DNA of 64,000 nt from Clostridioides phage LIBA2945. The notes under the pieces were generated by a model. That model did not search any database. It saw only the letters and a program-made list of their open reading frames with translations, and had not been told where the DNA came from. Below are positions 1 to 64,000 of the stretch, piece after piece. The translations under genes and the position numbers were made by a program. Each line of letters starts with the position of its first letter. Positions within the stretch are counted from its first letter, which is position 1. Where the stretch lies: the sequence record MF547663.1; one strand, given 5' to 3'.

Positions 1-119
1 GTTTCAGTTCCATAATCAGCTAATCCATAACATAATTGATTATTTACTAAAATAGGTTCTTCTGTCTCTTCTATTTTATAGAATAAACCTCCTACTTTTA
101 CTTGCTTTGGTATATTCAT
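1..119 (-). CDS. hypothetical protein, N-terminal part (gene runs off window start)
   Basis: ATG at 119 (MNIPKQVKVGGLFYKIEETEE...); ORF stays open to the window edge. Confidence 0.3.
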   Translation of the reverse strand, partial: MNIPKQVKVGGLFYKIEETEEPILVNNQLCYGLADYGTE

Positions 120-156
120 TTAAACACTCTCCAATCTTATTAAAATCTACATTTTA

Positions 157-996
157 TTATGATTTTGATTTTCTAAAACTCTTGTTTTCCTTATGTTTGC
201 AACCCTTGTTATAATGAGAGCATAAAGTTTTACAAAAAAACTGATTACTTTTGTCATCACTTTTGCACCAAACGCTCTCATCGTTGGAATCTAGCTGTTT
301 TATTTGAGTAACTGTATCAACAACAAAATCAATTAATTGTTTCTCTAGTTCTTTAGTATATTTAATTTTTACTATAGCTCTTTCATAATCATTTATACTA
401 TCAATCTTATTTCTTTCAATTAATACTCCTTTTTCATTATTCATATATTTACACATATCAAAAGCTACATATTCAATTATTTTATCTGGATATTTTTCTT
501 TAAGATACATTGCATATAAGATAAGCTGCATTGATTTTTTAGGTAGGTCTTTTTTAGAAAATTTACTACTCGATTTATAATCTATAACATAAATTTTATT
601 ACCTATTATATAATATAAGTCTATATATCCCCTCATTGTAATTCCATTAATATCAAACTCAAAATATTCTTCTATATAGTATCTATCACATTCAATTGGT
701 ACAAAATTTTCTATATAATGTAATATACATTCTAAATAATTAATTCTTGAATTTGGTGTAGGAAAATTGTAATCCATTAGATTTGCATATTCTATAACTT
801 CATTGTATTTTTGAATAGCTTCTTGATTTGTTATTTTTCTTTGTTGTAATTGTTCTAGTAAACTATGTAATTCATTGCCATAATAACCGTAACAACTTTG
901 TTCTCGATTTAAATTTTTTACATATGTAAGATAGTACTGAAATGGACATGTGTTAAATGCATTTAATTTACTAAAGCTGTATAGTTCCTTTTCCAT
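157..996 (-). CDS. PD-(D/E)xK nuclease, Cas4/RecB-family exonuclease-like with C-terminal Cys cluster
   Basis: N-terminus YSFSKLNAFNTCPFQYYLTYV; IDLYY..IDYKSS D/ExK core; C-terminal CKTLCSHYNKGC cysteine cluster. Confidence 0.6.
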   Translation of the reverse strand: MEKELYSFSKLNAFNTCPFQYYLTYVKNLNREQSCYGYYGNELHSLLEQLQQRKITNQEAIQKYNEVIEYANLMDYNFPTPNSRINYLECILHYIENFVPIECDRYYIEEYFEFDINGITMRGYIDLYYIIGNKIYVIDYKSSSKFSKKDLPKKSMQLILYAMYLKEKYPDKIIEYVAFDMCKYMNNEKGVLIERNKIDSINDYERAIVKIKYTKELEKQLIDFVVDTVTQIKQLDSNDESVWCKSDDKSNQFFCKTLCSHYNKGCKHKENKSFRKSKS

Positions 997-1070
997 TAAT
1001 TCTCCCCTTTCAAAAAAATAGAGAGCTATTAATTAATAGCTCTCAACCCTCAGTTCCTTAAAAATATATA

Positions 1071-1310
1071 TTAGATAATATTCTCTAGGATGCTATTAAT
1101 TCCTCTAAATAGTTTATTAAATTCTATTTCAGTATAATAAGATGTTATTCCTGATGTGTCTTTTACAGCAAAGATTTTGCTATCTTCAGATATGCTTATT
1201 TCATTTAACATGTATTTATTGTCTAAGGTCAATGGCATGTCATTTAATTCTACTTTACTTATATAATCCTTTAATTCCAATTTATTCACCTCACTTTGCA
1301 TCTTCTTCAC
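1071..1310 (-). CDS. hypothetical protein
   Basis: co-oriented packed ORF; no motif recognised. Confidence 0.3.
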   Translation of the reverse strand: MKKMQSEVNKLELKDYISKVELNDMPLTLDNKYMLNEISISEDSKIFAVKDTSGITSYYTEIEFNKLFRGINSILENII

Positions 1311-1557
1311 AATAATCCCTTAAACTGTTTATAAAGTTTTCTGTAACATCAAACCCAGCTAACATCATTGAGAAAAATAGTCCTATAGAGGTTATAATAT
1401 CCAGTATATATTCTTCTATGCAAGATGTACTAGAATAAAATCCAATCTCCGTATTCCTTCCAAAATATAAACTATATATTAAATTGAAAATTAGAAAAAA
1501 TATAAATAAATATAATGCTCTATATTTACTATTAATTATCTTTTTCATCTTCATCAT
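1291..1557 (-). CDS. hypothetical membrane protein
   Basis: co-oriented ORF; hydrophobic segments (LYLFIFFLIFNLIYSLYF, ITSIGLFFSMMLAGF). Confidence 0.3.
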   Translation of the reverse strand: MMKMKKIINSKYRALYLFIFFLIFNLIYSLYFGRNTEIGFYSSTSCIEEYILDIITSIGLFFSMMLAGFDVTENFINSLRDYCEEDAK

Positions 1558-1786
1558 CCACCTTTTTTATTTCTTTTAATTCCCAAGAATAAATCATTCT
1601 TTCAGAAGTTTTATATTTCTTACTTGTATCTAATTTAATAAATAATTCTTTTGCTTCTTTAATTTTACCTTTACAAGTATGTTCTATTACATCTTCATCT
1701 GATTTGTATTTTATTTCTACCAAATCACCTGTATATAAAATCAAACCATTTTTTAATAGTATTTCTTGTCTGACTTCCTGTATCAT
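1532..1786 (-). CDS. hypothetical protein
   Basis: co-oriented packed ORF. Confidence 0.3.
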   Translation of the reverse strand: MIQEVRQEILLKNGLILYTGDLVEIKYKSDEDVIEHTCKGKIKEAKELFIKLDTSKKYKTSERMIYSWELKEIKKVDDEDEKDN

Positions 1787-2310
1787 ACAATCATCCTTTC
1801 TTCTTTTTCTAATAATATAGATATTAAAGATTTCGATATAACATCAGCTAAATCAAGTATAAGTTCAGGGTCTGAAGTATCATATATATCATATTTATTT
1901 CTACCTATAATCCCAACTATTGAATAATCACCAACTTCTAGTAACTTCTTATCTACCCCCAAACCTGGTTTAACAGGTTTATTGCTAATTATAATTGTTC
2001 CTTTATCTGAAATTTTACTTATACAAGCATCAATGGCTATTATATTTGAATTTGGATAATTATTTTTTATTGCTTGTATTTTTTGTTCTAAATTTAAAGC
2101 ATGTATTGAATCTCCTAATACTCCAAATATTTTATTTCTAATAGTAGATTTTTCTAGTATACTGCCAATCATAGGGGCTAATGAGTCAGCTAAAACTCTA
2201 TCACTACCTATACATACTATTAAAGTGTCCTCATTTACAATATCCCTTAATACTTCTGATATTTTTGATATAGCATTTAGATTGTTGTAACTGATTTTTA
2301 ATATGTCCAT
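1783..2310 (-). CDS. YyaC-like (DUF1256) sporulation-associated putative protease
   Basis: LIVCIGSDRVLADSLAPMIGSIL matches the YyaC signature CIGTDRSTGDSLGPLVG. Confidence 0.5.
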   Translation of the reverse strand: MDILKISYNNLNAISKISEVLRDIVNEDTLIVCIGSDRVLADSLAPMIGSILEKSTIRNKIFGVLGDSIHALNLEQKIQAIKNNYPNSNIIAIDACISKISDKGTIIISNKPVKPGLGVDKKLLEVGDYSIVGIIGRNKYDIYDTSDPELILDLADVISKSLISILLEKEERMIV

Positions 2311-2320
2311 ATAACACCTC

Positions 2321-2986
2321 TTAAATATAAAATTCTTTCATATCATCCAATCTTAAACAAGCCAATTTACCATTATCAAAACATGCTCCACAATCTATAT
2401 TTATAATTCCTTCCTGTTTATATATTTCAGCCTTTTCATAATCTTTAATGTTTTGAGTTGGTGTATGACCAATAATAATTGTGTATCCTTTTATATGTTT
2501 ATTAGTATTTAATATTGTTCTATCCCACACACAAATATCTTCTTCTTGTAACTCAATTATTTGCTCTATACTGAGATTCTCATAGTTATTTGGAAGGTAT
2601 AGTCCAGCATGGACTAGTATAAAATTATCTATTATCTCTAAATATGGAAGGTTCTTAATATATTTATAAAAATTTTCTTTATATTCATAAGACTTCATTC
2701 CTAAATCATAAAATGTATCTTTACCTCCATTATAAAACCAAAGAAAACTACTATTTACATCTGTATAACTTTCTTGAAACATTAACTCATGATTACCTTT
2801 TAGAAGAGTTATATTCTTATACTTTCTTATATAATCTATAATCTCTAAAGACTTATCCCCTCTATCTAATACATCTCCTAAAATATACAAATGGTCATTT
2901 GAATTGAAATTGATTTGCTCTAACATTGAAATAAATTTATCATACATACCATGTAAGTCACTCATTACATATTTAATAATTACCAC
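2321..2986 (-). CDS. calcineurin-like metallophosphoesterase (lambda-phosphatase/ApaH/Pnkp-phosphatase family)
   Basis: SDLHGMYDKF, GDVLDRGDKS, GNHE metallophosphoesterase motifs. Confidence 0.7.
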   Translation of the reverse strand: MVIIKYVMSDLHGMYDKFISMLEQINFNSNDHLYILGDVLDRGDKSLEIIDYIRKYKNITLLKGNHELMFQESYTDVNSSFLWFYNGGKDTFYDLGMKSYEYKENFYKYIKNLPYLEIIDNFILVHAGLYLPNNYENLSIEQIIELQEEDICVWDRTILNTNKHIKGYTIIIGHTPTQNIKDYEKAEIYKQEGIINIDCGACFDNGKLACLRLDDMKEFYI

Positions 2987-3006
2987 CTCCTATTAAAACT
3001 AACTTT

Positions 3007-3450
3007 TTAATCTAAATAGCTAACATCTAAAATACAGTCACCAACTATTTCAAAAGCACATAATATTTGTTTACCATAATCAGATAGCCATGACCCCCAA
3101 ATGCTACTACCATGTTCTAATAACCCATATGAATTTAAAGCATTTAATATAAATTCTTGTATCAAATCATTTTTACTACCAATTATTCCACAAACATTAT
3201 TAAATTCTATTTCAAATATGTAACATCTTTCTGTGTATTCTAAATTACAATTTTTTTCTTTATTTTGTATGGCAGTCAATACTCCTTTTATCATAAAAGA
3301 TATATCTTCAGGAGAACCACAACCACAAAAGTCCATTATTTCATATCTTAGATGTAATATCATTTTACTTGCTATTTTTTTTAATTGATAATTATCATAT
3401 ATATTCATTTCTTTTAACTTAATCAAATCTATCTTATTTATTTTGTCCAC
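3007..3450 (-). CDS. hypothetical protein
   Basis: co-oriented packed ORF. Confidence 0.3.
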   Translation of the reverse strand: MDKINKIDLIKLKEMNIYDNYQLKKIASKMILHLRYEIMDFCGCGSPEDISFMIKGVLTAIQNKEKNCNLEYTERCYIFEIEFNNVCGIIGSKNDLIQEFILNALNSYGLLEHGSSIWGSWLSDYGKQILCAFEIVGDCILDVSYLD

Positions 3451-3473
3451 ATTATCTCCCTTCTTTTTATATG

Positions 3474-4325
3474 TTACTTTCTTATATCTTTCATAAGCAA
3501 ATATATTATCATATCTTTAGATAAATTTTCTTTTGAATATGCTATTGCTTTATTTAAGATTTCTAATATTTCACAATAATTACGACATTCATCAAATAAT
3601 AATTGAGAAAATGTATCTGAAAATCTAATCTTTTTCATTTGATTCATAAACATTCTATGATAATATTCTTGTTCTCCTAATTTACATATGGCATACCATT
3701 TAGACTTAGTGTTTACTTCAGGAAAACTATTTTGTATATGTAGTTTTAATTTATCAAAAGTTAATTCTTCTAAAAATATTATCTCTTTAGCAGCTATTTT
3801 ATTTATTTTATGACCACGTAAAACACTACCTGAAAGGAGAGTCACTTCACCATATTCTTTACCATATTTATATTTATCGGCTTTTTTCACTAGAGCTTTT
3901 ACTTTAAAAAATCTATTGCTTAAATTTGGAGCATAATATTGAAATACGTCACCCAAGTCTAAACATAAATGGAATCCCCAATTCCATATATTAATATCAT
4001 CACCATCCATACTATAGGCTTTGTTTAATTCATATTGAAATTCCTTACATTTCATATTTTTATCTGTACATTTATATCCTTCAACCCAAGCCCATTCCTT
4101 TCCCTCATTTTCCTTTACTCTTTCTACTTTTTTTCTTTCTTCTTCTATCTTTTTTTCTTTTTCCAATTCTATTTTTAACCTATCAATATCTAATAGTTTT
4201 CTTTCCATTTCTTTATCATATTGTATATTATCTCTATTATATATTGGTTGTTTGGGAGGAGGAGAAGGAGGTTCTTCTTCTGTTATTTTTACATTTCTAC
4301 CATATTTTTTATTGAAGATACTCAA
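3474..4325 (-). CDS. hypothetical protein (Pro-rich N-terminus, charged coiled segment)
   Basis: co-oriented packed ORF; PPSPPPKQP and KIELEKEKKIEEERKK segments. Confidence 0.35.
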   Translation of the reverse strand: MSIFNKKYGRNVKITEEEPPSPPPKQPIYNRDNIQYDKEMERKLLDIDRLKIELEKEKKIEEERKKVERVKENEGKEWAWVEGYKCTDKNMKCKEFQYELNKAYSMDGDDINIWNWGFHLCLDLGDVFQYYAPNLSNRFFKVKALVKKADKYKYGKEYGEVTLLSGSVLRGHKINKIAAKEIIFLEELTFDKLKLHIQNSFPEVNTKSKWYAICKLGEQEYYHRMFMNQMKKIRFSDTFSQLLFDECRNYCEILEILNKAIAYSKENLSKDMIIYLLMKDIRK

Positions 4326-4345
4326 TATAATATCACCTCACTTTA

Positions 4346-4633
4346 TTATTTAGAAACTATTTTAATTTTATATCCTAGTTCATCTTCAATTTCTTCTTTA
4401 GTCATTGATTTAGGATTACTTTCTAACTCTTCTTTTTTTGGTAAGTGTATAAAATAACATTCAATTGGTAAGCAATTTTCTCCTTTAGTTTTATGAAAGA
4501 GTCCAAAAAAACTAGTATCACTCACTGTATAAATTTCACCTTTTTTATAATTTCCTATGTTATTTATACAATATAATTTATCTCCCATGTGTACGTTTTT
4601 TATTAAAAATTTTATCATGTAATCTACCTCCAA
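4346..4633 (-). CDS. hypothetical protein
   Basis: co-oriented packed ORF. Confidence 0.3.
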   Translation of the reverse strand: MEVDYMIKFLIKNVHMGDKLYCINNIGNYKKGEIYTVSDTSFFGLFHKTKGENCLPIECYFIHLPKKEELESNPKSMTKEEIEDELGYKIKIVSK

Positions 4634-4712
4634 TTCATATTAAAACACATATTTTATTTCATAAATTCTTCTTTAGTCAAAAATCACCTCCTAAGAAGGG
4701 AAATTTCCCTTC

Positions 4713-5213
4713 TTAATTCATATATAGTATTACTTGTTTTTTATTTAATGATTGTTGAACATCAATTATCCTTTGATTTGATGAACCTTTAAAAATTAAC
4801 TCTAAAGATTTTTTATCTTCTTCAAATTTTCCATCTACAAGAACATCTATTAATTTTAACAATTCTAGCTTTTCATTGTCTGTTATGAGTTCTTCAAACT
4901 TAAAACCTGTATAACACCATATTGTTTTGTTTGTATTCTTTTTAATTAATTTAGCTAAATGAACAAATCCTTGCAGTTGTAGAAGTGGGTCTCCTCCTGA
5001 AAATGTTACATCTGAAAATTTATTTGAAATGATTTCCTTATAAATATCTAATACTTTAGTTAAAGTTCCATTTTTTATATCCCAAGATTGAGGATTGTGG
5101 CAGCCTCTACACATATGATTACATCCAGAACAATAAATAGATGTTCTAAACCCTTCTCCATCAACAATTGTGTCATGTTTTATATCTAAAATATAAATAT
5201 AGTCTTTATCCAT
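4713..5213 (-). CDS. nrdG: anaerobic ribonucleoside-triphosphate reductase activating protein (radical SAM)
   Basis: VDGEGFRTSIYCSGCNHMCRGCHNPQSWD carries the CxxxCxxC radical-SAM motif in NrdG context; ORF overlaps the nrdD stop. Confidence 0.8.
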   Translation of the reverse strand: MDKDYIYILDIKHDTIVDGEGFRTSIYCSGCNHMCRGCHNPQSWDIKNGTLTKVLDIYKEIISNKFSDVTFSGGDPLLQLQGFVHLAKLIKKNTNKTIWCYTGFKFEELITDNEKLELLKLIDVLVDGKFEEDKKSLELIFKGSSNQRIIDVQQSLNKKQVILYMN

Positions 5214-7431
5214 GTGTGACTCTATCCTTTAACTCAGCTAATTTTGCATTATTCCAGCTATCCGTAGTTCCAACTAGATATCCTGTAATTCTTTGTATAA
5301 TATTTATGTTATGACTTCCACATTTTGGGCATTCTTTTAACTCTGAATCTGCATTTTCAAAACCACAATTAAGACATCTGCTTCTTGTATGGTTTACAGA
5401 ACCATAACCCATATTGTATTTTTTTATTAAATCCACAACCTTCATTATAGCTTTAGGATTATGTGTTGCATCCCCATCTAATTCAACATAAAATATGTGG
5501 CCACCACCTTCTAATTCATGGTAAGATGCTTCTATTTTCGCTTTATGTTCAACATTGCAGTTATACCAAACTGGAACATGAGAACTATTAGTATAATAAT
5601 CTTTGTCTGTAATATTTTTTATTTCTCCAAATATTTTTTTATCTTTTTGAGTAAATTTTCCAGAAAGACCTTCTGCGGGTGTGCCTAATACAGAATAATT
5701 GAGGTTATATTTCTTTTTATATTTTTCTACTTTAGACTTTAAAAATGATATGATTTCTAAACCTAATTTTTGTGCCTTTTCGCTTTCACCATGATGTTCA
5801 CCTATAAGAGCTATTAAACATTCTGCTAGACCTATAAATCCTACCCCAAGTGTTCCATGCTTTAAAACTTCGCTTACATCATCATTTGGATTTAAATTTT
5901 CTGAGTTTTTCCATAACCCACTCATTAATAGTGGAAACTGTTTTGCTTTAGCAGTACATTGAAATAAGTATCTATCATATAATTGTCTTGCTACTACATC
6001 TGAATATTTATCAAGAAGAAAAATAAACTCTGCAACTCTATTAGCTTCATTATTTGGATATTTTTCTTTAGCCTCTAATGCCATTTTTACTAAATTAAGA
6101 GTCGTAAAAGATAGATTTCCTCTTCCTATACTTGTTTTTTCTCCATGCAAATCTTCAAATACCCTTGTACGACACCCCATTGTTGCTACTTCATAAATAT
6201 ATCTGTTTGGGTCACACATTTTCCATTTTACATGCTTATTGAAGGTTGCATCTAAATTTAAAAAATTAGGGAAAAATCTTTTAGCTGATACTTTACATGC
6301 TAATTCATATAAGTCATAATTTCTATCAGTAGGATTATAGTTCACACCTTCTTTCACTTTCCAGATTTGAATTGGGAAAATTGGTGTTTCTCCATTTCCG
6401 ACTCCTTCATAAGTAGATTTTAGTATTTCTCTTATTATACATCTACCTTCTGCTGAAGTATCTGTACCATAATTTATAGAACTAAACACGACCTGATTTC
6501 CACCCCTTGAATGAATTGTGTTCATATTATGTATAAATGACTCCATTGATTGATGAACTCTCCATACAGTTCTGTTTATAGCATGTTGAACATTTCTTTT
6601 TTCGCTGTCTAATTCTTTTAAGTCCTTAATTATATAATCCTCTATTTCTATATTGTATAAATGAGATAAATCAATATCATCCTTTATTTCTATATTTTTT
6701 ATTTCTTCTATAAATGTTTTTCTTACACTCGGAGCATTATAAAAATCAAAAGCTGGTATCGCCTGTCCTCCATGCATTTCATTTTGTACAGTCTCTAAAC
6801 TAATACATCCTAATATACTTGAAGTCTCTATTCTTTTAGTAGGTCTACTAGAGCCATGTCCCGCTCTAAAACCATTATTAAAAATTTTATCTAAAGGATG
6901 TTGGATACAAGTTAATGATTTCGTAGGATAATAGTCTTTATCATGTATATGTATATAATTATCCATCATTGCTTCTTTTGCTTCTTCAGATAAAAGTACA
7001 TGGTCAGTAAAAGTTTTAGTAGCTTCACTTGCAAACTTCATCATCATACCTGCTGGAGTATCTGCATTCATATTTGCATTTTCTTTAGTTATATCATTAC
7101 TTTCAGTATTTACAATAGACATATAATCATTATAAGTTTTTCTTCCTCTTGCTATATTTCTTTTCTCTCTGTATGTTATATATTCTTTAGCGACATCTTT
7201 CTTTTTACTAGCCATTAAGCTAAATTCGATTATATCTTGTATATCTTCTATATGCATTTTTTCACATGGTTTATTTTTTATTTTTTTAGCTATTAGCGTT
7301 GCTAATTCTCTATCAAATGCTTCACTTTTTCCTTTATTCCTTAATGATAAAAAGCTTTTTTCTATTGCGTCTATTATTTTGTTTTCATCAAAGGGAACTA
7401 TTCTCCCATCTCTTTTAATTACGTTTAACAT
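5206..7431 (-). CDS. nrdD: anaerobic ribonucleoside-triphosphate reductase
   Basis: 741 aa; C-terminal CLNCGF..CPKCGS zinc ribbon followed by the glycyl-radical motif RITGYL. Confidence 0.9.
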   Translation of the reverse strand: MLNVIKRDGRIVPFDENKIIDAIEKSFLSLRNKGKSEAFDRELATLIAKKIKNKPCEKMHIEDIQDIIEFSLMASKKKDVAKEYITYREKRNIARGRKTYNDYMSIVNTESNDITKENANMNADTPAGMMMKFASEATKTFTDHVLLSEEAKEAMMDNYIHIHDKDYYPTKSLTCIQHPLDKIFNNGFRAGHGSSRPTKRIETSSILGCISLETVQNEMHGGQAIPAFDFYNAPSVRKTFIEEIKNIEIKDDIDLSHLYNIEIEDYIIKDLKELDSEKRNVQHAINRTVWRVHQSMESFIHNMNTIHSRGGNQVVFSSINYGTDTSAEGRCIIREILKSTYEGVGNGETPIFPIQIWKVKEGVNYNPTDRNYDLYELACKVSAKRFFPNFLNLDATFNKHVKWKMCDPNRYIYEVATMGCRTRVFEDLHGEKTSIGRGNLSFTTLNLVKMALEAKEKYPNNEANRVAEFIFLLDKYSDVVARQLYDRYLFQCTAKAKQFPLLMSGLWKNSENLNPNDDVSEVLKHGTLGVGFIGLAECLIALIGEHHGESEKAQKLGLEIISFLKSKVEKYKKKYNLNYSVLGTPAEGLSGKFTQKDKKIFGEIKNITDKDYYTNSSHVPVWYNCNVEHKAKIEASYHELEGGGHIFYVELDGDATHNPKAIMKVVDLIKKYNMGYGSVNHTRSRCLNCGFENADSELKECPKCGSHNINIIQRITGYLVGTTDSWNNAKLAELKDRVTHG

Positions 7432-7444
7432 TAAATACCACTCC

Positions 7445-7468
7445 TTTGTATTTTATTTAGTTTATAAA
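7445..7468 (-). promoter_or_regulatory. conserved intergenic motif copy (coding-strand TTTATAAACTAAATAAAATACAAA) abutting the nrdD RBS
   Basis: one of at least 12 copies of the core AACTRAATAAAATAC placed upstream of genes. Confidence 0.45.
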
Positions 7469-7570
7469 AATTTTATAAATTTAATTAAGTTTAATATAAG
7501 TATAACACTCAACTAGATAAAATGCAATACTAGATTTTAAAAATTTTCATTTTAAAATCTAGTATTATCT

Positions 7571-8710
7571 CTATTGTTTTTGCTGCTGAATTGCAAATTG
7601 CTCTAAATATATATCTTTCAAGGTTCTTCTTGTACTTGTATTATTAATAATACTTAATCCAGAACTTGTTTCTCTCATAACTCTGCTCCAAATAGAACTG
7701 CCTTTATCCATATCTATATACTTAATACATTGCATCTTCTTTTTCCAATTTGAGTGTCTCCATAAATATAAATTATGCGCAAGACCTAGATATGCATAAA
7801 ACATGAAATTCTCACAAGTTAATGAGATTTCTTTAGACATTTTTCTTCCTTCATAAGACATCATCTCAGGATAAATTTTAACTAATTCTTCAAAAAACTC
7901 TTTTAAAAATTTAAAACATTCTTCTTCCATATTTTTGTCTTCGATATCACTAAAAGTATTTTTAAATGCTGTTACAAGTGTATTTAAAGTAACAATATTC
8001 ATCATATCATTTTTTGCAATAGATGTTTTAACCATATCTATTTTATTCTTTAATGCCCCTTTTTCATTTAATTTTATCATAATACGATTTACTGCATCCT
8101 GTTTATTAAAAGATTCAATTCTCGACTTAGAAAGAGTTTCGTGCAAGTTTAATTGCCAGAAATGTTCCATTGCAACTTCCATGTTATGACAAGTTATTAG
8201 AACAGGAAATTTAAGAGTTTTTAATATTTTTATTATTCTCTTTTCATCTTCTCCTCCTATTATTTTGGCATCCTGATATATATTATGTATTGCTTTTGTT
8301 CTATGTTGACCATCTTGCATACACATTAAACCTAGTATTATTGTTAGTTGCGAAGTATATTCATCATATATTACTTTTCCTTCTTTCCCATTTTCATCAA
8401 GTATATTTATTGTTAGTTGGTCTGGAAAATATTTTTCTTGTAATATCTTTTTTTGAATACTTTTGACTCTTGTTTTATTAAAAACTGCTTTATATTTAAA
8501 TGTTCCATCTGCTTGTTTTTTTGCTAATAGACCACGCTGTGTTGCAGGATAGTATATTATTTTTTGTTCATCCCATAATTTTGCTATTTCATATGCAGAA
8601 ATATTTATAGTCCACATTTTTTTATATAAGTGGTCTACTCCTTGAAATGTGTAGTTCTCAGTAAGTTTATGTTCATTAGGATTATATATATTATCAAATG
8701 TTATCGCCAA
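7571..8710 (-). CDS. DGQHR-domain (DndB-like) protein
   Basis: LMCMQDGQHRTKAIHNI carries the DGQHR signature; upstream YYPATQRGLL QR motif; TTG start. Confidence 0.65.
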   Translation of the reverse strand: MAITFDNIYNPNEHKLTENYTFQGVDHLYKKMWTINISAYEIAKLWDEQKIIYYPATQRGLLAKKQADGTFKYKAVFNKTRVKSIQKKILQEKYFPDQLTINILDENGKEGKVIYDEYTSQLTIILGLMCMQDGQHRTKAIHNIYQDAKIIGGEDEKRIIKILKTLKFPVLITCHNMEVAMEHFWQLNLHETLSKSRIESFNKQDAVNRIMIKLNEKGALKNKIDMVKTSIAKNDMMNIVTLNTLVTAFKNTFSDIEDKNMEEECFKFLKEFFEELVKIYPEMMSYEGRKMSKEISLTCENFMFYAYLGLAHNLYLWRHSNWKKKMQCIKYIDMDKGSSIWSRVMRETSSGLSIINNTSTRRTLKDIYLEQFAIQQQKQ

Positions 8711-8789
8711 TTAAATCTCTCCTTATTTTGTATTTTATTATATTATTATTATATACCATTTTCAACTGAATAAAAATAGACTTTAAACA

Positions 8790-8811
8790 ATTTATCTGTT
8801 TTTTATTTAGT
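8790..8811 (-). promoter_or_regulatory. conserved intergenic motif copy
   Basis: plus-strand tttttatttagtttataattt, i.e. ATTATAAACTAAATAAAAA on the coding strand. Confidence 0.4.
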
Positions 8812-8880
8812 TTATAATTTACTCTAACATCCTTATTTTATACATAATCCTAAGTTTTAAATCTTATTAAAATAGTGATT

Positions 8881-9183
8881 TTAATTACTTTTTTTCTTCT
8901 TAGATTCCTCCTCTGTCTTTTTCTTATTTTTTAAATTTCTTGCTTCCTCTTCTATTAATTCAATCATAGTATCAATAAAGGTTTTTACAAATATTTTTTT
9001 ATAATTTTTAAATTCTTTATCAGTCAAATCTAACTCTTGTTCATCTACGATATTTTGGAATCTATCATTCGCAAATTTTTCTAAATATTTTTTTGAATAT
9101 GTTATAGTAAAACATGCTTTGAATGATTTAGCATATTCTTTAGTCCAATCTTTTAAATTATTTAATTCTATTCTTAATCCCAT
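8881..9183 (-). CDS. hypothetical protein (Lys-rich C-terminus)
   Basis: co-oriented ORF. Confidence 0.3.
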   Translation of the reverse strand: MGLRIELNNLKDWTKEYAKSFKACFTITYSKKYLEKFANDRFQNIVDEQELDLTDKEFKNYKKIFVKTFIDTMIELIEEEARNLKNKKKTEEESKKKKSN

Positions 9184-9295
9184 TTGAATCCCCTTTTATT
9201 TATAAAAATTTAATTCCTCTATATTTATATATTTTATCTTTTTTAGATTTTATTTATTCTTTAAAATCACCACTAGAATTTTATTTATGGCATAT

Positions 9296-12200
9296 TTATT
9301 CAATTATCCAGTAAGAACTTACCCATATATCAATTCCCTCTACATCTACATAATCATCATTTATAAATCTCTTTTTTGATTCAGTTCTAGTTTTATTTAA
9401 ATATACTTTGTCAAACAATTTAATTGGATTGTTTTTAAATGTTTTTTTCTTTATCTTACATTCTTTTATTCTTCCAGAGCGTATATTATAAAATGTAATT
9501 TTAGGGGAGTACTTAGTATTAATATCTACAGCTATACAATGCCTTGGATTTTCATCAGATTTAATAATATTACAACTTCCTACATTTTCATAATGAGCTT
9601 TAATTAATTCTTCAATTGGAATATCTTTATTCTCAAAAACATCTTCCATGTATTCACACAATGCTAAAATATTTACATCCATGAACATTTTTTCAGTTTT
9701 TCTATTTGCGAATTTTTCTATATATTTCGCATAGATATTAGTTTTCTTTAATTGTTTTTTTTCATAAAAAGCACTAAATACTTGAACAATATTTAATAAT
9801 TTAGATGTCTTACCAAACTCTTCAAAAAAGTTTAACTTAATTAATATTTCTAATTGTCTACTATTGATATTTTTATTTAAATCAATTAACAATTTAGTAA
9901 AAGTATTATATTCATTATTTCTTAATGAATATAAATATTCAGCAACTTCAGTATTTAAATATTTAATACTTGATATACCTTTATATATAGTATTTGTTTT
10001 TTTGTCCATGAAATACTCTGCTCTTGAATATCTAAATTTACAATTTTTAACTTCTATCCCATATTCTTTTGCCAACTTTATTCCATTATTCAAATCTTCT
10101 TCATTATCTGCCCAATTTAAATATGATGTTGTAAATTCTAAAGGATAGTAGTATCTTAACATTCCACATATATAACCATTCATAGAGTATCCAGTTGAAT
10201 GGTTGTATCCAAATTGATATTCTGAAGAATCTGATATTATTTGTATAAATTCTTTCGCTTCTTTTTCAGCTATTTCTTTGGGTTTATTTGAGTGTTTACA
10301 ATAGCCATTTAAAATCTTTGGCAATTGTTTTTCTAATTCAACATCATCTTTTTTTCCTATTGCTCTTCTAGTTGTATCAGCTAAAGAGCCATCAAAATCA
10401 CATATGTCTGTTAAGAACTTTATTGTATCTTCTTGAAATACTAAAAACCCATTATTATCTTTTAATAATTCATCTATTTCTTCTGATGGATTTTTATTAA
10501 ATTCTCTATTTATTAATCTTTCTCTATATGATTTTCCACTAGGTCTTAAACTTGCATTTACTAAAGACATATCATTTACACATTTTGCTTTATATGTACT
10601 TAATAAATCAAAAGCGTAATCACCTTCAAATTGAAAAATTCCAACATTAATTCTATTTATATCTTCCCAAACATTTTTATCATTCCAATTTATTTCGTGA
10701 GCATACTTCCACTCTTTATTTATAAGTCTATACGTATCTTGAATTATACCTATAGTTTTTAATCCTAATATATCAAATTTCACATAATTCAATGAATCTA
10801 CTGCTTTCATCGTGCAAAATGATACTGGACTGTTTTCATTTCCATCTTTATAAAATACACCCAAATTATCATACAAAGTTATTGGGCTACCAATCATCCC
10901 TGCTGGATGTGTACCTTTAGAAGTTATTACTCCTCTAATCCCATCAAAATAATAAAACAAATCCTTATTATGTTCTCTTAACTCATCCCACATTTCTTTT
11001 AATTTAATTAATCTTTGTTTTTTCTTATTGTTTCTTATTGTATGCAAATATAATTCATGGTCTATAAAGTCTGGCGATTTACTTTCTTTGCCTTCTAGCT
11101 CTTCTATGTTTATTTCTTCTATAATTATCTTGGAATATTCTTTAAAGATATTATCAAATGTGTCTTTTATATTTTTAACCAAATTCAAATTATCATAATT
11201 TAATCCTTTAGCAAGTACATCTATACTGCCTCTATCCTTTATAGTTTGAAATGTTAGTATATATGATACTTTATCTTTTCCAAATCTATTAATTATATAT
11301 TCATAAACCTTTTGTCTATCTGATGGACTAAAATCTAAATCTATATCTCCAAGTGATATTCTATCAGCATTGCAGAACCTTGAAAATGCAGTTTTCCATC
11401 TAATAGCATCCACATCTGTTATTCCTGTTATGTATGCTATTAAAGAACCACCAACAGAACCTCTACATGGGCTAACATGAATATCATTATCTTTGCACCA
11501 ATTTACTAATTCAGCTACAAACAGCATGAAACTAGCCATGCCTTGATTACACATTATTTCATATTCTTCTTGTACTCTTAGTTTATATATATCTATTTTT
11601 TCTTTTTCAATAGCATTTACATTTATTAATTTTAAAAGTTTTTCATCTATGTAATCTTTCCATGTTTGATTGGCATTTTCCCCATATAAATTAGGATATT
11701 TAAAAGTTTTATCTAGTGTAAAATCTTCAACCATAGCAGCTAATTTATTTGTATTATTAATTGCTTCCAATATAATATCAATAGGTAGAATATTTTGTTT
11801 TTTAAACTCATCAACTAAATCATCATAATTTTTCCATGTTAAGTCAAATTCATCTTCTTCTCCATAGAAGCTATTTTTAGATTTTTGAAGCACTTTTCTA
11901 CATTCTGCTTTATATTCAGATGATGAATGAGTGTCTGTCCCTGCTATCAATGGTATTCCATATAAGATACTCCACTCATAGAGCATCTTATTATACTCTT
12001 TTTGACTATCGCAGTTGTGATATTGTATTTCTAAAAAACATCTATGATTATTTTTAGACATCCATTCTAGTAACTCTTGTCTTTTTTTAATATTATAATT
12101 ATATTTCTCAATACCCTCAATATCTATTATATTTGTATCACCTAGCTTCCATAATGGTGATGCTAGACAAGCAGAAGTTATTATTATATTATCGCTTGTA

Positions 12201-12628
12201 TTCATTAATTCATCAAATGATATTCTTGGATTGAAATAAAAATGACGGTCACTATTATCTTTTAAAATTCCTTTAGATGTAGCTTTTGACATTAGAGAAT
12301 TTAACTCTCTAACACCTTTTAAATTTTTTGCATATAAGCCAATATGCCAACCTCTATTATTATCTTCTAAATTTATGCATGTATATAGTTCTACACCATG
12401 AATATACTTTATTTCTGCGTTATCACACGCCTGTTTCTTTTTTACCCAGTCATAAATACCACCATGATTGCTAAATGCTATTGCTTTCATGTTATTTTCT
12501 TTTGCTAATGATATATATTCATCATATTTGCTACATGAGTCAGCAAAACCATTACAATTAGAAGTATCATCATGTAAGTGGTATACAACATAATTATTTG
12601 TTAATATTTCTTTTTGTATTTTATTCAT
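9296..12628 (-). CDS. dnaE: DNA polymerase III alpha subunit, DnaE-type (PHP domain plus polymerase core)
   Basis: N-terminal PHP segment VVYHLHDDTSNC..FSNHGG; polymerase motif SPCRGSVGGSLIAYITGITDVD; 1110 aa. Confidence 0.85.
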   Translation of the reverse strand: MNKIQKEILTNNYVVYHLHDDTSNCNGFADSCSKYDEYISLAKENNMKAIAFSNHGGIYDWVKKKQACDNAEIKYIHGVELYTCINLEDNNRGWHIGLYAKNLKGVRELNSLMSKATSKGILKDNSDRHFYFNPRISFDELMNTSDNIIITSACLASPLWKLGDTNIIDIEGIEKYNYNIKKRQELLEWMSKNNHRCFLEIQYHNCDSQKEYNKMLYEWSILYGIPLIAGTDTHSSSEYKAECRKVLQKSKNSFYGEEDEFDLTWKNYDDLVDEFKKQNILPIDIILEAINNTNKLAAMVEDFTLDKTFKYPNLYGENANQTWKDYIDEKLLKLINVNAIEKEKIDIYKLRVQEEYEIMCNQGMASFMLFVAELVNWCKDNDIHVSPCRGSVGGSLIAYITGITDVDAIRWKTAFSRFCNADRISLGDIDLDFSPSDRQKVYEYIINRFGKDKVSYILTFQTIKDRGSIDVLAKGLNYDNLNLVKNIKDTFDNIFKEYSKIIIEEINIEELEGKESKSPDFIDHELYLHTIRNNKKKQRLIKLKEMWDELREHNKDLFYYFDGIRGVITSKGTHPAGMIGSPITLYDNLGVFYKDGNENSPVSFCTMKAVDSLNYVKFDILGLKTIGIIQDTYRLINKEWKYAHEINWNDKNVWEDINRINVGIFQFEGDYAFDLLSTYKAKCVNDMSLVNASLRPSGKSYRERLINREFNKNPSEEIDELLKDNNGFLVFQEDTIKFLTDICDFDGSLADTTRRAIGKKDDVELEKQLPKILNGYCKHSNKPKEIAEKEAKEFIQIISDSSEYQFGYNHSTGYSMNGYICGMLRYYYPLEFTTSYLNWADNEEDLNNGIKLAKEYGIEVKNCKFRYSRAEYFMDKKTNTIYKGISSIKYLNTEVAEYLYSLRNNEYNTFTKLLIDLNKNINSRQLEILIKLNFFEEFGKTSKLLNIVQVFSAFYEKKQLKKTNIYAKYIEKFANRKTEKMFMDVNILALCEYMEDVFENKDIPIEELIKAHYENVGSCNIIKSDENPRHCIAVDINTKYSPKITFYNIRSGRIKECKIKKKTFKNNPIKLFDKVYLNKTRTESKKRFINDDYVDVEGIDIWVSSYWIIE

Positions 12629-14321
12629 TTACAACACTACTTTCAACATCTATTATATCTATATAAGAATATCCATTTTCATTGTTTTTAATAGAAAATA
12701 ATATATTCATTATTAAATCCTTAGATTTAAGATTATTATTATCTTCGTTAATCATTTTGCTAAAAAATTTTTTACTACAAAAATCTTTTTTAAATAAAAT
12801 TTTATCTTTCATAAAACTATAACTAGCATTCCCATATTTTTTTATATCCATTGTATTTATTCTTAAGTCTTTAATTATAAATTTAGGTCTTTCAATTGTC
12901 CCACACCAAATATCTTCTAATTCTCCTATACATATTAAATCATTTATGTTTATATTGCTGTCAAATACAAAATCTACTTCTACATTACTTGTTATTGTTA
13001 TATTTTTAAATTTATCATTTGTATATTTTATAAACTTACTTATATTTTCTTTGGGAAACTCATATCCAAAACTAGATTCATGTCCTTTACACCAATTGAA
13101 TAATTTGCTGTCTACACAAATAGATTTAAAATTATCTATATAATTAGGGCATCTTACTGAACCTGTATAATTATTTTTATTGTCAGATTCTCTTATCATA
13201 AGTATTGGCTTGTTGAATACATTCATAAATTTATTTGCTACCAATCCTGTTACTTTTGCATCTATACTATTTGAATCAATTAATACAACCTTATCATTCT
13301 CCACTGAAAATAGTTTTACATTTCCCTTTATTGCTTTATCAGTTATATCTTTTTGCTTTCTTTTATAGTTTTTACCTATCCTTATAATAGCATCTTGTAA
13401 TTTCTGTTTTTTAATTTCTCCTTTTGATTTATATGTAATTGTTTTTTCTTCACCTATAAAAGCTCTAAACAACAATTCTTTATCTTCTATTGTTCCATTT
13501 CTAATTATTGCATTTATTATGGGTGAAATACCCCAAACAACATTGTCTATCTTTAAATAATTTTTTATTTTTAAATCATGAACAAATGATAATATTAAGG
13601 GATTAGTTATATGGTTTACTTGCTTACCTATATTGAATATATATCTGTTTTCTAGTGACCTCATATCCATAGAATCACTTATATTTGCAACATTAGCCAA
13701 GTCAATATATTTATATCCTATATCTAAATTTACTTTATCTACTATGTATCTTATGAATTTATATGTAACCATCGCCCCACTACCATCTATATTTTCTACT
13801 TCTCCATTTTTATTATTAATTATTATGCTTGTATCTGGCACTTTAGTTAAATCATACATATGATGGTCTAATGCAATGAAATCTATTCCATTCCTATTCA
13901 ATTCTATTTGTTCTTTAAAATTTTCTGATGAGCTATCTGGAGTAATCAATAGTTTTGTGTTGTCTTCAATTACTTTATCCATAACCTCTTTTGTTAGTCC
14001 ATGAACTTTTGCCTTTTCAGTATGTTGTATATAATACACATTGTCATATTGTAAGTCAAATTTAATAAACATATATATTATTGAAGAACTACAATAACCA
14101 TCAACATCTGTATCCACTAGTATACCTATTTTATTATTATTTCTAATATTTTTTAATAAACAATTGTAGGCTCTATCAATATTGGTGTAATTATTATAAT
14201 CTTCCCAATTTAAAATATCTGCATTTAAAAGCCAATTTATTTTTTGATTATCAAGACCTCTATTTTTTAAAACAGTATTTAATACTGTATCTTCTATATG
14301 GTTTTTTAGTTCCCATTCCAA
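12621..14321 (-). CDS. DHH-family phosphoesterase, RecJ-like ssDNA exonuclease
   Basis: LVDTDVDGYCSS (DHH motif I) and ALDHHM (DHH motif III). Confidence 0.6.
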   Translation of the reverse strand: MEWELKNHIEDTVLNTVLKNRGLDNQKINWLLNADILNWEDYNNYTNIDRAYNCLLKNIRNNNKIGILVDTDVDGYCSSSIIYMFIKFDLQYDNVYYIQHTEKAKVHGLTKEVMDKVIEDNTKLLITPDSSSENFKEQIELNRNGIDFIALDHHMYDLTKVPDTSIIINNKNGEVENIDGSGAMVTYKFIRYIVDKVNLDIGYKYIDLANVANISDSMDMRSLENRYIFNIGKQVNHITNPLILSFVHDLKIKNYLKIDNVVWGISPIINAIIRNGTIEDKELLFRAFIGEEKTITYKSKGEIKKQKLQDAIIRIGKNYKRKQKDITDKAIKGNVKLFSVENDKVVLIDSNSIDAKVTGLVANKFMNVFNKPILMIRESDNKNNYTGSVRCPNYIDNFKSICVDSKLFNWCKGHESSFGYEFPKENISKFIKYTNDKFKNITITSNVEVDFVFDSNININDLICIGELEDIWCGTIERPKFIIKDLRINTMDIKKYGNASYSFMKDKILFKKDFCSKKFFSKMINEDNNNLKSKDLIMNILFSIKNNENGYSYIDIIDVESSVVNE

Positions 14322-15383
14322 TCAATCACCTACTTTAATTTTATTTTTTAACAATTTTTCAAAAACATCTTTCCCTTTATCTATTGGAGAGTCTTTGTAA
14401 GACAATAAATTCTCTACATCCCATAACACATATACATCTACTAACCCAGATAGATTTTTAGTCATTTTTTTTATTTTATTCCACCATTTAGTACAATCAT
14501 CATCTTCTAGTTCTTGAAATTGTCTATCATATGCTATTATGATTTCTGTTACTCCTAAATCCAAAATCATTTTTTTCTGATAATTAGAAAATGAACTTCC
14601 ACAGGTCGCAACTGCTATATTATTTTTAGGATATATGGTCTCAAACTTTAATACTGATTTTTCACCTTCAAATATAAAAACTTTTTTCTTATGTCTTATA
14701 TTTTCTTTGTTTTTATTTAATCCATACAAATTCTTTCCTAATGGATGGTTATATCCTTTATCATCTAACCATAATGGATAATATTTTCCATATCTTTTCG
14801 TTAGATATTTATTAAATGCTCTTACTCTTATGCCTACAACTTCATTATTAATATTCATATGTGGAATTACAACCCTATTGTTCTCTATATCATACCTTAC
14901 ATCAAAATTTTTTATAGCTTCAAATGATATTCCTTCCTCTTCCCATTGCTTAATGCGTTTTTGTGGGTACGTCCTGTGTAAAAAAGGCTTATCTATACGA
15001 TTTAATATTTCAACTTCTATATCTAATATGGATTTGCTTTTAGTTAGATTAAGTGTACCAAAACCTATTTTTGGTTCGTAACAATATGTGCATTTCACTA
15101 TATCTGTGATGAATTTAATGGAACTTTTAAAATCTATATTTTTAGATGCCATAACCAAATCAAATAAAGACATATTTCCACAATTAGTAAAACAAGTAAA
15201 CAACTTTGAATCTTTATGATAATATAATTTATAGCTACACTCATCATTTGGATTATTGTGACATATTGTTTTAAATATTAATTCTTTGTCATTACTTCTT
15301 TCAGATAAATCACTTCCAAGTTCACTAAGTATTTTTATTATATCTTCTTCAGTTATGCTTTTTAAAAGCTCTTTCGCATCTAT
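14322..15383 (-). CDS. DNA primase (zinc-binding N-terminus plus TOPRIM); true start upstream of the annotated ATG, apparently at ATA
   Basis: TOPRIM segment FIFEGEKSVLK..AVATCGSSFS..IIIAYDRQ; an in-frame upstream extension encodes the Zn finger CHNNPNDECSYKLYYHKDSKLFTCFTNCG; AGGAGGTG SD lies 7 nt before ATA at 15383. Confidence 0.65.
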   Translation of the reverse strand: MDAKELLKSITEEDIIKILSELGSDLSERSNDKELIFKTICHNNPNDECSYKLYYHKDSKLFTCFTNCGNMSLFDLVMASKNIDFKSSIKFITDIVKCTYCYEPKIGFGTLNLTKSKSILDIEVEILNRIDKPFLHRTYPQKRIKQWEEEGISFEAIKNFDVRYDIENNRVVIPHMNINNEVVGIRVRAFNKYLTKRYGKYYPLWLDDKGYNHPLGKNLYGLNKNKENIRHKKKVFIFEGEKSVLKFETIYPKNNIAVATCGSSFSNYQKKMILDLGVTEIIIAYDRQFQELEDDDCTKWWNKIKKMTKNLSGLVDVYVLWDVENLLSYKDSPIDKGKDVFEKLLKNKIKVGD

Positions 15384-15396
15384 ATATAATCACCTC

Positions 15397-16998
15397 CTAA
15401 TAGGTTAATTGCCCAACAAATACGTTATCACAATATGCTTTTTCTATAAATCTTCCTGACCTTCCATCCATTTCATACAATAATATTTTATTATCGTCAT
15501 CACCAGACCTAGTTTTATTTACAAATAATAAAATGTGTTTTTTTCTAATATCTATACAATTTTTGTCAAACTCTCTTTCTTTTCCTTCTTTTGTGGAACT
15601 ATCTATAATCTCTAAATATGACTTTTGAAGCTTCCCTTCTAACCTACCTTTTTTCCATCTGTACGGTTTTAAAAAATATCTATCTTTTTCGGGATTTAGT
15701 TCATCTGGTATTATTTTTCTCATCAATGTTATTGTATGCCCCACCTCTTTAATTTGTTTTGCATTTGATATACAAGCAGCAGTCAAATAACTGACTTTCC
15801 CTTCAGTATAAGTTGCTAATTGTATAGGAAAAATTATCCTCATCCTCATTTGTTTTCCAAACTTATCAAAATCTCTAGCTGCTTCATTCATTTCACCTGT
15901 AGAATTTCCTGATGAGGCATCTTCAGCTTTGAAAGTATCAAGTATCAAAGTATCATAACCTTCACTCAAACTTAATTTTTTGGCTATTTTTTTTATTTTT
16001 TCAGTGTTAAAATCATACATTGATATAAATTTAAGTTTTCCTGGTATTGAATATTTCTCTTCAATAAATTTATTTGCTAAGTAGAAAGTTTTTTCTTCTT
16101 CAATTGTAAAATCAAAATTTTTAACTTTTCTTCTAGTCATTGTATGACAATTAAATATAGCATTTGATATATATGTTATTAATATCTGTTTGTAGTATTC
16201 ACTTTGTTGTTCGTTACTTATTATCAAGACTTTACAATCAGATTCTACTAGCCCCATAGCCATATTTAAAGTAAAAGTTGTTTTTCCAGTGCCACTATGA
16301 CCTGCTATAAAATATATACCATTTGAATGCCCTACTCCATCTATTATGTTACTCAACATAGGCATACCCTGAACATATCTTTCTTCTCCAGTATCAGTTT
16401 GCCATCTTAAAGCTATTGCAAAACTAGCTGAGTTATCATCTTCATTATTTTTCTTTTTTAATATTTCTTCTGAAGTATAATGCAAGTCTTCTATAACAAC
16501 ATCATTTCCAACTAAATTAATACTACTATCTGCTAATAACATTTCATAAAAATCATGAACTTGAGATGCAGTCATAGAAGGAAATAAGTCTATTGGTTTT
16601 ACTTTTACACCTTCCACTTCAATTTCCTTATCTATATTAAAGCCTTTACTTTCTAGCCTTATTATAAGATTAGATTTTTCTAAATCATCTATATATTTTT
16701 TTTGATTGTGTATATTTCCTAAATCTCTAACTTTTTGTATGCTTTCCCAACCACCATATTTTTCATATAATTCATTTAATGAAGGAGACATTCCTACAAA
16801 TGCTGATACCGTCACTTCATCTATCTCTTTATATTTTGTACTTAATTCTCTTATGAGATTGTAAAAAAATTTAGTTTTCGGAAAAGTAAAGTCATTTTCA
16901 GATAGAGGATAGTCAGCAATTATACTTATATCTTGCAACAGAACCGATATCACAAGGCTTTCAATATTCCCTCTATTTTCTAATACCATTTTCTCCAA
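15397..16998 (-). CDS. dnaB: replicative DNA helicase, DnaB-like
   Basis: Walker A FIAGHSGTGKTT within a RecA-like C-terminal domain; 533 aa with an N-terminal helical domain. Confidence 0.8.
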   Translation of the reverse strand: MEKMVLENRGNIESLVISVLLQDISIIADYPLSENDFTFPKTKFFYNLIRELSTKYKEIDEVTVSAFVGMSPSLNELYEKYGGWESIQKVRDLGNIHNQKKYIDDLEKSNLIIRLESKGFNIDKEIEVEGVKVKPIDLFPSMTASQVHDFYEMLLADSSINLVGNDVVIEDLHYTSEEILKKKNNEDDNSASFAIALRWQTDTGEERYVQGMPMLSNIIDGVGHSNGIYFIAGHSGTGKTTFTLNMAMGLVESDCKVLIISNEQQSEYYKQILITYISNAIFNCHTMTRRKVKNFDFTIEEEKTFYLANKFIEEKYSIPGKLKFISMYDFNTEKIKKIAKKLSLSEGYDTLILDTFKAEDASSGNSTGEMNEAARDFDKFGKQMRMRIIFPIQLATYTEGKVSYLTAACISNAKQIKEVGHTITLMRKIIPDELNPEKDRYFLKPYRWKKGRLEGKLQKSYLEIIDSSTKEGKEREFDKNCIDIRKKHILLFVNKTRSGDDDNKILLYEMDGRSGRFIEKAYCDNVFVGQLTY

Positions 16999-17530
16999 CC
17001 TCCTTTATTAAATCCTTTAAGGTTGTTGTTCTTTTTTTTCTCGCTACTGGAATTTTCATTGTTTCTTCAGGTATGTCCACTAAATCCATCTCAGTTTCTT
17101 TTTTCTCTTTTCTTTGTATATTTTTCTTTACAACTGTAACATCTCTTATATTATTTTTTAATATTGTAAATATATAGCATAGTTTTTGATATTCATTTTC
17201 TATATCTTTTCTAAACTCTAAAGCGTCAATTATTTGATTTTTCATTTCTAAAATACAATTATAAACATCTTCTCTTGTATAACCGTTATCTAACATCTCT
17301 TTTATCATTTTAGTCTTATTTTTTGCGATACATTTGTAACCAATAATACTATCTATTCCTAATAAAATTTGATTCCATAGCCATTTCTCTCTTTCTTCTA
17401 ATCTATAGTGTAATTCACAACAATAATTTCGTTTTTCTTCTCTACCCGTTTTAGTAATATGAATCACTGAGTATATATCTTCAGCTAGAAATTTTTCTTT
17501 ACAGTATCTACAAGTTATTTTTCTTCCCAA
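16973..17530 (-). CDS. hypothetical Cys-rich protein (possible replication accessory or loader)
   Basis: ITCRYCKEKF..YCCELH cysteines; position between dnaB and erf. Confidence 0.3.
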   Translation of the reverse strand: MGRKITCRYCKEKFLAEDIYSVIHITKTGREEKRNYCCELHYRLEEREKWLWNQILLGIDSIIGYKCIAKNKTKMIKEMLDNGYTREDVYNCILEMKNQIIDALEFRKDIENEYQKLCYIFTILKNNIRDVTVVKKNIQRKEKKETEMDLVDIPEETMKIPVARKKRTTTLKDLIKEVGENGIRK

Positions 17531-17561
17531 TAATTCTCCTCCTTCTTATTGTTGATGTTAA

Positions 17562-17592
17562 AAAGTCGCCCTAATTGAGCGACCTTTTAAAT
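17562..17592 (-). terminator. rho-independent terminator after erf
   Basis: minus strand reads GGTCGC-TCAATTAG-GGCGAC followed by TTTTT. Confidence 0.5.
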
Positions 17593-17596
17593 TATT

Positions 17597-18172
17597 CTAT
17601 ATTCTTCCAGAACGCTTAGGTTGGGTACTTTGAATATCTTGAGATGTATTTTTTTTACTAGGAGGTTTAACTTGAGAATTGCCATCATCATCCTCGCAAA
17701 ATGATAATTGAAGTAGGCTGCCTAGTGCATAACGCTTACTATATGTTTCTGTTGCTCCATATCCTTGAATATCTAATTTACTCGGTTTTATAGGTACACT
17801 ATCAGACTCCATAAACTGACCGCTAGAATGCCATAATACAGTTTTAATTGATACTGAATTGTTTCCACCAGAAATGGGAAATTGAGTTATACATAAATCA
17901 AATTTTGCTAATATTGGTCTTATTGTTGTTAGAATATCATCTAAATTTGCATATTTGCTATTATAAAATGGATTATTAGAACTCTTTTCAATACTTTCTA
18001 CCTCTTTTTGAAAATCAACTAAACTTACTAATAAATCTTTTATATTTTCACTTCTGCGAAATGGTATTAATGAATCTTTATTCTCATTTTCTTTTAAATC
18101 TCCAACCATTTTTCTTATTACATCTTTTAATTGTTTTACTTCGCTCTCTATGTTAGCTATTTGTTCTTCCAT
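17597..18172 (-). CDS. erf: ERF-family single-strand annealing protein
   Basis: FYNSKYANLDDILTTIRPIL and GYGATETYSKRYALGSLL parallel P22 Erf (FGKYKYRSCEDILEGVKPLL and GATSSYARKYCLNGLF). Confidence 0.7.
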   Translation of the reverse strand: MEEQIANIESEVKQLKDVIRKMVGDLKENENKDSLIPFRRSENIKDLLVSLVDFQKEVESIEKSSNNPFYNSKYANLDDILTTIRPILAKFDLCITQFPISGGNNSVSIKTVLWHSSGQFMESDSVPIKPSKLDIQGYGATETYSKRYALGSLLQLSFCEDDDGNSQVKPPSKKNTSQDIQSTQPKRSGRI

Positions 18173-18183
18173 AAAACCCTCCT

Positions 18184-18210
18184 TTTAATTTTATTCAGTT
18201 TATAAATATT
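18184..18210 (-). promoter_or_regulatory. conserved intergenic motif copy abutting the erf RBS
   Basis: coding strand TTTATAAACTGAATAAAATTAAAAGGAGG. Confidence 0.45.
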
Positions 18211-18212
18211 AA

Positions 18213-19058
18213 TTAAAATGGTAAATCTGATTCTTCAATATTTATGTTATTTTTTTGTGCATCTTTTTCTTTCATGGCATTTTCTTTTTCTTCCATTTTA
18301 TCTATCATGGCTACTATATTATCCTTATAGAATGGATTAGGCTTCCCATCTTCACCAAAATCATTTTCTTTTGATATCTTATTTCCTGAACCTCCAGTTA
18401 TTCTAAGATATTTTATTATTTTATCTTTTTTCCCTGTACCAAATCCACCAGTTCCTTCTATTATCTCAGTTACTATATCTCCTTCTAATTGTGGTACATC
18501 TCCCACTTTATATAGCTTTTCAAATTCTTTTATTACTTCTGTATTATCAATTACAAGTCTAACTCTAAATCCATTATCATTGTATTTATTCATTATTCCT
18601 ATTACTTCTAATCCCTCTTCTATTTTTATTATTTCCTCCAAGTATACATATGCTCTCCATAATATACCTGCCTTTATAGGTAGTTTTGCATCTTTTTGTC
18701 TGTTACAAAATTTACCTTGTATTCTAAATCCTTCATGTTTTTCTCCATCACTATAATATGTATTGTCATCTAATTGACAGGTGCATCTAACTATTTCTCC
18801 TCTACCCTCTTCTGCTCTAGTTACAATATCATTCACAACTGTTTCTAATCCCTGTGATATCTTATTAACTCCTCCAGCAGATGTGTATATGCTTCCATAA
18901 TAATCAACTATTTCATTCTTATCTTGTGATATAGCAACATTAAGTTTAAACTTTATTGCTTCTTGTGGAGTTCCTTCTTTTACTCTTTCTGCTGCTAATA
19001 TATCTAACACTTCCCCACTAACAAAAACTTCATTGTAATTTACATTTTTTTTCGCCAT
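18213..19058 (-). CDS. ssb: SSB-like single-stranded DNA-binding protein
   Basis: C-terminal acidic tip EESDLPF (compare SSB DDDIPF/DDLPF); sits directly downstream of erf; the N-terminal domain is divergent. Confidence 0.5.
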   Translation of the reverse strand: MAKKNVNYNEVFVSGEVLDILAAERVKEGTPQEAIKFKLNVAISQDKNEIVDYYGSIYTSAGGVNKISQGLETVVNDIVTRAEEGRGEIVRCTCQLDDNTYYSDGEKHEGFRIQGKFCNRQKDAKLPIKAGILWRAYVYLEEIIKIEEGLEVIGIMNKYNDNGFRVRLVIDNTEVIKEFEKLYKVGDVPQLEGDIVTEIIEGTGGFGTGKKDKIIKYLRITGGSGNKISKENDFGEDGKPNPFYKDNIVAMIDKMEEKENAMKEKDAQKNNINIEESDLPF

Positions 19059-19070
19059 AAATATTCTCCT

Positions 19071-19100
19071 CTTTTATTTTGTATTTTATTCAGTTGTAAT
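19071..19100 (-). promoter_or_regulatory. conserved intergenic motif copy abutting the ssb RBS
   Basis: coding strand TTACAACTGAATAAAATACAAAATAAAAGAGGAG. Confidence 0.45.
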
Positions 19101-19177
19101 CATTCTTAATTTTTCTATATACTTATAATAACATGTTCTATTTATTATTTCAATACTTATTTTTAATTTTATTTATT

Positions 19178-19348
19178 TTAACTAAAAAATCCTCCCCAAT
19201 ACAATAAACCAAAAATTACTAGCTTTGAAATTGTAGATACTCCAAAACTTATTTTCATTTCTTTTACCTTTCCATTATTAGCTAAAGACACTCCTAATTG
19301 CATAACGTATATTATTATTACTAAAATTTGTGGTATTCCTAATTTCAT
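19178..19348 (-). CDS. small two-TM membrane protein (56 aa)
   Basis: AGGAGAGG SD; MKLGIPQILVIIIYVMQLGVSL...ISKLVIFGLLYWGGFFS; below the ORF-track length cut-off. Confidence 0.3.
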   Translation of the reverse strand: MKLGIPQILVIIIYVMQLGVSLANNGKVKEMKISFGVSTISKLVIFGLLYWGGFFS

Positions 19349-19370
19349 TTAACCTCTCCTTTTAATATGA

Positions 19371-20036
19371 TTACATCATTAATTCTTTATATTTTGGTAA
19401 TGTTTTAAAGAAATCACATAAAATCCTCCATTCTTCCATTTTATGATTTTCTCTTTGATTTATCATAGATTTTATTTGTAGATAATTTAATGTAACTCTT
19501 GCAGTTAACATTAATCCTGATGGGCAATTTGATATTATAATTTTCCAAAGAGTTTCCTTTGTGGCTCTAATATTTTCTCCATTTCTAAGAGTGACTTCAT
19601 CAGATGCGGTTAATTTTAATTCCTGAAAATTATTATAATCGTAAATCAATTCATTCAGGAAGTTTATTGTATTTTTAACAACATACTTATTACACATATC
19701 ATCAATATTAAATTTGGTTAATCTGTGCATTTTACTTTGACTAGATACATAGTCATTATGATGATATCTATCCCACTGTCTCCACATATATTCTGACCAT
19801 TGCAAATCCATTTGGACAATAATTCCTTTAGAGAAGCAATCATGGCCTGAACCTTGTTTTGATTTGCCTAATTGACATGCTCGTTGTAAATCTTTTTCTG
19901 AAATATTTACTTCTCTCATATCTTTAATCTGTTGCTGCATAGGATAACCACTCGAAATTATACTTTCTTTAATTCCATAAACACACACATTTGATACATC
20001 AATAATTCCTGGTATTTTTATTCCATTTACTTTCAA
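19371..20036 (-). CDS. ThyX-like (Thy1 family) protein, divergent
   Basis: SGHDCFSKGI and WRQWDRYHHNDYVSSQSKM resemble the ThyX GHxSxxEH and RHRxxSxxQxSxRY motifs, but the RHR triad reads RYH. Confidence 0.4.
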   Translation of the reverse strand: MKVNGIKIPGIIDVSNVCVYGIKESIISSGYPMQQQIKDMREVNISEKDLQRACQLGKSKQGSGHDCFSKGIIVQMDLQWSEYMWRQWDRYHHNDYVSSQSKMHRLTKFNIDDMCNKYVVKNTINFLNELIYDYNNFQELKLTASDEVTLRNGENIRATKETLWKIIISNCPSGLMLTARVTLNYLQIKSMINQRENHKMEEWRILCDFFKTLPKYKELMM

Positions 20037-20047
20037 TTTATCAACTC

Positions 20048-20620
20048 CTAACCTTCCACAATAATATAACCTTCTTTATAATGTCTTCCCATATTGTTCA
20101 CCCTTTTATAATACTTATAATCACTCTCCCCTTTTATTCTTGGCACAAATACATCTATTGCATTAGAATTTCCAAAATATTTATTAGAACCTCTGTCTTT
20201 GACTACCTTTAAATTTCCATCAACTAATATTTTAGTTCCGAATTTAAGATGATTATTGGCCACAAACCCATATTGTAATTTTTCTCCTGTAGCTGTAATA
20301 GCTCCATATTTACTATTTTCACAGTTTAAAGAAGTATAGTAACTTACTTCCCATGTTACAGGAATTAATTTTTCTATTTTTATTCCTAAGTCCTTTTCTA
20401 AATTAATTCTCTTGATTTCTAATTTATATTCAGAACTATTTTTGTGTTGCTCCCACTCATATTTATACATTAAGTTAATATTTTTAGCTGTATCTGCTAC
20501 AATATTTTTATCCATCCTGCTAGTACTCATTTCTTTAGTATTAGCAAATATATGTATGCTACTACCCATTACTAAAACACTTGTTACTAATATATTTCTC
20601 CACCTCATAAAGACCTCCAA
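20048..20620 (-). CDS. secreted 3D-domain protein (cell-wall binding or lytic-transglycosylase-like)
   Basis: signal-peptide-like N-terminus; C-terminal GAITATGEKL..FGTKILVDG..DRGSNKYFGNSNAIDVFV follows the 3D-domain pattern. Confidence 0.5.
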   Translation of the reverse strand: MEVFMRWRNILVTSVLVMGSSIHIFANTKEMSTSRMDKNIVADTAKNINLMYKYEWEQHKNSSEYKLEIKRINLEKDLGIKIEKLIPVTWEVSYYTSLNCENSKYGAITATGEKLQYGFVANNHLKFGTKILVDGNLKVVKDRGSNKYFGNSNAIDVFVPRIKGESDYKYYKRVNNMGRHYKEGYIIVEG

Positions 20621-20639
20621 TCATATTAAAATGATAAAT

Positions 20640-21065
20640 TTATTTATTATTTATTTCATCTAATACTAAATTTACTTGTTTCTTTGCTTTTTTAACTTCA
20701 ATTCTTGCCAGACATAACTTAATACCTTTATTTAAATTAAATTCATCTGTATCATGGCAAGTAGAGGATGCTTTAAAATTTCCTTTTCTAACTTCTACTT
20801 TTTTCCCATTTGTTCTATATAGATATGCTCCAGAGAAATCTCCTCTTATAGACCATGCACCCCATTCATATTTTTTCTTTTGTTGAACAATTTCAAAATA
20901 TGCTTCAAATTCACTATAGTTCATAAAACCTATTCCATAATCTGTTTTAAAATGTATAGCTCCATTATTTCCCACAGATGTAATAATAAATATATCTCCT
21001 ATTTTTAACATCTCAAAACCTTGTATTTCTTTCATTAATCTTATTTTAGTTCCTTCTATTAACAT
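20640..21065 (-). CDS. hypothetical protein
   Basis: co-oriented packed ORF. Confidence 0.3.
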   Translation of the reverse strand: MLIEGTKIRLMKEIQGFEMLKIGDIFIITSVGNNGAIHFKTDYGIGFMNYSEFEAYFEIVQQKKKYEWGAWSIRGDFSGAYLYRTNGKKVEVRKGNFKASSTCHDTDEFNLNKGIKLCLARIEVKKAKKQVNLVLDEINNK

Positions 21066-22180
21066 ATTTTCTTCATCCTTTCTATTCTATTATTATATTT
21101 ATCAATTGCTTCTTGCTCTCTTTCATTGACATCTCTATTATATTTACCTTTAGCTTGGACTATTTTGCCATTTCTAACTTCAATTGTTACTAAACTTTTA
21201 CTTGGATTATCCTTTTTTCTCATAAATAATATATGACATTTTCCATCTATAACATTTTGAATATAACTACTTACACAATTATTTTGTTGTACTGCTTCAT
21301 CTTTAATTTCATTTGTATTTTTAGGGTATATAAATTTATAATCTTGATATGAATATTCTAGTGACTTGTCTATTCTTTTATTAAATACTTCTTCTTCAAA
21401 TTGAGTTTTAAGACGATTATAATTTCGAGATGCTATTTTATGAGTTGTTAAGAAATGTCTTGGATATTTTTCATATTTATCACTTATTACACTCATCATA
21501 ACAACATAGTCATATAATTCGTTTAGAGTGCTTTCAAGCCCATTTAATGCTTCATATGTCATCAGATTATCTATATAATTTATAAGTGATTGAGGTTTAT
21601 ATTTATATATGTCTATTAATCTATCAAATATCATTCTATCATAACCAGAATCAAGAATTGAAATTAAATTAGTTTTTCTTATTGAATTCAATTCTAAGCT
21701 TAATAAATTATTATATAAATTTGGGTTTTTACTATACCCTTGTATCAATCGGTCACTCAAAGTAATACTATGATTCCTACAGATAGAAATAAGACCTTTA
21801 GGTATACTCTTAATATCACAATGTATCGGATAAATTATTTTTTTTAATCCTGCTGAGAATAATTGTTCATACTCAGAATAATTATTTATTTCATTTAAAA
21901 AACTTCCTATATTTCTTATTCTTTCAACTCTCCTTCCCCAAGTTCTGCTACTCTTACTTCTATTTACTCTTCCGTCTACAAAATTTAAAAAACACTTATA
22001 ATTTTCATCTTCAAAAGAATTTATTACCTCATGTAAATCATATCCTCTAAGCTGAGTGCATACATCTTTTACAATCCTTCCAGATTTACCAATACATTCT
22101 CCTGTTGCTAAATTATATTTTACATTCTTCCCATCTTCAAATTCAAATACTAAAAACTGTTTTTCTTTATAAGATTTCAA
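21059..22180 (-). CDS. PcfJ-like protein
   Basis: C-terminal AVQQNNCVSSYIQNVIDGKCHILFMRKKDNPSKSLVTIEVRNGKIVQAKGKYNRD follows the PcfJ-like domain pattern. Confidence 0.5.
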   Translation of the reverse strand: MKSYKEKQFLVFEFEDGKNVKYNLATGECIGKSGRIVKDVCTQLRGYDLHEVINSFEDENYKCFLNFVDGRVNRSKSSRTWGRRVERIRNIGSFLNEINNYSEYEQLFSAGLKKIIYPIHCDIKSIPKGLISICRNHSITLSDRLIQGYSKNPNLYNNLLSLELNSIRKTNLISILDSGYDRMIFDRLIDIYKYKPQSLINYIDNLMTYEALNGLESTLNELYDYVVMMSVISDKYEKYPRHFLTTHKIASRNYNRLKTQFEEEVFNKRIDKSLEYSYQDYKFIYPKNTNEIKDEAVQQNNCVSSYIQNVIDGKCHILFMRKKDNPSKSLVTIEVRNGKIVQAKGKYNRDVNEREQEAIDKYNNRIERMKKIC

Positions 22181-22258
22181 ATATTAATCACTACCTCCTT
22201 TACATCTTGATGACAATTGTATGACATAAGTTATTTTTCCACCTATGTAATAATCATT

Positions 22259-22567
22259 TTAGATTTTTTTAGAATTTATATATTTTTCTTTTAAACCTTT
22301 ATTACCTCTTGTTTCCATAATTTTATTTATAGATTTTATATAGTTTATATCATTAGAAATTCTCTTAAGACTTGTTATAAAGTAGACAGAATAGCTTCTT
22401 GGTATCTTCTTTTTGATAGCTAAATCAATTACTGTTCTAGCAGCATTGTAACTTTTTAAATGAGTATGCCCTTCTTCAAATTTTTTATTTGTATTATAAA
22501 CAATATATCCAGTTTTACATTTGATAATAATATATTCTTTTTTCTCATATATTTTATTTGTATCCAT
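22259..22567 (-). CDS. hypothetical protein
   Basis: co-oriented packed ORF. Confidence 0.3.
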   Translation of the reverse strand: MDTNKIYEKKEYIIIKCKTGYIVYNTNKKFEEGHTHLKSYNAARTVIDLAIKKKIPRSYSVYFITSLKRISNDINYIKSINKIMETRGNKGLKEKYINSKKI

Positions 22568-22818
22568 TACAAATCCTCAATTTTATGCCATATCATTTCT
22601 AACTTTCCATGTTTTCTATTTAGCCTTCTTCTAATTTCATATGCAGATTTAATTTCTTCTTTTACATTTTGCCACTTATCTAAAACTTCTTCATATTCTT
22701 TATTCTCTTCTTTTAAAAATAGTATTTCTTCATTCAATTCACTAATTTTGATATTTAACTCTCTGTTCTTTTCTAATAAATTATAATATCTTTGTTCATC
22801 TATAAGTATTGAAATCAC
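22567..22818 (-). CDS. hypothetical coiled-coil protein
   Basis: co-oriented ORF with a heptad-rich segment. Confidence 0.3.
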   Translation of the reverse strand: MISILIDEQRYYNLLEKNRELNIKISELNEEILFLKEENKEYEEVLDKWQNVKEEIKSAYEIRRRLNRKHGKLEMIWHKIEDL

Positions 22819-22940
22819 TACCTTTCACAAACTTCGTATATGCCATTTTAAGCAATAAAGGTATAAACACAAGCAGTCATTTTTACAAAACCTTAGAATG
22901 TCATATACGAGACCATGTTTTTTAATTTAAAACTGACATT

Positions 22941-23150
22941 TTATAGTTTATATTTTCCATCATCCCTTGGATATAGAAATTTTATATCTTTAAGGTCTAA
23001 ACCATTTCTCTCGTAATAATTCTTTGCTCTTATACATTCTCCTGGCGACACTCCATATAATTTAATTAAATCTCTAAAATTTATAAAATGTTTTTGGCCA
23101 TCATTTTTTGATGTAATCTCCCATTCAAATACAACGTATTTAACTTTCAC
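22941..23150 (-). CDS. hypothetical protein
   Basis: co-oriented ORF. Confidence 0.25.
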   Translation of the reverse strand: MKVKYVVFEWEITSKNDGQKHFINFRDLIKLYGVSPGECIRAKNYYERNGLDLKDIKFLYPRDDGKYKL

Positions 23151-23164
23151 TTTACACCTCTATT

Positions 23165-23767
23165 TCATTGACTTATTAATACTTTTAACTGAGAAAATTT
23201 TGGATTATACCCCTTCTGCCATACAAAATGAGCATATTCTATGCTATCTGTCTTTTTATCATCTGTAAAACTCATTCTTTTGTTGTGAACAAATATGTAT
23301 TTAGGCATATTATTTCCCCACAGTCTTTGTCTTACTTTTTCTCCAAGATAATTTAATCTTAGCAACATAATAACGAAACCACCTTCTCTTACATCATTTA
23401 AAGCTTTATTAATTATATCCAAGCTTAAATTAAAGGGAGGATTAGTAATAATTACATCGTATTTTTCTTTGGGCTGAAACTTTAAATAATCTTGCTTTAC
23501 ATTTGCCCTTGAATCATCTCTTATATCTACTGTATCTATTGAAATATCTTGATTTAAAAATTCTTGAATTGCAGTTGGATAACTCATTAGATTTGTATTA
23601 TCTCCACCTGCACATGGGTCTAATATTTTTATATTTGAATTGAGTATATTTTCATATCTACTGAACTCAGTTAAAAACTCTTTGATTTTAGTAATTGGAG
23701 TTCTATAATAATCACTTACATGAAAATCTCTAGCATTACTTCTATTTGTACTACTTATAAATATCAC
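23165..23767 (-). CDS. DNA N6-adenine methyltransferase (small orphan MTase)
   Basis: DPCAGGDNTN (SAM-binding motif I) and ITNPPFN (motif IV NPPF); no adjacent restriction endonuclease. Confidence 0.7.
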   Translation of the reverse strand: MIFISSTNRSNARDFHVSDYYRTPITKIKEFLTEFSRYENILNSNIKILDPCAGGDNTNLMSYPTAIQEFLNQDISIDTVDIRDDSRANVKQDYLKFQPKEKYDVIITNPPFNLSLDIINKALNDVREGGFVIMLLRLNYLGEKVRQRLWGNNMPKYIFVHNKRMSFTDDKKTDSIEYAHFVWQKGYNPKFSQLKVLISQ

Positions 23768-23856
23768 CTCTACTTATTTACCACTTTATCTATTGTTTTG
23801 TTTACTAATATTTCATTTATAGTAGCAACAACAAATATAAGTATATCCTCAATATT

Positions 23857-24183
23857 TTAATCTTGTTTTCCAAAATATTCTTCTAGTGCCTTTATAAATA
23901 AATGCTCTTTATTTTTAGCATTTTTTATTATGTTTTTAATATCTTCTACAGTACAAACATATTCGTCGCCCCACGAATCCCATCCATTTTGATATGTATG
24001 GATTAAAATATATCCATATTCTTTTAACTTCTCATCTATCTCTACTAAATTATATTGAGCATCATATAGTCTATATTGGTCGAATTGATTTACATCTTTA
24101 CTGTGATTCATTGATATAGCACATATAATGTTATAATTTTTTATCTCAAATTTTTCGTTTTCTAATACATTTACTTTTCTCAT
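23857..24183 (-). CDS. hypothetical protein
   Basis: co-oriented ORF. Confidence 0.3.
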   Translation of the reverse strand: MRKVNVLENEKFEIKNYNIICAISMNHSKDVNQFDQYRLYDAQYNLVEIDEKLKEYGYILIHTYQNGWDSWGDEYVCTVEDIKNIIKNAKNKEHLFIKALEEYFGKQD

Positions 24184-24361
24184 ATATGTATCTCCTTAAA
24201 ATAATACTTTTAATCTAAGTCATTATTCAATAATAATAATGCTATAAGACAAAATCCATTAAGTAGTATCCCATTAGTATTATCTTGCAAGTAATTAGCT
24301 ACCATACAACCTAAATTAAAAATTGCAGCAATATTTAAAATCAAATTAATACTCCTTTCTT

Positions 24362-24529
24362 TTATTCTTTTTTGTCAATATATATACTACTTGATGGTAT
24401 AAGAATCCAGATTAGCAACCATGCTAAGGTATTGATTGGATATGTTGTATCTAAGAATTGAAATTGTGGGAAGTTTAAAATATCTACTACCCAAATTATT
24501 ATAAGAATTGTTTTTAAGACTTTAAACAT
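24362..24529 (-). CDS. small membrane protein (55 aa)
   Basis: AGGAGAG SD; MFKVLKTILIIIWVVDIL..LAWLLIWILIP hydrophobic helices; below ORF-track cut-off. Confidence 0.3.
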   Translation of the reverse strand: MFKVLKTILIIIWVVDILNFPQFQFLDTTYPINTLAWLLIWILIPSSSIYIDKKE

Positions 24530-24540
24530 TTAACTCTCCT

Positions 24541-24825
24541 TTATTTATTAGATGAATTTTCTTCTATTACTACATGAGCATTACATATAATCACCCTTTT
24601 ACCATCAAAATCTAGTGTTATAGTACCACCATCTCCATCTTTAACTCTCATGCTTTTACTTGTATATGTTTTTAATACCTCGCCATTATCTGAATATACA
24701 TTTACAGTTCTATTAAGCCCTGATACATCACTTTCAGCATCTTTCATTGAGCTTTGTATCCCTGTACATCCAGACATTCCTATTAACATTGTTCCTAATA
24801 CCCCTATTAATAAAAATCTTTTCAA
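24541..24825 (-). CDS. lipoprotein
   Basis: MKRFLLIGVLGTMLIGMSGC is a signal peptide with a lipobox cysteine. Confidence 0.5.
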   Translation of the reverse strand: MKRFLLIGVLGTMLIGMSGCTGIQSSMKDAESDVSGLNRTVNVYSDNGEVLKTYTSKSMRVKDGDGGTITLDFDGKRVIICNAHVVIEENSSNK

Positions 24826-24924
24826 TATAATTTCACTCCTTTATTTTTAATTGAATTGTAAATAAGAATATATATTTAGAATTTTTGAATTGGTTAAATG
24901 AATTTCTTAGAATTGAAATTTTGA

Positions 24925-25320
24925 TTAATCATTTACAACATTATATTTATCATCTTCTCTCCATCCAAAATTATATGGTTTTATAATATTACATATTATA
25001 TCTTTGCATAAACACATATAGTCTTCAATACTATCTTCAGAGTCACTATCTTGTATATTTATTAATGTATCACAGCCACTACAGCTTCCATAACCAACAT
25101 ATGTCATAAGATATTCATATTCATTAGGTTGGTATGTTTTTTTAGGTATTAAATATAATAAAGTACCTTGATAATGTCCATTATCTATTTCACTTATATT
25201 GTCGACATCCCACTCATCATCTTCATTTATATTGTCATTCAAAATATGTTTTACAGATAATTTAACCAAATCTTCATAGCTACAGTAACTATCACGATTA
25301 ATGAAATCAGACTCTAACAA
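24925..25320 (-). CDS. hypothetical protein
   Basis: co-oriented ORF. Confidence 0.3.
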   Translation of the reverse strand: MLESDFINRDSYCSYEDLVKLSVKHILNDNINEDDEWDVDNISEIDNGHYQGTLLYLIPKKTYQPNEYEYLMTYVGYGSCSGCDTLINIQDSDSEDSIEDYMCLCKDIICNIIKPYNFGWREDDKYNVVND

Positions 25321-25389
25321 TGCTTCATGTAATCTTGTTTTATTTTTTTATCCACTTTTCTTTACAATATTTTATCATTTAGCTCTCCT

Positions 25390-25740
25390 TTAAATATTAT
25401 TTAGATTTTCTATTTGAATTGTTCCAGTAGCACAATCTATATGTTGCCCAAGAATAGATGTTAAGCAACAATCTATATCATCTACTACTATTTTTATATG
25501 AGGGTCTATTTTTAAAGATATTCCATTTATGGCTTTTGTATCATATATTTTACTTCCATTAAACATGTATTCTTTAAAGGTTCTTGGGTTTATTATATCT
25601 AAATTCATTGTTTTTGCTAAACTAATTATGTAATTTTTATTAGCAATAGAATGACATAATATAAGTGCATTATTTTCATAAGCATACTTTATTAATGCAG
25701 TAGTTTTCCCACTACTTCTGTTTCCATTTATTAATTTCAT
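25390..25740 (-). CDS. small P-loop NTPase
   Basis: Walker A GNRSSGKTT; Walker-B-like IVVDDID. Confidence 0.4.
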   Translation of the reverse strand: MKLINGNRSSGKTTALIKYAYENNALILCHSIANKNYIISLAKTMNLDIINPRTFKEYMFNGSKIYDTKAINGISLKIDPHIKIVVDDIDCCLTSILGQHIDCATGTIQIENLNNI

Positions 25741-25765
25741 AATTATTTTTCTCCTATTAAAATAT

Positions 25766-25948
25766 TTATTTTAATTCTATTACTACCTTGTCACCTTCAT
25801 CATTAGTTACAGTTAATTCATATCTTAATTTTATCCAATCTTGAATGCCTCTAAGTATACCATCCTCATCAAAAAATGTTACATACTTTAAGTCGCTTGA
25901 TGGATGCTCCTTATTAGTCCTCATATCATAAGCCATTGTCTTAATCAT
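25766..25948 (-). CDS. hypothetical protein
   Basis: co-oriented ORF. Confidence 0.25.
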   Translation of the reverse strand: MIKTMAYDMRTNKEHPSSDLKYVTFFDEDGILRGIQDWIKLRYELTVTNDEGDKVVIELK

Positions 25949-26162
25949 TAGTACCTCCTTTAAATTTAACTTCCTCCTGATTTAACAATTCTTTTAGCAA
26001 TTTATTATATAGTTCTCTACTTATATACTTAAATTCTGGTTTCCCTCCTATTTGCCTAAGACCTATACTATAACTATCTGTTTTTATATCATTAACTAAC
26101 GTAACTTGTAAGTTACCATTTTTTAATATAACATTTCTTTCAAAATCCATAGCTCCCTCCAA
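25941..26162 (-). CDS. hypothetical protein
   Basis: co-oriented ORF. Confidence 0.25.
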   Translation of the reverse strand: MEGAMDFERNVILKNGNLQVTLVNDIKTDSYSIGLRQIGGKPEFKYISRELYNKLLKELLNQEEVKFKGGTND

Positions 26163-26370
26163 TTAAATATTATTTTACTCTTTCATTATACTTACCTCTT
26201 AGGTAATGTAAATCTTTCCATGCCCTATCAAACTTACTATCTCTTTTAAATATGTATTTTCCTTCTTCATTTTTTGTATATTCAAATCCTAACCAGACTA
26301 AAAAATCAGCAACATTTCTATAATTAACAATTCTTGTCTTTTCCATTTTATAATTCTTCCTCCAATTTGT

Positions 26371-26601
26371 TTATTCTGCATCATATATTTTCATATCAAT
26401 TTTATTTGTCTTAGGATGTACTTTTTCAAAATCTGTATCTATTTCAAATTTAGGTCTAAAATCACCATCTCCATCTGAGTAAATACCTACTATTTTACTA
26501 GAACCTACATCTCCTAAATTTTCCATCATTTTAAGCATAGAACAAAAATCATTAATCCATCTTTCTTCCATTTTAATTTTTATTGTTATTTCTTTTTCCA
26601 T
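26371..26601 (-). CDS. hypothetical protein
   Basis: co-oriented ORF. Confidence 0.25.
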   Translation of the reverse strand: MEKEITIKIKMEERWINDFCSMLKMMENLGDVGSSKIVGIYSDGDGDFRPKFEIDTDFEKVHPKTNKIDMKIYDAE

Positions 26602-26618
26602 AATATACTCCTTCTTTT

Positions 26619-26981
26619 TTAAAAACGTTTCTTTCTATATGATTTAATGTTTAATCCATAATATTCATCAACTGTAGTTATGCTTTTATAATCATCTCTA
26701 TTTTTTACTTCATTTAATAATTCAATTATAGTTGACATATCCTTATATGTTAATTTAGAGTTTATATTCCAATCATGAAATAAGTTATTTATAGATTCAA
26801 TATGCATGTTTCGTATATCTATTGTATCTCTTCTTTTATTTTCTTCAATTATCTCAATTATTTTAGCAGTACATTTTTCGCATACTGGAGTAGAAACAAA
26901 TAACTTATCATATACATCACATTTATTACTATTTGTTTTACAAAATGCACATTCTTCCCATTCTTCACTATAATGTCCCAT
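26619..26981 (-). CDS. hypothetical zinc-ribbon protein
   Basis: CAFCKTNSNKC..CEKCTAKI cysteine pairs. Confidence 0.3.
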   Translation of the reverse strand: MGHYSEEWEECAFCKTNSNKCDVYDKLFVSTPVCEKCTAKIIEIIEENKRRDTIDIRNMHIESINNLFHDWNINSKLTYKDMSTIIELLNEVKNRDDYKSITTVDEYYGLNIKSYRKKRF

Positions 26982-27717
26982 TTAATCATCTCCTTAATTA
27001 TTTTTTATATTCCCATTCATCAAATTCTTCTTTATCTTCATAAGCACACATTTCTGACCAACCACAATCACAATGTAGTGGTTCATAGCAAAATCCTACG
27101 CCTACATCTATACCATCTGCATAAGCAATCCCTCCACATCTAAAACTCATACACATCACTCCTTCTTAATTTTATTTAAATCTTTGAATCTTAATATCTT
27201 GTCTTAGATGTTCTACCATATTGACTATTTCTTTTTCTGAATATTCCTTTCCATATATTGTATCCATATAAAATTGAAATTGCTCTTTGTCATAATGAAC
27301 AAATCCTATCATATACATTATTAAACCTATCTGACTATCATCTAATCTCATAATTACTCCTATATAACAAAATCTTAATTCTAATCATTTATATAATTAA
27401 ATTATATTTTAATATTTTTTGTCATATACAATTCCCACCTCCACCATATATTTCTTTTATTTCACTTATTTTCACTCAATATATATACTCTTTCATATTG
27501 TCCTCATTTCTTTATTATTGTAATATCATTTAAATCGATTTTACATGTATTTAAACTCTTCATATAAGAAACTATAGGTTCTACTATATTCTCAATGTCT
27601 TCATATTAGACTCTAACTATATCGCAATTATCATTTTCTTCATTATCTATAAATTCAACATAAATTAATTAGGCATATCTTTTTTTATCCTTTTGATTTT
27701 ATTTAAATAACAAGATT

Positions 27718-28971
27718 CTAATTGCTTTTAAAATTATAAATTGGCTTTAACACCTCCATTATCTCAATAGTATCTCCTATATTGTTTAAGATGTCCTCTA
27801 TAGGTTTGTATGCTTGTGGTGCTTCATCTAGTGTTGATTGACCTACGCAAGTTGTAAATATTTCTTTCATAGATTCTTCAAATTCATCTAAAGATATTTT
27901 TTCTTTAGCTTTTCCTCTTGATAAAATTCTTCCTGCTCCATGTGGTGCTGAATAATTCCACTCAGAATTACCTTTACCTTTTCCTAATATAATCCCATCT
28001 CTCATGTTTACTGGAATTATTACTGTTTCATCTTTATTTGCAGAAATTGCTCCTTTTCTAAGTATTTTACTATCCATATCTATATAGTTATGAATACATT
28101 CTATAACATCACATTTAATATCTCTTATAAAATGGTCATAATTTACATCTAGGCTGTTATATTTAAACAATATATCCGCAATTATAACCATTCTATTTGC
28201 AACAGCGTATTTTTGAGCTATACTCATATCATGTAAATAATCTTCCATTAAATCATTTTCTAAATAACATAAATCATCATGTGGCTTATTCAATTTTCTA
28301 TCACTAAGGTCTTTCAAATATTTATTTATCAAATGTTCTTTATTGTCTTTTTTTAGAGTAGATATTAAAAACTCTTTTGCATCATCATATGACTTTTTAT
28401 ATTTTTCAATACAATATTTTATAGCTTTGTCTTGGTAATAATCAGCTATTTGTTTTCCTAAATTTCTTGAACCTGTATGAACAGTAAGATACATTTGACC
28501 TTTTTCACTTTTATCAACTTCTATAAAGTGATTGCCTCCACCTAAAGTTCCTAACGACATATATGCTCTATTTTTATTCACCTCGCATCTAAGATTATTT
28601 ATGTCTATATTAAATAAATTCTTTAATAGTTTTTCTCTTGACTTATTATGTATTTTAAATCCATGAGGAATATAATCTCTTATAATCTTATCTAATTTTG
28701 TATAATTTATATTATTAATATATTTTTCTAATGGAATAGTAGCCATTCCACAACCTATATCCACCCCTACCAGATTTGGCACTACTTTATTACTTATAGT
28801 CATTGTCGTTCCTATTGTACATCCTTTACCAGCATGACAATCAGGCATAATTCTTATACTAGATTCTTTAAATTCCTTTTGATTACATAAATTTATTATT
28901 TGACTTATTGTTGTACTATCTACATTATCTGTAAATATTTTTGCTTTATTATATTTTCCTTTAATTTCCAT
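27718..28971 (-). CDS. rtcB: RtcB-family RNA ligase (3'-phosphate/5'-hydroxyl RNA-splicing ligase)
   Basis: PDCHAGKGCTIG, DIGCGM, GGGNHFIEV, HNYI, RKGA and APHGAGR motifs all present. Confidence 0.85.
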   Translation of the reverse strand: MEIKGKYNKAKIFTDNVDSTTISQIINLCNQKEFKESSIRIMPDCHAGKGCTIGTTMTISNKVVPNLVGVDIGCGMATIPLEKYINNINYTKLDKIIRDYIPHGFKIHNKSREKLLKNLFNIDINNLRCEVNKNRAYMSLGTLGGGNHFIEVDKSEKGQMYLTVHTGSRNLGKQIADYYQDKAIKYCIEKYKKSYDDAKEFLISTLKKDNKEHLINKYLKDLSDRKLNKPHDDLCYLENDLMEDYLHDMSIAQKYAVANRMVIIADILFKYNSLDVNYDHFIRDIKCDVIECIHNYIDMDSKILRKGAISANKDETVIIPVNMRDGIILGKGKGNSEWNYSAPHGAGRILSRGKAKEKISLDEFEESMKEIFTTCVGQSTLDEAPQAYKPIEDILNNIGDTIEIMEVLKPIYNFKSN

Positions 28972-29023
28972 TTATTCTCCTTCCAATCCTTTTTTAACAT
29001 ATCTACACTCCTTTAATAATCTT

Positions 29024-29455
29024 TTAAGATATCTCGACCCCCTTTAAAATAAATTCGGATTTATCATCGCTTAAACTAATGTACCAATTATCATATTTCT
29101 CTTTAATATGACAATTGTCATACCATAGTATTTTTCCTATAACTTGGTTATCTACTATTGCTACATCCATTATAATTCCTACAACTTCATCTTTATAAAA
29201 ATCATTTACTCTATCAGCATCTCTATAATCTGATAATTCTTGATTTGGATTATATATAACTGGTGCATTTTTAAAAGTATGTATAGATTTTTCAACCATA
29301 GCTTTAGTTATTTCTATATTATGGCCTTTGGATATATCCATAACAATCATATTTGTGCTTACATAATTAGTATTAATATTCATCATATTCTCCTTTTTAA
29401 TTTTATTTAAATAGTAAAACTCCATGAAAAGGCTTATATTCTTTTTTATATACAT
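29024..29455 (-). CDS. hypothetical protein
   Basis: co-oriented ORF. Confidence 0.3.
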   Translation of the reverse strand: MYIKKNISLFMEFYYLNKIKKENMMNINTNYVSTNMIVMDISKGHNIEITKAMVEKSIHTFKNAPVIYNPNQELSDYRDADRVNDFYKDEVVGIIMDVAIVDNQVIGKILWYDNCHIKEKYDNWYISLSDDKSEFILKGVEIS

Positions 29456-29870
29456 TCATAAAAAGTAAGACTAGTTTTATTTGCTCTGTAATGAAATTTT
29501 GGATAGTTTTATTTGAAGTGTTTACATCTACTATTACACATTCACCCCTGTACCCTCTCAACTCCTGATAATTTATATCCCTATCAAATATTAAAAATTT
29601 TATTAATCTATCTGTGTTAAGAACTTTTAACTCTATTTCTATATTGTGTTTGATTCTATTTCTATGCTTTATTAGAGTATATTTATTTTTTATAGCTGCT
29701 CTTATTAATTCTTTGTAGACAAGTTGTTTGTTTGTAGTAAAAATTATTATTGTTTCTCCTTGTTTAATATCATCTTCATGAGTTTCGTTAGAAAAACTAT
29801 TTATCAATGTATCATAAATATTTTCATTGTTGTATTTGAATATTTCTTTATTTATTATCATATCAAACAT
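29403..29870 (-). CDS. hypothetical protein
   Basis: co-oriented ORF. Confidence 0.3.
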   Translation of the reverse strand: MFDMIINKEIFKYNNENIYDTLINSFSNETHEDDIKQGETIIIFTTNKQLVYKELIRAAIKNKYTLIKHRNRIKHNIEIELKVLNTDRLIKFLIFDRDINYQELRGYRGECVIVDVNTSNKTIQNFITEQIKLVLLFMNVYKKEYKPFHGVLLFK

Positions 29871-30061
29871 GTTTTATCTAAGCTCCTTTCTTGTAAAATC
29901 TAAACTATTTATTCTTGTCAAATTTACCATCAATAGCTATTTCTCACTTTTTCATTTCAAATTATAATACTATAAAAATAACTCCTAGTATTATAATTTC
30001 ATATTAATAATATAAGTCAATTTACACTTATATTATTAATGTGCTCATTTTTAATTAAATC

Positions 30062-30424
30062 CTATTCTTCTAAAATCATCAAATTATCTATGTAATTCTC
30101 AAAATCAATACTTTCACTACTTAATTTTTCCCCACATAAGAAACAATATTTAAATGGTATTCCTCCTGCAAATCTATCCACATTTAACTTTATATTTTGA
30201 TTTGAATCTTTGACAATTAGATTGTGTTCTACTGATAAATTTATATTCCCTTCTTTAAATTTATAAAAACTAATATCAAAATACTCTTCCTGGTCTAAAA
30301 GTTCTGTACTCTCATAAGTAGTATCTTTTCCTTTGATTCCTACAGAAGAAATTCTTACTCTTCTAGTTTCATGTTTTTTCATATCTTTTATACTGTCACA
30401 AAATTTACACATATTTACCTCCAA
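30062..30424 (-). CDS. hypothetical zinc-ribbon protein
   Basis: CKFCDS..CFLCGEKL cysteine pairs. Confidence 0.3.
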   Translation of the reverse strand: MEVNMCKFCDSIKDMKKHETRRVRISSVGIKGKDTTYESTELLDQEEYFDISFYKFKEGNINLSVEHNLIVKDSNQNIKLNVDRFAGGIPFKYCFLCGEKLSSESIDFENYIDNLMILEE

Positions 30425-30542
30425 CTAATAATTATATCACCCTTTTACTTATATTCATTTTAGCATATTCCAAAACTTTTATTATAAAACTAGCACTAAA
30501 TTTTCTATTGATATTAAATCCTGTATTTTAACTTGTTATTTG

Positions 30543-30824
30543 TTATCCCTTTATTAAATCCTGTACGTCTACAGCCACCGAACCTTTTCTTTCGAGTTTT
30601 ATAAAATTTTCCATTAGTATTTCAGGAAGTATATTCTCCCCATACTCTTCTTTTATTTTATCTTTTATTAAATTTATAATATATTCCTCCATTTCTTTAT
30701 CTGTCATATTAAGATATTTATCCAGGTCATAAATGACGAGTTGTTCTATATCTCTTCGATAATGGCATAGTATATCTTTTAAAAATATTTTTTTTATTAT
30801 CTTAATTCTTTTTTCATAAATCAA
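30543..30824 (-). CDS. hypothetical protein
   Basis: co-oriented ORF. Confidence 0.25.
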   Translation of the reverse strand: MIYEKRIKIIKKIFLKDILCHYRRDIEQLVIYDLDKYLNMTDKEMEEYIINLIKDKIKEEYGENILPEILMENFIKLERKGSVAVDVQDLIKG

Positions 30825-30984
30825 TAATTCTAAATTAAAATATGTTCTTTTTTCTTTGATTCTTATTTCATATTCAAAAATTCTTTCTAATGGTTTTATT
30901 GATTCGTTATTTTTTATATATTTTGACTTTATTAATTTCTTAAAAGAGTTAATTATATTTGCTCATCTCCTTCCATTTTAAGTT

Positions 30985-31431
30985 TTATATTCCATACATA
31001 TTAAAACTAAATTCTACCCCTTCATCATCCTCAAATTCTTCATTGAAGACTTCTTCTACTGTTTTATCCTTAGAGATAACTATATGTAAATAACCTCGTT
31101 TACTAATAAAAGAAGTTTGATAAAGATTATCTAAACCCAAGAAATCCCCTTCTTGTTTATAAGGTACATATATATCCTCCACACTTCCGTCTTCGTATTC
31201 TATCTTTACATTTGTAATATCCTTATAATCATGCAATCTTTGAATTTCATCAACACGTTTATGTATTTGTATATGTAAATAATCTGCCTGTTTGCATTTA
31301 CCTATATAACTCAAAGTAAATCCTCCAATAATTTCATGTATATTATCTAAATAAAAACCTCCTACATCTCCAATACCCAACTCTACATTCTCTAAGTTAT
31401 CTAATCCTAAAATTATTTTCTTTATTTTCAT
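30985..31431 (-). CDS. hypothetical protein
   Basis: co-oriented ORF. Confidence 0.3.
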   Translation of the reverse strand: MKIKKIILGLDNLENVELGIGDVGGFYLDNIHEIIGGFTLSYIGKCKQADYLHIQIHKRVDEIQRLHDYKDITNVKIEYEDGSVEDIYVPYKQEGDFLGLDNLYQTSFISKRGYLHIVISKDKTVEEVFNEEFEDDEGVEFSFNMYGI

Positions 31432-31628
31432 AACTCATTCCTCCATTAATTAAACTCTTAAAAATTATTGATGACGTCACACTTAGAGCATTTCCATCGT
31501 TTCTTTAATTTATAATTATCAAAATAAGAATTAAAATATCCTACAAATTCTTGAAATTCTATCCTTTCACATTGATAACACCATACTTTTACTACATCAC
31601 CTTTAGAATACATTTATTGTCTTTCTCC

Positions 31629-32009
31629 TTAATATAATCTCAATCTTTTAATTGTAGATGGTATTTCATCCTCATTAAATATTCCTAAGTTAACACATGT
31701 TATGCTATTTTTAGGAATTTCTGTTAATCCTCTATCCACTATAGTTAAATAACCTTTTTCTTTAAATTTTAATAATTGTGCCTCTTTAGCTTTCAATATA
31801 CATATTGTATCCCCATTATTCTTAAATGACGTTAAATCACATTTTAAATCTATTAATTCATGTGCTATTGTTTCTGTTTCATAAGAGCAAGAAACAGTGT
31901 CTAAAATTTTGTCATACAAATAATCATAAACTGCATGTGCAACTTGTGCTCCAACTTTGCCTGGACTCATATTTAAGTCTGAATTAATTGCTATGTACAT
32001 TTTTTTCAT
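31629..32009 (-). CDS. peptidyl-tRNA hydrolase, PTH2 family
   Basis: KMYIAINSDLNMSPGKVGAQVAHA matches the PTH2 signature (..DL.MG.GK.AAQ..HA). Confidence 0.7.
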   Translation of the reverse strand: MKKMYIAINSDLNMSPGKVGAQVAHAVYDYLYDKILDTVSCSYETETIAHELIDLKCDLTSFKNNGDTICILKAKEAQLLKFKEKGYLTIVDRGLTEIPKNSITCVNLGIFNEDEIPSTIKRLRLY

Positions 32010-32044
32010 TATTATAAACCTCCAAATAAATTAAAATTATTATC

Positions 32045-32521
32045 TTAATACCAATACATAATAATTAAACTATGTTTTTCAAAATCAATTATGTTTAACA
32101 TTTTTTGAAATTCTTTTAATACTAAATCCCAAAACTCCTGTGTATACCTATCATCAACTGTTACTTTTTTATCATTTTTATAATAATACTCTTTATCCTT
32201 ATTGTATATCTTAGAATTTATATCTTTTTGTTTAAGAAAAGGAATTATATAATCTTCCAAATCTTCCTTTGTAATAAGTATGGCTTCATCTTCATAACTT
32301 TCATAACCTTTTTCCCATTTGGCTTTATATATCATACGAATAACTGACCAATCTTCTAAAGATATATCAATATCTAATAATTCTTCAAACTTATAAAACT
32401 CTTCTTCATCATTATTCAATTCCTTATATTTCTCACCTCTTGTTTTATTTAAATAAGTATCTAAATCTGTAACTTTTGTTTTTACTGAATAAAAACCTAA
32501 ATCTAATCCCATATGTATCAC
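32045..32521 (-). CDS. hypothetical protein
   Basis: co-oriented ORF. Confidence 0.3.
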   Translation of the reverse strand: MIHMGLDLGFYSVKTKVTDLDTYLNKTRGEKYKELNNDEEEFYKFEELLDIDISLEDWSVIRMIYKAKWEKGYESYEDEAILITKEDLEDYIIPFLKQKDINSKIYNKDKEYYYKNDKKVTVDDRYTQEFWDLVLKEFQKMLNIIDFEKHSLIIMYWY

Positions 32522-32637
32522 CTCGCTAATTAAAACTGTTTTAATTAGATTCTAAATTCACTTTTTCTTTTATGATGTTTAATAAAGGTTTATAATTATC
32601 AATACCTATTGCTCTCATTACTCCATTATCTACATGT

Positions 32638-32982
32638 TTAATATATTTCATTAAATACCTCACTTATTATTTTTAATTCATCACAATCATGCTCATTTTC
32701 TAATTTATTTTTTATAAATTCTGCTACCTCCTCTTCTTTTAACTTTTCTATATCTTCTTGATGATTTAAGATAACCTTCATAATAGATGACAAAGACATC
32801 CCATAATCATACATCGACTCATCTCTTATAATATCCTTCTTTTTATTCTTATATATTATCATTAAGTCTGTTGTATAGCAGCTGCCATAGTCACACGTTT
32901 CACATCCACTCGAATATTCTTGCTCTGTTGTTATGTCTATTATTGCTCCATTCGTTAACTGTATTAATACCTTATCATCCAT
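32638..32982 (-). CDS. hypothetical protein
   Basis: co-oriented ORF. Confidence 0.3.
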   Translation of the reverse strand: MDDKVLIQLTNGAIIDITTEQEYSSGCETCDYGSCYTTDLMIIYKNKKKDIIRDESMYDYGMSLSSIMKVILNHQEDIEKLKEEEVAEFIKNKLENEHDCDELKIISEVFNEIY

Positions 32983-33082
32983 ATTTATTAATTCTCCTTT
33001 TTAATTTTATTTATTTAAAACTGTTATTTTATTTAAATTTCATTTGACTGTAAATACTCAAGATTTATAATATCTAATGATT

Positions 33083-33367
33083 TTAATATTCAACTTTATA
33101 CTCACCAGATATTTCAATACCTTCATTTTTTAAAATAATATTTCCATCTACAAAAACTGTTATTGTAACATTTTCTAATTCTACTTCCCCACTGCTTAAT
33201 TTACCTTCAATAGAAACACAATACGTTCCCTCTTTAAGTATCTTAAAAACTTTTTTAAGTATTTCTCTTTTATCCTCATTTTCTAGAATTAAGTTAAATT
33301 TAACATTATGTTTCTTAGATGGATAAATTATAAGATTAATTCTATCTTCTATTTTATATTCAGTCAT
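33083..33367 (-). CDS. hypothetical protein
   Basis: co-oriented ORF. Confidence 0.25.
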   Translation of the reverse strand: MTEYKIEDRINLIIYPSKKHNVKFNLILENEDKREILKKVFKILKEGTYCVSIEGKLSSGEVELENVTITVFVDGNIILKNEGIEISGEYKVEY

Positions 33368-33401
33368 TCAAACCTCCTTTTGATATAACACTATAGCTAT
33401 T

Positions 33402-33770
33402 TTATTCATTTATAATATTTAATTTGGATAGATTTATTTTATATTTATCTAAATAAGAATTTCCTTTGACCACATCAACTGCTTCATACCATAAATAATC
33501 TATATCTTCTTCAGATATTTTTAATTGTTCAATAGACTCTTCTTTCATTCTATCCATCCAGTTCTTAGCTTCTTTTTCTGTACAAACCCTATGCATATAC
33601 ACATGTATAAATTCGCCTTTACAAATTAATTCTTCTGCGATGTAATATAACCTTACTTCTTTATCATCTAAATCTTGTTTATTTTCTGATTCTTCCAAAG
33701 CTGATATTAGTCTTTCTGCTGCTTTCTCATCTTTTATATCTATATTTTTTAATATAGTTTTTGTAGACAT
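33402..33770 (-). CDS. hypothetical protein
   Basis: co-oriented ORF. Confidence 0.3.
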   Translation of the reverse strand: MSTKTILKNIDIKDEKAAERLISALEESENKQDLDDKEVRLYYIAEELICKGEFIHVYMHRVCTEKEAKNWMDRMKEESIEQLKISEEDIDYLWYEAVDVVKGNSYLDKYKINLSKLNIINE

Positions 33771-33790
33771 GGTTTCTCTCCTTATTATAT

Positions 33791-34327
33791 TTATTTTTTA
33801 ATCCAACCTTCTGGATAATCATTTCTTAAAACTCTTAACCCTAATACTTGTTGAGCTTGATGTATAGCATTTTGAAAATCTCTTAACTCAGAAGGATGCT
33901 GTCTTTTTAATTTGCAAAATCCATTCCATGCATTTATCAAATTGTCCATAACCACTCCTTCTTCATAATTTAATCCATCAAGTCTTTTTCCTTCTCTATT
34001 ACCATTCATTGTTATTGTAATCCCATTTAAATCTAAACTATTTTTATTTAAACTTTTTATGTAATGTATTATGGGTTTTACTACATCTTCAATATCTGCA
34101 TTTACCTTTCTAAGTAAACTATAATCACCACAATCATATTCAACATAAGCTAATTGGTTTGTATCACTATCAAAACCTAATGATAATTCTGTTTTACTAG
34201 CTATAGGTATTAAATCTCTTTTGCAATTAGGACATACTATTACATCTTCATTTAAGAAATAATAGTATTCTTGTAATGTTTCTTCTACATTGAAGTATTT
34301 ATTACAATTCTCACACCAAAACCTCAC
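33791..34327 (-). CDS. hypothetical zinc-ribbon protein
   Basis: CENCNKYF..CPNCKR cysteine pairs. Confidence 0.3.
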   Translation of the reverse strand: MRFWCENCNKYFNVEETLQEYYYFLNEDVIVCPNCKRDLIPIASKTELSLGFDSDTNQLAYVEYDCGDYSLLRKVNADIEDVVKPIIHYIKSLNKNSLDLNGITITMNGNREGKRLDGLNYEEGVVMDNLINAWNGFCKLKRQHPSELRDFQNAIHQAQQVLGLRVLRNDYPEGWIKK

Positions 34328-34346
34328 AGTATCACTCCTTTTATAT

Positions 34347-34742
34347 TTATAACATAGACTCTATTTTATTTATCTCTAATTCAACCTTCTTTTCATTAGA
34401 TAATAATTCCATTAATTTTATTTCCATCTCTTCAAGTTTACTTCTTTCCTCATTTATAGTTAATATATCTAATTTACTTTTTATATCATCTATCCAATCT
34501 TGTACATCATAACCACTCATTACAAGATTGAAGCCTAAATTTTTAGATGACATATTATAAGAATGTAACATAGATGCTAATAATATTAATTCATCTTTTT
34601 TTAGTACTTGTATATTAATTTTCTTATTATTCCAATTCAATATACAATTAGTTTTTGGTGTAAATTTTTTTATTGAATCTAACTTTTCTTTTTTTAATTT
34701 TATTTGTTCTTTTAAAGTTATTATTTTATTATCACTATTCAT
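34347..34742 (-). CDS. hypothetical coiled-coil protein
   Basis: co-oriented ORF. Confidence 0.3.
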   Translation of the reverse strand: MNSDNKIITLKEQIKLKKEKLDSIKKFTPKTNCILNWNNKKINIQVLKKDELILLASMLHSYNMSSKNLGFNLVMSGYDVQDWIDDIKSKLDILTINEERSKLEEMEIKLMELLSNEKKVELEINKIESML

Positions 34743-34745
34743 TAA

Positions 34746-35756
34746 TTATTTCCCCTCTCTATATAATCTTCCATTTAATAAATATGTGTTTAAATATTGT
34801 GGTCTTATTTTGTTATATAATTCTTCTAAATTGTTATATTTTTCTTCTCTATAACCATAAGTATAGAGTGTGCTACGTCCTTTTAAATATTTAATTCTAC
34901 CATCAGAATATATTCTTACTTTTTCTCTATTTGCATAAAATTCAATTCCCCAACATGTTTTATCATCTTTCATTTTTTCTTTAAATTCTTCTAATGAATA
35001 CTCTATATATTCATTTTTGGATTCATCTATTGGTGAATAAAAATAACTTCCTTCCATTTTATGAAATATATCAGCGTAATTTTCATGACAATCACTATCT
35101 ATAATACTTATTAACTTATTTAGTACACTTCTAAATTGTTCAAAATCATCCCTCTCAACATTATAAAACCAATGATATTTACCTGTACATTTTTTACCAT
35201 ACAAACTATAATAATCAAATTTCCCAATGTAAATAAAAGTTTGATTTTGTTTAGTTCTATATGTTGCCCCAATAATTAAATCTTTTGCTTTTATAATTTG
35301 TTTATTATGTAATATCTTATTAAATTCGGTGATTTCTTTATAATCTGGAGATGATATTGGTATTAGTATTAAATCCTTACCATCCCATCCATATACAAAT
35401 TCTCCCTCTAATCCTTTTCCTTTTATAGAGCTTGTATTTTCTAATATATATAATAAATTTTCTACTGTTATTTCAAATTCAAATCCTCTTGAATCATAAA
35501 TCCTAACATAAGTTTGTCTATGATTCCATCCTGTATTATAACCACCTATTTTTTTATTTAATACAAATCCTGACATTGGAGTATTTTTATATATTAAAGG
35601 TTCTATATTTTTATCTCTCCAAGAATTCCAAGATTGTTCTTTTCTCAATTTTCCATTTTCATCCTTATATATTACATAAGCAAGTTTACCTGTATAAGTC
35701 CCATTTCTATTTTGGAATCCTATAATTATTTCTTTAGGTATAAATATATTATTCAT
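34746..35756 (-). CDS. hypothetical protein (336 aa)
   Basis: long co-oriented ORF; no motif recognised. Confidence 0.35.
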   Translation of the reverse strand: MNNIFIPKEIIIGFQNRNGTYTGKLAYVIYKDENGKLRKEQSWNSWRDKNIEPLIYKNTPMSGFVLNKKIGGYNTGWNHRQTYVRIYDSRGFEFEITVENLLYILENTSSIKGKGLEGEFVYGWDGKDLILIPISSPDYKEITEFNKILHNKQIIKAKDLIIGATYRTKQNQTFIYIGKFDYYSLYGKKCTGKYHWFYNVERDDFEQFRSVLNKLISIIDSDCHENYADIFHKMEGSYFYSPIDESKNEYIEYSLEEFKEKMKDDKTCWGIEFYANREKVRIYSDGRIKYLKGRSTLYTYGYREEKYNNLEELYNKIRPQYLNTYLLNGRLYREGK

Positions 35757-35767
35757 AGCATCCCTTT

Positions 35768-35956
35768 CTATATAGAATTACTTAATAATCCTAGTTTTTC
35801 TAATATACTTATTCTCGCACTTTCAAGTTCGCATTCTTCACAATCTTTTCTTGAATTTCGCATTTCATCATAAGCGCATCCTCTCTTGCAAGGGTTTGAT
35901 GACAGATAAGCATCTATAGCTCTTATTTCGTTTTGATTTAGCTCTATTGTTTTCAT
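35768..35956 (-). CDS. hypothetical Cys-containing small protein
   Basis: co-oriented ORF. Confidence 0.25.
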   Translation of the reverse strand: MKTIELNQNEIRAIDAYLSSNPCKRGCAYDEMRNSRKDCEECELESARISILEKLGLLSNSI

Positions 35957-35977
35957 AAATCGCTCCTAAATACTTTT

Positions 35978-36580
35978 TTAATTCATACATTCTAACATTT
36001 CTTTTCTATATATACTGCTATAAACTATTTTCTTTGCTATTATCTCCATTTCTGATTTAGCTTGTTTTTCTTTATAAGAAAATGTATTAATATACTCACT
36101 AAGTACTTTTAAACTTTCATTCATAGTATCTAAAGTCTCTTTTAGTGTTTCTATTTCAGATGTCAATCCTTCTCTTTCAGCTAATAATTTGTCCTTTTCA
36201 GATGATATTTCATCCATTATATTAATATATTCTTTTTCGGTTTTGTCTAACTTTTTCAATAAATTTTCAATTATCATTAAGTCAGTTTCTCTATCAATTC
36301 CATATTCAACTCTATACAATGTTATTATTTTTGTATCTCTCAAATCTGTTATTAGTATGATATTGTCAACTAGCCTAAAATTTGTTTCAGTATATTTATC
36401 ATTAAATCTTCCTGTGTAAATCAATCTACTTTGTTCAAACATCTTATTTAAATCTTTTTGATATTGGTCTTTGTTTAAATTTAGATTCTGCTCTACACAA
36501 TTTTTCTCACACTCTTTAATTCTCTCTATATATCTTCTTAGTGCATGGTTAGTTACATTTATCATTTTATCTTCTCCCAA
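35978..36580 (-). CDS. hypothetical coiled-coil protein
   Basis: co-oriented ORF. Confidence 0.3.
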   Translation of the reverse strand: MGEDKMINVTNHALRRYIERIKECEKNCVEQNLNLNKDQYQKDLNKMFEQSRLIYTGRFNDKYTETNFRLVDNIILITDLRDTKIITLYRVEYGIDRETDLMIIENLLKKLDKTEKEYINIMDEISSEKDKLLAEREGLTSEIETLKETLDTMNESLKVLSEYINTFSYKEKQAKSEMEIIAKKIVYSSIYRKEMLECMN

Positions 36581-36762
36581 TCTACAAATTTATGAATATT
36601 AAAATTTAAATCTATATAATATAAATCATATTGTTCAATATTTTTATTTTTAAGTGTTAACGAAGCTCTCAAGCCTCCTAATGTCTTGAAACCAATTCTA
36701 TTACCATTACCTATATAAAAATCTTCCATATCTTTATTTTTCGCAAAATAAATCCTATTCAT
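36562..36762 (-). CDS. hypothetical protein
   Basis: co-oriented ORF with motif copy and RBS upstream. Confidence 0.3.
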   Translation of the reverse strand: MNRIYFAKNKDMEDFYIGNGNRIGFKTLGGLRASLTLKNKNIEQYDLYYIDLNFNIHKFVDWEKIK

Positions 36763-36780
36763 ACATTTATACCTCTATTA

Positions 36781-36806
36781 TTTTGTATTTTATTTAGTTT
36801 ATATCT
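36781..36806 (-). promoter_or_regulatory. conserved intergenic motif copy (a second copy at 36879..36905)
   Basis: coding strand ATATAAACTAAATAAAATACAAAATAAT; tandem second copy AATTATAAACTAAATAAAATACAAAA. Confidence 0.45.
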
Positions 36807-36948
36807 TTAACATATTGTATTTAGTTCCTCTTCCTTATTTATAATAATAACATAACTTTTCATTTATTTCAATAGTTATTTTGTATTTTATTTAGTTTAT
36901 AATTTTATTATTTATATTCGCATGATTAAATACTTTGTGTATATCTTT

Positions 36949-38232
36949 TTAATAATAAGAAACTTCTTTACCTTCCTCTCTAACTCTTAGAAAAACAGGA
37001 AATCTTAAGGATAGTTCACCTTTTTCATTGTTGGTTTCCTCGAAAAATTTTACTTCTATAACTCTTCCTAATATCTTATTTTGGTTAATAAAATAATACT
37101 TACGTTGTTCATCTGTAAATCCAGAGCCAACTCCTAATCTATATCCTTTATAATCACATATTATGTTGCCTAACAAATCCTTGTATTTACCATCACCTTC
37201 CTCTATATCAATACATCTTATATCACATGTATTAAACACCTTTACTTTAAGTAAACTTTTTACACGTTTACATTGATATGATTCATCAGATATATTAATC
37301 ATTACTCCCTCTTCATTATTGGATATCATTTCACTTAAATATTTATTAATCATTGTAATATCTCTACCTTGATATAATGGTTCTAAATATTCAATATATT
37401 TTAGTTCATTGATAAGTCTTTTAAATATCCTTTCAAGTTTGTTTTTTCTAATATAACATGGTGTTTTATCTTCTCCTGCATAAAAGTCATTTATATTTTG
37501 AACATAGTCATAACAAACCATTTTTAATCCTGTTTTAATACCTTTAACTCTACATCTTTTTAAAGTATCTTTAAATCGCTCTTTAGAATTTTTATAGATA
37601 CCTTCTGCAAGTAATTCACCATCATAAACTCCTACAGGCATTTTAATAAAATCTTTCTCTATATCAATTAAATTTTCTATTATCTGTCCTTGTCTGCTAA
37701 ATATTTTAATGGAGTTTTTATCTTTAACTACTATTATTCTTGTTCCATCCAATTTAGTTGTTAAAATAAATTCTTTATTACCAAGTTTATCTTTATTTTT
37801 ATCATAATTTTCTGCTAACATTACCCCAAATTCTCTTACAAGTCCTGGCATTATTTTATTTGCAGTTTTTGATGTCAAGCCTAATTTAATTGATTTTGTA
37901 GCTAATCCAATTATAAATTTTTTCAATTCTTCATTTTGATTTGCAAATACTTGTATAGTTTTAATGTCAGTGTCTCTTCCTGTGTTATTTTTAGATAGGT
38001 AATCAATCATATCATATACATTATTTAAATTACTATAATTAACACTATTTAATGACTTAGATATTTTCTTTTTAGATATTCCAGTTACAATATATGTATC
38101 TAAAAGAAATTGTAAACATTCAACAAACATTCTATTATTTTTATATTTTTCTAATATTCTCTCTTTTTCTTTTCTACTAGATGTAGCTGCTAAAATATCA
38201 AATATTTTTTTTATTTCTAAAAGCTCTTTCAT
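36949..38232 (-). CDS. ATP-dependent ligase of the KxDGxR nucleotidyltransferase family (DNA ligase-like; an RNA-ligase role is not excluded)
   Basis: motif I TTKLDGTRIIV; motif IV/V-like EGVMINISDESYQCKRVKSLLKVK. Confidence 0.6.
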   Translation of the reverse strand: MKELLEIKKIFDILAATSSRKEKERILEKYKNNRMFVECLQFLLDTYIVTGISKKKISKSLNSVNYSNLNNVYDMIDYLSKNNTGRDTDIKTIQVFANQNEELKKFIIGLATKSIKLGLTSKTANKIMPGLVREFGVMLAENYDKNKDKLGNKEFILTTKLDGTRIIVVKDKNSIKIFSRQGQIIENLIDIEKDFIKMPVGVYDGELLAEGIYKNSKERFKDTLKRCRVKGIKTGLKMVCYDYVQNINDFYAGEDKTPCYIRKNKLERIFKRLINELKYIEYLEPLYQGRDITMINKYLSEMISNNEEGVMINISDESYQCKRVKSLLKVKVFNTCDIRCIDIEEGDGKYKDLLGNIICDYKGYRLGVGSGFTDEQRKYYFINQNKILGRVIEVKFFEETNNEKGELSLRFPVFLRVREEGKEVSYY

Positions 38233-38286
38233 TAAAAACCTCCTTGTACCTACTAGGTAAAATCACATTAAAACTATTGTTTTAAC

Positions 38287-38511
38287 TTAATCTTCAACCT
38301 CATACCAATTCCAATCTATAAAATTTTCAAAAACATACTCCCATGCGATTTTATCTATATAATCCTCTCTCTCTTCATCAGACATATCTTTTAAATCATC
38401 ATCATCTATTTCAAACTCTAACTCGCAGTCTGAGCCAACTTTATTAGTTTTAACACATACATTTACTCTCATATTTAGCACCCTCCTATTTAAACTAAAC
38501 TTTTTCCCCAA
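38287..38511 (-). CDS. hypothetical acidic protein
   Basis: co-oriented ORF. Confidence 0.25.
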   Translation of the reverse strand: MGKKFSLNRRVLNMRVNVCVKTNKVGSDCELEFEIDDDDLKDMSDEEREDYIDKIAWEYVFENFIDWNWYEVED

Positions 38512-38833
38512 TCAAAACAGACTTTAACTCATTTTCTTTATCTTTAGAATAACAGTATCCATTATAATTATTTGCACATGTTAATAATTTACATTTTATT
38601 ATATACTCATTTATTATCTTACCATTATGATGTATAGACATTATTTCAGCTAGAGTTTCTCTACAATGTCTACATGCAAAATCATAAGTTTCTTGTTGAT
38701 TTATTTTTTTTAATCAAACAACAATCTTTATCTTTTAAAAATTTATGCCTAAATATACATCTTAAACTTTTAATAAAATATCACTCCTTATATATTTATT
38801 ATTCTTGTCATACTATTGTCATCATTGAAAACA

Positions 38834-39223
38834 CTAGTTTTCATTAACAACATCTTTTAGTTTAACTCTTTCTGTATCTGAAACAATAGACCATTTTGGC
38901 TTGTACCCAAATTCATCTACCCATTTAGAAAGTACTTCATTTACTCTATTATTTAATATATCTATGTGTTCTTTCTTTATATTAAGTATCCAACCGTCTC
39001 CAACTTCTCCATATTCATCATCTATTTCTTCTTGAACATTCCACAATATATTTTCTACATCTAAATCTGGAAGACCACCAACCTCTTCCTTTTTTCCAAC
39101 ATAAACATATTTCCCACATTTTTTCATTTTAGCTGCTTTAATCGCTTCTTTTTTACTTTCATACTCATCACTATTAAAATGTTCGTCATCCCAACTATAT
39201 AGCCATACATCTTTATTTTGCAT
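38834..39223 (-). CDS. hypothetical protein
   Basis: co-oriented ORF. Confidence 0.3.
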   Translation of the reverse strand: MQNKDVWLYSWDDEHFNSDEYESKKEAIKAAKMKKCGKYVYVGKKEEVGGLPDLDVENILWNVQEEIDDEYGEVGDGWILNIKKEHIDILNNRVNEVLSKWVDEFGYKPKWSIVSDTERVKLKDVVNEN

Positions 39224-39299
39224 TATCTCTCTCTCCTTTTATTTATTTTCTTATATCTCTCTTAAAGTAATTCTATATTTCCCATATTTAATCTCCCCC

Positions 39300-39626
39300 T
39301 TACATGACACCAATTGTGAATCTACAATCCACTATCATAAGAATCTCTCTCAATGTTTTGCCTATAAATGTATGGTCACTATCATAAATATTTCCTGAAA
39401 TATTTTCGCATTCAAATTTATATTCTAATAGAAACTCCCTCATTAATTCATTTGAATCTAAATCCTTTGGATTCGGAACTTCCAATTCATCCCATCCACA
39501 TGGATGAATATTACATGGTACATAAATAGTGCCTCCAAATTCCTCATGTGACAACTGGCAAATTTTTATAATAAAATCATCAGTAAGTTCATCTTTTTCA
39601 CAAATCTTTCTAAAGTTGAAATCCAT
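39300..39626 (-). CDS. hypothetical protein
   Basis: co-oriented ORF. Confidence 0.3.
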   Translation of the reverse strand: MDFNFRKICEKDELTDDFIIKICQLSHEEFGGTIYVPCNIHPCGWDELEVPNPKDLDSNELMREFLLEYKFECENISGNIYDSDHTFIGKTLREILMIVDCRFTIGVM

Positions 39627-39660
39627 TCAATAACCTCCTATTTTCTATAATTTGATTTAA

Positions 39661-40260
39661 CTACTCAAAAATCTCCACATATTTAAATGGTATATACTCA
39701 CATAACCAAACATTGTTTTCAGATAAGTAAAACTTATAACCATTTTCATACATTTTACCTGTATTAATTTTTAAAATTACAGGTGTACCATGTCTTTTAC
39801 CAACTTTAATAGCAGTATCTATATCCCTTGATAAATGTACATATAGTCTACTTTGTTTAATAATACCTTCATTTTTAATATTGTCTAAAAATCTAGTAGC
39901 TGTTCCATGATAAAGATATTCTGGTGGTTCTAATTCTTTCAATTCAACATCAATATTAATTGAATGTCCTTGATTTGCTCTAATCTTACTTCTATCCTCA
40001 TTAAAACTGTACCTTTGCTTATTATCTTCTTTAACTATTTGCTCAAGGATTTCTATATTAATATTTCTACCAGTATTATTTATTTTTTCAATCAATTCAT
40101 TAACATCTGCATATCCATAATCATCTAGTTTAATTCCAATAATTTCTGGTTTATGTCTTAATATTAAACTTATAAAAATAGATAACTTATCTTTTTTACT
40201 CATTGACTTCACCTCATCTTCTTTAGCTAATATTTCAGCACTATCTATACATCTCGCCAC
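39661..40260 (-). CDS. kptA: RNA 2'-phosphotransferase, Tpt1/KptA family
   Basis: LSIFISLILRHKPEIIGIKLDDYGYADVNEL; LYHGT; RLYVHLSRDIDTA; NNVWLCEYIPFKYV. Confidence 0.8.
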   Translation of the reverse strand: MARCIDSAEILAKEDEVKSMSKKDKLSIFISLILRHKPEIIGIKLDDYGYADVNELIEKINNTGRNINIEILEQIVKEDNKQRYSFNEDRSKIRANQGHSINIDVELKELEPPEYLYHGTATRFLDNIKNEGIIKQSRLYVHLSRDIDTAIKVGKRHGTPVILKINTGKMYENGYKFYLSENNVWLCEYIPFKYVEIFE

Positions 40261-40409
40261 AATTTTTACATTGATACATAGTACCTAATTGTGTATTAAG
40301 TTCATATATATATCCACCACAGTCACATTTTTTAATTCTTATTGGATTTTTCTTCATTTTTAATCACTCCTTTTCTATTAAAATCTTGATTTTAACTTCA
40401 TTATTCTTA

Positions 40410-40604
40410 TTAATATTTAATATATTTACCTTTGCATTCTACAATTAACCCTTCACTATTCCTATCGTTAATCCAACTTAATTTACATATCTTATTAACC
40501 TTAAAACATTTCTCTTCATTAGTTAAACATGTAGTACATTTGATTATCTTTCCTAGTGTTGGTAATGGTTCTCCCATTTTCACCCTAATTATCATTTCAT
40601 CCAT
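40410..40604 (-). CDS. hypothetical protein
   Basis: co-oriented ORF. Confidence 0.25.
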   Translation of the reverse strand: MDEMIIRVKMGEPLPTLGKIIKCTTCLTNEEKCFKVNKICKLSWINDRNSEGLIVECKGKYIKY

Positions 40605-40613
40605 TTTCTTCTC

Positions 40614-41027
40614 CTATTCAATACTAAGATTATATTTTTTGATTACATCTTTATTTTCATAAAAATTACCTATGATTTCTAATTTCCTATCTTTTGAAAA
40701 TATTTCACTTAAATTAAAAGTATATTTTCCACCTATACTTTCAAATGTAACTGTTGTTCCTTTTATTAAAGATAAATCCACTAAGCTTATTTTCCAAACA
40801 CCATCAAATATGAATTTAATAATATCATATTGAAATATCTTTTTTCCAAAATAATCTTTTAGTCCTATATATTGCATTACTTTTAAATCTTCCATTCTTG
40901 GTATGCAAATATGGTTATGGTATTGTTCAGAATATCCACTTTTTATAAACATATCTTCTGTTAGTAATCTTAATTCTTCTCCATGTATCATTCTAAATCC
41001 ATTCCAAATTCTGAAATCTAACTCCAC
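40614..41027 (-). CDS. YopX-family protein
   Basis: N-terminal FRIWNG..M and C-terminal LEIIGNFYENKDVIKKYN follow the YopX pattern. Confidence 0.5.
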   Translation of the reverse strand: MELDFRIWNGFRMIHGEELRLLTEDMFIKSGYSEQYHNHICIPRMEDLKVMQYIGLKDYFGKKIFQYDIIKFIFDGVWKISLVDLSLIKGTTVTFESIGGKYTFNLSEIFSKDRKLEIIGNFYENKDVIKKYNLSIE

Positions 41028-41045
41028 TTAACCAGCTCCTTTGTT

Positions 41046-41279
41046 TTATTCTTCTGTCGTATCTAACAATCTTGTAACTTTTTTTACAGACCAATCACAT
41101 GGAAGTAAACCCTTGTCTATTAATTCATATAGCATACAATTATGTTCATCAAGATTTTTCATATATCCAAGAGGACAATTTTTGCAATGTTTAGATTTTA
41201 TACAAATATATTTAATAATATTTAAAGCACTTAAAGTGTTCTCTATATCTTTTTCTGTTAATTCAGTTTGATTTTCCAT
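41046..41279 (-). CDS. hypothetical Cys-containing protein
   Basis: co-oriented ORF; SKHCKNCPLG..CMLY. Confidence 0.25.
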   Translation of the reverse strand: MENQTELTEKDIENTLSALNIIKYICIKSKHCKNCPLGYMKNLDEHNCMLYELIDKGLLPCDWSVKKVTRLLDTTEE

Positions 41280-41575
41280 ATGTACCTCCCTATAATTTTT
41301 CTAACATCTTACAATTTTTCTTATTACATTTACCTCCACAACCACATTTTTCAATATTTCTAAACCAGCCTTTGTGTATTTTTCTTTCAGCACAAAGCTT
41401 TTTTATTAAGTTAAACTGATATTCTTCCACTTTTCACTCTCCACACATTATGTTTTGCATTTTATTTATTTGTTAGTTTTATTGAAAATATAAATTTACA
41501 ATATATTCTATCAGCTATTCTAAGATTTAATAGTGACTTAGAATAGCTTAGTTTCTCTATAATAAATAATTTTAA

Positions 41576-41914
41576 TCATTGCATTCTTCTAACTAAATAA
41601 TCCATAGTTCTTCTAAATCCATTCTCTGCCTTTAATATATAGACTTCTTTAAAATCGTTTTCTATATTTTCATATCCATTTAATTTATTTATGTACTTAA
41701 TTATTATATCAAATGAAACTATTTCAAAAAACAATATATTTTCTATGACATATTGAATTTTTTCTAAATCCTTTTCTTCTATGTACTTTATAAGTTTTTT
41801 AATTTTAATTGGCAAATCAGCATCATCTTTTGTTATTTTAATCATTTCAACACGCTGCTCATTCTTCTCCAATGAATTTCCCTGAAATTTATTTGTCGCT
41901 TTTATTATACTCAT
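41576..41914 (-). CDS. hypothetical protein
   Basis: co-oriented ORF. Confidence 0.3.
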   Translation of the reverse strand: MSIIKATNKFQGNSLEKNEQRVEMIKITKDDADLPIKIKKLIKYIEEKDLEKIQYVIENILFFEIVSFDIIIKYINKLNGYENIENDFKEVYILKAENGFRRTMDYLVRRMQ

Positions 41915-42074
41915 CTGCTTCTCCTCTCTAACCCATTATATTTATATTATATCATATCGAACAACCGTTCTGTATATTTTTTCTAAAATTATTTTTATTT
42001 TTTTGGTTTTTGATTTTATAGATTTGTTGAATCTTTTTATAAATGCACTAACATGCACATTTATAAAAAGATTT

Positions 42075-42968
42075 TTATTCTCGATTAGTCTTTAAATTAT
42101 GATACCTCTGATGATATGCTTTATAGATATTATTTGCATCACCTTTCAAGCATTTTAACTCTAAATATTTTTTTATTTCAGGAATAGACCAAGATACACA
42201 CTCATAAGCTTCTTGTTCATACATATCGTATATTATCCCTGATTTTTGTAAAGTCTTACCAGTCAGATGTATGTCTAAATCTGAAAATGCTACTGATAAA
42301 GTTTTTAACCTATTTTGTATTCCATTCTTACTAATAGCCTTCATACCATTATCAGTTAATTTGGTAGGTCTAGTTTTTATTATATATTCACAATCCATGT
42401 TAAATTTATATTCTGTTTCTTTACTACTTCCCTTTATTTCGCTTTTAGTATAATAATCTTCTACAATAACATCTTCTAATATTTCCTTCATATAATCATC
42501 ACAAATAAATCTTCTGTCTGGAAGGTCTATATATGAATAATCTTTTGCTATATCTGACACTTTCAAATATCTTAATTCTATATAATCTTTTCCCATGATA
42601 CCTTCAAAGAGAGCATATACTATAAATTTATCTTGAGCATTTAAAAATGCACTACATATATTTTTTATTTGGTTTCTTGTAAAATATTTATTGGCATTAA
42701 ATTTTATCATATCTGTGTATTTGTTAGTATCTATACTAATATTACAATTATTTTCTTTTAATATCTCTCTTAAAATTCTTAAATTAGTATATACAGTTGT
42801 AGTAGATTCTCCTATTAATCTTCCTTTTATAAAACTATCTATATTTTGTTCATTTAAATTACTTATTTTATCTATTTTAGCTTTAGTTATAAACTCTTCT
42901 AAGTATCCATTTATTCTGTTACGTCTTACTTCTTCCTCTCTTATTGTACTTTCTAATTTATTAACCAT
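42075..42968 (-). CDS. hypothetical protein
   Basis: co-oriented ORF directly downstream of the recombinase gene; no catalytic motif seen. Confidence 0.3.
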   Translation of the reverse strand: MVNKLESTIREEEVRRNRINGYLEEFITKAKIDKISNLNEQNIDSFIKGRLIGESTTTVYTNLRILREILKENNCNISIDTNKYTDMIKFNANKYFTRNQIKNICSAFLNAQDKFIVYALFEGIMGKDYIELRYLKVSDIAKDYSYIDLPDRRFICDDYMKEILEDVIVEDYYTKSEIKGSSKETEYKFNMDCEYIIKTRPTKLTDNGMKAISKNGIQNRLKTLSVAFSDLDIHLTGKTLQKSGIIYDMYEQEAYECVSWSIPEIKKYLELKCLKGDANNIYKAYHQRYHNLKTNRE

Positions 42969-43079
42969 TTTTTAATTCACTCCCTTTTTAAGCATATATA
43001 ATAAATTATAGTACAACATAATCTATAAGTACATATTATTATGTTTTATTTAGCTTAATTGTTCTATAATTTTTTAATA

Positions 43080-44048
43080 TTAATTAACATCTCCCACTTT
43101 TAATAATTTATATATTGGATTATTTTCAGTCATTTTTTTTGTATTACTCTCTTTGTCTTGATGCATATAATATTTATACATTGTCTGTATACTTTTATTA
43201 CCTGTAAACTTTCCTATTTCTTCCAATTTTGTTCCTGTTTCAGACATTAATGAAACAAAACTATGTTTAAAACTATGCGGTGTTACATGAGGCAATCCAG
43301 CTAACTTCAATGCTTTTTTTACAAGTCTTTCTATTGACCTTGTTGTTAATCTTTCATTATTTTTAGATAAGAACAAAGCATTTGTGCTATCTTTATTATC
43401 TTTTTTACCTTCGATTTGGTTTCTAAAGTATAAAAAATCTCTATACATTTTTAATACTTGTTCATTTAAACCTACATTTCTTTTTAATTTTCTTTTCCCT
43501 ATCACTTCAAAATCTCCATTCGAGAAATTTATGTCTTTTATATTCATTTTTTCTATTTCATGTATTCTCATACCAGTAAAAATAAGTATGTTTATAATCA
43601 AATTATCTCTGCAAGTATTATAGTTTTTATTATCAACATATAATTTATTCATAGTTTCTAATAATTTAATAATTTCATCTTTAGTTAATATCTTTTTCTC
43701 AAATTGAACTTTATCTTGTAATTTTTTAACGTAGCTAACGGGATTATCTTTAATTTTACCTTTAGCTCTAAGAAAGCCACAATAAGCTTTAAATGATGCT
43801 CTTTTTCTGTTTATTGTAGCTGCTTTCATTCCTTTTTCTTTTAATAAGATAAGCCATTTTTCTTGTATATCTGTAAAAAGTATTTTATCAAGTTCTTCCA
43901 TTGTACAATTTTCTTTTTTAAATAAATACCTTATGCCTTCTTTTACATCAGCTCTATATGCTTTTATTGTTTTCTCATCTCTATCATTATATAACTTTAA
44001 ATTTAATAAAAATTCTTCTAGAGCTTCTATTCCAGTCATATGTATCAC
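43080..44048 (-). CDS. int: tyrosine site-specific recombinase (integrase or dimer resolvase)
   Basis: HVTPHSFKHSFVS (HxxRH-like box II) and MYKYYMHQ catalytic-Tyr region; N-terminal SAM-like domain; TTGACA promoter with motif copies at 44079..44140. Confidence 0.75.
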   Translation of the reverse strand: MIHMTGIEALEEFLLNLKLYNDRDEKTIKAYRADVKEGIRYLFKKENCTMEELDKILFTDIQEKWLILLKEKGMKAATINRKRASFKAYCGFLRAKGKIKDNPVSYVKKLQDKVQFEKKILTKDEIIKLLETMNKLYVDNKNYNTCRDNLIINILIFTGMRIHEIEKMNIKDINFSNGDFEVIGKRKLKRNVGLNEQVLKMYRDFLYFRNQIEGKKDNKDSTNALFLSKNNERLTTRSIERLVKKALKLAGLPHVTPHSFKHSFVSLMSETGTKLEEIGKFTGNKSIQTMYKYYMHQDKESNTKKMTENNPIYKLLKVGDVN

Positions 44049-44205
44049 ATCCTTTTTATTTTATATTTATATCATATACCTATTTTATTTAGTTGTCAAT
44101 ATTTTTAAGTAATTTTATATTTTATTTAGTTTAATTAATCTTATCAAAATATAAAAATTTTTTTGATAAGATATTAAATTAAAAACTACGATTTTATTGT
44201 CATTT

Positions 44206-44778
44206 TTATTGACCATACTTCTTTATGTATTCTAATAATGCCATGCTCATCAAATCAGATTTATTAAACTCTCTAAATTTTTCACAAAACTCATCAAATA
44301 AGTTCCATGCATCTTTATTCAACCTAACTGTAGTCCTTATAGCATCTTTTGAAGGTAAATCAATTTTAATACCATCCTGTACAATTTCTATTACATTTGT
44401 ATCTTCTTTATTCTCAAACCAGTTTAATACATCTTGTATTTTATCATAGTCTTTTGCTAAAGAGATTATATTATTTTTAAATTGGTTGTCAATTACTATG
44501 TTGTGATTGTTGTCATCTTCTATTGTCATATTAAATCTATTATCATTATTACTCTGTTGTCTGTTGTTTACTACCTTTGTCATACTATTGTCACCAATAA
44601 ACACATACTCATCATTTATACGTTTATAACCTCTTTTAGTGAGATATTTTCTTATACTACTTTCAGATACACCAAGCTCTATAGCAACTTTAGTCAAACT
44701 CTTACTATCATTTAACTTACTATTAATATATTCAACTATATATGTTATATCATTATTTTTTAAATCATTCCAAGTCAT
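44206..44778 (-). CDS. DNA-binding protein (N-terminal HTH, C-terminal RHH-like)
   Basis: LTKVAIELGVSESSIRKYL helix-turn-helix; C-terminal RTTVRLNKDAWNLFDEFC...ALLEYIKKYG resembles a ribbon-helix-helix. Confidence 0.45.
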   Translation of the reverse strand: MTWNDLKNNDITYIVEYINSKLNDSKSLTKVAIELGVSESSIRKYLTKRGYKRINDEYVFIGDNSMTKVVNNRQQSNNDNRFNMTIEDDNNHNIVIDNQFKNNIISLAKDYDKIQDVLNWFENKEDTNVIEIVQDGIKIDLPSKDAIRTTVRLNKDAWNLFDEFCEKFREFNKSDLMSMALLEYIKKYGQ

Positions 44779-44894
44779 ATACTCACCTCTAATTTAAGTA
44801 TACTACACGAGATTATGATTGTCATACTATGTTAATCTTTTAATTCTACGTTTAATCTACATATCTTTCTAAACTATATCATTTTTTTACAATA

Positions 44895-45075
44895 TTACGT
44901 CTATTAATAATTGACACACTCCCCATAGTTAAAGCAAGGGGATTCTTGGTGGCTAACGCACTTATTTATACTTAAACAGTACAACAGAGGTGTGTTACAA
45001 AGCCAAGCTACTTCGGACGGTGTCTTCGCCACTACTACCTTAAAGTTATTCGCCCACACATGGCTCAAACGGTAG
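44895..45075 (-). ncRNA. putative TnpB omega-RNA (right-end-derived guide RNA scaffold)
   Basis: GC-richer, structured-looking segment overlapping or just 3' of the tnpB stop, where omega RNAs lie in IS200/IS605 elements. Confidence 0.45.
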
Positions 45076-46228
45076 ATACTTTTAAATTTATTGGTTGCTT
45101 ATGATTTATTCTAAAATCTACTAAACCATATTTATGCTTTTTATTTAAAATATTCCAAGCACCAACTATATCTCTATGAGTTTTATAACCACAAGTACAA
45201 CTATAAGTTCTACCAGTTGGTTTGTGTTTTTTAGAACACTTTGGGCAAGTTTGAGAAGTGTAGTTTTCTTTAACTAACTTAACTTCAATACCTTGCTCTT
45301 TTGCTTTATATTTTATATAGTCCTTTATTCGACCATACTCCATTTGAGATATTTTCTGTCTATTAACTCTGTTTAATCTTTTCTTTTTCTTAGTATCTTT
45401 TTCAACCCCTTTTATATCCCCAAGAACTATTTCACATACCTTCTGCTCCACACAAAAGTCTATAAACTTTCTAGTTGTTTGATGATATAAATTCATTAAC
45501 TGATTATCTGTTTTACTTCTTATCTTATTTTTTAATCTCCATAACTTCTTTGATTGTCTACTACCTTTTTTACATTTACTTAATCTTTTAGATATATAAG
45601 CATACATCTTATTTCTAAATTGTTTAATACTTCTGCCTTCTCTATTAGATAGAATAAGCCCTACACCTTCATTTGTTACACTAGCTATCGAATGTATTTC
45701 CCCTAAGTCTACACCTACGGTATTGGTGCCTTTGGCTACAACTCCATTTAATTCATTGTCAAAAGTGTAGTATAAATAATATCCGTTTCGCCATACTATT
45801 TCAGCAGTTTTTATATTCTCAACATTAAAATCTAATTCTAAATACCTGCCTTTTGACATTGATAATTTTAAGTTGCCTTTAGCATTTCTATTAATAGCAC
45901 TAGCTTTAAAAGGTATTATATAAAATTTCTTAGTCTTGTATGGATATTTTGCTTTAGTATTACCTTTTTTTCTTAATTCTGATATAGTCTTTCTATTTGC
46001 ATCAAATTTATCTGATATAGCTTGAATAGTTTGACTATGAAGATTGTACTTACCTTTGATTGACTTTTGTATATCATTCTTTTTAATCCATTGTTTATGT
46101 TCAAAATAGTATTCTTTAGATAAGTTAACTATATGATTCCAACAATTAGCACTCTCCATTTGTTTTTCCCTTATTAATTCAAATTGTGTTCTAGTTAGGT
46201 TTAATTTTACTCTATGAGTTTTTATCAT
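45065..46228 (-). CDS. tnpB: IS605 TnpB (OrfB) RNA-guided nuclease-like protein
   Basis: 387 aa; C-terminal CPKCSKKHKPTGRTYSCTCGYKTHRD zinc finger after a RuvC-like region. Confidence 0.8.
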   Translation of the reverse strand: MIKTHRVKLNLTRTQFELIREKQMESANCWNHIVNLSKEYYFEHKQWIKKNDIQKSIKGKYNLHSQTIQAISDKFDANRKTISELRKKGNTKAKYPYKTKKFYIIPFKASAINRNAKGNLKLSMSKGRYLELDFNVENIKTAEIVWRNGYYLYYTFDNELNGVVAKGTNTVGVDLGEIHSIASVTNEGVGLILSNREGRSIKQFRNKMYAYISKRLSKCKKGSRQSKKLWRLKNKIRSKTDNQLMNLYHQTTRKFIDFCVEQKVCEIVLGDIKGVEKDTKKKKRLNRVNRQKISQMEYGRIKDYIKYKAKEQGIEVKLVKENYTSQTCPKCSKKHKPTGRTYSCTCGYKTHRDIVGAWNILNKKHKYGLVDFRINHKQPINLKVSTV

Positions 46229-46638
46229 TTTTTCTTACTCCTAATTGGTTGATTGTCTATGTATTGTTTAACTACTTCTAAACTTACAGAGCCAACAGTT
46301 CCTACGAAATAACTATTAGTCCACATGCTAGGCATACTAGACTTTAAATGTGGAAAGTTCTCTCTTAATACTCTCGAACTAAAGCCTTTTAAACCTTTTA
46401 CTACTTTATGAATTCCATATTGAGGGTCACAAGATATTAATAAGTGCACATGTTCTTTATCAGTTTCCATTTCTATTATTTCTGCTCCAAGTTCATCTGC
46501 TTTATATGGTAGTATTTCTTTTAACATCTTTTCAACTTCGCCAACTAAAACAGGTTTACGATACTTAGGGCAAAATACAATATGATATTTGCAATCATAA
46601 ACTATATTTTCGTTAGATTTATACATAAAAACTAACAC
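46225..46638 (-). CDS. tnpA: IS200/IS605 TnpA Y1 (HuH) transposase
   Basis: 137 aa; HVHLLISCDP (HuH) and WTNSYFVGTVG (catalytic-Tyr region). Confidence 0.8.
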   Translation of the reverse strand: MLVFMYKSNENIVYDCKYHIVFCPKYRKPVLVGEVEKMLKEILPYKADELGAEIIEMETDKEHVHLLISCDPQYGIHKVVKGLKGFSSRVLRENFPHLKSSMPSMWTNSYFVGTVGSVSLEVVKQYIDNQPIRSKKK

Positions 46639-47002
46639 CTCCTAAATATAGGGTATCAGTAGTGGTATTAGATTACAAGCATTATTCTAACTTTTTTTAT
46701 ATTAAGACCTTACCTTTCATCCCTACACCTAAAGGAGAGGGCTTTTTGGCAATTTTATTGTAATTTAGTATATTGACTTTATATACTTACTACAAAATTA
46801 ACCCTAAAGTGCTGTTATACTTTAACTTATTACTAGATTTTAGTACCATACATCTTTCTAATTTATTTATTAACTTTAAGTAACACAATCTATTAAATAT
46901 AAAATCCGAATTATTGAAATCAGTTTTATACTTAAACAAAAATATTTATATTTGAAGTATTAGCATTTTTAAAATATAATTTAATTATAATCTAAAAAGG
47001 GG

Positions 47003-47311
47003 TTGAAAAAAATGGATGTTGAACAATCTAAAAAAGTTTATCTAAGCATTGGAAAAGAATTATCTAAAAAAATGACTAAATCAGAGTTAACTAAATTTTC
47101 GCAAGAAGTAGCAAACTATTTGCAATATGCTGGACTTGATAAGAATATGAAAATTAAACTATTTCAAACAATTTTGGAAATGGTGGCAAGGAAAAAAATA
47201 ACATTATCAAGCGATAGCGAATTTACAGAAGGAATATTACAAAGTGATGAAGCAGAAATGACGACGAATATAGGATTTATAATCGAAGGATTAAGTTATC
47301 ATAATGACTAA
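47003..47311 (+). CDS. hypothetical protein (likely starts at ATG 47012)
   Basis: AAAAAGGGG SD; ORF followed by a hairpin terminator. Confidence 0.35.
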   Translation: MKKMDVEQSKKVYLSIGKELSKKMTKSELTKFSQEVANYLQYAGLDKNMKIKLFQTILEMVARKKITLSSDSEFTEGILQSDEAEMTTNIGFIIEGLSYHND

Positions 47312-47323
47312 TTTTAGCATTAA

Positions 47324-47362
47324 AAAAACAGTGTATTTATCTGAATGCACTGTTTTTATTTC
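47324..47362 (+). terminator. rho-independent (bidirectional-looking) terminator
   Basis: AAAAACAGTG-tatttatctgaatg-CACTGTTTTT followed by ATTT. Confidence 0.55.
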
Positions 47363-47578
47363 CTCATAGTTAATATAAAATAATGTGATATTATATCATA
47401 TAGATATAGATTAAATTGATATTTAAATCCCTTATAGTTAATCTAAAAAATTGCCATTATATCATTTCTCTATAAATTAAATTGACATTTAAATCCCTTG
47501 TAGTTAATCTGAAAATTCTTATTATAATATCATTTCTAAATAAATTAAAAAATATTTTAAATCCCTCGTAGTTAATCT
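47361..47578. repeat. ~66-bp tandem direct repeat, about 3.5 copies (core TTAAATTGAyATTTAAATCCCTyGTAGTTAATCT)
   Basis: copies at 47411..47444, 47477..47510 and 47545..47578, with a degenerate copy at 47361..47376; the inter-core segments are also similar to one another. Confidence 0.7.
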
Positions 47579-47616
47579 TAAAGATACTATATACATTAAT
47601 AATAATACTCTTTCAT

Positions 47617-48102
47617 TTAAATTTCAATCATTGATTTTAATTCTTGTTTACAATTTTCTATACTTTCGCTCAATTCTTCCAAAAAATCTGGTAAACTATC
47701 TTCTATATTTCTCTCGACTAATTCGTCAAAATTTTCTTTGTTGAATTTTTCATAACTATTCCAATTCAAAGTTTCGCTTTCAGTGTCACACCAAGTAGCA
47801 AATTCTTCGTAATCATTTAAAAAACAAAGTTCTCCTAAAAGATCTTCAATTTGAACTTCTCCTTGACTAAATTCATAGAAAATAATTTCTCTCATATTAA
47901 AAATATCATCTGAATAGCCTTGCCAACTTGAAATTGTGCTTTTTACAACTCCTTTCAAATTTATAGAAATTCTTATAGTATCAGTTGTTTCTATTAAGTA
48001 GCATTCTTTATAAATTTTCGTAGCTTCTTCCTTTATTTTATCTATATTCATATCTACAACCTTTAAAAATTTTTTAGCTTCTTTTTTATCCATTTTACCC
48101 AT
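47617..48102 (-). CDS. hypothetical acidic protein
   Basis: co-oriented ORF. Confidence 0.3.
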   Translation of the reverse strand: MGKMDKKEAKKFLKVVDMNIDKIKEEATKIYKECYLIETTDTIRISINLKGVVKSTISSWQGYSDDIFNMREIIFYEFSQGEVQIEDLLGELCFLNDYEEFATWCDTESETLNWNSYEKFNKENFDELVERNIEDSLPDFLEELSESIENCKQELKSMIEI

Positions 48103-48237
48103 ATTAATTTCCTCCTATTTTAAAATATTATTCAAGATATATCTGTATTTTTAAGAAAAAAAAACTGTATTATAACAATACAGCTTTATGATTTTTATAT
48201 TCAATTTTATAATTTTTTAAAATAAATTCAATTACAT

Positions 48238-48579
48238 CTAATATTCTATTTCTTTTAACTTGTCATTGTCTTTTAAATATTTCTCTATGCCTTCTTCAAT
48301 CCTTGCTCTAAGGTCTGATAGTTCATCGCAAAATTGGTCGCAATCGCAAGGTTGTTCTAAATTCAAAACTTCGTTGTACTCTTTTGTAAAAATTTCATGG
48401 TCATATGGGATATTAAAAGTATATTCTATGTCACCTTTATGTTTAAAATCTTCACTCATTTTTATGCTTACTTCAAAATTATTTACCATTATTTTAGTAC
48501 TTTCTATGTTGTCTATTTCATATCCTGCATCAGCAATATAGTTCCATTCTTCTTTGAAATACTTTTTCATATAAATCAC
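48238..48579 (-). CDS. hypothetical protein
   Basis: co-oriented ORF. Confidence 0.3.
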   Translation of the reverse strand: MIYMKKYFKEEWNYIADAGYEIDNIESTKIMVNNFEVSIKMSEDFKHKGDIEYTFNIPYDHEIFTKEYNEVLNLEQPCDCDQFCDELSDLRARIEEGIEKYLKDNDKLKEIEY

Positions 48580-48656
48580 TCTTTTTATTTTAAAATCTTT
48601 CTTAATTCTATTAAATTTAATCTTATAATTTCATCTTTTTCAGACATTAATCTCTC

Positions 48657-49013
48657 CTACTTTTTTAATGAATGTTGCAATTTTATTAAGTCTTTAATTT
48701 GATTAATTGCACATTCTTGAAATTCAATTGAAAGTTCCATTAATAAGTCAGTCGCTTCTGAAATATTCCTATTACACTTATTCTCTATGTACATTTCTCC
48801 ATCTCCATTTTTAAGCCATTCTTTATTAACATTGAATGTACTACAAATATCATCTATTAATCTATCGCTAGGTATTACTTTAGATTTATCTGATAGAAAC
48901 TTAGATATATAAGATGGGTCAACTTTTATCTTGTTTGCAAACTCAACTTGTTTTATTTTTTCATTTTCTATTAAGATTTTAATTCTCTTGCCTATATCAC
49001 ACATTAATATCAC
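48657..49013 (-). CDS. XRE-family HTH regulator (paralog 1 of 3)
   Basis: IKQVEFANKIKVDPSYISKFL helix-turn-helix plus the conserved FNVNKEWLKNGDGEMY segment. Confidence 0.55.
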   Translation of the reverse strand: MILMCDIGKRIKILIENEKIKQVEFANKIKVDPSYISKFLSDKSKVIPSDRLIDDICSTFNVNKEWLKNGDGEMYIENKCNRNISEATDLLMELSIEFQECAINQIKDLIKLQHSLKK

Positions 49014-49390
49014 CTCTGTATTGACCTTTTTACAATCTCATTCAAAGACGCTATATATGTAGCATCTAATTTAGAAATGTTAATTATTAGTTCTTTTAAA
49101 TTTTCATCCTTTGAACTAGCTATCTTATAGAACACTTCTCCTAAAATCGAAGAAATATCTTCTTTTACAGAAACATACATATCACCTGTACCATTTATAA
49201 GCCATTCCTTATTAACATTAAATACACTACATAAATGATTAATAAGTAAAGGTTTGGGTTCAACCCTATCATACTCTATATTACTTATAACATCTTTGCT
49301 GACACCTAATTTTCCCCCGAAATCTGGCTGAGATAAATTAGCATTTTTTCTTATCTTTCTAATTCTCTTACTTATAGTTTCATCAGACAA
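49010..49390 (-). CDS. XRE-family HTH regulator (paralog 2 of 3)
   Basis: LSQPDFGGKLGVSKDVISNIE helix-turn-helix; FNVNKEWLINGTGDMY; C-terminal LKELIINISKLDATYIASLNEIVK shared with paralog 3. Confidence 0.55.
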   Translation of the reverse strand: MSDETISKRIRKIRKNANLSQPDFGGKLGVSKDVISNIEYDRVEPKPLLINHLCSVFNVNKEWLINGTGDMYVSVKEDISSILGEVFYKIASSKDENLKELIINISKLDATYIASLNEIVKRSIQR

Positions 49391-49409
49391 TTATAATACC
49401 TCCCACTAT

Positions 49410-49805
49410 TTAAATTAGACCTTTTACAATCTCATTTAAATTATTTATATATGTATCATTTAATTTAGAAATATTTATAATCAATTCATTTAAATTTTCA
49501 TTTTTAGATACAGTTATATTAGCAAAAACTTCTCCTAAAACAATATCACATTCTTGTTCAATAAACTTCCTCCCCTCACCAGTTTCTAACCACACTTGAT
49601 TAACACTAAAAACCTCACACATATGAGTAATAAATACTGTTTTAACTTCTACTCTATTATTTTCTATATTACTTATAACATCTCTACTCACACCAAGCTT
49701 TTCTCCGAATTTTTGTTGTGATAAATTTATATCTTCCCTTATTTCTTTTATTCTTTTATTTATATCTATATCAATCATAATACGCTCCTTAAATTTTAAT
49801 AGCAT
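49410..49805 (-). CDS. XRE-family HTH regulator (paralog 3 of 3)
   Basis: LSQQKFGEKLGVSRDVISNIE helix-turn-helix; FSVNQVWLETGEGRKF; C-terminal LNELIINISKLNDTYINNLNEIVK. Confidence 0.55.
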   Translation of the reverse strand: MLLKFKERIMIDIDINKRIKEIREDINLSQQKFGEKLGVSRDVISNIENNRVEVKTVFITHMCEVFSVNQVWLETGEGRKFIEQECDIVLGEVFANITVSKNENLNELIINISKLNDTYINNLNEIVKGLI

Positions 49806-51234
49806 TTTTAATAGCTTCTATTGCTCTATCTACATTTATATTATTTATATATCTAAGTTTGTTATCTTCGTTCAAATTTTCTATAATTTTGTAGTACATA
49901 GCATGTCCTATAAAATTAGTGTTTATAAATACATACTCATAACTATTCAATATGTTTACATTAAAATTAATTGTATCTGCTGATATAAATTCAAAGTTAG
50001 TTAATTTTTCTTTCATTTTTAAAATCCAATTTGGATGTCCACCAAATATTATTGCTTTTATATTTTTTAAATTTATACTTTCATCAATTAAAACTTTCTC
50101 TTCTTGCTCTTGTTGCTGGTTGAACATAAAATTTCTTAATTGAACCAATTCTTCTTTAGATGTAAGTTGTGCTTTGATTTCATTTTCTAATCTAAGTTTA
50201 TCTTTTTGCAACAATTCTAGTTCTGATTTTAACTTTTCATTTTCTGCCTCCAATAATGAATTTTCTTTTTTAATACTATCCAATTTAAGGTCTTTTTCTT
50301 CTATAGATTCTTTTAATTCTTCATCAAAATTATTAAAGAAAAATTGTTTAGCTTTTTTATATTCTCTTGCCAAATATCTTATGTCTATAGCAGGAATTAT
50401 AAATTTAAATAAATCCTCATAATTAATGCTATTTTCATCTTCTATATTTTTTTGTAAATTACAGTAACATAAAATTAATTCTTGTATTTGTTTAGATTTA
50501 AATATGTCTCTTCCTACAATTGAAATTAAACTTAATTCTTCCAGGTCATATATATAATCAAATCCTAAAAGGTTTCTGTCTAAATCTGTTAAAGCATCTA
50601 AATTAAAAGTTCCTATACTCCCATCAATTCCAATTGTATACGAGCTTGGAATATATTCTTTTAAATATGTAGATTTTAATCTTAATTCTATCTTACTAAT
50701 GAGTTTTTGTTCATCTTTACTTAGTCTATCTATAGATAAAACTTTTTCATGTTTATAATTTTCATTTCTTAGAATCAAATTTCTAATTACTTTTATATAT
50801 ATTTCATCTGATTCGTCAACTTCTTTCCCTAAAGCTCCACATAAAGAAATTGCAACTAACATATTACCATTTAATTCATCCTCTGAAAAACTTTCAATTT
50901 TATTTTTTAACATAAGTTTTCTTAAAAAGGTACTTGCTTTAAATGTTTGGATAGAAATAATATAATTGTAAGCAATTGTATAACCAACCTTAAATATTTT
51001 TGTTATTTTCTTTTCATCTCTTTCTAATAGAATACCTAAAGATTTTTTAAAATAATATTCTTGAATTATACTTCCTTCACTTGCTATCCTTGAATTATAA
51101 AAAATATTATCTTTGGCCAAACTTGAATATTTTAATTTATTTTCATTATAATATTTATCTATGAGTTTATAGCATTTTTTATTTATCGACAAAGACTCAG
51201 CTAAAAATGGTACTATATTTAATTCTTCTTTCAT
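49789..51234 (-). CDS. large protein with a central coiled coil and a C-terminal DUF2325-like domain
   Basis: KAIIFGGHPNWILKMKEKL..FISAD..EYVFINTNFIGHAMYYKI..AIEAIK follows the DUF2325 pattern; coiled coil KLDSIKKENSLLEAENEKLKSELELLQ. Confidence 0.45.
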   Translation of the reverse strand: MKEELNIVPFLAESLSINKKCYKLIDKYYNENKLKYSSLAKDNIFYNSRIASEGSIIQEYYFKKSLGILLERDEKKITKIFKVGYTIAYNYIISIQTFKASTFLRKLMLKNKIESFSEDELNGNMLVAISLCGALGKEVDESDEIYIKVIRNLILRNENYKHEKVLSIDRLSKDEQKLISKIELRLKSTYLKEYIPSSYTIGIDGSIGTFNLDALTDLDRNLLGFDYIYDLEELSLISIVGRDIFKSKQIQELILCYCNLQKNIEDENSINYEDLFKFIIPAIDIRYLAREYKKAKQFFFNNFDEELKESIEEKDLKLDSIKKENSLLEAENEKLKSELELLQKDKLRLENEIKAQLTSKEELVQLRNFMFNQQQEQEEKVLIDESINLKNIKAIIFGGHPNWILKMKEKLTNFEFISADTINFNVNILNSYEYVFINTNFIGHAMYYKIIENLNEDNKLRYINNINVDRAIEAIKNAIKI

Positions 51235-51494
51235 TAAAAAACCTCGCTTATCAATTAAAATTAAAAGATATTAAATTTAATATCTTTTAATTTTAATTAT
51301 ATCATTAGTTCATATTTAAATATTATAGATATATAGTAAATTATAACAATTCAATGTCTTTTATTTTTATTATAGATTTATAATCTTCTTCTGAATTTAT
51401 TTTTATTACATCAAAGACAATATTTATATCAACATCATAATCTTTACCTAATCCTGAATATGTATAACTTCCACAATCTAAATAATTATATACT

Positions 51495-51953
51495 TCACCT
51501 TCCATAAAAAAAATCCCATGAGTCAGTTTTATTAACAAGATAATTATATTTTTCTTGTACAAAATTATCATATTCTAATACTGTAAACTCTTCACCTACA
51601 GAACTTTTTAGTTCTTTTATAAAGCTCTTTATACATCTTTCATTTTCTTCTATTTCCTCATTGTAATCTATAATCATATTATTTACATTTTCATGCACTA
51701 TTGAATCTACATCTTTTAAATTATATTCTTTTCTTTTATAGTCTTCTATAATATCATCAATGTAAATTATTTCTTCGTAAGTATTGTTGTATATATTTTC
51801 GTCTGCACCCTGTCCTTTATATGAAATAAAAAACTTTATTGAATCATTTTTTATATAAAATCCGCATCTATCTATTTCCCAATTAAAATTATTACTTATA
51901 GCTTCTCTTACATATTTTTTGATTTCTTTCTTAGTTATTTTTTTCATTTTCAT
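51495..51953 (-). CDS. hypothetical protein
   Basis: co-oriented ORF. Confidence 0.3.
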   Translation of the reverse strand: MKMKKITKKEIKKYVREAISNNFNWEIDRCGFYIKNDSIKFFISYKGQGADENIYNNTYEEIIYIDDIIEDYKRKEYNLKDVDSIVHENVNNMIIDYNEEIEENERCIKSFIKELKSSVGEEFTVLEYDNFVQEKYNYLVNKTDSWDFFYGR

Positions 51954-52085
51954 ATCCCCCTATTTTTATTTTTTCAATTTTAAAACCTCTTAATTTACCA
52001 TCTTTTATAATAAAACAAAATCCCTCTTTTGCTAACATATCAGCATCTTCTAAACTTATATTATTTATATCTTTCATATATCGTA

Positions 52086-52583
52086 TCATATTGCAACCTC
52101 AACATCAAAGTAAGTGCCAACACAATTACTTAAATCAATTTTACTATCTAATGTTAAATACCAATCACCCATACAAGCTGGATAAAAATAATATTTATTA
52201 TCATTTTTTATATATACAATTGAACTTCCATCACTTAAAAATACTTTAATGTTTCCATTGTTATTCAACTTATTAATCACATACACATCCTTTGAGTGAC
52301 TTATATTGTTTGACAGCTCTTTGTAAGTTGCAACTGCTCTATCTAAATCTTTTTTATTATCAAAACTATAGTTCCAATCACCTAAAGATTTAGGATAGAA
52401 ATTATAAACTTGCTCTTTAGTATCATATAAAACTACACTTTCATCTTCTAATATTTCTACAACTCTGTCAGTAGTTTCTACATAAAAATTATCTAATTCG
52501 GCAGCCTTAACTTTTGTTGCTCCTGCAACTCCAACAATAATTAAACCCAATACTATTCCCATAACTATATTTTTAAATTTCAT
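52086..52583 (-). CDS. secreted protein with two internal repeats
   Basis: signal peptide MKFKNIVMGIVLGLIIVGVAGATKVKA; repeats YPKSLGDWNYSFDNKKDLDRAVATY and YPACMGDWYLTLDSKIDLSNCVGTY. Confidence 0.4.
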   Translation of the reverse strand: MKFKNIVMGIVLGLIIVGVAGATKVKAAELDNFYVETTDRVVEILEDESVVLYDTKEQVYNFYPKSLGDWNYSFDNKKDLDRAVATYKELSNNISHSKDVYVINKLNNNGNIKVFLSDGSSIVYIKNDNKYYFYPACMGDWYLTLDSKIDLSNCVGTYFDVEVAI

Positions 52584-52900
52584 TTTTACACCCTCCTAGT
52601 TTATGATTATGACCCCGTACAAGCCTCTATAAGCTGTTTGAAAATCATCTTAATGTATTTATACCTTTTGATTTTTATAATCTTTAAAATCCTTTTATCA
52701 AATCACTATCATTATCATTTGAATTATAATAATATAGCTATAACAATAGCGATTTGATAACTCATATATCATATTAAAAATATAATTTTAAACTCTTTTA
52801 TTACTTCATGTCCTATATTAAAGATATGACACTCTTTTATATAAAATATAATCCTCATCTATATAAAATTCATTGTCATTAATTCATCGCCTACATACAT

Positions 52901-53485
52901 TTATTGCATACTTTTATATAGTTCTTTTAAATCTTCATTTTCATCTAATATTACTTTTAAAGGTTTCATAGTATAACAACTTTTATATTTATATTTGTTT
53001 TTATTGTAATTTTCATCAAATTTACTCATATATTCCTTATACTTGATAAACAAACTGTTTAATATATCTATATCTATCAATCCAGACTTACTAAGTTTAT
53101 TCATTCTCATACAACTATCTATCATACGAGCCAAAGACCAAGCCACTTCCGCAATTGCATCTTCTAACATTTGTTCATTAGATTTATAAGCATAAGAACC
53201 TTCTTTGTATTTAGTATTATTCTTCACTATTTTATTAAGATTTGTCTCTATATCTAAACCCTTACTGTAGTACTCCATACATTTGTAATGTTTTTTTATC
53301 TCTCTCGACAATGCTTTGTAAAATGTAACATTCAATTTCATTATTTTTTCTACACATGTTAATCCAACATGAAAAACTTCTCCTGTAACATTATTTTTTA
53401 TTGTAGCTATATTTTTTATAGTTCTTCCACAGTGGTCACAAGCTCCTTTACCTTTTGTATAACTTATCAAAATATACTCATTCAT
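52901..53485 (-). CDS. hypothetical zinc-ribbon protein
   Basis: CDHCGRT..CVEK. Confidence 0.3.
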   Translation of the reverse strand: MNEYILISYTKGKGACDHCGRTIKNIATIKNNVTGEVFHVGLTCVEKIMKLNVTFYKALSREIKKHYKCMEYYSKGLDIETNLNKIVKNNTKYKEGSYAYKSNEQMLEDAIAEVAWSLARMIDSCMRMNKLSKSGLIDIDILNSLFIKYKEYMSKFDENYNKNKYKYKSCYTMKPLKVILDENEDLKELYKSMQ

Positions 53486-53522
53486 GCTTAAACCTCCAAT
53501 TATATTAAAATCATTCTTTTAA

Positions 53523-53801
53523 TTACATTTCCATAAAGATAAAATTAATTATCAAAATCAAGTTATCTATATACTTTTCTATTTCTTTATATTTCAAGTC
53601 AAATATATCTGTATTATCAATTTTGTAACACAATTTATCTATTTGATATTCTGTAATTTCATCTATTTTATTCTTATATTTATATCCTGATAGTGCTTTT
53701 CTTAAATCTTTTATGTATCCTTTTAGTTCTCTTAAGCTGCTTGTTTCAAGTGATGTTTTAATACCTTTAGCCTTATTTATTAACATTTCAATCCCCTCCA
53801 A
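53523..53801 (-). CDS. hypothetical protein
   Basis: co-oriented ORF. Confidence 0.25.
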   Translation of the reverse strand: MEGIEMLINKAKGIKTSLETSSLRELKGYIKDLRKALSGYKYKNKIDEITEYQIDKLCYKIDNTDIFDLKYKEIEKYIDNLILIINFIFMEM

Positions 53802-53861
53802 TTATATTAAAATTAATATTTTAAATATTTTTATTCTCAATTCAAATTTCTTTTTTTTAAT

Positions 53862-54473
53862 CTAATAATTAACCTGTATTTTTAATAATCTATTATCTTC
53901 ACTCATGCCTATTTTATATAAATCCTTTTCATATGTATGACATCTAACAGTTATAGAGTCCTCGTCCATAGAATAAAGACTTATTTTAGAATATTTTTCT
54001 CCTAATTTTTCCATTATTTCTTTATCTATTTTTTCATATGCTTTATTTCTTGCTATAGTTCTTTTTCTATTTAACTTATGGTCATCCATCAAATTGTATT
54101 CTTTTCTATTCCCATGCACTCTGTATCCTTCCATCCAGTCTAAAACCTCTATAGTATCAAAGTTACAATTAAGATTTTCATTTATATAATTTGTTAAGTC
54201 TCTTTTTGAATATCCCTTAAAAAATGTATTATTCAATTTTATTCTTGAAACATTTTCATCAGTCGATACACCAATATTGAAACAATGGTCAATATGTGTA
54301 TACCACCCGAATCTTTTTACACTTTTGCAATTTTGTAAATTTCCGCCTAGCTCTAAATATATTTTATCTCCATTACCATTTATAAAAGCAGTTCTAATTC
54401 TATAATTTTCAACATCTGAACCCTCTTCATATATATTCATTCCAGCACCTTCAAATAATAATATTTTTTTCAT
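53862..54473 (-). CDS. hypothetical protein
   Basis: co-oriented ORF. Confidence 0.3.
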   Translation of the reverse strand: MKKILLFEGAGMNIYEEGSDVENYRIRTAFINGNGDKIYLELGGNLQNCKSVKRFGWYTHIDHCFNIGVSTDENVSRIKLNNTFFKGYSKRDLTNYINENLNCNFDTIEVLDWMEGYRVHGNRKEYNLMDDHKLNRKRTIARNKAYEKIDKEIMEKLGEKYSKISLYSMDEDSITVRCHTYEKDLYKIGMSEDNRLLKIQVNY

Positions 54474-54534
54474 TTTTATATCCTCCTAATATTTTATATC
54501 AACTTAAAAGTTGAATTTTTTTTACTTAAATTAT

Positions 54535-54771
54535 TTAAAATTCTTTATATTGAATTCTATTTTCATTATCTAAATACATCATATTATTAATATTTTGTAT
54601 TAATTGCTGTCTCAGTTCTTCTCCCTTTAAAGCCCAATCTAATCCGATTAAATTTCCTAGTCTGACATATAAAGAATTATAAGTTCCTGCTTCTCCTATT
54701 ATTTCACCTTCTAAAAGGTCACATATATTTATTAAATCTGTTGCAGTCATATATTCAGAATAATTTATCAT
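54535..54771 (-). CDS. hypothetical protein
   Basis: co-oriented ORF. Confidence 0.25.
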   Translation of the reverse strand: MINYSEYMTATDLINICDLLEGEIIGEAGTYNSLYVRLGNLIGLDWALKGEELRQQLIQNINNMMYLDNENRIQYKEF

Positions 54772-54992
54772 GTTATTACCTCCTTATTTATTAGCTTGTT
54801 CCAATAATTCTAATTGATTGCTGTTTCCATATTTTGAAATAATACTTTCTGTAGTACTCCAATAGCTACTATCTAAATCCTTTTTAAACAATGATTTTAT
54901 CTTAATTATTAATTTTTTCATGATTTATTCCCCTTTCAATTTTTTTATTGGAAGTGGCGTTTTTAAAGAACGCCCTAAAACTTTTTATTTAG

Positions 54993-55250
54993 TTATTTGA
55001 TGATAGTATTAGTAGAATTTAAATCTTTTCTATACTTATCATAGTCAAAATATCTTTCAAGTACTTCTTTAGCTAAATATTTAATATTTTTTGATTCTCC
55101 AATGTAAAGTTTAGCAAATTCAATAGTATCCATATTGTTATAGTATTCTATCTCATCTCCATCTATATAGTCATCAATTATCCTGCTTTTGTAAGGTTCT
55201 AAATCTCTTGCAAAAGCTTCTAAGTTAAAATAATGGTAAAGATTTTTCAT
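54993..55250 (-). CDS. hypothetical protein
   Basis: co-oriented ORF. Confidence 0.3.
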   Translation of the reverse strand: MKNLYHYFNLEAFARDLEPYKSRIIDDYIDGDEIEYYNNMDTIEFAKLYIGESKNIKYLAKEVLERYFDYDKYRKDLNSTNTIIK

Positions 55251-55379
55251 TTTTATAGTCCTTCTTTTTTTATTTGTTCTGTCCGAATGATTTATTAAAA
55301 ATTTTTATTTGTTTTGATATTTTTATTATAATGCATTCTGTCCGAATGAGTCAAGTGTTTTTTTGAGTAGATTTTGCAT

Positions 55380-55568
55380 CTACTCAGTTATTTTTTCTAT
55401 TATTATTTTTTCACCATCAAAAGTTAATGTAACTTCCCTATCTAATTTAGTTATATCCATTTGTTTAACCCAATTAGTAGGAATTGTTATTCTATTTGTG
55501 ACTGAGCCTTTACTTGCAGTTCCTCCACTTGTAGTAAATAATACTTTTGCTTTTCTCTGCTCATACAT
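55380..55568 (-). CDS. AbrB/MazE-family (SpoVT-AbrB domain) small DNA-binding protein
   Basis: NRITIPTNWVKQMDITKLDREVTLTFDGEKIIIEK matches the swapped-hairpin AbrB/MazE pattern. Confidence 0.55.
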   Translation of the reverse strand: MYEQRKAKVLFTTSGGTASKGSVTNRITIPTNWVKQMDITKLDREVTLTFDGEKIIIEKITE

Positions 55569-55662
55569 TCGTTATACCTCCAATGATATTATTGTTTAAT
55601 AATACCATACTAAGAGCTTGTAGAAAAGACACTCAATAATTCAAGTGTCTTTTTATGTATTA

Positions 55663-55995
55663 CTATTTAATTGATTTTAACTTTGCTATTTCATTCCAAT
55701 TTTTAGATGTAGCCATTTCTACAAAGTTCATGTCATTTTTTAAAGTGTCTATTTTTTCTCCAACTTCTGTTATGCCTTCCATGTTTCTAGCAACTTGATT
55801 ATAAGTTAAGTCTAGTTTCTTTTTAATTTCTTCTTGCCCTTCTTTTAAATCACTAAGTTGGTTTTCAATCCCATCAAAACGACCATCCATACTATCTAGT
55901 CTAGTATTAATCCATTTTATTTCTCCTTGTATATCATTAATACTAGTATCCATTTTTTGTAATAATTCTAATATTTTTTCATCCATGCCGTTCAC
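55663..55995 (-). CDS. coiled-coil protein, paralog A (shares MDEKILELLQKMD with 57317..57694)
   Basis: N-terminus nearly identical to paralog B; both carry the internal QVARNME segment. Confidence 0.4.
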   Translation of the reverse strand: MNGMDEKILELLQKMDTSINDIQGEIKWINTRLDSMDGRFDGIENQLSDLKEGQEEIKKKLDLTYNQVARNMEGITEVGEKIDTLKNDMNFVEMATSKNWNEIAKLKSIK

Positions 55996-56570
55996 ACTCC
56001 TATTTTATTATTATATCATAATTTAAGTGTTGTATTCTAACACTTACTAAAATAATCTAATAAATAGTTTAAATTATACTAGTAAATATTAGATAGTTTA
56101 TAACCATGTAGGTGTCAAGCAGTACAAACTATAATTTTAATGCTCAATCTTTAGTACTTTTTATAACGCAGTACCTCACAACTGCTATGTCATATTAAAT
56201 TGTATTGAGTGCCATTATAGAAGCAACTAAGTTGATACCTCAATTTTTTGTAGGCTTTAATTGGAAACCTTTATTAATTTTATTTACTTAATTACTTAAT
56301 GTTGGGAACACCTCACCAACTGGTATGACTAATTCATTTTTGTAGTTAAAAAATGAAGAAAAAACTATGTGTAATATTTGTGTTGTGTGCCTTTCACCAT
56401 TCACACCATTAAAAGGTCAACTTAAAGGTAGTAATTTTTTAATAGTAGTTTAATATTTTTTAATAGAACCCTTTAAGATATTAGCTAGAGTTTTAAGAAG
56501 GTTCTTTGCCTGTTACTTCATTTGAGAGGTGGCTTTGTGTTTTCTTGTTCTCCCTTGCTATGATTTAATT

Positions 56571-56675
56571 ATATATCCAAACGGATATATTGTCAATATT
56601 TATTTTTATAATTTAATAAAAAATATATCTAAACGGATGTTAATATATTTAGATATACGACCGATTGGATATATA
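56571..56675. promoter_or_regulatory. three palindromic operator-like sites upstream of the CI-like repressor gene
   Basis: ATATATCC-AAAC-GGATATAT (56571..56590, perfect palindrome); ATATATCT-AAAC-GGATGTTAATATAT (56623..56650); and, on the minus strand, ATATATCC-AATC-GGTCGTATATC (56651..56675). Confidence 0.55.
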
Positions 56676-56732
56676 ACTGATTGTTCTTAATAAATATATA
56701 TGATATTATAATAAATATAAAGAGGTGATAAA

Positions 56733-57050
56733 ATGATTAGTGATAGATTAAGAGAACTAAGAAAAGAAAAAGGCTACACAATTAAAGAGTTAGCACAAAT
56801 TATAAATGTTTCAGATATTTCAATCAGTAGATATGAAAACAACAAAAGGGATGCAGATATAAAAACATTGAAAGAGTTAGCAAAATTATATGATGTATCA
56901 TTAGACTATATAACTTGTCTTACAGATAATAGAGAAAATATACAACTTGAAGAAGAAGAAGTCAAACTATTAGATAATTATAGAGAGTTAGACACTAAAA
57001 GTAAAACAATAGTACAAGAACAAATAAATACATTAAAAAAACTACTGTAA
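56733..57050 (+). CDS. XRE/Cro-CI-family HTH repressor
   Basis: ISDRLRELRKEKGYTIKELAQIINVSDISISRYENNKR helix-turn-helix; AGAGGTG SD. Confidence 0.65.
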   Translation: MISDRLRELRKEKGYTIKELAQIINVSDISISRYENNKRDADIKTLKELAKLYDVSLDYITCLTDNRENIQLEEEEVKLLDNYRELDTKSKTIVQEQINTLKKLL

Positions 57051-57316
57051 GCTAGACATATATATTCTAGCTTATTTTTATATTCAATTTTAAAAACTAA
57101 AGGTATAAACATAAGGCAATCATATTACAATACGCTTAAAATGGCATATAATAGCTTGTATAATATATTATATTGTGTAGAATGTATTATAATATAACCA
57201 TATCAAAAAAATCCGACAACCTGCATACTTATATAGATATATATATCAATATGCGAGTCATCGGAAAAATTAAAAATATAAAAGTACTTAACAAAATGTC
57301 AAGTACTTTTTATGTA

Positions 57317-57694
57317 TTATTGTAATTTTATTTTTATTTCTTCTAATTGTTCCATATTTCTAGCGACTTGGTCGGTTGCTCCATTTAGCTTTCTATTAAT
57401 CTTAATTACTCTAGTTTCTATTGCATTTAACTTAATGTCAACCACATCAAAGTTATCTTTAATAGAAGTCATTTCCTCTGCTGTTGAAATAGATTGATTA
57501 TATAGTATATCTTGTTTCTTTTCAATACTGTCAAGCCTATTTTCTATACTATCAAATCGCTTGTCCATGTTATCAAGTCTGTTGTTAGTTTCAACCTGTC
57601 CAATTTTTAAATCATTGATGTCCTGTTTCATTTCAGTAATATTACTATCCATTTTCTGTAATAATTCTAGTATCTTTTCATCCATCACGACCAC
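57317..57694 (-). CDS. coiled-coil protein, paralog B
   Basis: MDEKILELLQKMDSNITEMKQDI; heptad repeats; DQVARNMEQ. Confidence 0.4.
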   Translation of the reverse strand: MVVMDEKILELLQKMDSNITEMKQDINDLKIGQVETNNRLDNMDKRFDSIENRLDSIEKKQDILYNQSISTAEEMTSIKDNFDVVDIKLNAIETRVIKINRKLNGATDQVARNMEQLEEIKIKLQ

Positions 57695-58230
57695 GCTCCT
57701 TTTATTATTATAACATAATAGTTAATGTTATATACAGCTAATTGTCGTATTCTAATCAACTTGTGTCATTATAAGTTTTCATTTGTCACACTTCCTTTTG
57801 ATTTTATTTAATTGATGATTTAATAATACATTACTTTCCAATTTTTGTCAATACGTTCTATTATATTTATATATTTTATTTAGTTATTGTCCTTGTAAAA
57901 ATATTGCTTATCATATTGATATCACTAGCTTATGAGTACATAATTGTGTGAATTATTTTTTATATCTACTATAGTATGCGAATTTGATTAATGATTAAGA
58001 AATGTAGTGATTATGTGATAGATGCTAATAATGTAATGATAATATTAAGCTAATAATGTAAGAGTTCTATTTCTATAAACTTTTTTATTTAATAATGAAC
58101 ACAAAAAAAATAATAACTCATGCTATCATCTTTAAAATAACATAAATTATTATTTCTAATAAAAAGTAAGATTTAGTACCTTTTTATTCGTTTTTAACAA
58201 AGTAATTTCTTTTCTTAACATACATTAATA

Positions 58231-58260
58231 ACGTCGTATAATAAGATGATTATACGACGT
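58231..58260. repeat. perfect 12-bp inverted repeat with a 6-nt spacer (ACGTCGTATAAT-AAGATG-ATTATACGACGT)
   Basis: read directly; sits inside a ~1.7-kb non-coding stretch. Confidence 0.6.
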
Positions 58261-58939
58261 TGACCTTAAAAATAGAAGAAAGGGGGCTATTTTTAGACTT
58301 TAGTATCAAATGATATTCATTATCATTTTGTAGTCCTTTTTCTTCTACATCCCAAATTCCATTCAGCCCTTAAAATAAACATTTATACAAAATTACACCA
58401 CTAATTCAAATTTTTAAACATACACTCATGAACAATTTCAAACCGTCTCCGAGTATTATAAAACAGTGTTAATTCAATACTTATTTTTCATTAATCATGA
58501 TAAAAAAATAGCCCCATCTATGTTTTGAACCTATGTTATAAGGCTAAAGCATGAACAGGGGGTGTATGTTTTATTTTAATTTATATGAACTATATAAAAT
58601 ATATATTATATCCTATAAATCAACTATAATTGTTATAAAATAATTTTAAATAGTGTATGTTTTAAATTTGAACATCTCAAAATCCTATAGACAAAATTTT
58701 AATTCTATCAAGTTATCATTTTTTACTTAAAATTCAATACAATTCAAACAAAATATACTTCATGCAATTTATTCAAGATTAAAACATATAAATATGCCTA
58801 TTTTATAGAAAAATATATAGTAATTTATATAATTTTTCATATCAATTTTCGTAGACACTATACTCCAGAAAATCAATCTAAAATGATAAATTTTATAAAA
58901 CAATTTTCAAATTTAAGTAGTGTATGTATGGTTTTTATA

Positions 58940-59110
58940 AAAATTATTAATATTTAATATGCAATTGCATATAAATTATATTAAAATTTATAATTAAATA
59001 TAAAACAAATTGTAATATAACCTTCTTTACGCTTGTAGTATATTTTGTATTACAATTATAGTTTAATAGTATATATAATTTATATTAAATTTGCATTGTA
59101 ATTATATACC
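58940..59110. promoter_or_regulatory. centromere/operator-like AATTGTAATwATA repeats upstream of the RHH-parM operon
   Basis: AATTGTAATATAAC (59009); inverted GTATTACAATTATAG (59046); CATTGTAATTATATAC (59094); related CAATTGCATATAAATTATA (58961). Confidence 0.4.
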
Positions 59111-59158
59111 AATTGAAATATAATTAAACTAAATGAGCTATAAAAGGAGGGGATTTTT

Positions 59159-59392
59159 ATAAAAAAGGATACTTATAATTTACAGATACCTATTCCAATA
59201 GAATTAGCTGATAAATTAAAATCACTAGCTGAAAAGGATGAAAGAAGTTTAAGATTGTATTGTAAAAGAGTACTACAATTACATGCAGATGAAATTTATA
59301 ATAATAATAATGATATTGACGAAGCTAATACTAATAATCAAAATGAAACAGCTAAAAAAAGAAAAGTAGGAGCTTTAAAACCACAAAAATAA
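59159..59392 (+). CDS. ribbon-helix-helix (CopG/ParR-like) DNA-binding protein with an apparent ATA start
   Basis: AAAGGAGGGG SD 6 nt before ATA; (M)KKDTYNLQIPIPIELADKLKSLAEKDERSLRLYCKRVLQLHA has the RHH pattern; no in-frame ATG, GTG or TTG. Confidence 0.4.
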   Translation: MKKDTYNLQIPIPIELADKLKSLAEKDERSLRLYCKRVLQLHADEIYNNNNDIDEANTNNQNETAKKRKVGALKPQK

Positions 59393-59409
59393 TTTAGGGG
59401 GATTTACTT

Positions 59410-60354
59410 ATGAAAAAAGAAAAAGTAAAAGTTGCAGTAGACTTAGGTAATAGTATGCTTAATTCAGCAGCATATATTGAAAAAGAATTAATTTTAAAAA
59501 AGTTACCAAATAAACTTCAATTTGAAAAAACAATATCACCAAAAGCACGTGTTATGAAAAAAGATGGTAAGGTAATCTACCTAGGTGTAGGAGATTTAAA
59601 TAATAATGTTCTTAAACATACTAGAAAAAATTTATTAGAACAAGTTTTAGTCATGATTCATGAAATATTTCCTGATGAGGATAATCTTTCTGTGGAATTG
59701 ATAACCGGATTACCACCAACTCAAATGTTTAATGAAAAATATTTGAAATTATTTCAAGATATTTTTATTCAACCTGGAGAAATAAAAATTACTATTGATG
59801 GAAAACAAAAAACTTTTGAAATACTTAATGTTGATGTTAAAGCAGAAGGATATTCAGGATTTATTTCACTTGTAGACAAGATTACTACTAAACAGAATAT
59901 TCTAGGAATAGATGTTGGAGGCAGTACTACAGATTTATGTAATTATGAATATGATTATGAGGATGATATGTACTATCCTAATGTAACAGACACTATAGAA
60001 AAAGGAATCATAGACTTTGAAACAGCAATAGCAAATAAATTTAATAGTAAAAATGGTGCAGATATAAAAATAAGTCAAATAGATGTAATATTAAGAAACG
60101 ATATTGATGTTATAGAGTATGAGGGTTCTAAATACAAATTAGATGATTATATTGATGCCATGTACCCTATTATTGATGATATGATTAATAAAATCACTAA
60201 TAAATTTGGTCAGCTAGATGGATATTATGTTGTTGGTATTGGAGGGGGCTATAAAACATTTAATAAATATGCTAATCAATTTATAAGTAAACAACTAGAA
60301 GTCGATGATGATTCTCGTTTCTATGCAAATGTAATTGGATACCTTGAACAATAA
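59410..60354 (+). CDS. parM: ParM/StbA-family actin-like segregation ATPase
   Basis: KVAVDLGNSMLNSAAY (phosphate 1), GIDVGGSTTDLC (phosphate 2) and VVGIGGGYK (adenosine motif); AGGGGGA SD. Confidence 0.75.
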   Translation: MKKEKVKVAVDLGNSMLNSAAYIEKELILKKLPNKLQFEKTISPKARVMKKDGKVIYLGVGDLNNNVLKHTRKNLLEQVLVMIHEIFPDEDNLSVELITGLPPTQMFNEKYLKLFQDIFIQPGEIKITIDGKQKTFEILNVDVKAEGYSGFISLVDKITTKQNILGIDVGGSTTDLCNYEYDYEDDMYYPNVTDTIEKGIIDFETAIANKFNSKNGADIKISQIDVILRNDIDVIEYEGSKYKLDDYIDAMYPIIDDMINKITNKFGQLDGYYVVGIGGGYKTFNKYANQFISKQLEVDDDSRFYANVIGYLEQ

Positions 60355-60480
60355 TACTAAAAATATTTAATGAGAGCCATTTTAAGACAGTTCCATGCCC
60401 GTCCATGATAATTAATTCATATTCAGAAATAAAATCGTTTAGAATAGATTTTAAAGGTCACTAATTTAGTGACCTTTTTA

Positions 60481-61107
60481 TTATTTCTTTTGTTGTTTTT
60501 TTATTATCTCTCTCATCTTACTCGCACCTGATGCAATTTCTTTTTCAGACATAGAATATATTTCTAATTCAGTAAATCCATTTTCTTTTAGTACTTGTAT
60601 ATCTTTTTCTTTTTGTGTTATAATATTATTATCATTAATTGAATTTAAAGTTTTTCGTTTCGAGTCATCTGTTGAAGCTGCTACTTCATCAGGTGACTTT
60701 TTACTTTTCTTCTTTTCCCTTTTCGTCTTCATGTAACTCTCTGCATTTTCTCGAATTTTTGACTTAGACATTGCAATTTCATACACGTTATTTCCATATA
60801 AATTATTTTCATTTTGGATTCTATAAACCTTAATAAATCCATTTTCCTTTAAGACCTCAACATATTTTATAAAAGCATTTTTACTTATGTTCAACTCTCC
60901 ATAGATTGTTTCCATTCTTGGATGACAGTATTTTTTATTACCTGCGAAACTAGCCAGATAAGCGTAAATAGCTTTTGAGTAAATAGGTATGTCCTTATTT
61001 CTCATAAGAAATTTTGGAGATATACCATAACCATCCGAAAGAATACTATCTTCCTCTAGTCTAACATCTAAAACCTCACCATCTTTAATTTTTATTATAT
61101 TATTCAT
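60481..61107 (-). CDS. RepA_N-like replication initiator or replisome organiser (winged helix)
   Basis: IYSKAIYAYLASFAGNKKYCHPRMETIYGELNISKNAFIKYVEVLKENGFIKV; basic C-terminus. Confidence 0.5.
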   Translation of the reverse strand: MNNIIKIKDGEVLDVRLEEDSILSDGYGISPKFLMRNKDIPIYSKAIYAYLASFAGNKKYCHPRMETIYGELNISKNAFIKYVEVLKENGFIKVYRIQNENNLYGNNVYEIAMSKSKIRENAESYMKTKREKKKSKKSPDEVAASTDDSKRKTLNSINDNNIITQKEKDIQVLKENGFTELEIYSMSEKEIASGASKMREIIKKQQKK

Positions 61108-61116
61108 AAGTTACTC

Positions 61117-61356
61117 CTAGTACAATTTGTATTCATATACAAATATTCCATTTTCAAATTTTTTATTAACTTCAAGATAGCCCTTGTCTTTCAATTCGTT
61201 CCATGCCATTCTAAACGAATATGCTCCCAAATCTAAATAGTCCATCAAAAATTGTTTAGAGAAGTAAGGTTCGTTTTTAAATGCTGAGATAGTTCCATAA
61301 AGACCTTTAGCTTTTAAGCTAATACTTTTACTTTTGAATATATCTTCTTTTACCAT
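61117..61356 (-). CDS. RepA_N-like winged-helix protein (short paralog)
   Basis: SLKAKGLYGTISAF..AYSFRMAWNELKDKGYLEV. Confidence 0.45.
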   Translation of the reverse strand: MVKEDIFKSKSISLKAKGLYGTISAFKNEPYFSKQFLMDYLDLGAYSFRMAWNELKDKGYLEVNKKFENGIFVYEYKLY

Positions 61357-61489
61357 AGTCTAATTTTTACACCCTCCTATTTTTTTTATTTTAAACTTAT
61401 TATAATTTATAATTCCCATTTTTTCAAGGTAATTTTTCCCTTTACATAAACAAATAAATACAAAAACAAATATATTAAAAACTGTTTAT

Positions 61490-61640
61490 ATTAATATACC
61501 ATCTCATGGTACGCCCATAGCATGGGATATCGAAAAATTCGATGTACCACGAGATGGTACATCGAAAGAATCGCTATATTTCAACGTTTTTTCGATTTTT
61601 GCCTCGATATACCACGAGATGGTACATCGAAAAATTAAAG
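61490..61640. repeat. ori-like cluster of GC-richer inverted and direct repeats
   Basis: TACCATCTCATGGTA (61497..61511); CCCATagcATGGG (61513..61525); two copies of TTCGATgTACC-ACGAGAT-GGTACATCGAA (61538..61566 and 61604..61634); ATCGA pentamer recurs. Confidence 0.55.
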
Positions 61641-61710
61641 TATCTGAAACAATTTAAAAATTATATAGTTATGCACAGATAAAAATACAAATTGTTAATA
61701 AAATTGCAAC

Positions 61711-61752
61711 TTATCAACATGTTATCAACAACTTACTAACAGCTTATCAACA
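61711..61752 (+). promoter_or_regulatory. four 11-bp-spaced DnaA-box-like 9-mers (TTATCAACA x3, TTACTAACA x1)
   Basis: copies at 61711, 61722, 61733 and 61744; one mismatch from the DnaA-box consensus TTATCCACA. Confidence 0.5.
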
Positions 61753-61760
61753 GGGAATAA

Positions 61761-61808
61761 AACTGAATAAAATACTAAATTGACAAAAATAATATAAAAT
61801 GTTAATAT
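61761..61808 (+). promoter_or_regulatory. sigma-A-type promoter (TTGACA, 17 nt spacer, TAATAT) preceded by a conserved-motif copy AACTGAATAAAATAC
   Basis: TTGACA at 61780..61785, 17-nt spacer, TAATAT at 61803..61808; motif at 61761..61775. Confidence 0.5.
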
Positions 61809-61955
61809 ATAATTATAGATAAAATATTAAATTAATAGGAGGAAATTTATATATGAAAAACATTTAACAACTAAATAAAATTAAAAAACAAAATTGAAAC
61901 GGAGGTTAAAATATGAAGAAAAGTAAAGAATACAAAAAGATGAAAGGACTAGAAG

Positions 61956-62150
61956 ATGGTAAACAAAAATATAAAAATATTAAGAGAGGATTATAGTGAA
62001 TTTTTAGATGACTGGAATATAATTGGAAAAAGAAATATATATAAATGTCCAGAATGTCAATATCATGGGAATAAATGTGACAGACATAATAATAGTGAGG
62101 GGGTAAGCTATGGCTTTGATAAGTGGCAATTTCAAAGGGAAAATAGATAA
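61956..62150 (+). CDS. hypothetical small Cys/His-containing protein (possibly the frameshifted N-terminal part of the next gene)
   Basis: CPECQYHGNKCDRH; overlaps the 62110 ORF by 41 nt in a different frame; a better-SD short ORF starts at 61913 in a third frame. Confidence 0.25.
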   Translation: MVNKNIKILREDYSEFLDDWNIIGKRNIYKCPECQYHGNKCDRHNNSEGVSYGFDKWQFQRENR

Positions 62151-63300
62151 TAAAAGTATTTGGGACTACATGCATAAATTAGACTATAAATTAGAAACAT
62201 TAGAAGAAAGAAAGAAATTTATTGATGAATTATTAAATCTAAAAAATATAGATGAGCTTAAATTCAGTGATGATGAATTTTGGCAAGAAGTATTCGATAA
62301 AGGAATATGCAAAGCTAATTTAAATACAACAGATGTATTATGGTCAGAAACCAATATAAGTCATTTCTTAGAAAAAGTAGGTACATATCTATTAGCAAAG
62401 GATGATAAAAAAGAAGAAAAAGAAAATATAAAAGTATATGACTCTTATTCAGAATTTAAAAGGAGTATGCAACAAGAGAAAAAAATGCGAAAACATGCAG
62501 AGGTGGTTGAATTTGATGTTGAAGACAATGAAAATTCAAATGGAAAACCAGTAAGAATACTAAAAAATCAGAAAAATTTTAAACTATCTCCAGATATAAA
62601 AATAAGTAAAAAAGATAGATTAAAATATTCTGAAATAGAAGATTATTATAAATATAAACAGTATTTATTAAACTTAAAAAATGATAAAGAGCATAGAGAA
62701 AATTTATCAAAAAGTATAAATTCAAATAATGTAAAATTAAGAATTAAAAAAGGCGGGGATATTTACAGGTTTGCAATCAAACAACTACCACTAGTTCAGG
62801 ATGATATGTTACAAGTCAAACTCCAAAAAGATAAAAACATAATTTGGAAAGCTCCATTAAAAGATAGTTGTAATGACATCAATATAGACTGTGATTTAAT
62901 AGATATGTTTGACCCAGTACATGTAAAAGCTCTATTACAAATTCCTTATAATGATAACTTAATAGATGAGATAGCATTAAGTAAACAAGACATATTAAAT
63001 AAAATAGAGTTAACTGATACACAAAAAATTATATTATCATTATGGGAAAAAGGTGTTACACAAAATGAAATAGCCAAGCAATTAGGTATAGCTCAAAAAA
63101 ATGTAAATTTACATATTGATAGAATAGTAAATAAGTTTATAGATAAGTATACTGAAATATATGAAGACGAATATTATTATGTTTATTTAGTAAAAGGAAA
63201 GTATAAAAAATGTAGCAAATGTGGAGAAATTAAACTAATACAAAGGTTTGATAAAAATGGGAAAAAGGGCTATCGTTCAAACTGTAAAAACTGCAACTAA
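62110..63300 (+). CDS. putative transcription regulator (C-terminal sigma-70 region-4/LuxR-type HTH plus a terminal zinc ribbon)
   Basis: LTDTQKIILSLWEKGVTQNEIAKQLGIAQKNVNLHIDRI, then CSKCGEIK..CKNCN; GAGGGGG SD. Confidence 0.4.
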   Translation: MALISGNFKGKIDNKSIWDYMHKLDYKLETLEERKKFIDELLNLKNIDELKFSDDEFWQEVFDKGICKANLNTTDVLWSETNISHFLEKVGTYLLAKDDKKEEKENIKVYDSYSEFKRSMQQEKKMRKHAEVVEFDVEDNENSNGKPVRILKNQKNFKLSPDIKISKKDRLKYSEIEDYYKYKQYLLNLKNDKEHRENLSKSINSNNVKLRIKKGGDIYRFAIKQLPLVQDDMLQVKLQKDKNIIWKAPLKDSCNDINIDCDLIDMFDPVHVKALLQIPYNDNLIDEIALSKQDILNKIELTDTQKIILSLWEKGVTQNEIAKQLGIAQKNVNLHIDRIVNKFIDKYTEIYEDEYYYVYLVKGKYKKCSKCGEIKLIQRFDKNGKKGYRSNCKNCN

Positions 63301-63411
63301 TGGGTGGGGAAAATAGGGTATAAAATCGGCTGGAAAAGACATTAATATATGTAGGGGTAATTAATACTACTACAAATAAATAAAATGTATAAAGTCGAGG
63401 AGAGATTGAAA

Positions 63412-63717
63412 ATGAGAAAAAATGAATATGTAAAATTATTTCAAGAGAAACTAAAGGAAGAAGGATTAGAACTAAAACAAAAAGAAGTAGATGTAGTATT
63501 AGATGCATTTAAAGAATTAGTTGTAGATATATTTAAATCAGGTGAAGACGCTACTATAGGTGGATTTCTAAAAATAGGAAGAAAAGAAATAGAAGCATGT
63601 GAAAAAACACATACTTTACCAGGAAAAGAAGGAGAAAAATATATTATACCAGCCAGTACTAAACCAACAGTTAAATTTATAAATTCTTTTGTAAAAGAAC
63701 ATATGATATTAAAATAG
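63412..63717 (+). CDS. HU/IHF-family DNA-binding protein
   Basis: DAFKELVVDIFKSGEDATIGGFLKIGRKEIEACEK..PGKEGEKYIIPASTKPTVKF follows the HU arm and PAS pattern; GAGGAGAG SD. Confidence 0.65.
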   Translation: MRKNEYVKLFQEKLKEEGLELKQKEVDVVLDAFKELVVDIFKSGEDATIGGFLKIGRKEIEACEKTHTLPGKEGEKYIIPASTKPTVKFINSFVKEHMILK

Positions 63718-63786
63718 TTAACAACTAAATAAAATATAAATATAAAATGGATAAGTCTTAATTGGACTTATCATTGTGGAGATATA

Positions 63787-63821
63787 GGAGATTGTTAATG
63801 GTTCGATTCCATTAATCTCCA
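63787..63821 (+). other. tRNA 3'-end-like minihelix (7-bp acceptor stem plus a GGTTCGATTCC T-arm); candidate att core or tRNA fragment
   Basis: GGAGATT-gtt-AATGG-TTCGATT-CCATT-AATCTCC-A; there is no room for D or anticodon arms. Confidence 0.4.
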
Positions 63822-63915
63822 TCTTTTAAGCAAAAAGAAAGCACATGTCGTGAGATAGCAGTAAGTCTTTCTTTTTCTTTTTATTAAGAAAGAGAGGATG
63901 ATATCATAGAAGAAA

Positions 63916-64000
63916 TAAATATAAAAGAAGTAAGCAAGATAATATGTGTTAGTGAAAATACGTTATATAAAGATTTTAAAAAATATGCTTCTAAATTAGA
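63916..64000 (+). CDS. HTH DNA-binding protein, N-terminal part (runs off window end), apparent ATA start
   Basis: AGAGAGGA SD 7 nt before ATA; (M)EEINIKEVSKIICVSENTLYKDFKKY has a helix-turn-helix pattern; no in-frame ATG. Confidence 0.3.

Follow-up and report, generated by a model that had tools for sequence, protein, structure and literature searches.

A dispersed, gene-oriented A-rich box in a phiCD211-like Clostridioides difficile phage as the probable operator of an integrase-fold lysogeny repressor

Large plasmid-phages of the phiCD211/LIBA6276 type are common in C. difficile, and to our knowledge nothing is known of how lysogeny is maintained in them. Short A/T-rich consensus sequences that precede many phage genes in the orientation of the gene are familiar as promoters, such as the T4 gp55 late promoter (TATAAATA) and the SPO1 gp28 middle promoters. 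The integrase-fold repressor system combines a repressor that acts as a monomer with scattered asymmetric operators and an antirepressor under SOS control; as far as we know, it has been studied so far in SPbeta and phi3T. In SPbeta, SPBRE is the experimentally shown operator of MrpR, established by ChAP-seq (ten peaks), EMSA and lacZ fusions, and the protein shown to bind it is YopR, not YopP (PMC10516654). Re-derived from SPbeta, SPBRE reads aaatACAAAAAATATGTATATAA; it is placed in the sigma-A spacer (yorE, yonP), a few nucleotides before the -35 (aimR, yonX) or against the RBS (yopM, yopV), always in the orientation of the gene. The asymmetric SroF box of phi3T spans 26 bp, has two A-tracts at its centre (AAAAATAAAA) and is recognised by an SroF monomer (9rd5; bioRxiv 10.1101/2025.11.27.690993).

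The DNA analysed here (the window) is a stretch of 64,000 nucleotides from Clostridioides phage LIBA2945 (MF547663.1), a phiCD211-like phage of C. difficile with a genome of about 131 kb and LIBA6276 as nearest relative. An original prediction, made from the letters of the window, had described a recurrent motif upstream of many genes. The motif is real: strong copies of TTATAAACTRAATAAAATAYAAAA number 15 in the window against 0.07 expected, and a 25-nt weight matrix made from the sites gave 15 matches at a cut-off of at least 18 bits, against an expectation of 0.065 in 200 first-order Markov simulations. With AACTRAATAAAATAC and at most two mismatches, 21 matches were found against 4.2 expected (maximum of the shuffles 9, with 0 of 100 shuffles reaching 21). 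The box is about 23 bp long and A-rich, with some 15 copies ahead of early genes. Its core is AACT/AATAAAAT, and it is asymmetric, the conserved core AACTRAATAAAAT having no dyad symmetry. A check on coding regions and orientation found 14 of the 15 strong boxes to be intergenic, in a window with a non-coding share of 14.5% (binomial p = 2e-11), and all 15 (11 on the minus and four on the plus strand) to be directed as the local genes. Every position listed in the original prediction holds a copy, three of them degenerate (8726-8745, 43041-43055 and 54980-54994), but the list was incomplete and missed 22326, 57794, 58583, 61864, 63718 and a weak inverted copy at 8759-8783 (+). The boxes and the genes discussed below are collected in Table 1.

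Table 1. Copies of the box and associated features, with positions in the 64,000-nucleotide window.
Feature	Position	Strand	Context
Box, 29.2 bits	7443..7467	-	Abuts RBS of nrdD (5206..7431)
Degenerate copy, 3' half only, AATAAAATACAAAA	8726-8745	-	Near DGQHR gene
Weak inverted copy, 10.8 bits	8759..8783	+	Overlaps -35 of DGQHR promoter
Box	8793..8817	-	End 32 nt before -35 start of TTGAAA-N17-TATAAT, promoter of DGQHR gene (7571..8710)
Box	18181..18205	-	Abuts RBS of erf (17597..18172)
Box	19076..19100	-	5' leader of gene 18213..19058; runs into RBS
Box variant AACTATATAAAAT	22326..22350	-	Within 3' end of CDS 22259..22567 (LIBA6276 annotation)
Box, downstream member of pair	36780..36804	-	Abuts RBS of gene 36562..36762
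Box, upstream member of pair	36878..36902	-	98 bp from partner
Weaker box AAATAAATAAAATGC	41457..41471	-	Matching position kept in ES-S-0107-01, L138 and L139
Candidate Sar-like antirepressor gene, 112 aa	41576..41914	-	Behind SOS box; candidate by context only
LexA-type SOS box GAACGGTTGTTC	41959..41970		Abuts extended -10 (TGATATAAT)
MrpR/SroF(YopR)-family integrase-fold protein gene, 297 aa	42075..42968	-	Predicted master repressor binding the boxes
Degenerate box AGCTAAATAAAACAT	43041..43055	-	Between int and mrpR-like gene
XerC-like tyrosine recombinase gene (int), 322 aa	43080..44048	-	Related to SPbeta YopP
Box, predicted autoregulatory operator	44075..44099	-	Within int-mrpR-like promoter spacer
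Second box at int-mrpR-like promoter	44112..44136	-	37 bp upstream of box 44075..44099
Degenerate box AACTAAATAAAAAGT	54980-54994	-	
Box	57794..57818	-	Runs into RBS of gene 57317..57694
Box	57866..57890	-	15-nt core starts 34 nt before -35 of TTGACA-N17-TATTAT
Box variant AACTATATAAAAT	58583..58607	+	Long non-coding stretch, no gene close downstream
Box	61756..61780	+	End 4 nt before -35 of TTGACA-N17-TAATAT
Box	61864..61888	+	Leader, 60 nt downstream of -10 of TTGACA-N17-TAATAT
GerE/LuxR-HTH + Zn-ribbon protein gene, 396 aa	62110..63300	+	phrog_5767, annotated 'sigma factor'
Box	63718..63742	+	Right after HU-like gene (63385..63717); followed by hairpin, then tRNA-like fragment

The placement of the boxes relative to sigma-A promoters is varied: in the promoter spacer, just 5' of the -35, just 3' of the -10 or against the RBS. 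From the end of a strong box to the next same-strand ORF start the distance is 8–175 nt, and 647 nt at 58583; no ORF follows box 63718..63742. Three layouts in the original prediction were borne out, namely the int copy between promoter hexamers (TTGACA(44099..44094)-N17-TATGAT(44076..44071), the promoter of the int-mrpR-like operon), the plus-strand copy at 61761 just 5' of a promoter, which is that of the operon with the 396-aa HTH gene, and copies running into the Shine-Dalgarno sequence, which five do (five to six boxes run straight into an RBS). Boxes 57794 and 57866 form a pair 72 bp apart at one promoter, boxes 61756 and 61864 are 108 bp apart, and a sigma-A-type promoter, TTGAAA-N17-TATTAT, lies between boxes 36780 and 36878. 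Box 19076..19100 begins 29 nt past the -10 of TTGAAA-N17-TATTAT; box 57794..57818 begins 9 nt past the -10 of TTGACA-N17-TATTAT and therefore overlaps the expected transcription start. The sole inverted pair is formed by 8793-8817 and 8759-8783, with box centres 34 bp apart. The box at 22326..22350, 145 nt upstream of a PcfJ-like gene (21059..22180), is kept in LIBA6276 and ES-S-0107-01. The TAAAAT within the box is compatible with a -10 at three sites, where a weak -35 is found 17–18 bp upstream. Simple operator logic does not predict a uniform gene-wise orientation or boxes abutting the RBS; this -10-like spacing of TAAAAT could explain why the box orientation is always that of the gene.

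Three of the four layouts in the window (spacer, before the -35, against the RBS) are shared with SPBRE. Both boxes are dispersed, asymmetric, A/T-rich and intergenic, occur in about 10–15 copies before early genes and are oriented as the gene. In both phages a box is found at the repressor operon's own promoter and an integrase-fold repressor gene stands behind a YopP-type recombinase gene. The box sequences are unrelated (ACAAAAAATATGTATATAA in SPbeta, AACTRAATAAAATAC in the window), and unlike SPbeta the window phage infects a clostridium and has an extrachromosomal plasmid as prophage. The SroF box of phi3T is also asymmetric and of about 25 bp; flanking positions differ, but its reverse complement contains AAAAATAAAATTAC and the window box AAATAAAATAC, two consecutive A-tracts in both. 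By analogy with these systems, the motif is probably the operator box of a master lysogeny repressor of the MrpR/SroF family, encoded at 42075..42968, and as such the counterpart of SPBRE. That it binds a phage-encoded factor, as had been proposed, is well supported by the comparative evidence; the phage-specific promoter element proposed alongside is less so, with three compatible sites.

The strictly sense orientation, the A/U-rich sequence and the copies that run into the RBS would also suit an element acting in the mRNA leader, such as a translational enhancer, the operator of an RNA-binding protein or a processing site. This is extremely improbable, as several copies are placed before the -35 or within spacers and thus outside the transcript of the adjacent promoter, one copy precedes no ORF, the motif has no match in Rfam, and in SPbeta the same layouts are those of a DNA operator.

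The gene of the predicted repressor, the best candidate for the binder and one not noticed in the original prediction, is unannotated and lies directly downstream of int. Orthologues of the 297-aa protein carry the Pfam domain MrpR_C_cat (PF22823), which was undetected in the protein itself with a local, older Pfam model. A profile search against the PDB returned the phi3T SroF-DNA complex (9rd5) with E = 9e-10, YopR with 8e-6 and MrpR with 1e-5. For the AF2 model (pLDDT 79), the top seven Foldseek matches were YopR, MrpR and SroF (E ~1e-7), against 3e-3 for ordinary recombinases, and strong profile or fold matches were limited to these three proteins. By profile and modelled fold, the protein is a member of the MrpR/SroF family, with a sequence identity of 17–26% to MrpR/SroF and a length of 297 aa against 325 aa for the SPbeta repressor. 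Invariant or near-invariant arginines among 11 homologues are R15 and R18 only, both N-terminal; the catalytic-type domain has no arginine conserved across the 11, while lysines and the C-terminal tyrosines Y285 and Y289 are conserved as in MrpR. Judged by these residues the protein is catalytically dead, the recombinase Arg/His having been lost. The order yopP-yopQ-yopR of SPbeta is mirrored by int(YopP-like)-mrpR, without a yopQ-like gene between; the repressor gene is 3' of the YopP-like recombinase gene and the motif lies in the promoter spacer of the shared operon.

Comparison with related phages showed the motif to be lineage-specific, with matching sites kept in LIBA6276 and ES-S-0107-01 and absent from phiCD211. 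The motif is limited to the early arm and regulatory region: of the 16 sites in the whole LIBA6276 genome, none lies in a structural module. Where the repressor is at least 86% identical, the box pair at the int-mrpR-like promoter is present in every case (11 genomes or loci), and the pair is conserved in 10 related genomes or loci. In phiCD211 the repressor homologue is only 32% identical and there is no AACTRAATAAAAT box; a repeated box of its own for this distant MrpR-like gene was searched for and not found. A variant box, AACCGATAAAACATAAT, accompanies the 45–47%-identical repressors of four loci; one copy immediately follows the -10 of the repressor gene and two copies precede the gene after it. 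The degenerate box 43041..43055 is similar in its 3' half to the variant of this 45%-identity repressor lineage. As read from these comparisons, the box varies together with the repressor, in phage-specific pairs. The link of the 297-aa repressor to the box is predicted from analogy and co-occurrence; co-occurrence within the C. difficile lineage fails to single out the repressor, because perfect segregation with the box is also seen for the XerC-like gene and for the 396-aa HTH gene in its ~80%-identical version.

For the XerC/YopP-like recombinase (43080..44048), the boxes could be binding or recombination sites, with the protein acting as a regulator or as a cassette-exchanging enzyme. Its gene follows immediately on the paired boxes and shows perfect co-occurrence with them among C. 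difficile phages, two of its catalytic residues are altered (Arg-II to Lys and His-II to Asn, both changes also in SPbeta YopP), and homology with both LIBA6276 and phiCD211 breaks exactly at the nrdD box 7443..7467. We nevertheless regard such sites as decidedly improbable: the box is asymmetric and lacks inverted-repeat arms around a 6–8 bp crossover (as in dif, lox or an att core), of the homology breakpoints, several dozen in all, just one or two fall at a box, the MrpR-like genes flanked by boxes in the 45%-identity lineage have no XerC-like neighbour, and YopR rather than YopP is the operator binder shown in SPbeta (PMC10516654). Modules of the pdif type likewise have repeated short sites at gene-module borders on a plasmid-like replicon with a Xer-type recombinase, and one module swap in the window phage (nrdD versus an nrdA-type gene) ends at a box; unlike pdif sites, the box lacks both dyad symmetry and a central spacer, and the breakpoints are mostly away from boxes. 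A dual use, as repressor operators and also as YopP/XerC-like recombinase sites or homology 'linkers' for swapping early-gene cassettes between co-resident plasmid-phages, would fit the exact end of the nrdD swap but is very improbable; if true, lysogeny control would be tied to modular genome shuffling.

The 396-aa HTH/Zn-ribbon protein had been put forward as binder in the original prediction. Together with the host RNA polymerase it might read the motif as a phage-specific middle-type promoter with TAAAAT as -10: it matches phrog_5767 'sigma factor' over its full length and has a sigma-4/LuxR-type HTH, its window-type version (~80% identity) co-occurs with the box, all copies are 5' of and oriented as their gene, a weak -35 accompanies TAAAAT at the three sites mentioned, and variant boxes lie around homologues of the gene in loci L133 and L134. 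The near-identical variant box of L133, TATAAAATTAATAAAAT, agrees with the window consensus at 17 of 19 positions and is found around a homologue of the 396-aa gene with 40% identity; no MrpR-like gene was present within the 21 kb fetched. Such a promoter is unlikely all the same. The distance between box and start codon is not fixed, a -10 at TAAAAT would put the transcript starts of nrdD, erf and 57794 inside or at the RBS, a strong sigma-A promoter has a box within its spacer, and another box stands after a gene with no ORF downstream. In the 396-aa protein only a GerE/sigma-4-type HTH was recognised, structural matches were limited to this domain, and no sigma-2 domain was seen in a poor model (pLDDT 66). 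Homologues occur in many related phages with motif-free fetched neighbourhoods, and those of phiCD211, L131 and L132 come without the motif; differences between the box variants are not matched by changes in the HTH recognition helices, and the box family flanks MrpR-like genes in small phage contigs where the HTH gene is absent from the 4–14 kb fetched. The likeness to the T4 gp55 and SPO1 gp28 promoters consists of a repeated gene-oriented A/T-rich sequence and a phage protein annotated as sigma factor. Unlike those promoters, the window box varies in position relative to the RBS and the sigma-A hexamers, once within a sigma-A spacer, and its variation does not follow that of the putative sigma factor. 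The 396-aa protein is a rival binder candidate, though probably not the binder; with the MrpR-like protein as repressor, its gene is a predicted target of the boxes.

The XRE paralogs had been suggested as binders as well. For the XRE gene 56733..57050 this is probably not the case: its segment is 88% nucleotide-identical to phiCD211, which has no motif.

The SOS box (41959-41970) has conserved arms and a variable centre, and overlaps the promoter of gene 41576..41914, one ORF downstream of the repressor gene. The same layout is known from phi3T and SPbeta, where a LexA box precedes the gene of Sar, a small LexA-controlled gene in phi3T, one ORF downstream of the repressor. Similarity of the 112-aa protein to Sar (including that of phi3T) or YopT was undetectable; by its context the gene may encode a Sar-like antirepressor.

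We infer physical binding, repression and the route of induction from the known systems. In the plasmid-prophage state, single repressor molecules would wrap the asymmetric box of ~23–25 bp with its two A-tracts at about 15 sites. The box in the sigma-A spacer of the repressor operon would provide autoregulation, while the others would act over or just after the transcription start, in pairs 37–108 bp apart flanking early-operon promoters, or in leaders and between genes directly before the RBS. Occupied boxes would silence genes of replication, recombination and nucleotide metabolism, together with the operon that encodes the 396-aa HTH regulator. Keeping up lysogeny by repression of early lytic genes is the likely role, likelier by analogy with SPbeta than the positive coordination of these genes suggested originally. 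Induction would proceed via gene 41576..41914, one ORF past the repressor gene and putatively under SOS control through the LexA box in its promoter, which may encode a Sar-like antirepressor.

If this is true, the integrase-fold repressor system reaches beyond the Bacillus SPbeta-like phages to clostridial plasmid-prophages. The prediction amounts to a regulon of about 15 operators and names the repressor gene (42075..42968), its partner (43080..44048) and the candidate antirepressor gene (41576..41914). Sister phages with genes that are 95–99% identical can differ fully in the motif, which would be due to different immunity modules if the prediction holds. It could be of use in judging superinfection immunity, in induction studies and in C. 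difficile phage engineering.

The 396-aa gene sits where the SPbeta gene order has yonO/yonP, and it is surrounded by homologues of YonV, HU/YonN, YonK, YonJ, YonG, YonD and YonB, an SPbeta-like architecture.

The window has a GC content of 25%, with genes on the minus strand in the first ~56 kb and mainly on the plus strand beyond. A home-made EM motif finder run on the intergenic DNA found the ribosome-binding site only, and mismatch-tolerant k-mer counting was used instead; with this method an asymmetric, A-rich repeat, referred to here as the box, emerged as the top intergenic family. Allowing at most two mismatches, AACTRAATAAAATAC was matched 21 times against 4.2 expected, a number reached by no shuffle. 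With a refined weight matrix of 25 nt, 15 sites scored 20–29 bits and all background remained below 14 bits, while in first-order Markov simulations 0.065 matches per window reach 18 bits. The sites have the consensus TTATAAACT(A/G)AATAAAATA(C/T)AAAA with AACTRAATAAAAT as near-invariant part and AACT and AATAAAAT as core elements. The original prediction had described a recurrent intergenic motif in the orientation of the downstream gene. A copy is present at every coordinate it listed, three of them degenerate, but five strong copies and one weak inverted copy had been overlooked. Mapped against the genes of the window, 14 of the 15 boxes are intergenic (the non-coding share of the DNA is 14.5%, p = 2e-11) and all 15 are co-directional with the local genes, as claimed. 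A crude gene call puts all 15 in non-coding DNA, whereas the annotation of the related phage LIBA6276 places one within the 3′ end of a CDS.

The window belongs to the group of phiCD211/phiCDIF1296T, large (~131 kb) plasmid-phages of Clostridioides difficile. LIBA6276 is the closest record, and the genome is a mosaic, since its segments match LIBA6276 or phiCD211 by turns. In LIBA6276, 16 sites were found genome-wide, 15 of them within the leftward early arm or near the gene of a 396-aa regulator; the exceptional site is located 5′ of an antirepressor gene and the structural modules contain none. Phage ES-S-0107-01, with DNA only about 85–90% identical, has kept 14 sites at matching positions, with the core intact and the adjacent bases changed. 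A search of phiCD211 gave no exact core, a best weight-matrix score of 12.3 bits and no box copy, despite many genes being 95–99% identical, and the window segments that are 97–99.6% phiCD211-like also have no boxes. Given its presence in LIBA6276 and ES-S-0107-01 and its absence from phiCD211, the box marks one immunity or regulation type and not the host or the whole phage group. Scanning viral_contigs with the short patterns AACTRAATAAAATAC and TATAAAATTAATAAAAT was uninformative, nearly all hits being single chance-like matches in unrelated contigs. The box is considered to be a true regulatory motif that is restricted to a single phage lineage. In phiCD211, k-mer counting for a counterpart motif returned nothing comparable, the finds being limited to extended −10 sigma-A promoters and TTAAAAT-N5-ATTTTAA, a loose inverted repeat that stands right 5′ of the ribosome-binding site of many early genes, with a conservation far below that of the box.

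Consensus scans for sigma-70 promoters and terminators gave chance-level counts in DNA of 25% GC, and only the strongest hexamer pairs were used. Four positions of the box relative to promoters and genes were distinguished, and four promoters are flanked by box pairs. One box lies 3′ of an HU-like gene; downstream of it there is nothing but a hairpin and a tRNA-like fragment. Such variable placement is evidence against both a fixed promoter element and a signal that is purely translational. That the box acts at the RNA level is very improbable, being contradicted by the copies outside transcripts; RNA-level checks of the window yielded zero Rfam families and zero tRNAs. Possibly, the TAAAAT of the box also serves as a −10-like element at some sites, a contribution that may explain why every copy is co-directional with its gene.

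Coordinates of the box and of the features discussed (positions in the window unless another record is named)
Feature	Position	Details
Box in spacer of strong sigma-A promoter		int, TTGACA-(box)-TATGAT
Box few nt 5′ of −35	61761	4 nt before TTGACA-N17-TAATAT
Box just past −10 or in leader	57794	starts 9 nt after TATTAT
Box just past −10 or in leader	19076	starts 29 nt after −10
Box just past −10 or in leader	61864	starts 60 nt after −10
Box abutting ribosome-binding site	nrdD, erf, 36780	no obvious promoter
Box pairs flanking a promoter	44112/44075, 57866/57794, 36878/36780, 61756/61864	co-directional, 37–108 bp spacing
Box 3′ of HU-like gene	63718-63742	
Box in CDS 3′ end	22326-22350	LIBA6276 annotation
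Degenerate copies	8726-8745, 43041-43055, 54980-54994	
Predicted repressor gene	42075..42968 (−)	297 aa
'int'	43080..44048 (−)	XerC-type
SOS box	41959-41970	AGAACGGTTGTTCG
112-aa gene	41576..41914 (−)	one ORF downstream of MrpR-like gene
LIBA6276 homology	7429-20655	99.9% identity
LIBA6276 homology	20635-44210	99.4% identity
Closer to phiCD211	211-7453, 44206-53839	97–99.6% identity
Homology switch	7429-7467	nrdD box and ribosome-binding site
Palindrome and phased repeats	61491-61632, 61707-61761	directly 5′ of box 61756-61780
Mini-ORFs	~61850-61866, 36800-36816	MKNI*, MLKI*
Hairpin, tRNA-like fragment	~63745-63815	after box 63718-63742
Repeat array	47362-47582	68-nt period, 3.3 copies
Loose inverted repeat	phiCD211 68280, 80293, 87218, 104062, 125475	minus-strand sense
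Variant box	L133 5035-19480	TATAAAATTAATAAAAT
Variant box	L134 498-4645	ATATAAAATATATAATTAA
pBS32 protein gene	L130 3980-5014	344 aa

The boxes are best explained as the predicted operator set of an integrase-fold master repressor of the MrpR/SroF type in an SPbeta-like clostridial plasmid-phage. The putative repressor gene follows 'int' and its 297-aa product is annotated as 'hypothetical' in LIBA6276. In contigs encoding 'int' orthologues, the gene at this position has the Pfam domain MrpR_C_cat, which is present in 12 of 12 database homologues of the protein; an older local Pfam copy did not detect MrpR_C_cat in the 297-aa protein itself. BLASTP aligned the protein with SPbeta YopR (26% identity over 167 aa, E = 3e-5), and a profile of 11 homologues matched phi3T SroF (9rd5, 9e-10), YopR (8e-6) and MrpR (8a0a, 1e-5), with all others at 0.6 or higher. 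For the AF2 model (pLDDT 79), the top seven PDB matches were YopR, MrpR and SroF at E values of about 1e-7, followed by integron integrase and Cre at 3e-3 and worse. Across 11 homologues of the 297-aa protein, the catalytic-type domain has no conserved arginine; MrpR has a tyrosine-recombinase fold without recombinase activity (PMC10516654). The XerC-type 'int', with YopP as its best SPbeta match (E = 8e-7), has Lys for Arg-II and Asn for His-II, substitutions invariant in its orthologues and common to SPbeta YopP, and may therefore have reduced catalytic activity or act as a regulatory partner. It was also considered as a direct relative of MrpR, and this was rejected as it shows no similarity to MrpR and resembles YopP. 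With a YopP-like 'int' preceding an mrpR-like gene, the operon parallels yopP-yopQ-yopR, and its promoter has a box in the spacer. In the literature library searched, no paper was found linking the MrpR/SroF repressor family to C. difficile phages.

The SPbeta-like layout is apparent from the neighbourhoods of the numerous homologues of the 396-aa HTH protein, which contain Pfam families named for SPbeta genes in SPbeta order (YonV, HTH gene, HU/YonN, YonK, YonJ, YonG, terminase, YonD, YonB). In SPbeta, the operator of MrpR (YopR/SroF) is the dispersed element SPBRE, established by ChAP-seq (ten peaks), EMSA and lacZ fusions (PMC10516654). SPBRE, re-derived from the SPbeta genome as aaatACAAAAAATATGTATATAA, takes three of the four placements of the box, the one past the −10 or in the leader being missing. 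It occupies the spacer of TAGACA-N17-TATAAT at yorE and yonP, like the box at int, 7–8 nt before the −35 at aimR and yonX, and abuts the ribosome-binding site at yopM and yopV, like the nrdD and erf boxes; as with the box, it is always co-directional with the gene. In the SroF-DNA structure of phi3T (bioRxiv 10.1101/2025.11.27.690993), a monomer reads 24 bp of an asymmetric 26-bp box with two central A-tracts, AAAAATAAAA, to which AAATAAAA, the portion of the window box with the highest conservation, can be likened.

A box pair was present at the operon promoter wherever the repressor is at least 86% identical, that is in the window, LIBA6276, ES-S-0107-01, database loci L138 and L139 and six IMG/VR contigs. 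In the phiCD211-type phages, which lack the box, the only homologue (PHICD211_20140) is 32% identical. Four loci with 45–47%-identical repressors, on smaller contigs of 3.7–31.5 kb, carry a related but distinct box, AACCGATAAAACATAAT. One copy immediately follows the −10 of the repressor gene and two precede the next gene, one of them abutting its ribosome-binding site. Such variation of the box with repressor type is the pattern expected for repressor-operator pairs. Within C. difficile the XerC-like gene co-occurs perfectly with the box as well, but it is very unlikely that the boxes are recombination or binding sites of that protein: they have no dyad symmetry, homology breakpoints seldom coincide with them, and in the stretches read of the variant-box lineage no XerC-like gene was found adjoining the repressor gene.

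The boxes could also be promoters read with the 396-aa protein as a 'sigma factor', as this protein matches phrog_5767 over its full length and variant boxes accompany its homologues. The variant of locus L133, in which 17 of 19 positions agree with the window consensus, surrounds a 40%-identical copy of the gene, and that of L134 lies near a 67%-identical copy; both share the layouts of the window, abutting ribosome-binding sites or standing 8 nt before TTGACA. These variant boxes, with no MrpR-like gene found in the 21 kb read at L133, are the main weakness of the repressor interpretation. The sigma-factor reading is nevertheless unlikely, because only a GerE/sigma-4-type HTH is recognisable, the structure model is of low confidence with matches for the HTH domain alone, the placements are incompatible with a single start-site geometry and the homologues of phiCD211, L131 and L132 have no such motif alongside. 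Co-variation of this HTH with the box was rejected as well, the recognition helices not following the box variants. Residues 7–96 of the 396-aa protein are 37% identical to a hypothetical protein encoded on pBS32, a prophage-like plasmid of Bacillus subtilis.

Supportive of the repressor reading is a candidate induction module. Past a hairpin after the repressor gene, a LexA-type SOS box is fused to an extended −10 (TGATATAAT), followed by a gene for a 112-aa protein. The GAAC/GTTC arms are kept in LIBA6276, ES-S-0107-01, L138 and L139, with a variable centre. Sar, the antirepressor of phi3T and SPbeta, is under LexA control and is encoded one ORF downstream of sroF. The 112-aa gene matches Sar in context but not in sequence, as its product showed no similarity to YopT or Sar; by its context, therefore, it may be a Sar-like antirepressor driving induction.

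LIBA6276 homology (99.9%) starts, and phiCD211 homology (97%) stops, exactly at the nrdD box and its ribosome-binding site, and the window has nrdD/nrdG versus a gene annotated as ribonucleotide-diphosphate reductase in LIBA6276; a module swap thus ends at this box. The box as a general marker of mosaic borders was rejected, since of dozens of breakpoints no more than two coincide with one, at the nrdD junction and, less closely, at 44.2 kb. The window also carries a repeat array at the site of an annotated CRISPR repeat region in phiCD211; such a phage-borne mini-CRISPR array is already annotated for the phiCD211-type group.

In two of the paired-box regions, four-codon mini-ORFs with strong ribosome-binding sites stop exactly where the downstream box begins. 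The palindrome TCGATnTACCACGAGATGGTACATCGA, present three times, and the repeat CAACTTATCAA, present four times with an 11-nt phase, are candidates for partition or origin function or for the binding of a second regulator; in their place, phiCD211 carries two GGCACAGAAATGTGACC repeats. The hairpin behind the last box, GATAAGTC...GACTTATC, is followed by a fragment resembling a tRNA 3′ half (GGTTCGATTCC T-arm and acceptor), not called by ARAGORN; the corresponding region of phiCD211 contains a tRNA-Ser. The same order of hairpin and tRNA-like fragment recurs behind the variant box of locus L134.

What the first reader, a model, noticed from the sequence alone, without database searches (positions are those of the whole stretch)
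27718..40260. RNA repair toolkit: RtcB, PTH2, KxDGxR ligase and Tpt1/KptA (plus a Pnkp-type phosphoesterase at 2321..2986)
Four enzymes that act on broken or charged tRNA sit in one co-directional gene array. RtcB (27718..28971) seals 2',3'-cyclic-phosphate/5'-OH ends. The PTH2 hydrolase (31629..32009) releases peptidyl-tRNA. A KxDGxR ligase is at 36949..38232. Tpt1/KptA (39661..40260) removes the 2'-phosphate left at junctions made by Trl1-type healing-and-sealing ligation. The 221-aa metallophosphoesterase at 2321..2986 is of the same family as the phosphatase domain of bacterial Pnkp. RtcB is the better-known phage and bacterial tRNA-repair ligase, whereas Tpt1 has no assigned role in bacteria. 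Their co-occurrence implies two separate RNA-sealing routes. It also suggests the ligase may be RNA-directed and generate 2'-PO4 junctions that Tpt1 would resolve. The likely purpose is a counter-defence against host tRNA or anticodon nucleases (PrrC/RloC/VapC-like abortive-infection systems).
Basis: partly seen in the sequence, partly recalled or inferred. Interest (0 to 1): 0.75.

Follow-up and report, generated by a model that had tools for sequence, protein, structure and literature searches.

The report
Known RNA-repair genes in C. difficile phage
This stretch of a large Clostridioides difficile prophage carries three intact RNA/tRNA-maintenance enzymes (RtcB, PTH2, Tpt1), but they are already annotated in public records, the nearby ligase is an ordinary DNA ligase, and nothing supports a second RNA-joining route.

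Summary
RtcB, PTH2 and Tpt1/KptA keep every catalytic residue that was checked.

- The KxDGxR ligase is a conventional three-domain ATP-dependent DNA ligase. It aligns full-length to the Prochlorococcus DNA ligase and has motif VI. All top 50 structural matches of its model are DNA ligases.
- The phosphoesterase is a lambda/NinI/ApaH-like Ser/Thr-phosphatase-type enzyme, about 25 kb away beside the NrdD/NrdG genes. It is not a Pnkp.
- Pfam scans of about 60 other window ORFs found no polynucleotide kinase, 2H cyclic phosphodiesterase, Rnl-type ligase, RtcA, archease or Macro domain. Nothing here could make the 2'-PO4 junctions Tpt1 would resolve.
- The genes are scattered among about 20 small unknown ORFs, inside a run of 78 co-directional genes.

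The window is a phiCD211/LIBA6276-like phage. GenBank already annotates these genes, and published comparative genomics already describes phage RtcB/KptA/PTH2 sets.

Verdict: real, ordinary, already known. The one open point is what Tpt1 does without a Trl1-type ligase.

The parts
27718..28971 (-). RtcB-family RNA 3'-phosphate/2',3'-cyclic-phosphate:5'-OH ligase, 417 aa
   Evidence: Pfam PF01139, 4.6e-66. phrog_1075 'tRNA splicing ligase', 1.3e-150. Metal-site and nucleophile motifs are kept: D71/C74 (GVDIGCG), N147-H148 (GGGNHF), H165 (VHTGSR), H294 (HNY) and H344 (HGAGR). It scores far below the cut-offs of the PrfH-coupled RtcB2 models: TIGR03073 116 against 272 bits, PRK09588 137 against 407 bits. 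It is 47-52% identical to the RtcB of large Bacillus and Listeria phages.
31629..32009 (-). PTH2-type peptidyl-tRNA hydrolase, 126 aa, a divergent phage clade
   Evidence: Pfam PF01981, 2.1e-14, 54 against 23 bits. phrog_1866, 7e-31. It aligns to archaeal Pth2 structures 1rlk and 1xty, with the catalytic Lys18, Asp86 and Thr90 of S. solfataricus Pth2 matched by K18, D92 and T96. It is below the NCBIfam equivalog cut-offs, 45.5 against 126 bits.
36949..38232 (-). ATP-dependent DNA ligase (N-terminal DNA-binding domain + nucleotidyltransferase + OB), 427 aa. It is not part of an RNA toolkit.
   Evidence: PF01068 and PF14743 are above threshold; PF09414 RNA_ligase is below it. phrog_114 'ATP-dependent DNA ligase', 6.6e-92. 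Full-length alignment to Pmar-Lig 6rau/6rar, 7e-30. Motifs: I K160 KLDGTR, III DGEL204, IV EGVMI308, V LLKVK327, VI RFPVFLRVR410. AF2 model pLDDT 92.1. All top 50 Foldseek PDB hits are DNA ligases, led by Pmar-Lig at 5.5e-32 and T4 DNA ligase at 4e-28.
39661..40203 (-). Tpt1/KptA NAD+-dependent RNA 2'-phosphotransferase.
   Evidence: PF01885, 4.4e-47. NF002014 equivalog cut-off met, 251 against 239 bits. Runella Tpt1 7kw8, 8.7e-51, with the R-H-R-R tetrad aligned: R35-H36-R83-R138 of the 199-aa reading, equal to R16-H17-R64-R119 of the 180-aa protein. SD GAGGTG lies 7 nt before the ATG at 40203. Most homologues are 180 aa.
2321..2986 (-). Stand-alone lambda-phosphatase/NinI/ApaH-like metallophosphoesterase, 221 aa. 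It is unlinked to the RNA genes, about 25 kb away beside nrdG/nrdD.
   Evidence: PF00149, 3e-17. phrog_246 'NinI-like serine-threonine phosphatase', 3.6e-63. Best PDB matches are ApaH 2dfj (3e-12) and lambda phosphatase 1g5b (2.6e-11); the Pnkp phosphatase 4j6o scores only 4.8e-5. TIGR04075 bacter_Pnkp scores 20.7 against 750 bits. Motifs DLHG10, GDVLDRG37, GNHE64, H126 and GH173 are present. In Enterococcus phage H1 its best match (weak: 2.7e-5, residues 2-72 only) is the Ser/Thr phosphatase near the nrd genes, not the calcineurin-like gene inside the tRNA array.

Best explanation
The window is the early/replication-accessory arm of a phiCD211/LIBA6276-like temperate siphovirus of Clostridioides difficile, about 130 kb, often carried as a plasmid-prophage.

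It encodes three separate RNA-maintenance enzymes that appear catalytically intact:
- RtcB reseals RNAs cut by metal-independent RNases. [quoted passage not shown]
- PTH2 releases tRNA from peptidyl-tRNA that accumulates when translation aborts.
- Tpt1/KptA uses NAD+ to remove RNA 2'-phosphates, or to ADP-ribosylate 5'-phosphate ends.

These are independently acquired accessory genes, dispersed among small ORFs of unknown function. They are not an operon. Most likely they help keep tRNA, rRNA and translation working when host or prophage RNase toxins act during induction or infection.

The KxDGxR enzyme is the phage's ordinary nick-sealing DNA ligase for replication and recombination. The metallophosphoesterase is a lambda-NinI-like phosphatase with no demonstrated link to RNA. 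There is one RNA-sealing route (RtcB), not two.

Shown: gene presence, family membership, intact active sites, DNA-ligase architecture, and no end-healing enzymes detected by Pfam profile search in the window. Inferred: the physiological substrates and the counter-defence purpose.
For: - Family and active-site evidence.
- DNA-ligase identity.
- No PNK, 2H, Rnl, RtcA, archease, Macro or NADAR in about 60 other ORFs. The largest unknown ORF in the array (34746-35756) has no kinase or ligase fold.
- Phage identity and prior annotation: window 27000-41000 is 100% identical to MF547662.1, where the genes are annotated as RtcB-family protein, peptidyl-tRNA hydrolase, DNA ligase and RNA 2'-phosphotransferase-like protein.
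- RtcB and Tpt1 are both present in most relatives: RtcB in 7 records and Tpt1 in 6 of the phiCD211-like set.
- Both also occur in an unrelated lineage. Erwinia phage Special G has RtcB at 45002-46222 and Tpt1 at 68844-69398.
- Under independence only about 1.3 of the 50,697 phage records would hold both (680 x 97 / 50,697).
- The published interpretation of phage RtcB/KptA/PTH2 as RNA-repair and ribosome-rescue genes is in PMC7824862 and PMC9503650. PMC5786514 lists these genes for this phage group.
Against: - There is no experimental evidence for any of the activities or for a counter-defence role in this phage.
- The three RNA genes are not adjacent, and the DNA between them is mosaic among relatives.
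- Components are separable. pCD1602_4 has RtcB but gave no Tpt1 or PTH2 hit, and ES-S-0107-01 gave no PTH2 hit.
- Tpt1 homologues about 68% identical in other large phage contigs stand alone, with none of the other genes within 8-10 kb.
- In other phages Tpt1's neighbours vary: an NAD+ salvage cluster in Bacillus phage G, a radical SAM gene in Dickeya AD1.
- Co-occurrence may partly reflect that large genomes collect accessory genes.
- RtcB and Tpt1 have no known shared substrate. RtcB junctions carry no 2'-PO4, and a dephosphorylated 2'-OH/3'-OH end is not an RtcB substrate (established biochemistry).
Confidence: 0.6

Rival explanations
1. One reading: there are two RNA-sealing routes. Besides RtcB, the KxDGxR ligase acts on RNA like Trl1 or plant tRNA ligase and leaves a 2'-PO4 at the junction. 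Tpt1 then removes that phosphate, and the Pnkp-like phosphoesterase heals the ends.
For: Tpt1 is intact and lies only 1.4 kb upstream of the ligase. This proximity is kept in 11 of 13 related IMG/VR loci. The RNA_ligase Pfam model gives a weak sub-threshold hit, 2.8e-4. Some DNA ligases can join RNA-containing nicks in vitro (general knowledge).
Against: - The ligase has an OB domain with motif VI and an N-terminal DNA-binding domain.
- It aligns full-length to a crystallised nick-sealing DNA ligase.
- All top 50 structural neighbours of its model are DNA ligases.
- Its 649 homologues all carry PF14743 + PF01068.
- The window has no 5'-kinase, no 2H/CPDase to create a 2'-PO4/3'-OH end, and no Rnl/Trl1-type fold.
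- The phosphoesterase is 25 kb away, lies beside the nrd genes, and scores 20.7 against 750 bits on the Pnkp model.
Confidence: 0.03
2. Tpt1 has nothing to do with RNA ligation here. It works as an NAD+-dependent nucleic-acid modifier or eraser. It might ADP-ribosylate 5'-phosphate ends of RNA or DNA, or remove 2'-phosphates placed on tRNA by a kinase, as KptA erases Up47. The apparent 'toolkit' is then a coincidence of unrelated accessory genes in a large genome.
For: - Tpt1 family enzymes ADP-ribosylate 5'-phosphate ends (PMC12678800, PMC11833690).
- KptA erases tRNA Up47 2'-phosphate (PMC9095486).
- In Bacillus phage G the Tpt1 gene sits inside an NAD+ salvage cluster, not among ligases.
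- Close homologues in other phage contigs have no RNA-repair neighbours.
- No enzyme that would generate 2'-PO4 junctions was found in the window.
Against: - RtcB and Tpt1 co-occur in two unrelated phage lineages, more often than independence predicts.
- No ArkI-like RNA kinase is known in C. difficile; this was not tested here.
- No Macro, PARG or NADAR partner that would handle ADP-ribosylated ends was found in the window.
Confidence: 0.25
3. RtcB and PTH2 together form a ribosome rescue-and-repair pair, analogous to E. coli RtcB2-PrfH. PTH2 would clear peptidyl-tRNA from ribosomes stalled by rRNA or tRNA damage, and RtcB would reseal the cut rRNA.
For: - GenBank names the protein 'release factor H-coupled RctB family protein'.
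- Its best NCBIfam hits are the RtcB2-like models.
- RtcB2-PrfH repairs colicin-E3-cut 16S rRNA (PMC9304027, PMC9223846).
- PTH2 is proposed for ribosome rescue in jumbo phages (PMC7824862).
- Large Enterococcus phages appear in the tblastn hit lists of both proteins (23 RtcB records, 7 PTH2 records), though no single Enterococcus record was checked for both.
Against: - Scores are far below the RtcB2 equivalog cut-offs, 116 against 272 and 137 against 407 bits.
- No PrfH or release-factor ORF was found.
- PTH2 is unrelated to PrfH and acts on free peptidyl-tRNA (established knowledge).
- The two genes are 2.7 kb apart with six ORFs between them.
Confidence: 0.1

Closest known systems
RNA-repair / NAD-ADPr gene sets of large and jumbo phages (Iyer, Aravind et al.; PMC7824862, PMC9503650)
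   Same: Those papers describe the same components, RtcB-type ligase, KptA/Tpt1 and PTH2, as phage counter-measures to tRNA-cleaving host RNases and stalled ribosomes. Calcineurin-like phosphoesterases are mentioned as occasional end-healing enzymes.
   Different: Those sets usually also contain 2H/cREC phosphoesterases, polynucleotide kinase-phosphatases, Rnl1/Rnl2 ligases and phage tRNA genes. None of these was found in this window: no tRNA and no such domains.
phiCD211 / phiCDIF1296T / LIBA6276 big C. difficile siphoviruses (GenBank MF547662.1, LN681537.2, CP011970.1; PMC5786514)
   Same: The region of the finding is 100% identical to LIBA6276. RtcB, the peptidyl-tRNA hydrolase, the DNA ligase and the RNA 2'-phosphotransferase are already annotated there and are listed in the description of this phage group.
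   Different: The window as a whole is a mosaic relative, not LIBA6276 itself. Coverage is 79% and 66% in the two flanks.
Yeast/plant Trl1-Tpt1 tRNA splicing pathway
   Same: The Tpt1 orthologue has an intact R-H-R-R tetrad.
   Different: There is no Trl1-type ligase, cyclic phosphodiesterase or 5'-kinase. The only ATP-dependent ligase is a DNA ligase.
Phage T4 Pnkp-Rnl1 repair of PrrC-cleaved tRNA-Lys; bacterial Pnkp-Hen1
   Same: The proposed purpose is the same: undoing RNase damage to tRNA.
   Different: The chemistry differs. RtcB seals directly, whereas T4 and Pnkp-Hen1 heal the ends and then seal. No kinase-phosphatase-ligase polyprotein or Hen1 is present, and the bacter_Pnkp model scores 20.7 against 750 bits.
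E. coli RtcB2-PrfH ribosome rescue/repair module
   Same: An RtcB-family ligase occurs together with a factor that hydrolyses peptidyl-tRNA.
   Different: The RtcB2 equivalog cut-offs are not met. PTH2 is unrelated to PrfH, and the genes are not adjacent.
Prochlorococcus marinus DNA ligase (Pmar-Lig, 6rar/6rau) and T4 DNA ligase (6dt1)
   Same: The window's ligase shares their three-domain architecture, all nucleotidyltransferase motifs and their fold.
   Different: Sequence identity is only about 20-26%. The biochemical activity of the phage enzyme is untested.

Membership tests
RtcB RNA ligase (PF01139) | Profile match above the curated threshold over the whole domain | tested here: met
   224 bits against a cut-off of 27, covering residues 36-415 of 417. 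phrog_1075, 1.3e-150.
RtcB RNA ligase (PF01139) | Binuclear metal ligands (Asp, Cys, three His) and the histidine-GMP nucleophile | tested here: met
   D71, C74, H148, H165 and H294 are present, and H344 lies in HGAGR. D71, C74, H148, H165 and H344 align to P. horikoshii RtcB D95, C98, H203, H234 and H404; H294 was found only as the HNY motif, because the region around Pho H329 was not in the printed alignment.
RtcB RNA ligase (PF01139) | GTP/Mn2+-dependent joining of 3'-P or 2',3'>P ends to 5'-OH ends | not testable with these tools
   This needs a biochemical assay.
PrfH-coupled RtcB2 subfamily | Equivalog score cut-off and an adjacent prfH gene | tested here: not met
   TIGR03073 scores 116 against 271.8 bits and PRK09588 scores 137 against 407 bits. 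No release-factor-like ORF lies among the neighbours.
Tpt1/KptA RNA 2'-phosphotransferase (PF01885) | Profile match above the curated thresholds | tested here: met
   PF01885 scores 160.9 against 26 bits. NF002014 equivalog scores 251.2 against 239 bits.
Tpt1/KptA RNA 2'-phosphotransferase (PF01885) | Catalytic Arg-His-Arg-Arg tetrad | tested here: met
   R35-H36-R83-R138 align without gaps to R16-H17-R64-R119 of Runella Tpt1 7kw8.
Tpt1/KptA RNA 2'-phosphotransferase (PF01885) | NAD+-dependent removal of an internal RNA 2'-PO4 | not testable with these tools
   This needs a biochemical assay or yeast tpt1 complementation.
PTH2 peptidyl-tRNA hydrolase (PF01981) | Profile match above the Pfam threshold, and conserved catalytic Lys and Asp | tested here: met
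   54.1 against 23 bits. K18, D92 and T96 align with K18, D86 and T90 of S. solfataricus Pth2 1xty. The NCBIfam equivalog cut-offs are not met (45.5 against 126 bits), so this is a divergent clade.
ATP-dependent DNA ligase (PF01068 + OB) | Nucleotidyltransferase motifs I, III, IV and V, plus an OB domain with motif VI | tested here: met
   K160 KLDGTR, DGEL204, EGVMI308, LLKVK327 and RFPVFLRVR410. PF01068 scores 53.2 against 26.2 bits and PF14743 scores 58.2 against 28 bits.
ATP-dependent DNA ligase (PF01068 + OB) | Three-domain fold that encircles DNA (DBD-NTase-OB) | tested here: met
   Residues 9-415 align to residues 10-431 of 6rau. The AF2 model has pLDDT 92.1. All top 50 Foldseek PDB hits are DNA ligases.
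Rnl/Trl1-type RNA ligase | RNA-ligase profile above threshold, an Rnl-specific C-terminal domain instead of OB/motif VI, and a requirement for a 2'-PO4 (Trl1) | tested here: not met
   PF09414 scores 21.5 against 27 bits. The OB domain with motif VI is present. No RNA ligase appears in the top 50 fold matches. Substrate preference cannot be tested here.
Bacterial Pnkp (kinase-phosphatase-ligase, partner Hen1) | Tri-domain protein of about 850 aa with a P-loop kinase, a metallophosphatase and a ligase, with an adjacent hen1 gene | tested here: not met
   This is a 221-aa single-domain protein. TIGR04075 scores 20.7 against 750 bits. No kinase or Hen1 methyltransferase was found in the window.
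Lambda phosphatase / NinI / ApaH-like metallophosphoesterases | The motifs DxH, GDxxDRG, GNH[ED], H and GH, and a family profile match | tested here: met
   DLHG10, GDVLDRG37, GNHE64, H126 and GH173. phrog_246, 3.6e-63. 1g5b, 2.6e-11, and 2dfj, 3e-12.

The most novel reading that the evidence does not exclude
Tpt1 recurs together with RtcB in two unrelated phage lineages, the C. difficile phiCD211-like phages and the Erwinia Agricanvirus jumbo phages. In this window it has no detectable enzyme that could generate a 2'-PO4 junction. Phage Tpt1 may therefore act on a non-splicing substrate. It could erase RNA 2'-phosphates left or installed by a host defence or toxin, or cap 5'-phosphate ends with ADP-ribose. 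That would make these inducible prophages a tractable system for the long-open question of what bacterial Tpt1 does.
Probability: 0.15. Interest if true: 0.6.

Novelty: already known. Interest (0 to 1): 0.2.

Why it matters
The practical value is a corrected annotation. There are three RNA-maintenance enzymes, one DNA ligase and one NinI-like phosphatase. There is no second RNA-sealing pathway and no Pnkp.

If the counter-defence role were demonstrated, it would explain how very common C. difficile plasmid-prophages tolerate RNase toxins during induction. One Tpt1 variant alone is on 996 contigs.

The only point of wider interest is the physiological substrate of Tpt1 in bacteria and phages, which remains unresolved. 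A phage that keeps Tpt1 with RtcB but without a Trl1-type ligase is a reasonable place to look. It is not a new observation.

Tried and rejected
1. Ligase as an RNA ligase: rejected by Pfam, PHROG and NCBIfam, the PDB sequence search, 649 homologues of uniform architecture, and the AF2 model with Foldseek.
2. Hidden end-healing enzymes: Pfam scans of about 60 ORFs across the window and PHROG scans of ten unknown ORFs, eight of them inside the array, gave only 'unknown function' or unrelated domains.
4. RtcB2-PrfH membership: cut-offs not met and no prfH gene.
5. Operon structure: the promoter scan was uninformative at 25% GC, with fewer hits than in shuffles, and no terminator-like sites were found.
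6. RNA genes: no tRNA or tmRNA and no Rfam family.
7. Defence or toxin genes in the window that might supply RtcB substrates: PADLOC found only a DndB-like protein. A MazE-like antitoxin has no recognisable toxin.
8. Guilt by association for Tpt1 in other phages: neighbourhoods are inconsistent.
9. Literature on a C. difficile anticodon nuclease or on experimentally tested phage RtcB/Tpt1 counter-defence: nothing found.
10. The Garneau et al. 2018 phiCD211 paper is not held in the library.

Full report
**What the window is**

Window 27000-41000 is 100% identical to Clostridioides phage LIBA6276 (MF547662.1), a 134-kb circular genome, and 92-97% identical over parts to phiCD211, phiCDIF1296T and AR1086-1. 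The flanks match LIBA6276 over only 79% and 66% of their length. The window therefore comes from a mosaic relative in the phiCD211-like group of large temperate C. difficile siphoviruses. GC content is 25%.

Of the 82 ORFs of at least 60 aa between positions 157 and 55995, 78 are on the minus strand. 'One co-directional gene array' therefore describes the whole arm of the genome, not a special cluster.

**Checking the observation**

All five ORFs exist as described, on the minus strand.

| ORF | Pfam | PHROG |
|---|---|---|
| RtcB | PF01139, 4.6e-66 | tRNA splicing ligase, 1.3e-150 |
| PTH2 | PF01981, 2.1e-14 | phrog_1866, unknown function, 7e-31 |
| Ligase | DNA_ligase_A_M 4.2e-14 + DNA_ligase_OB_2 8.3e-16 | ATP-dependent DNA ligase, 6.6e-92 |
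| Tpt1 | PF01885, 4.4e-47 | RNA 2'-phosphotransferase, 1.2e-97 |
| Phosphoesterase | Metallophos, 3e-17 | NinI-like serine-threonine phosphatase, 3.6e-63 |

The RNA_ligase model PF09414 hits the ligase only below threshold.

Active sites are intact in every case:
- RtcB has D71/C74, N147-H148, H165, H294 and the HGAGR histidine H344.
- Tpt1 has the R-H-R-R tetrad, aligned without gaps to Runella Tpt1.
- PTH2 has K18, D92 and T96, matching K18, D86 and T90 of S. solfataricus Pth2.
- The ligase has motifs I, III, IV, V and VI.
- The phosphoesterase has DxH, GDxxDRG, GNHE, H and GH.

One coordinate correction is needed. Tpt1 most likely starts at the ATG at 40203, giving 180 aa. A GAGGTG Shine-Dalgarno lies 7 nt upstream of it. 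A small upstream ORF ends inside the longer reading. Most database homologues are 180 aa.

**The ligase**

The protein aligns over residues 9-415 to the crystallised ATP-dependent DNA ligase of Prochlorococcus marinus (6rau/6rar, 7e-30). It also aligns to a Rhizobium phage ligase, to Chlorella virus ligase and to T4 DNA ligase.

It carries an OB domain with the DNA-ligase motif VI (RFPVFLRVR) and an N-terminal helical DNA-binding domain. Its 649 detectable homologues are uniformly about 420-440 aa with PF14743 + PF01068, many on contigs of 120-140 kb.

An AlphaFold2 model built on 40 of them has mean pLDDT 92.1. The top 50 Foldseek matches in the PDB are all DNA ligases: Pmar-Lig at 5.5e-32, T4 at 4e-28, and archaeal and human Lig1/3/4. 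No RNA ligase appears. This is a conventional nick-sealing DNA ligase, as GenBank already says.

**The phosphoesterase**

It is a stand-alone 221-aa protein, the same length as lambda phosphatase. Its best structural-database relatives are ApaH (3e-12) and lambda phosphatase (2.6e-11). The C. thermocellum Pnkp phosphatase domain is a distant hit at 4.8e-5, and the bacterial Pnkp equivalog model scores 20.7 bits against a cut-off of 750.

It lies about 25 kb from the RNA genes, close to nrdG and nrdD. In Enterococcus phage H1 its best match is weak (2.7e-5, N-terminal 72 residues only) and is the Ser/Thr phosphatase that also lies near the nrd genes, not the calcineurin-like gene embedded in that phage's tRNA array. 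Calling it 'Pnkp-type' over-reads a superfamily resemblance.

**Is there a second RNA-sealing route?**

I scanned about 60 further ORFs of the window against Pfam and ten unknown ORFs, eight of them inside the array, against PHROGs. None matches a polynucleotide kinase, 2H/LigT cyclic phosphodiesterase, Rnl1/Rnl2/Trl1 ligase, RtcA, archease, Macro, NADAR or HD phosphatase.

There are no tRNA genes and no Rfam families. Nothing detectable in the window could create a 3'-OH/2'-PO4 end or a 2'-PO4 junction. RtcB is a complete one-enzyme sealing route on its own (established biochemistry of the family).

**Are the three RNA enzymes a functional set?**

For a functional link:
- They are retained in most phiCD211-like records, with RtcB in 7, Tpt1 in 6 and PTH2 in 5.
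- RtcB occurs in 680 and Tpt1 in 97 of 50,697 phage records. Independence would therefore give about 1.3 joint records.
- At least two unrelated lineages carry both. These are the C. difficile phages and Erwinia phage Special G, with RtcB at 45.0 kb and Tpt1 at 68.8 kb.

Against a functional link:
- The genes are 2.7, 4.9 and 1.4 kb apart, with 20 hypothetical CDS between them.
- The intervening DNA is mosaic among 13 related IMG/VR loci.
- pCD1602_4 has RtcB only.
- Tpt1 homologues about 68% identical in other phage-like contigs of 140-170 kb stand alone.
- Tpt1's neighbours elsewhere are inconsistent: an NAD+ salvage cluster in Bacillus phage G, a radical SAM gene in Dickeya AD1, and hypothetical genes in Ea35-70.
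- Large genomes accumulate accessory genes, so the raw co-occurrence figure is inflated.

**Most likely mechanism**

RtcB reseals RNAs cleaved by metal-independent RNases. PTH2 recycles tRNA from peptidyl-tRNA released when translation aborts. Tpt1 removes RNA 2'-phosphates or ADP-ribosylates 5'-phosphate ends using NAD+.

These are three independent maintenance activities for the translation apparatus during induction or infection. This is the interpretation already published for such genes in large phages (PMC7824862, PMC9503650). None of it has been tested in this phage.

Biochemically, RtcB and Tpt1 do not feed each other, so Tpt1's substrate here is unknown. Known non-splicing roles are erasure of tRNA Up47 2'-phosphate (PMC9095486) and 5'-phosphate ADP-ribosylation (PMC12678800, PMC11833690).

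The alternative that RtcB + PTH2 mimic the RtcB2-PrfH ribosome repair module is weak. The RtcB2 equivalog cut-offs are missed by a wide margin and there is no prfH gene.

**Novelty**

The genes are annotated in the public records of LIBA6276, phiCD211, phiCDIF1296T and AR1086-1. [quoted passage not shown] The concept of phage RNA-repair kits including KptA, RtcB and PTH2 is published.

The finding is therefore real but already known, and its two more adventurous claims are not supported. Those claims are an RNA-directed ligase producing Tpt1 substrates, and a Pnkp-type healing enzyme. The residual interest is the unresolved role of Tpt1 in bacteria and phages.

Noticed in passing
[not shown]
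   Followed up: partly
L028 (Bacillus phage G, NC_023719.1 199035-211574): Here the Tpt1/KptA gene (gp280) sits inside an NAD+ salvage/synthesis cluster of a Nudix hydrolase, an isochorismatase-like gene, a nicotinate phosphoribosyltransferase, NadD-like and NAD synthetase genes. In that phage Tpt1 is linked to NAD+ supply rather than to ligases.
   Followed up: no
window 40241-40356 (-): A small ORF of 38 aa (MKKNPIRIKKCDCGG...CKNCGEMYR, zinc-ribbon-like Cys pairs) lies immediately upstream of Tpt1. Its stop lies inside the 199-aa GTG-initiated reading of Tpt1, which supports the shorter 180-aa Tpt1 CDS.
   Followed up: partly
window 45065-46638 (-): An IS200/IS605 element: TnpA (Y1 transposase, 1.8e-42) at 46225-46638 and TnpB/Cas12f-like OrfB at 45065-46228. 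This flank matches LIBA6276 over only 66% of its length, but whether the element is present in LIBA6276 at this place was not checked.
   Followed up: no
window 1783-2310 (-): A DUF1256 (YyaC/GPR-protease-like, 3.1e-43) gene lies directly beside the phosphoesterase. It has no counterpart at that position in the LIBA6276 annotation, so it is a local mosaic difference.
   Followed up: no
window 7571-8710 (-): An orphan DndB-like / DGQHR protein (Pfam DndB 3.9e-31; PADLOC DndB 5.7e-10) lies between nrdD and dnaE. No other dnd genes were seen.
   Followed up: no
window 55380-55568 (-); 55663-55995 and 57317-57694 (-): A MazE-like antitoxin fragment (1.1e-3, below threshold) has no recognisable toxin beside it. 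Two paralogous XhlA-like coiled-coil genes have 5' ends and upstream regions that form an 89-nt direct repeat (78% identical) 1.7 kb apart.
   Followed up: no
window 48657-49805 (-): Three consecutive HTH_19/XRE-type regulator genes of 118, 126 and 131 aa lie upstream of a 481-aa protein of unknown function (phrog_11092).
   Followed up: no
L019 (Logan ERR13960800 contig, 143.6 kb) 10001-12328; L025/L026: In another large phage-like contig, a Tpt1 67% identical to this one lies 1.3 kb upstream of a PemK/MazF-type endoribonuclease toxin gene. Other large phage contigs that carry the conserved 336-aa unknown also encode a microbial PARG and an AAA_33 + HD kinase-phosphatase-like protein.
   Followed up: no
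window 33791-34327 (-): This 178-aa protein has an N-terminal zinc ribbon. Its C-terminal roughly 50 residues match a small PHROG annotated 'DNA ligase' (phrog_13916, 1e-12). Its significance is unknown.
   Followed up: no
L006-L018 (IMG/VR C. difficile big-phage loci): The DNA ligase occurs in two allelic forms among close relatives, about 73-80% and 98-100% identical to the window's, while Tpt1 stays 82-95% identical. This indicates recombinational replacement of the ligase gene.
   Followed up: no
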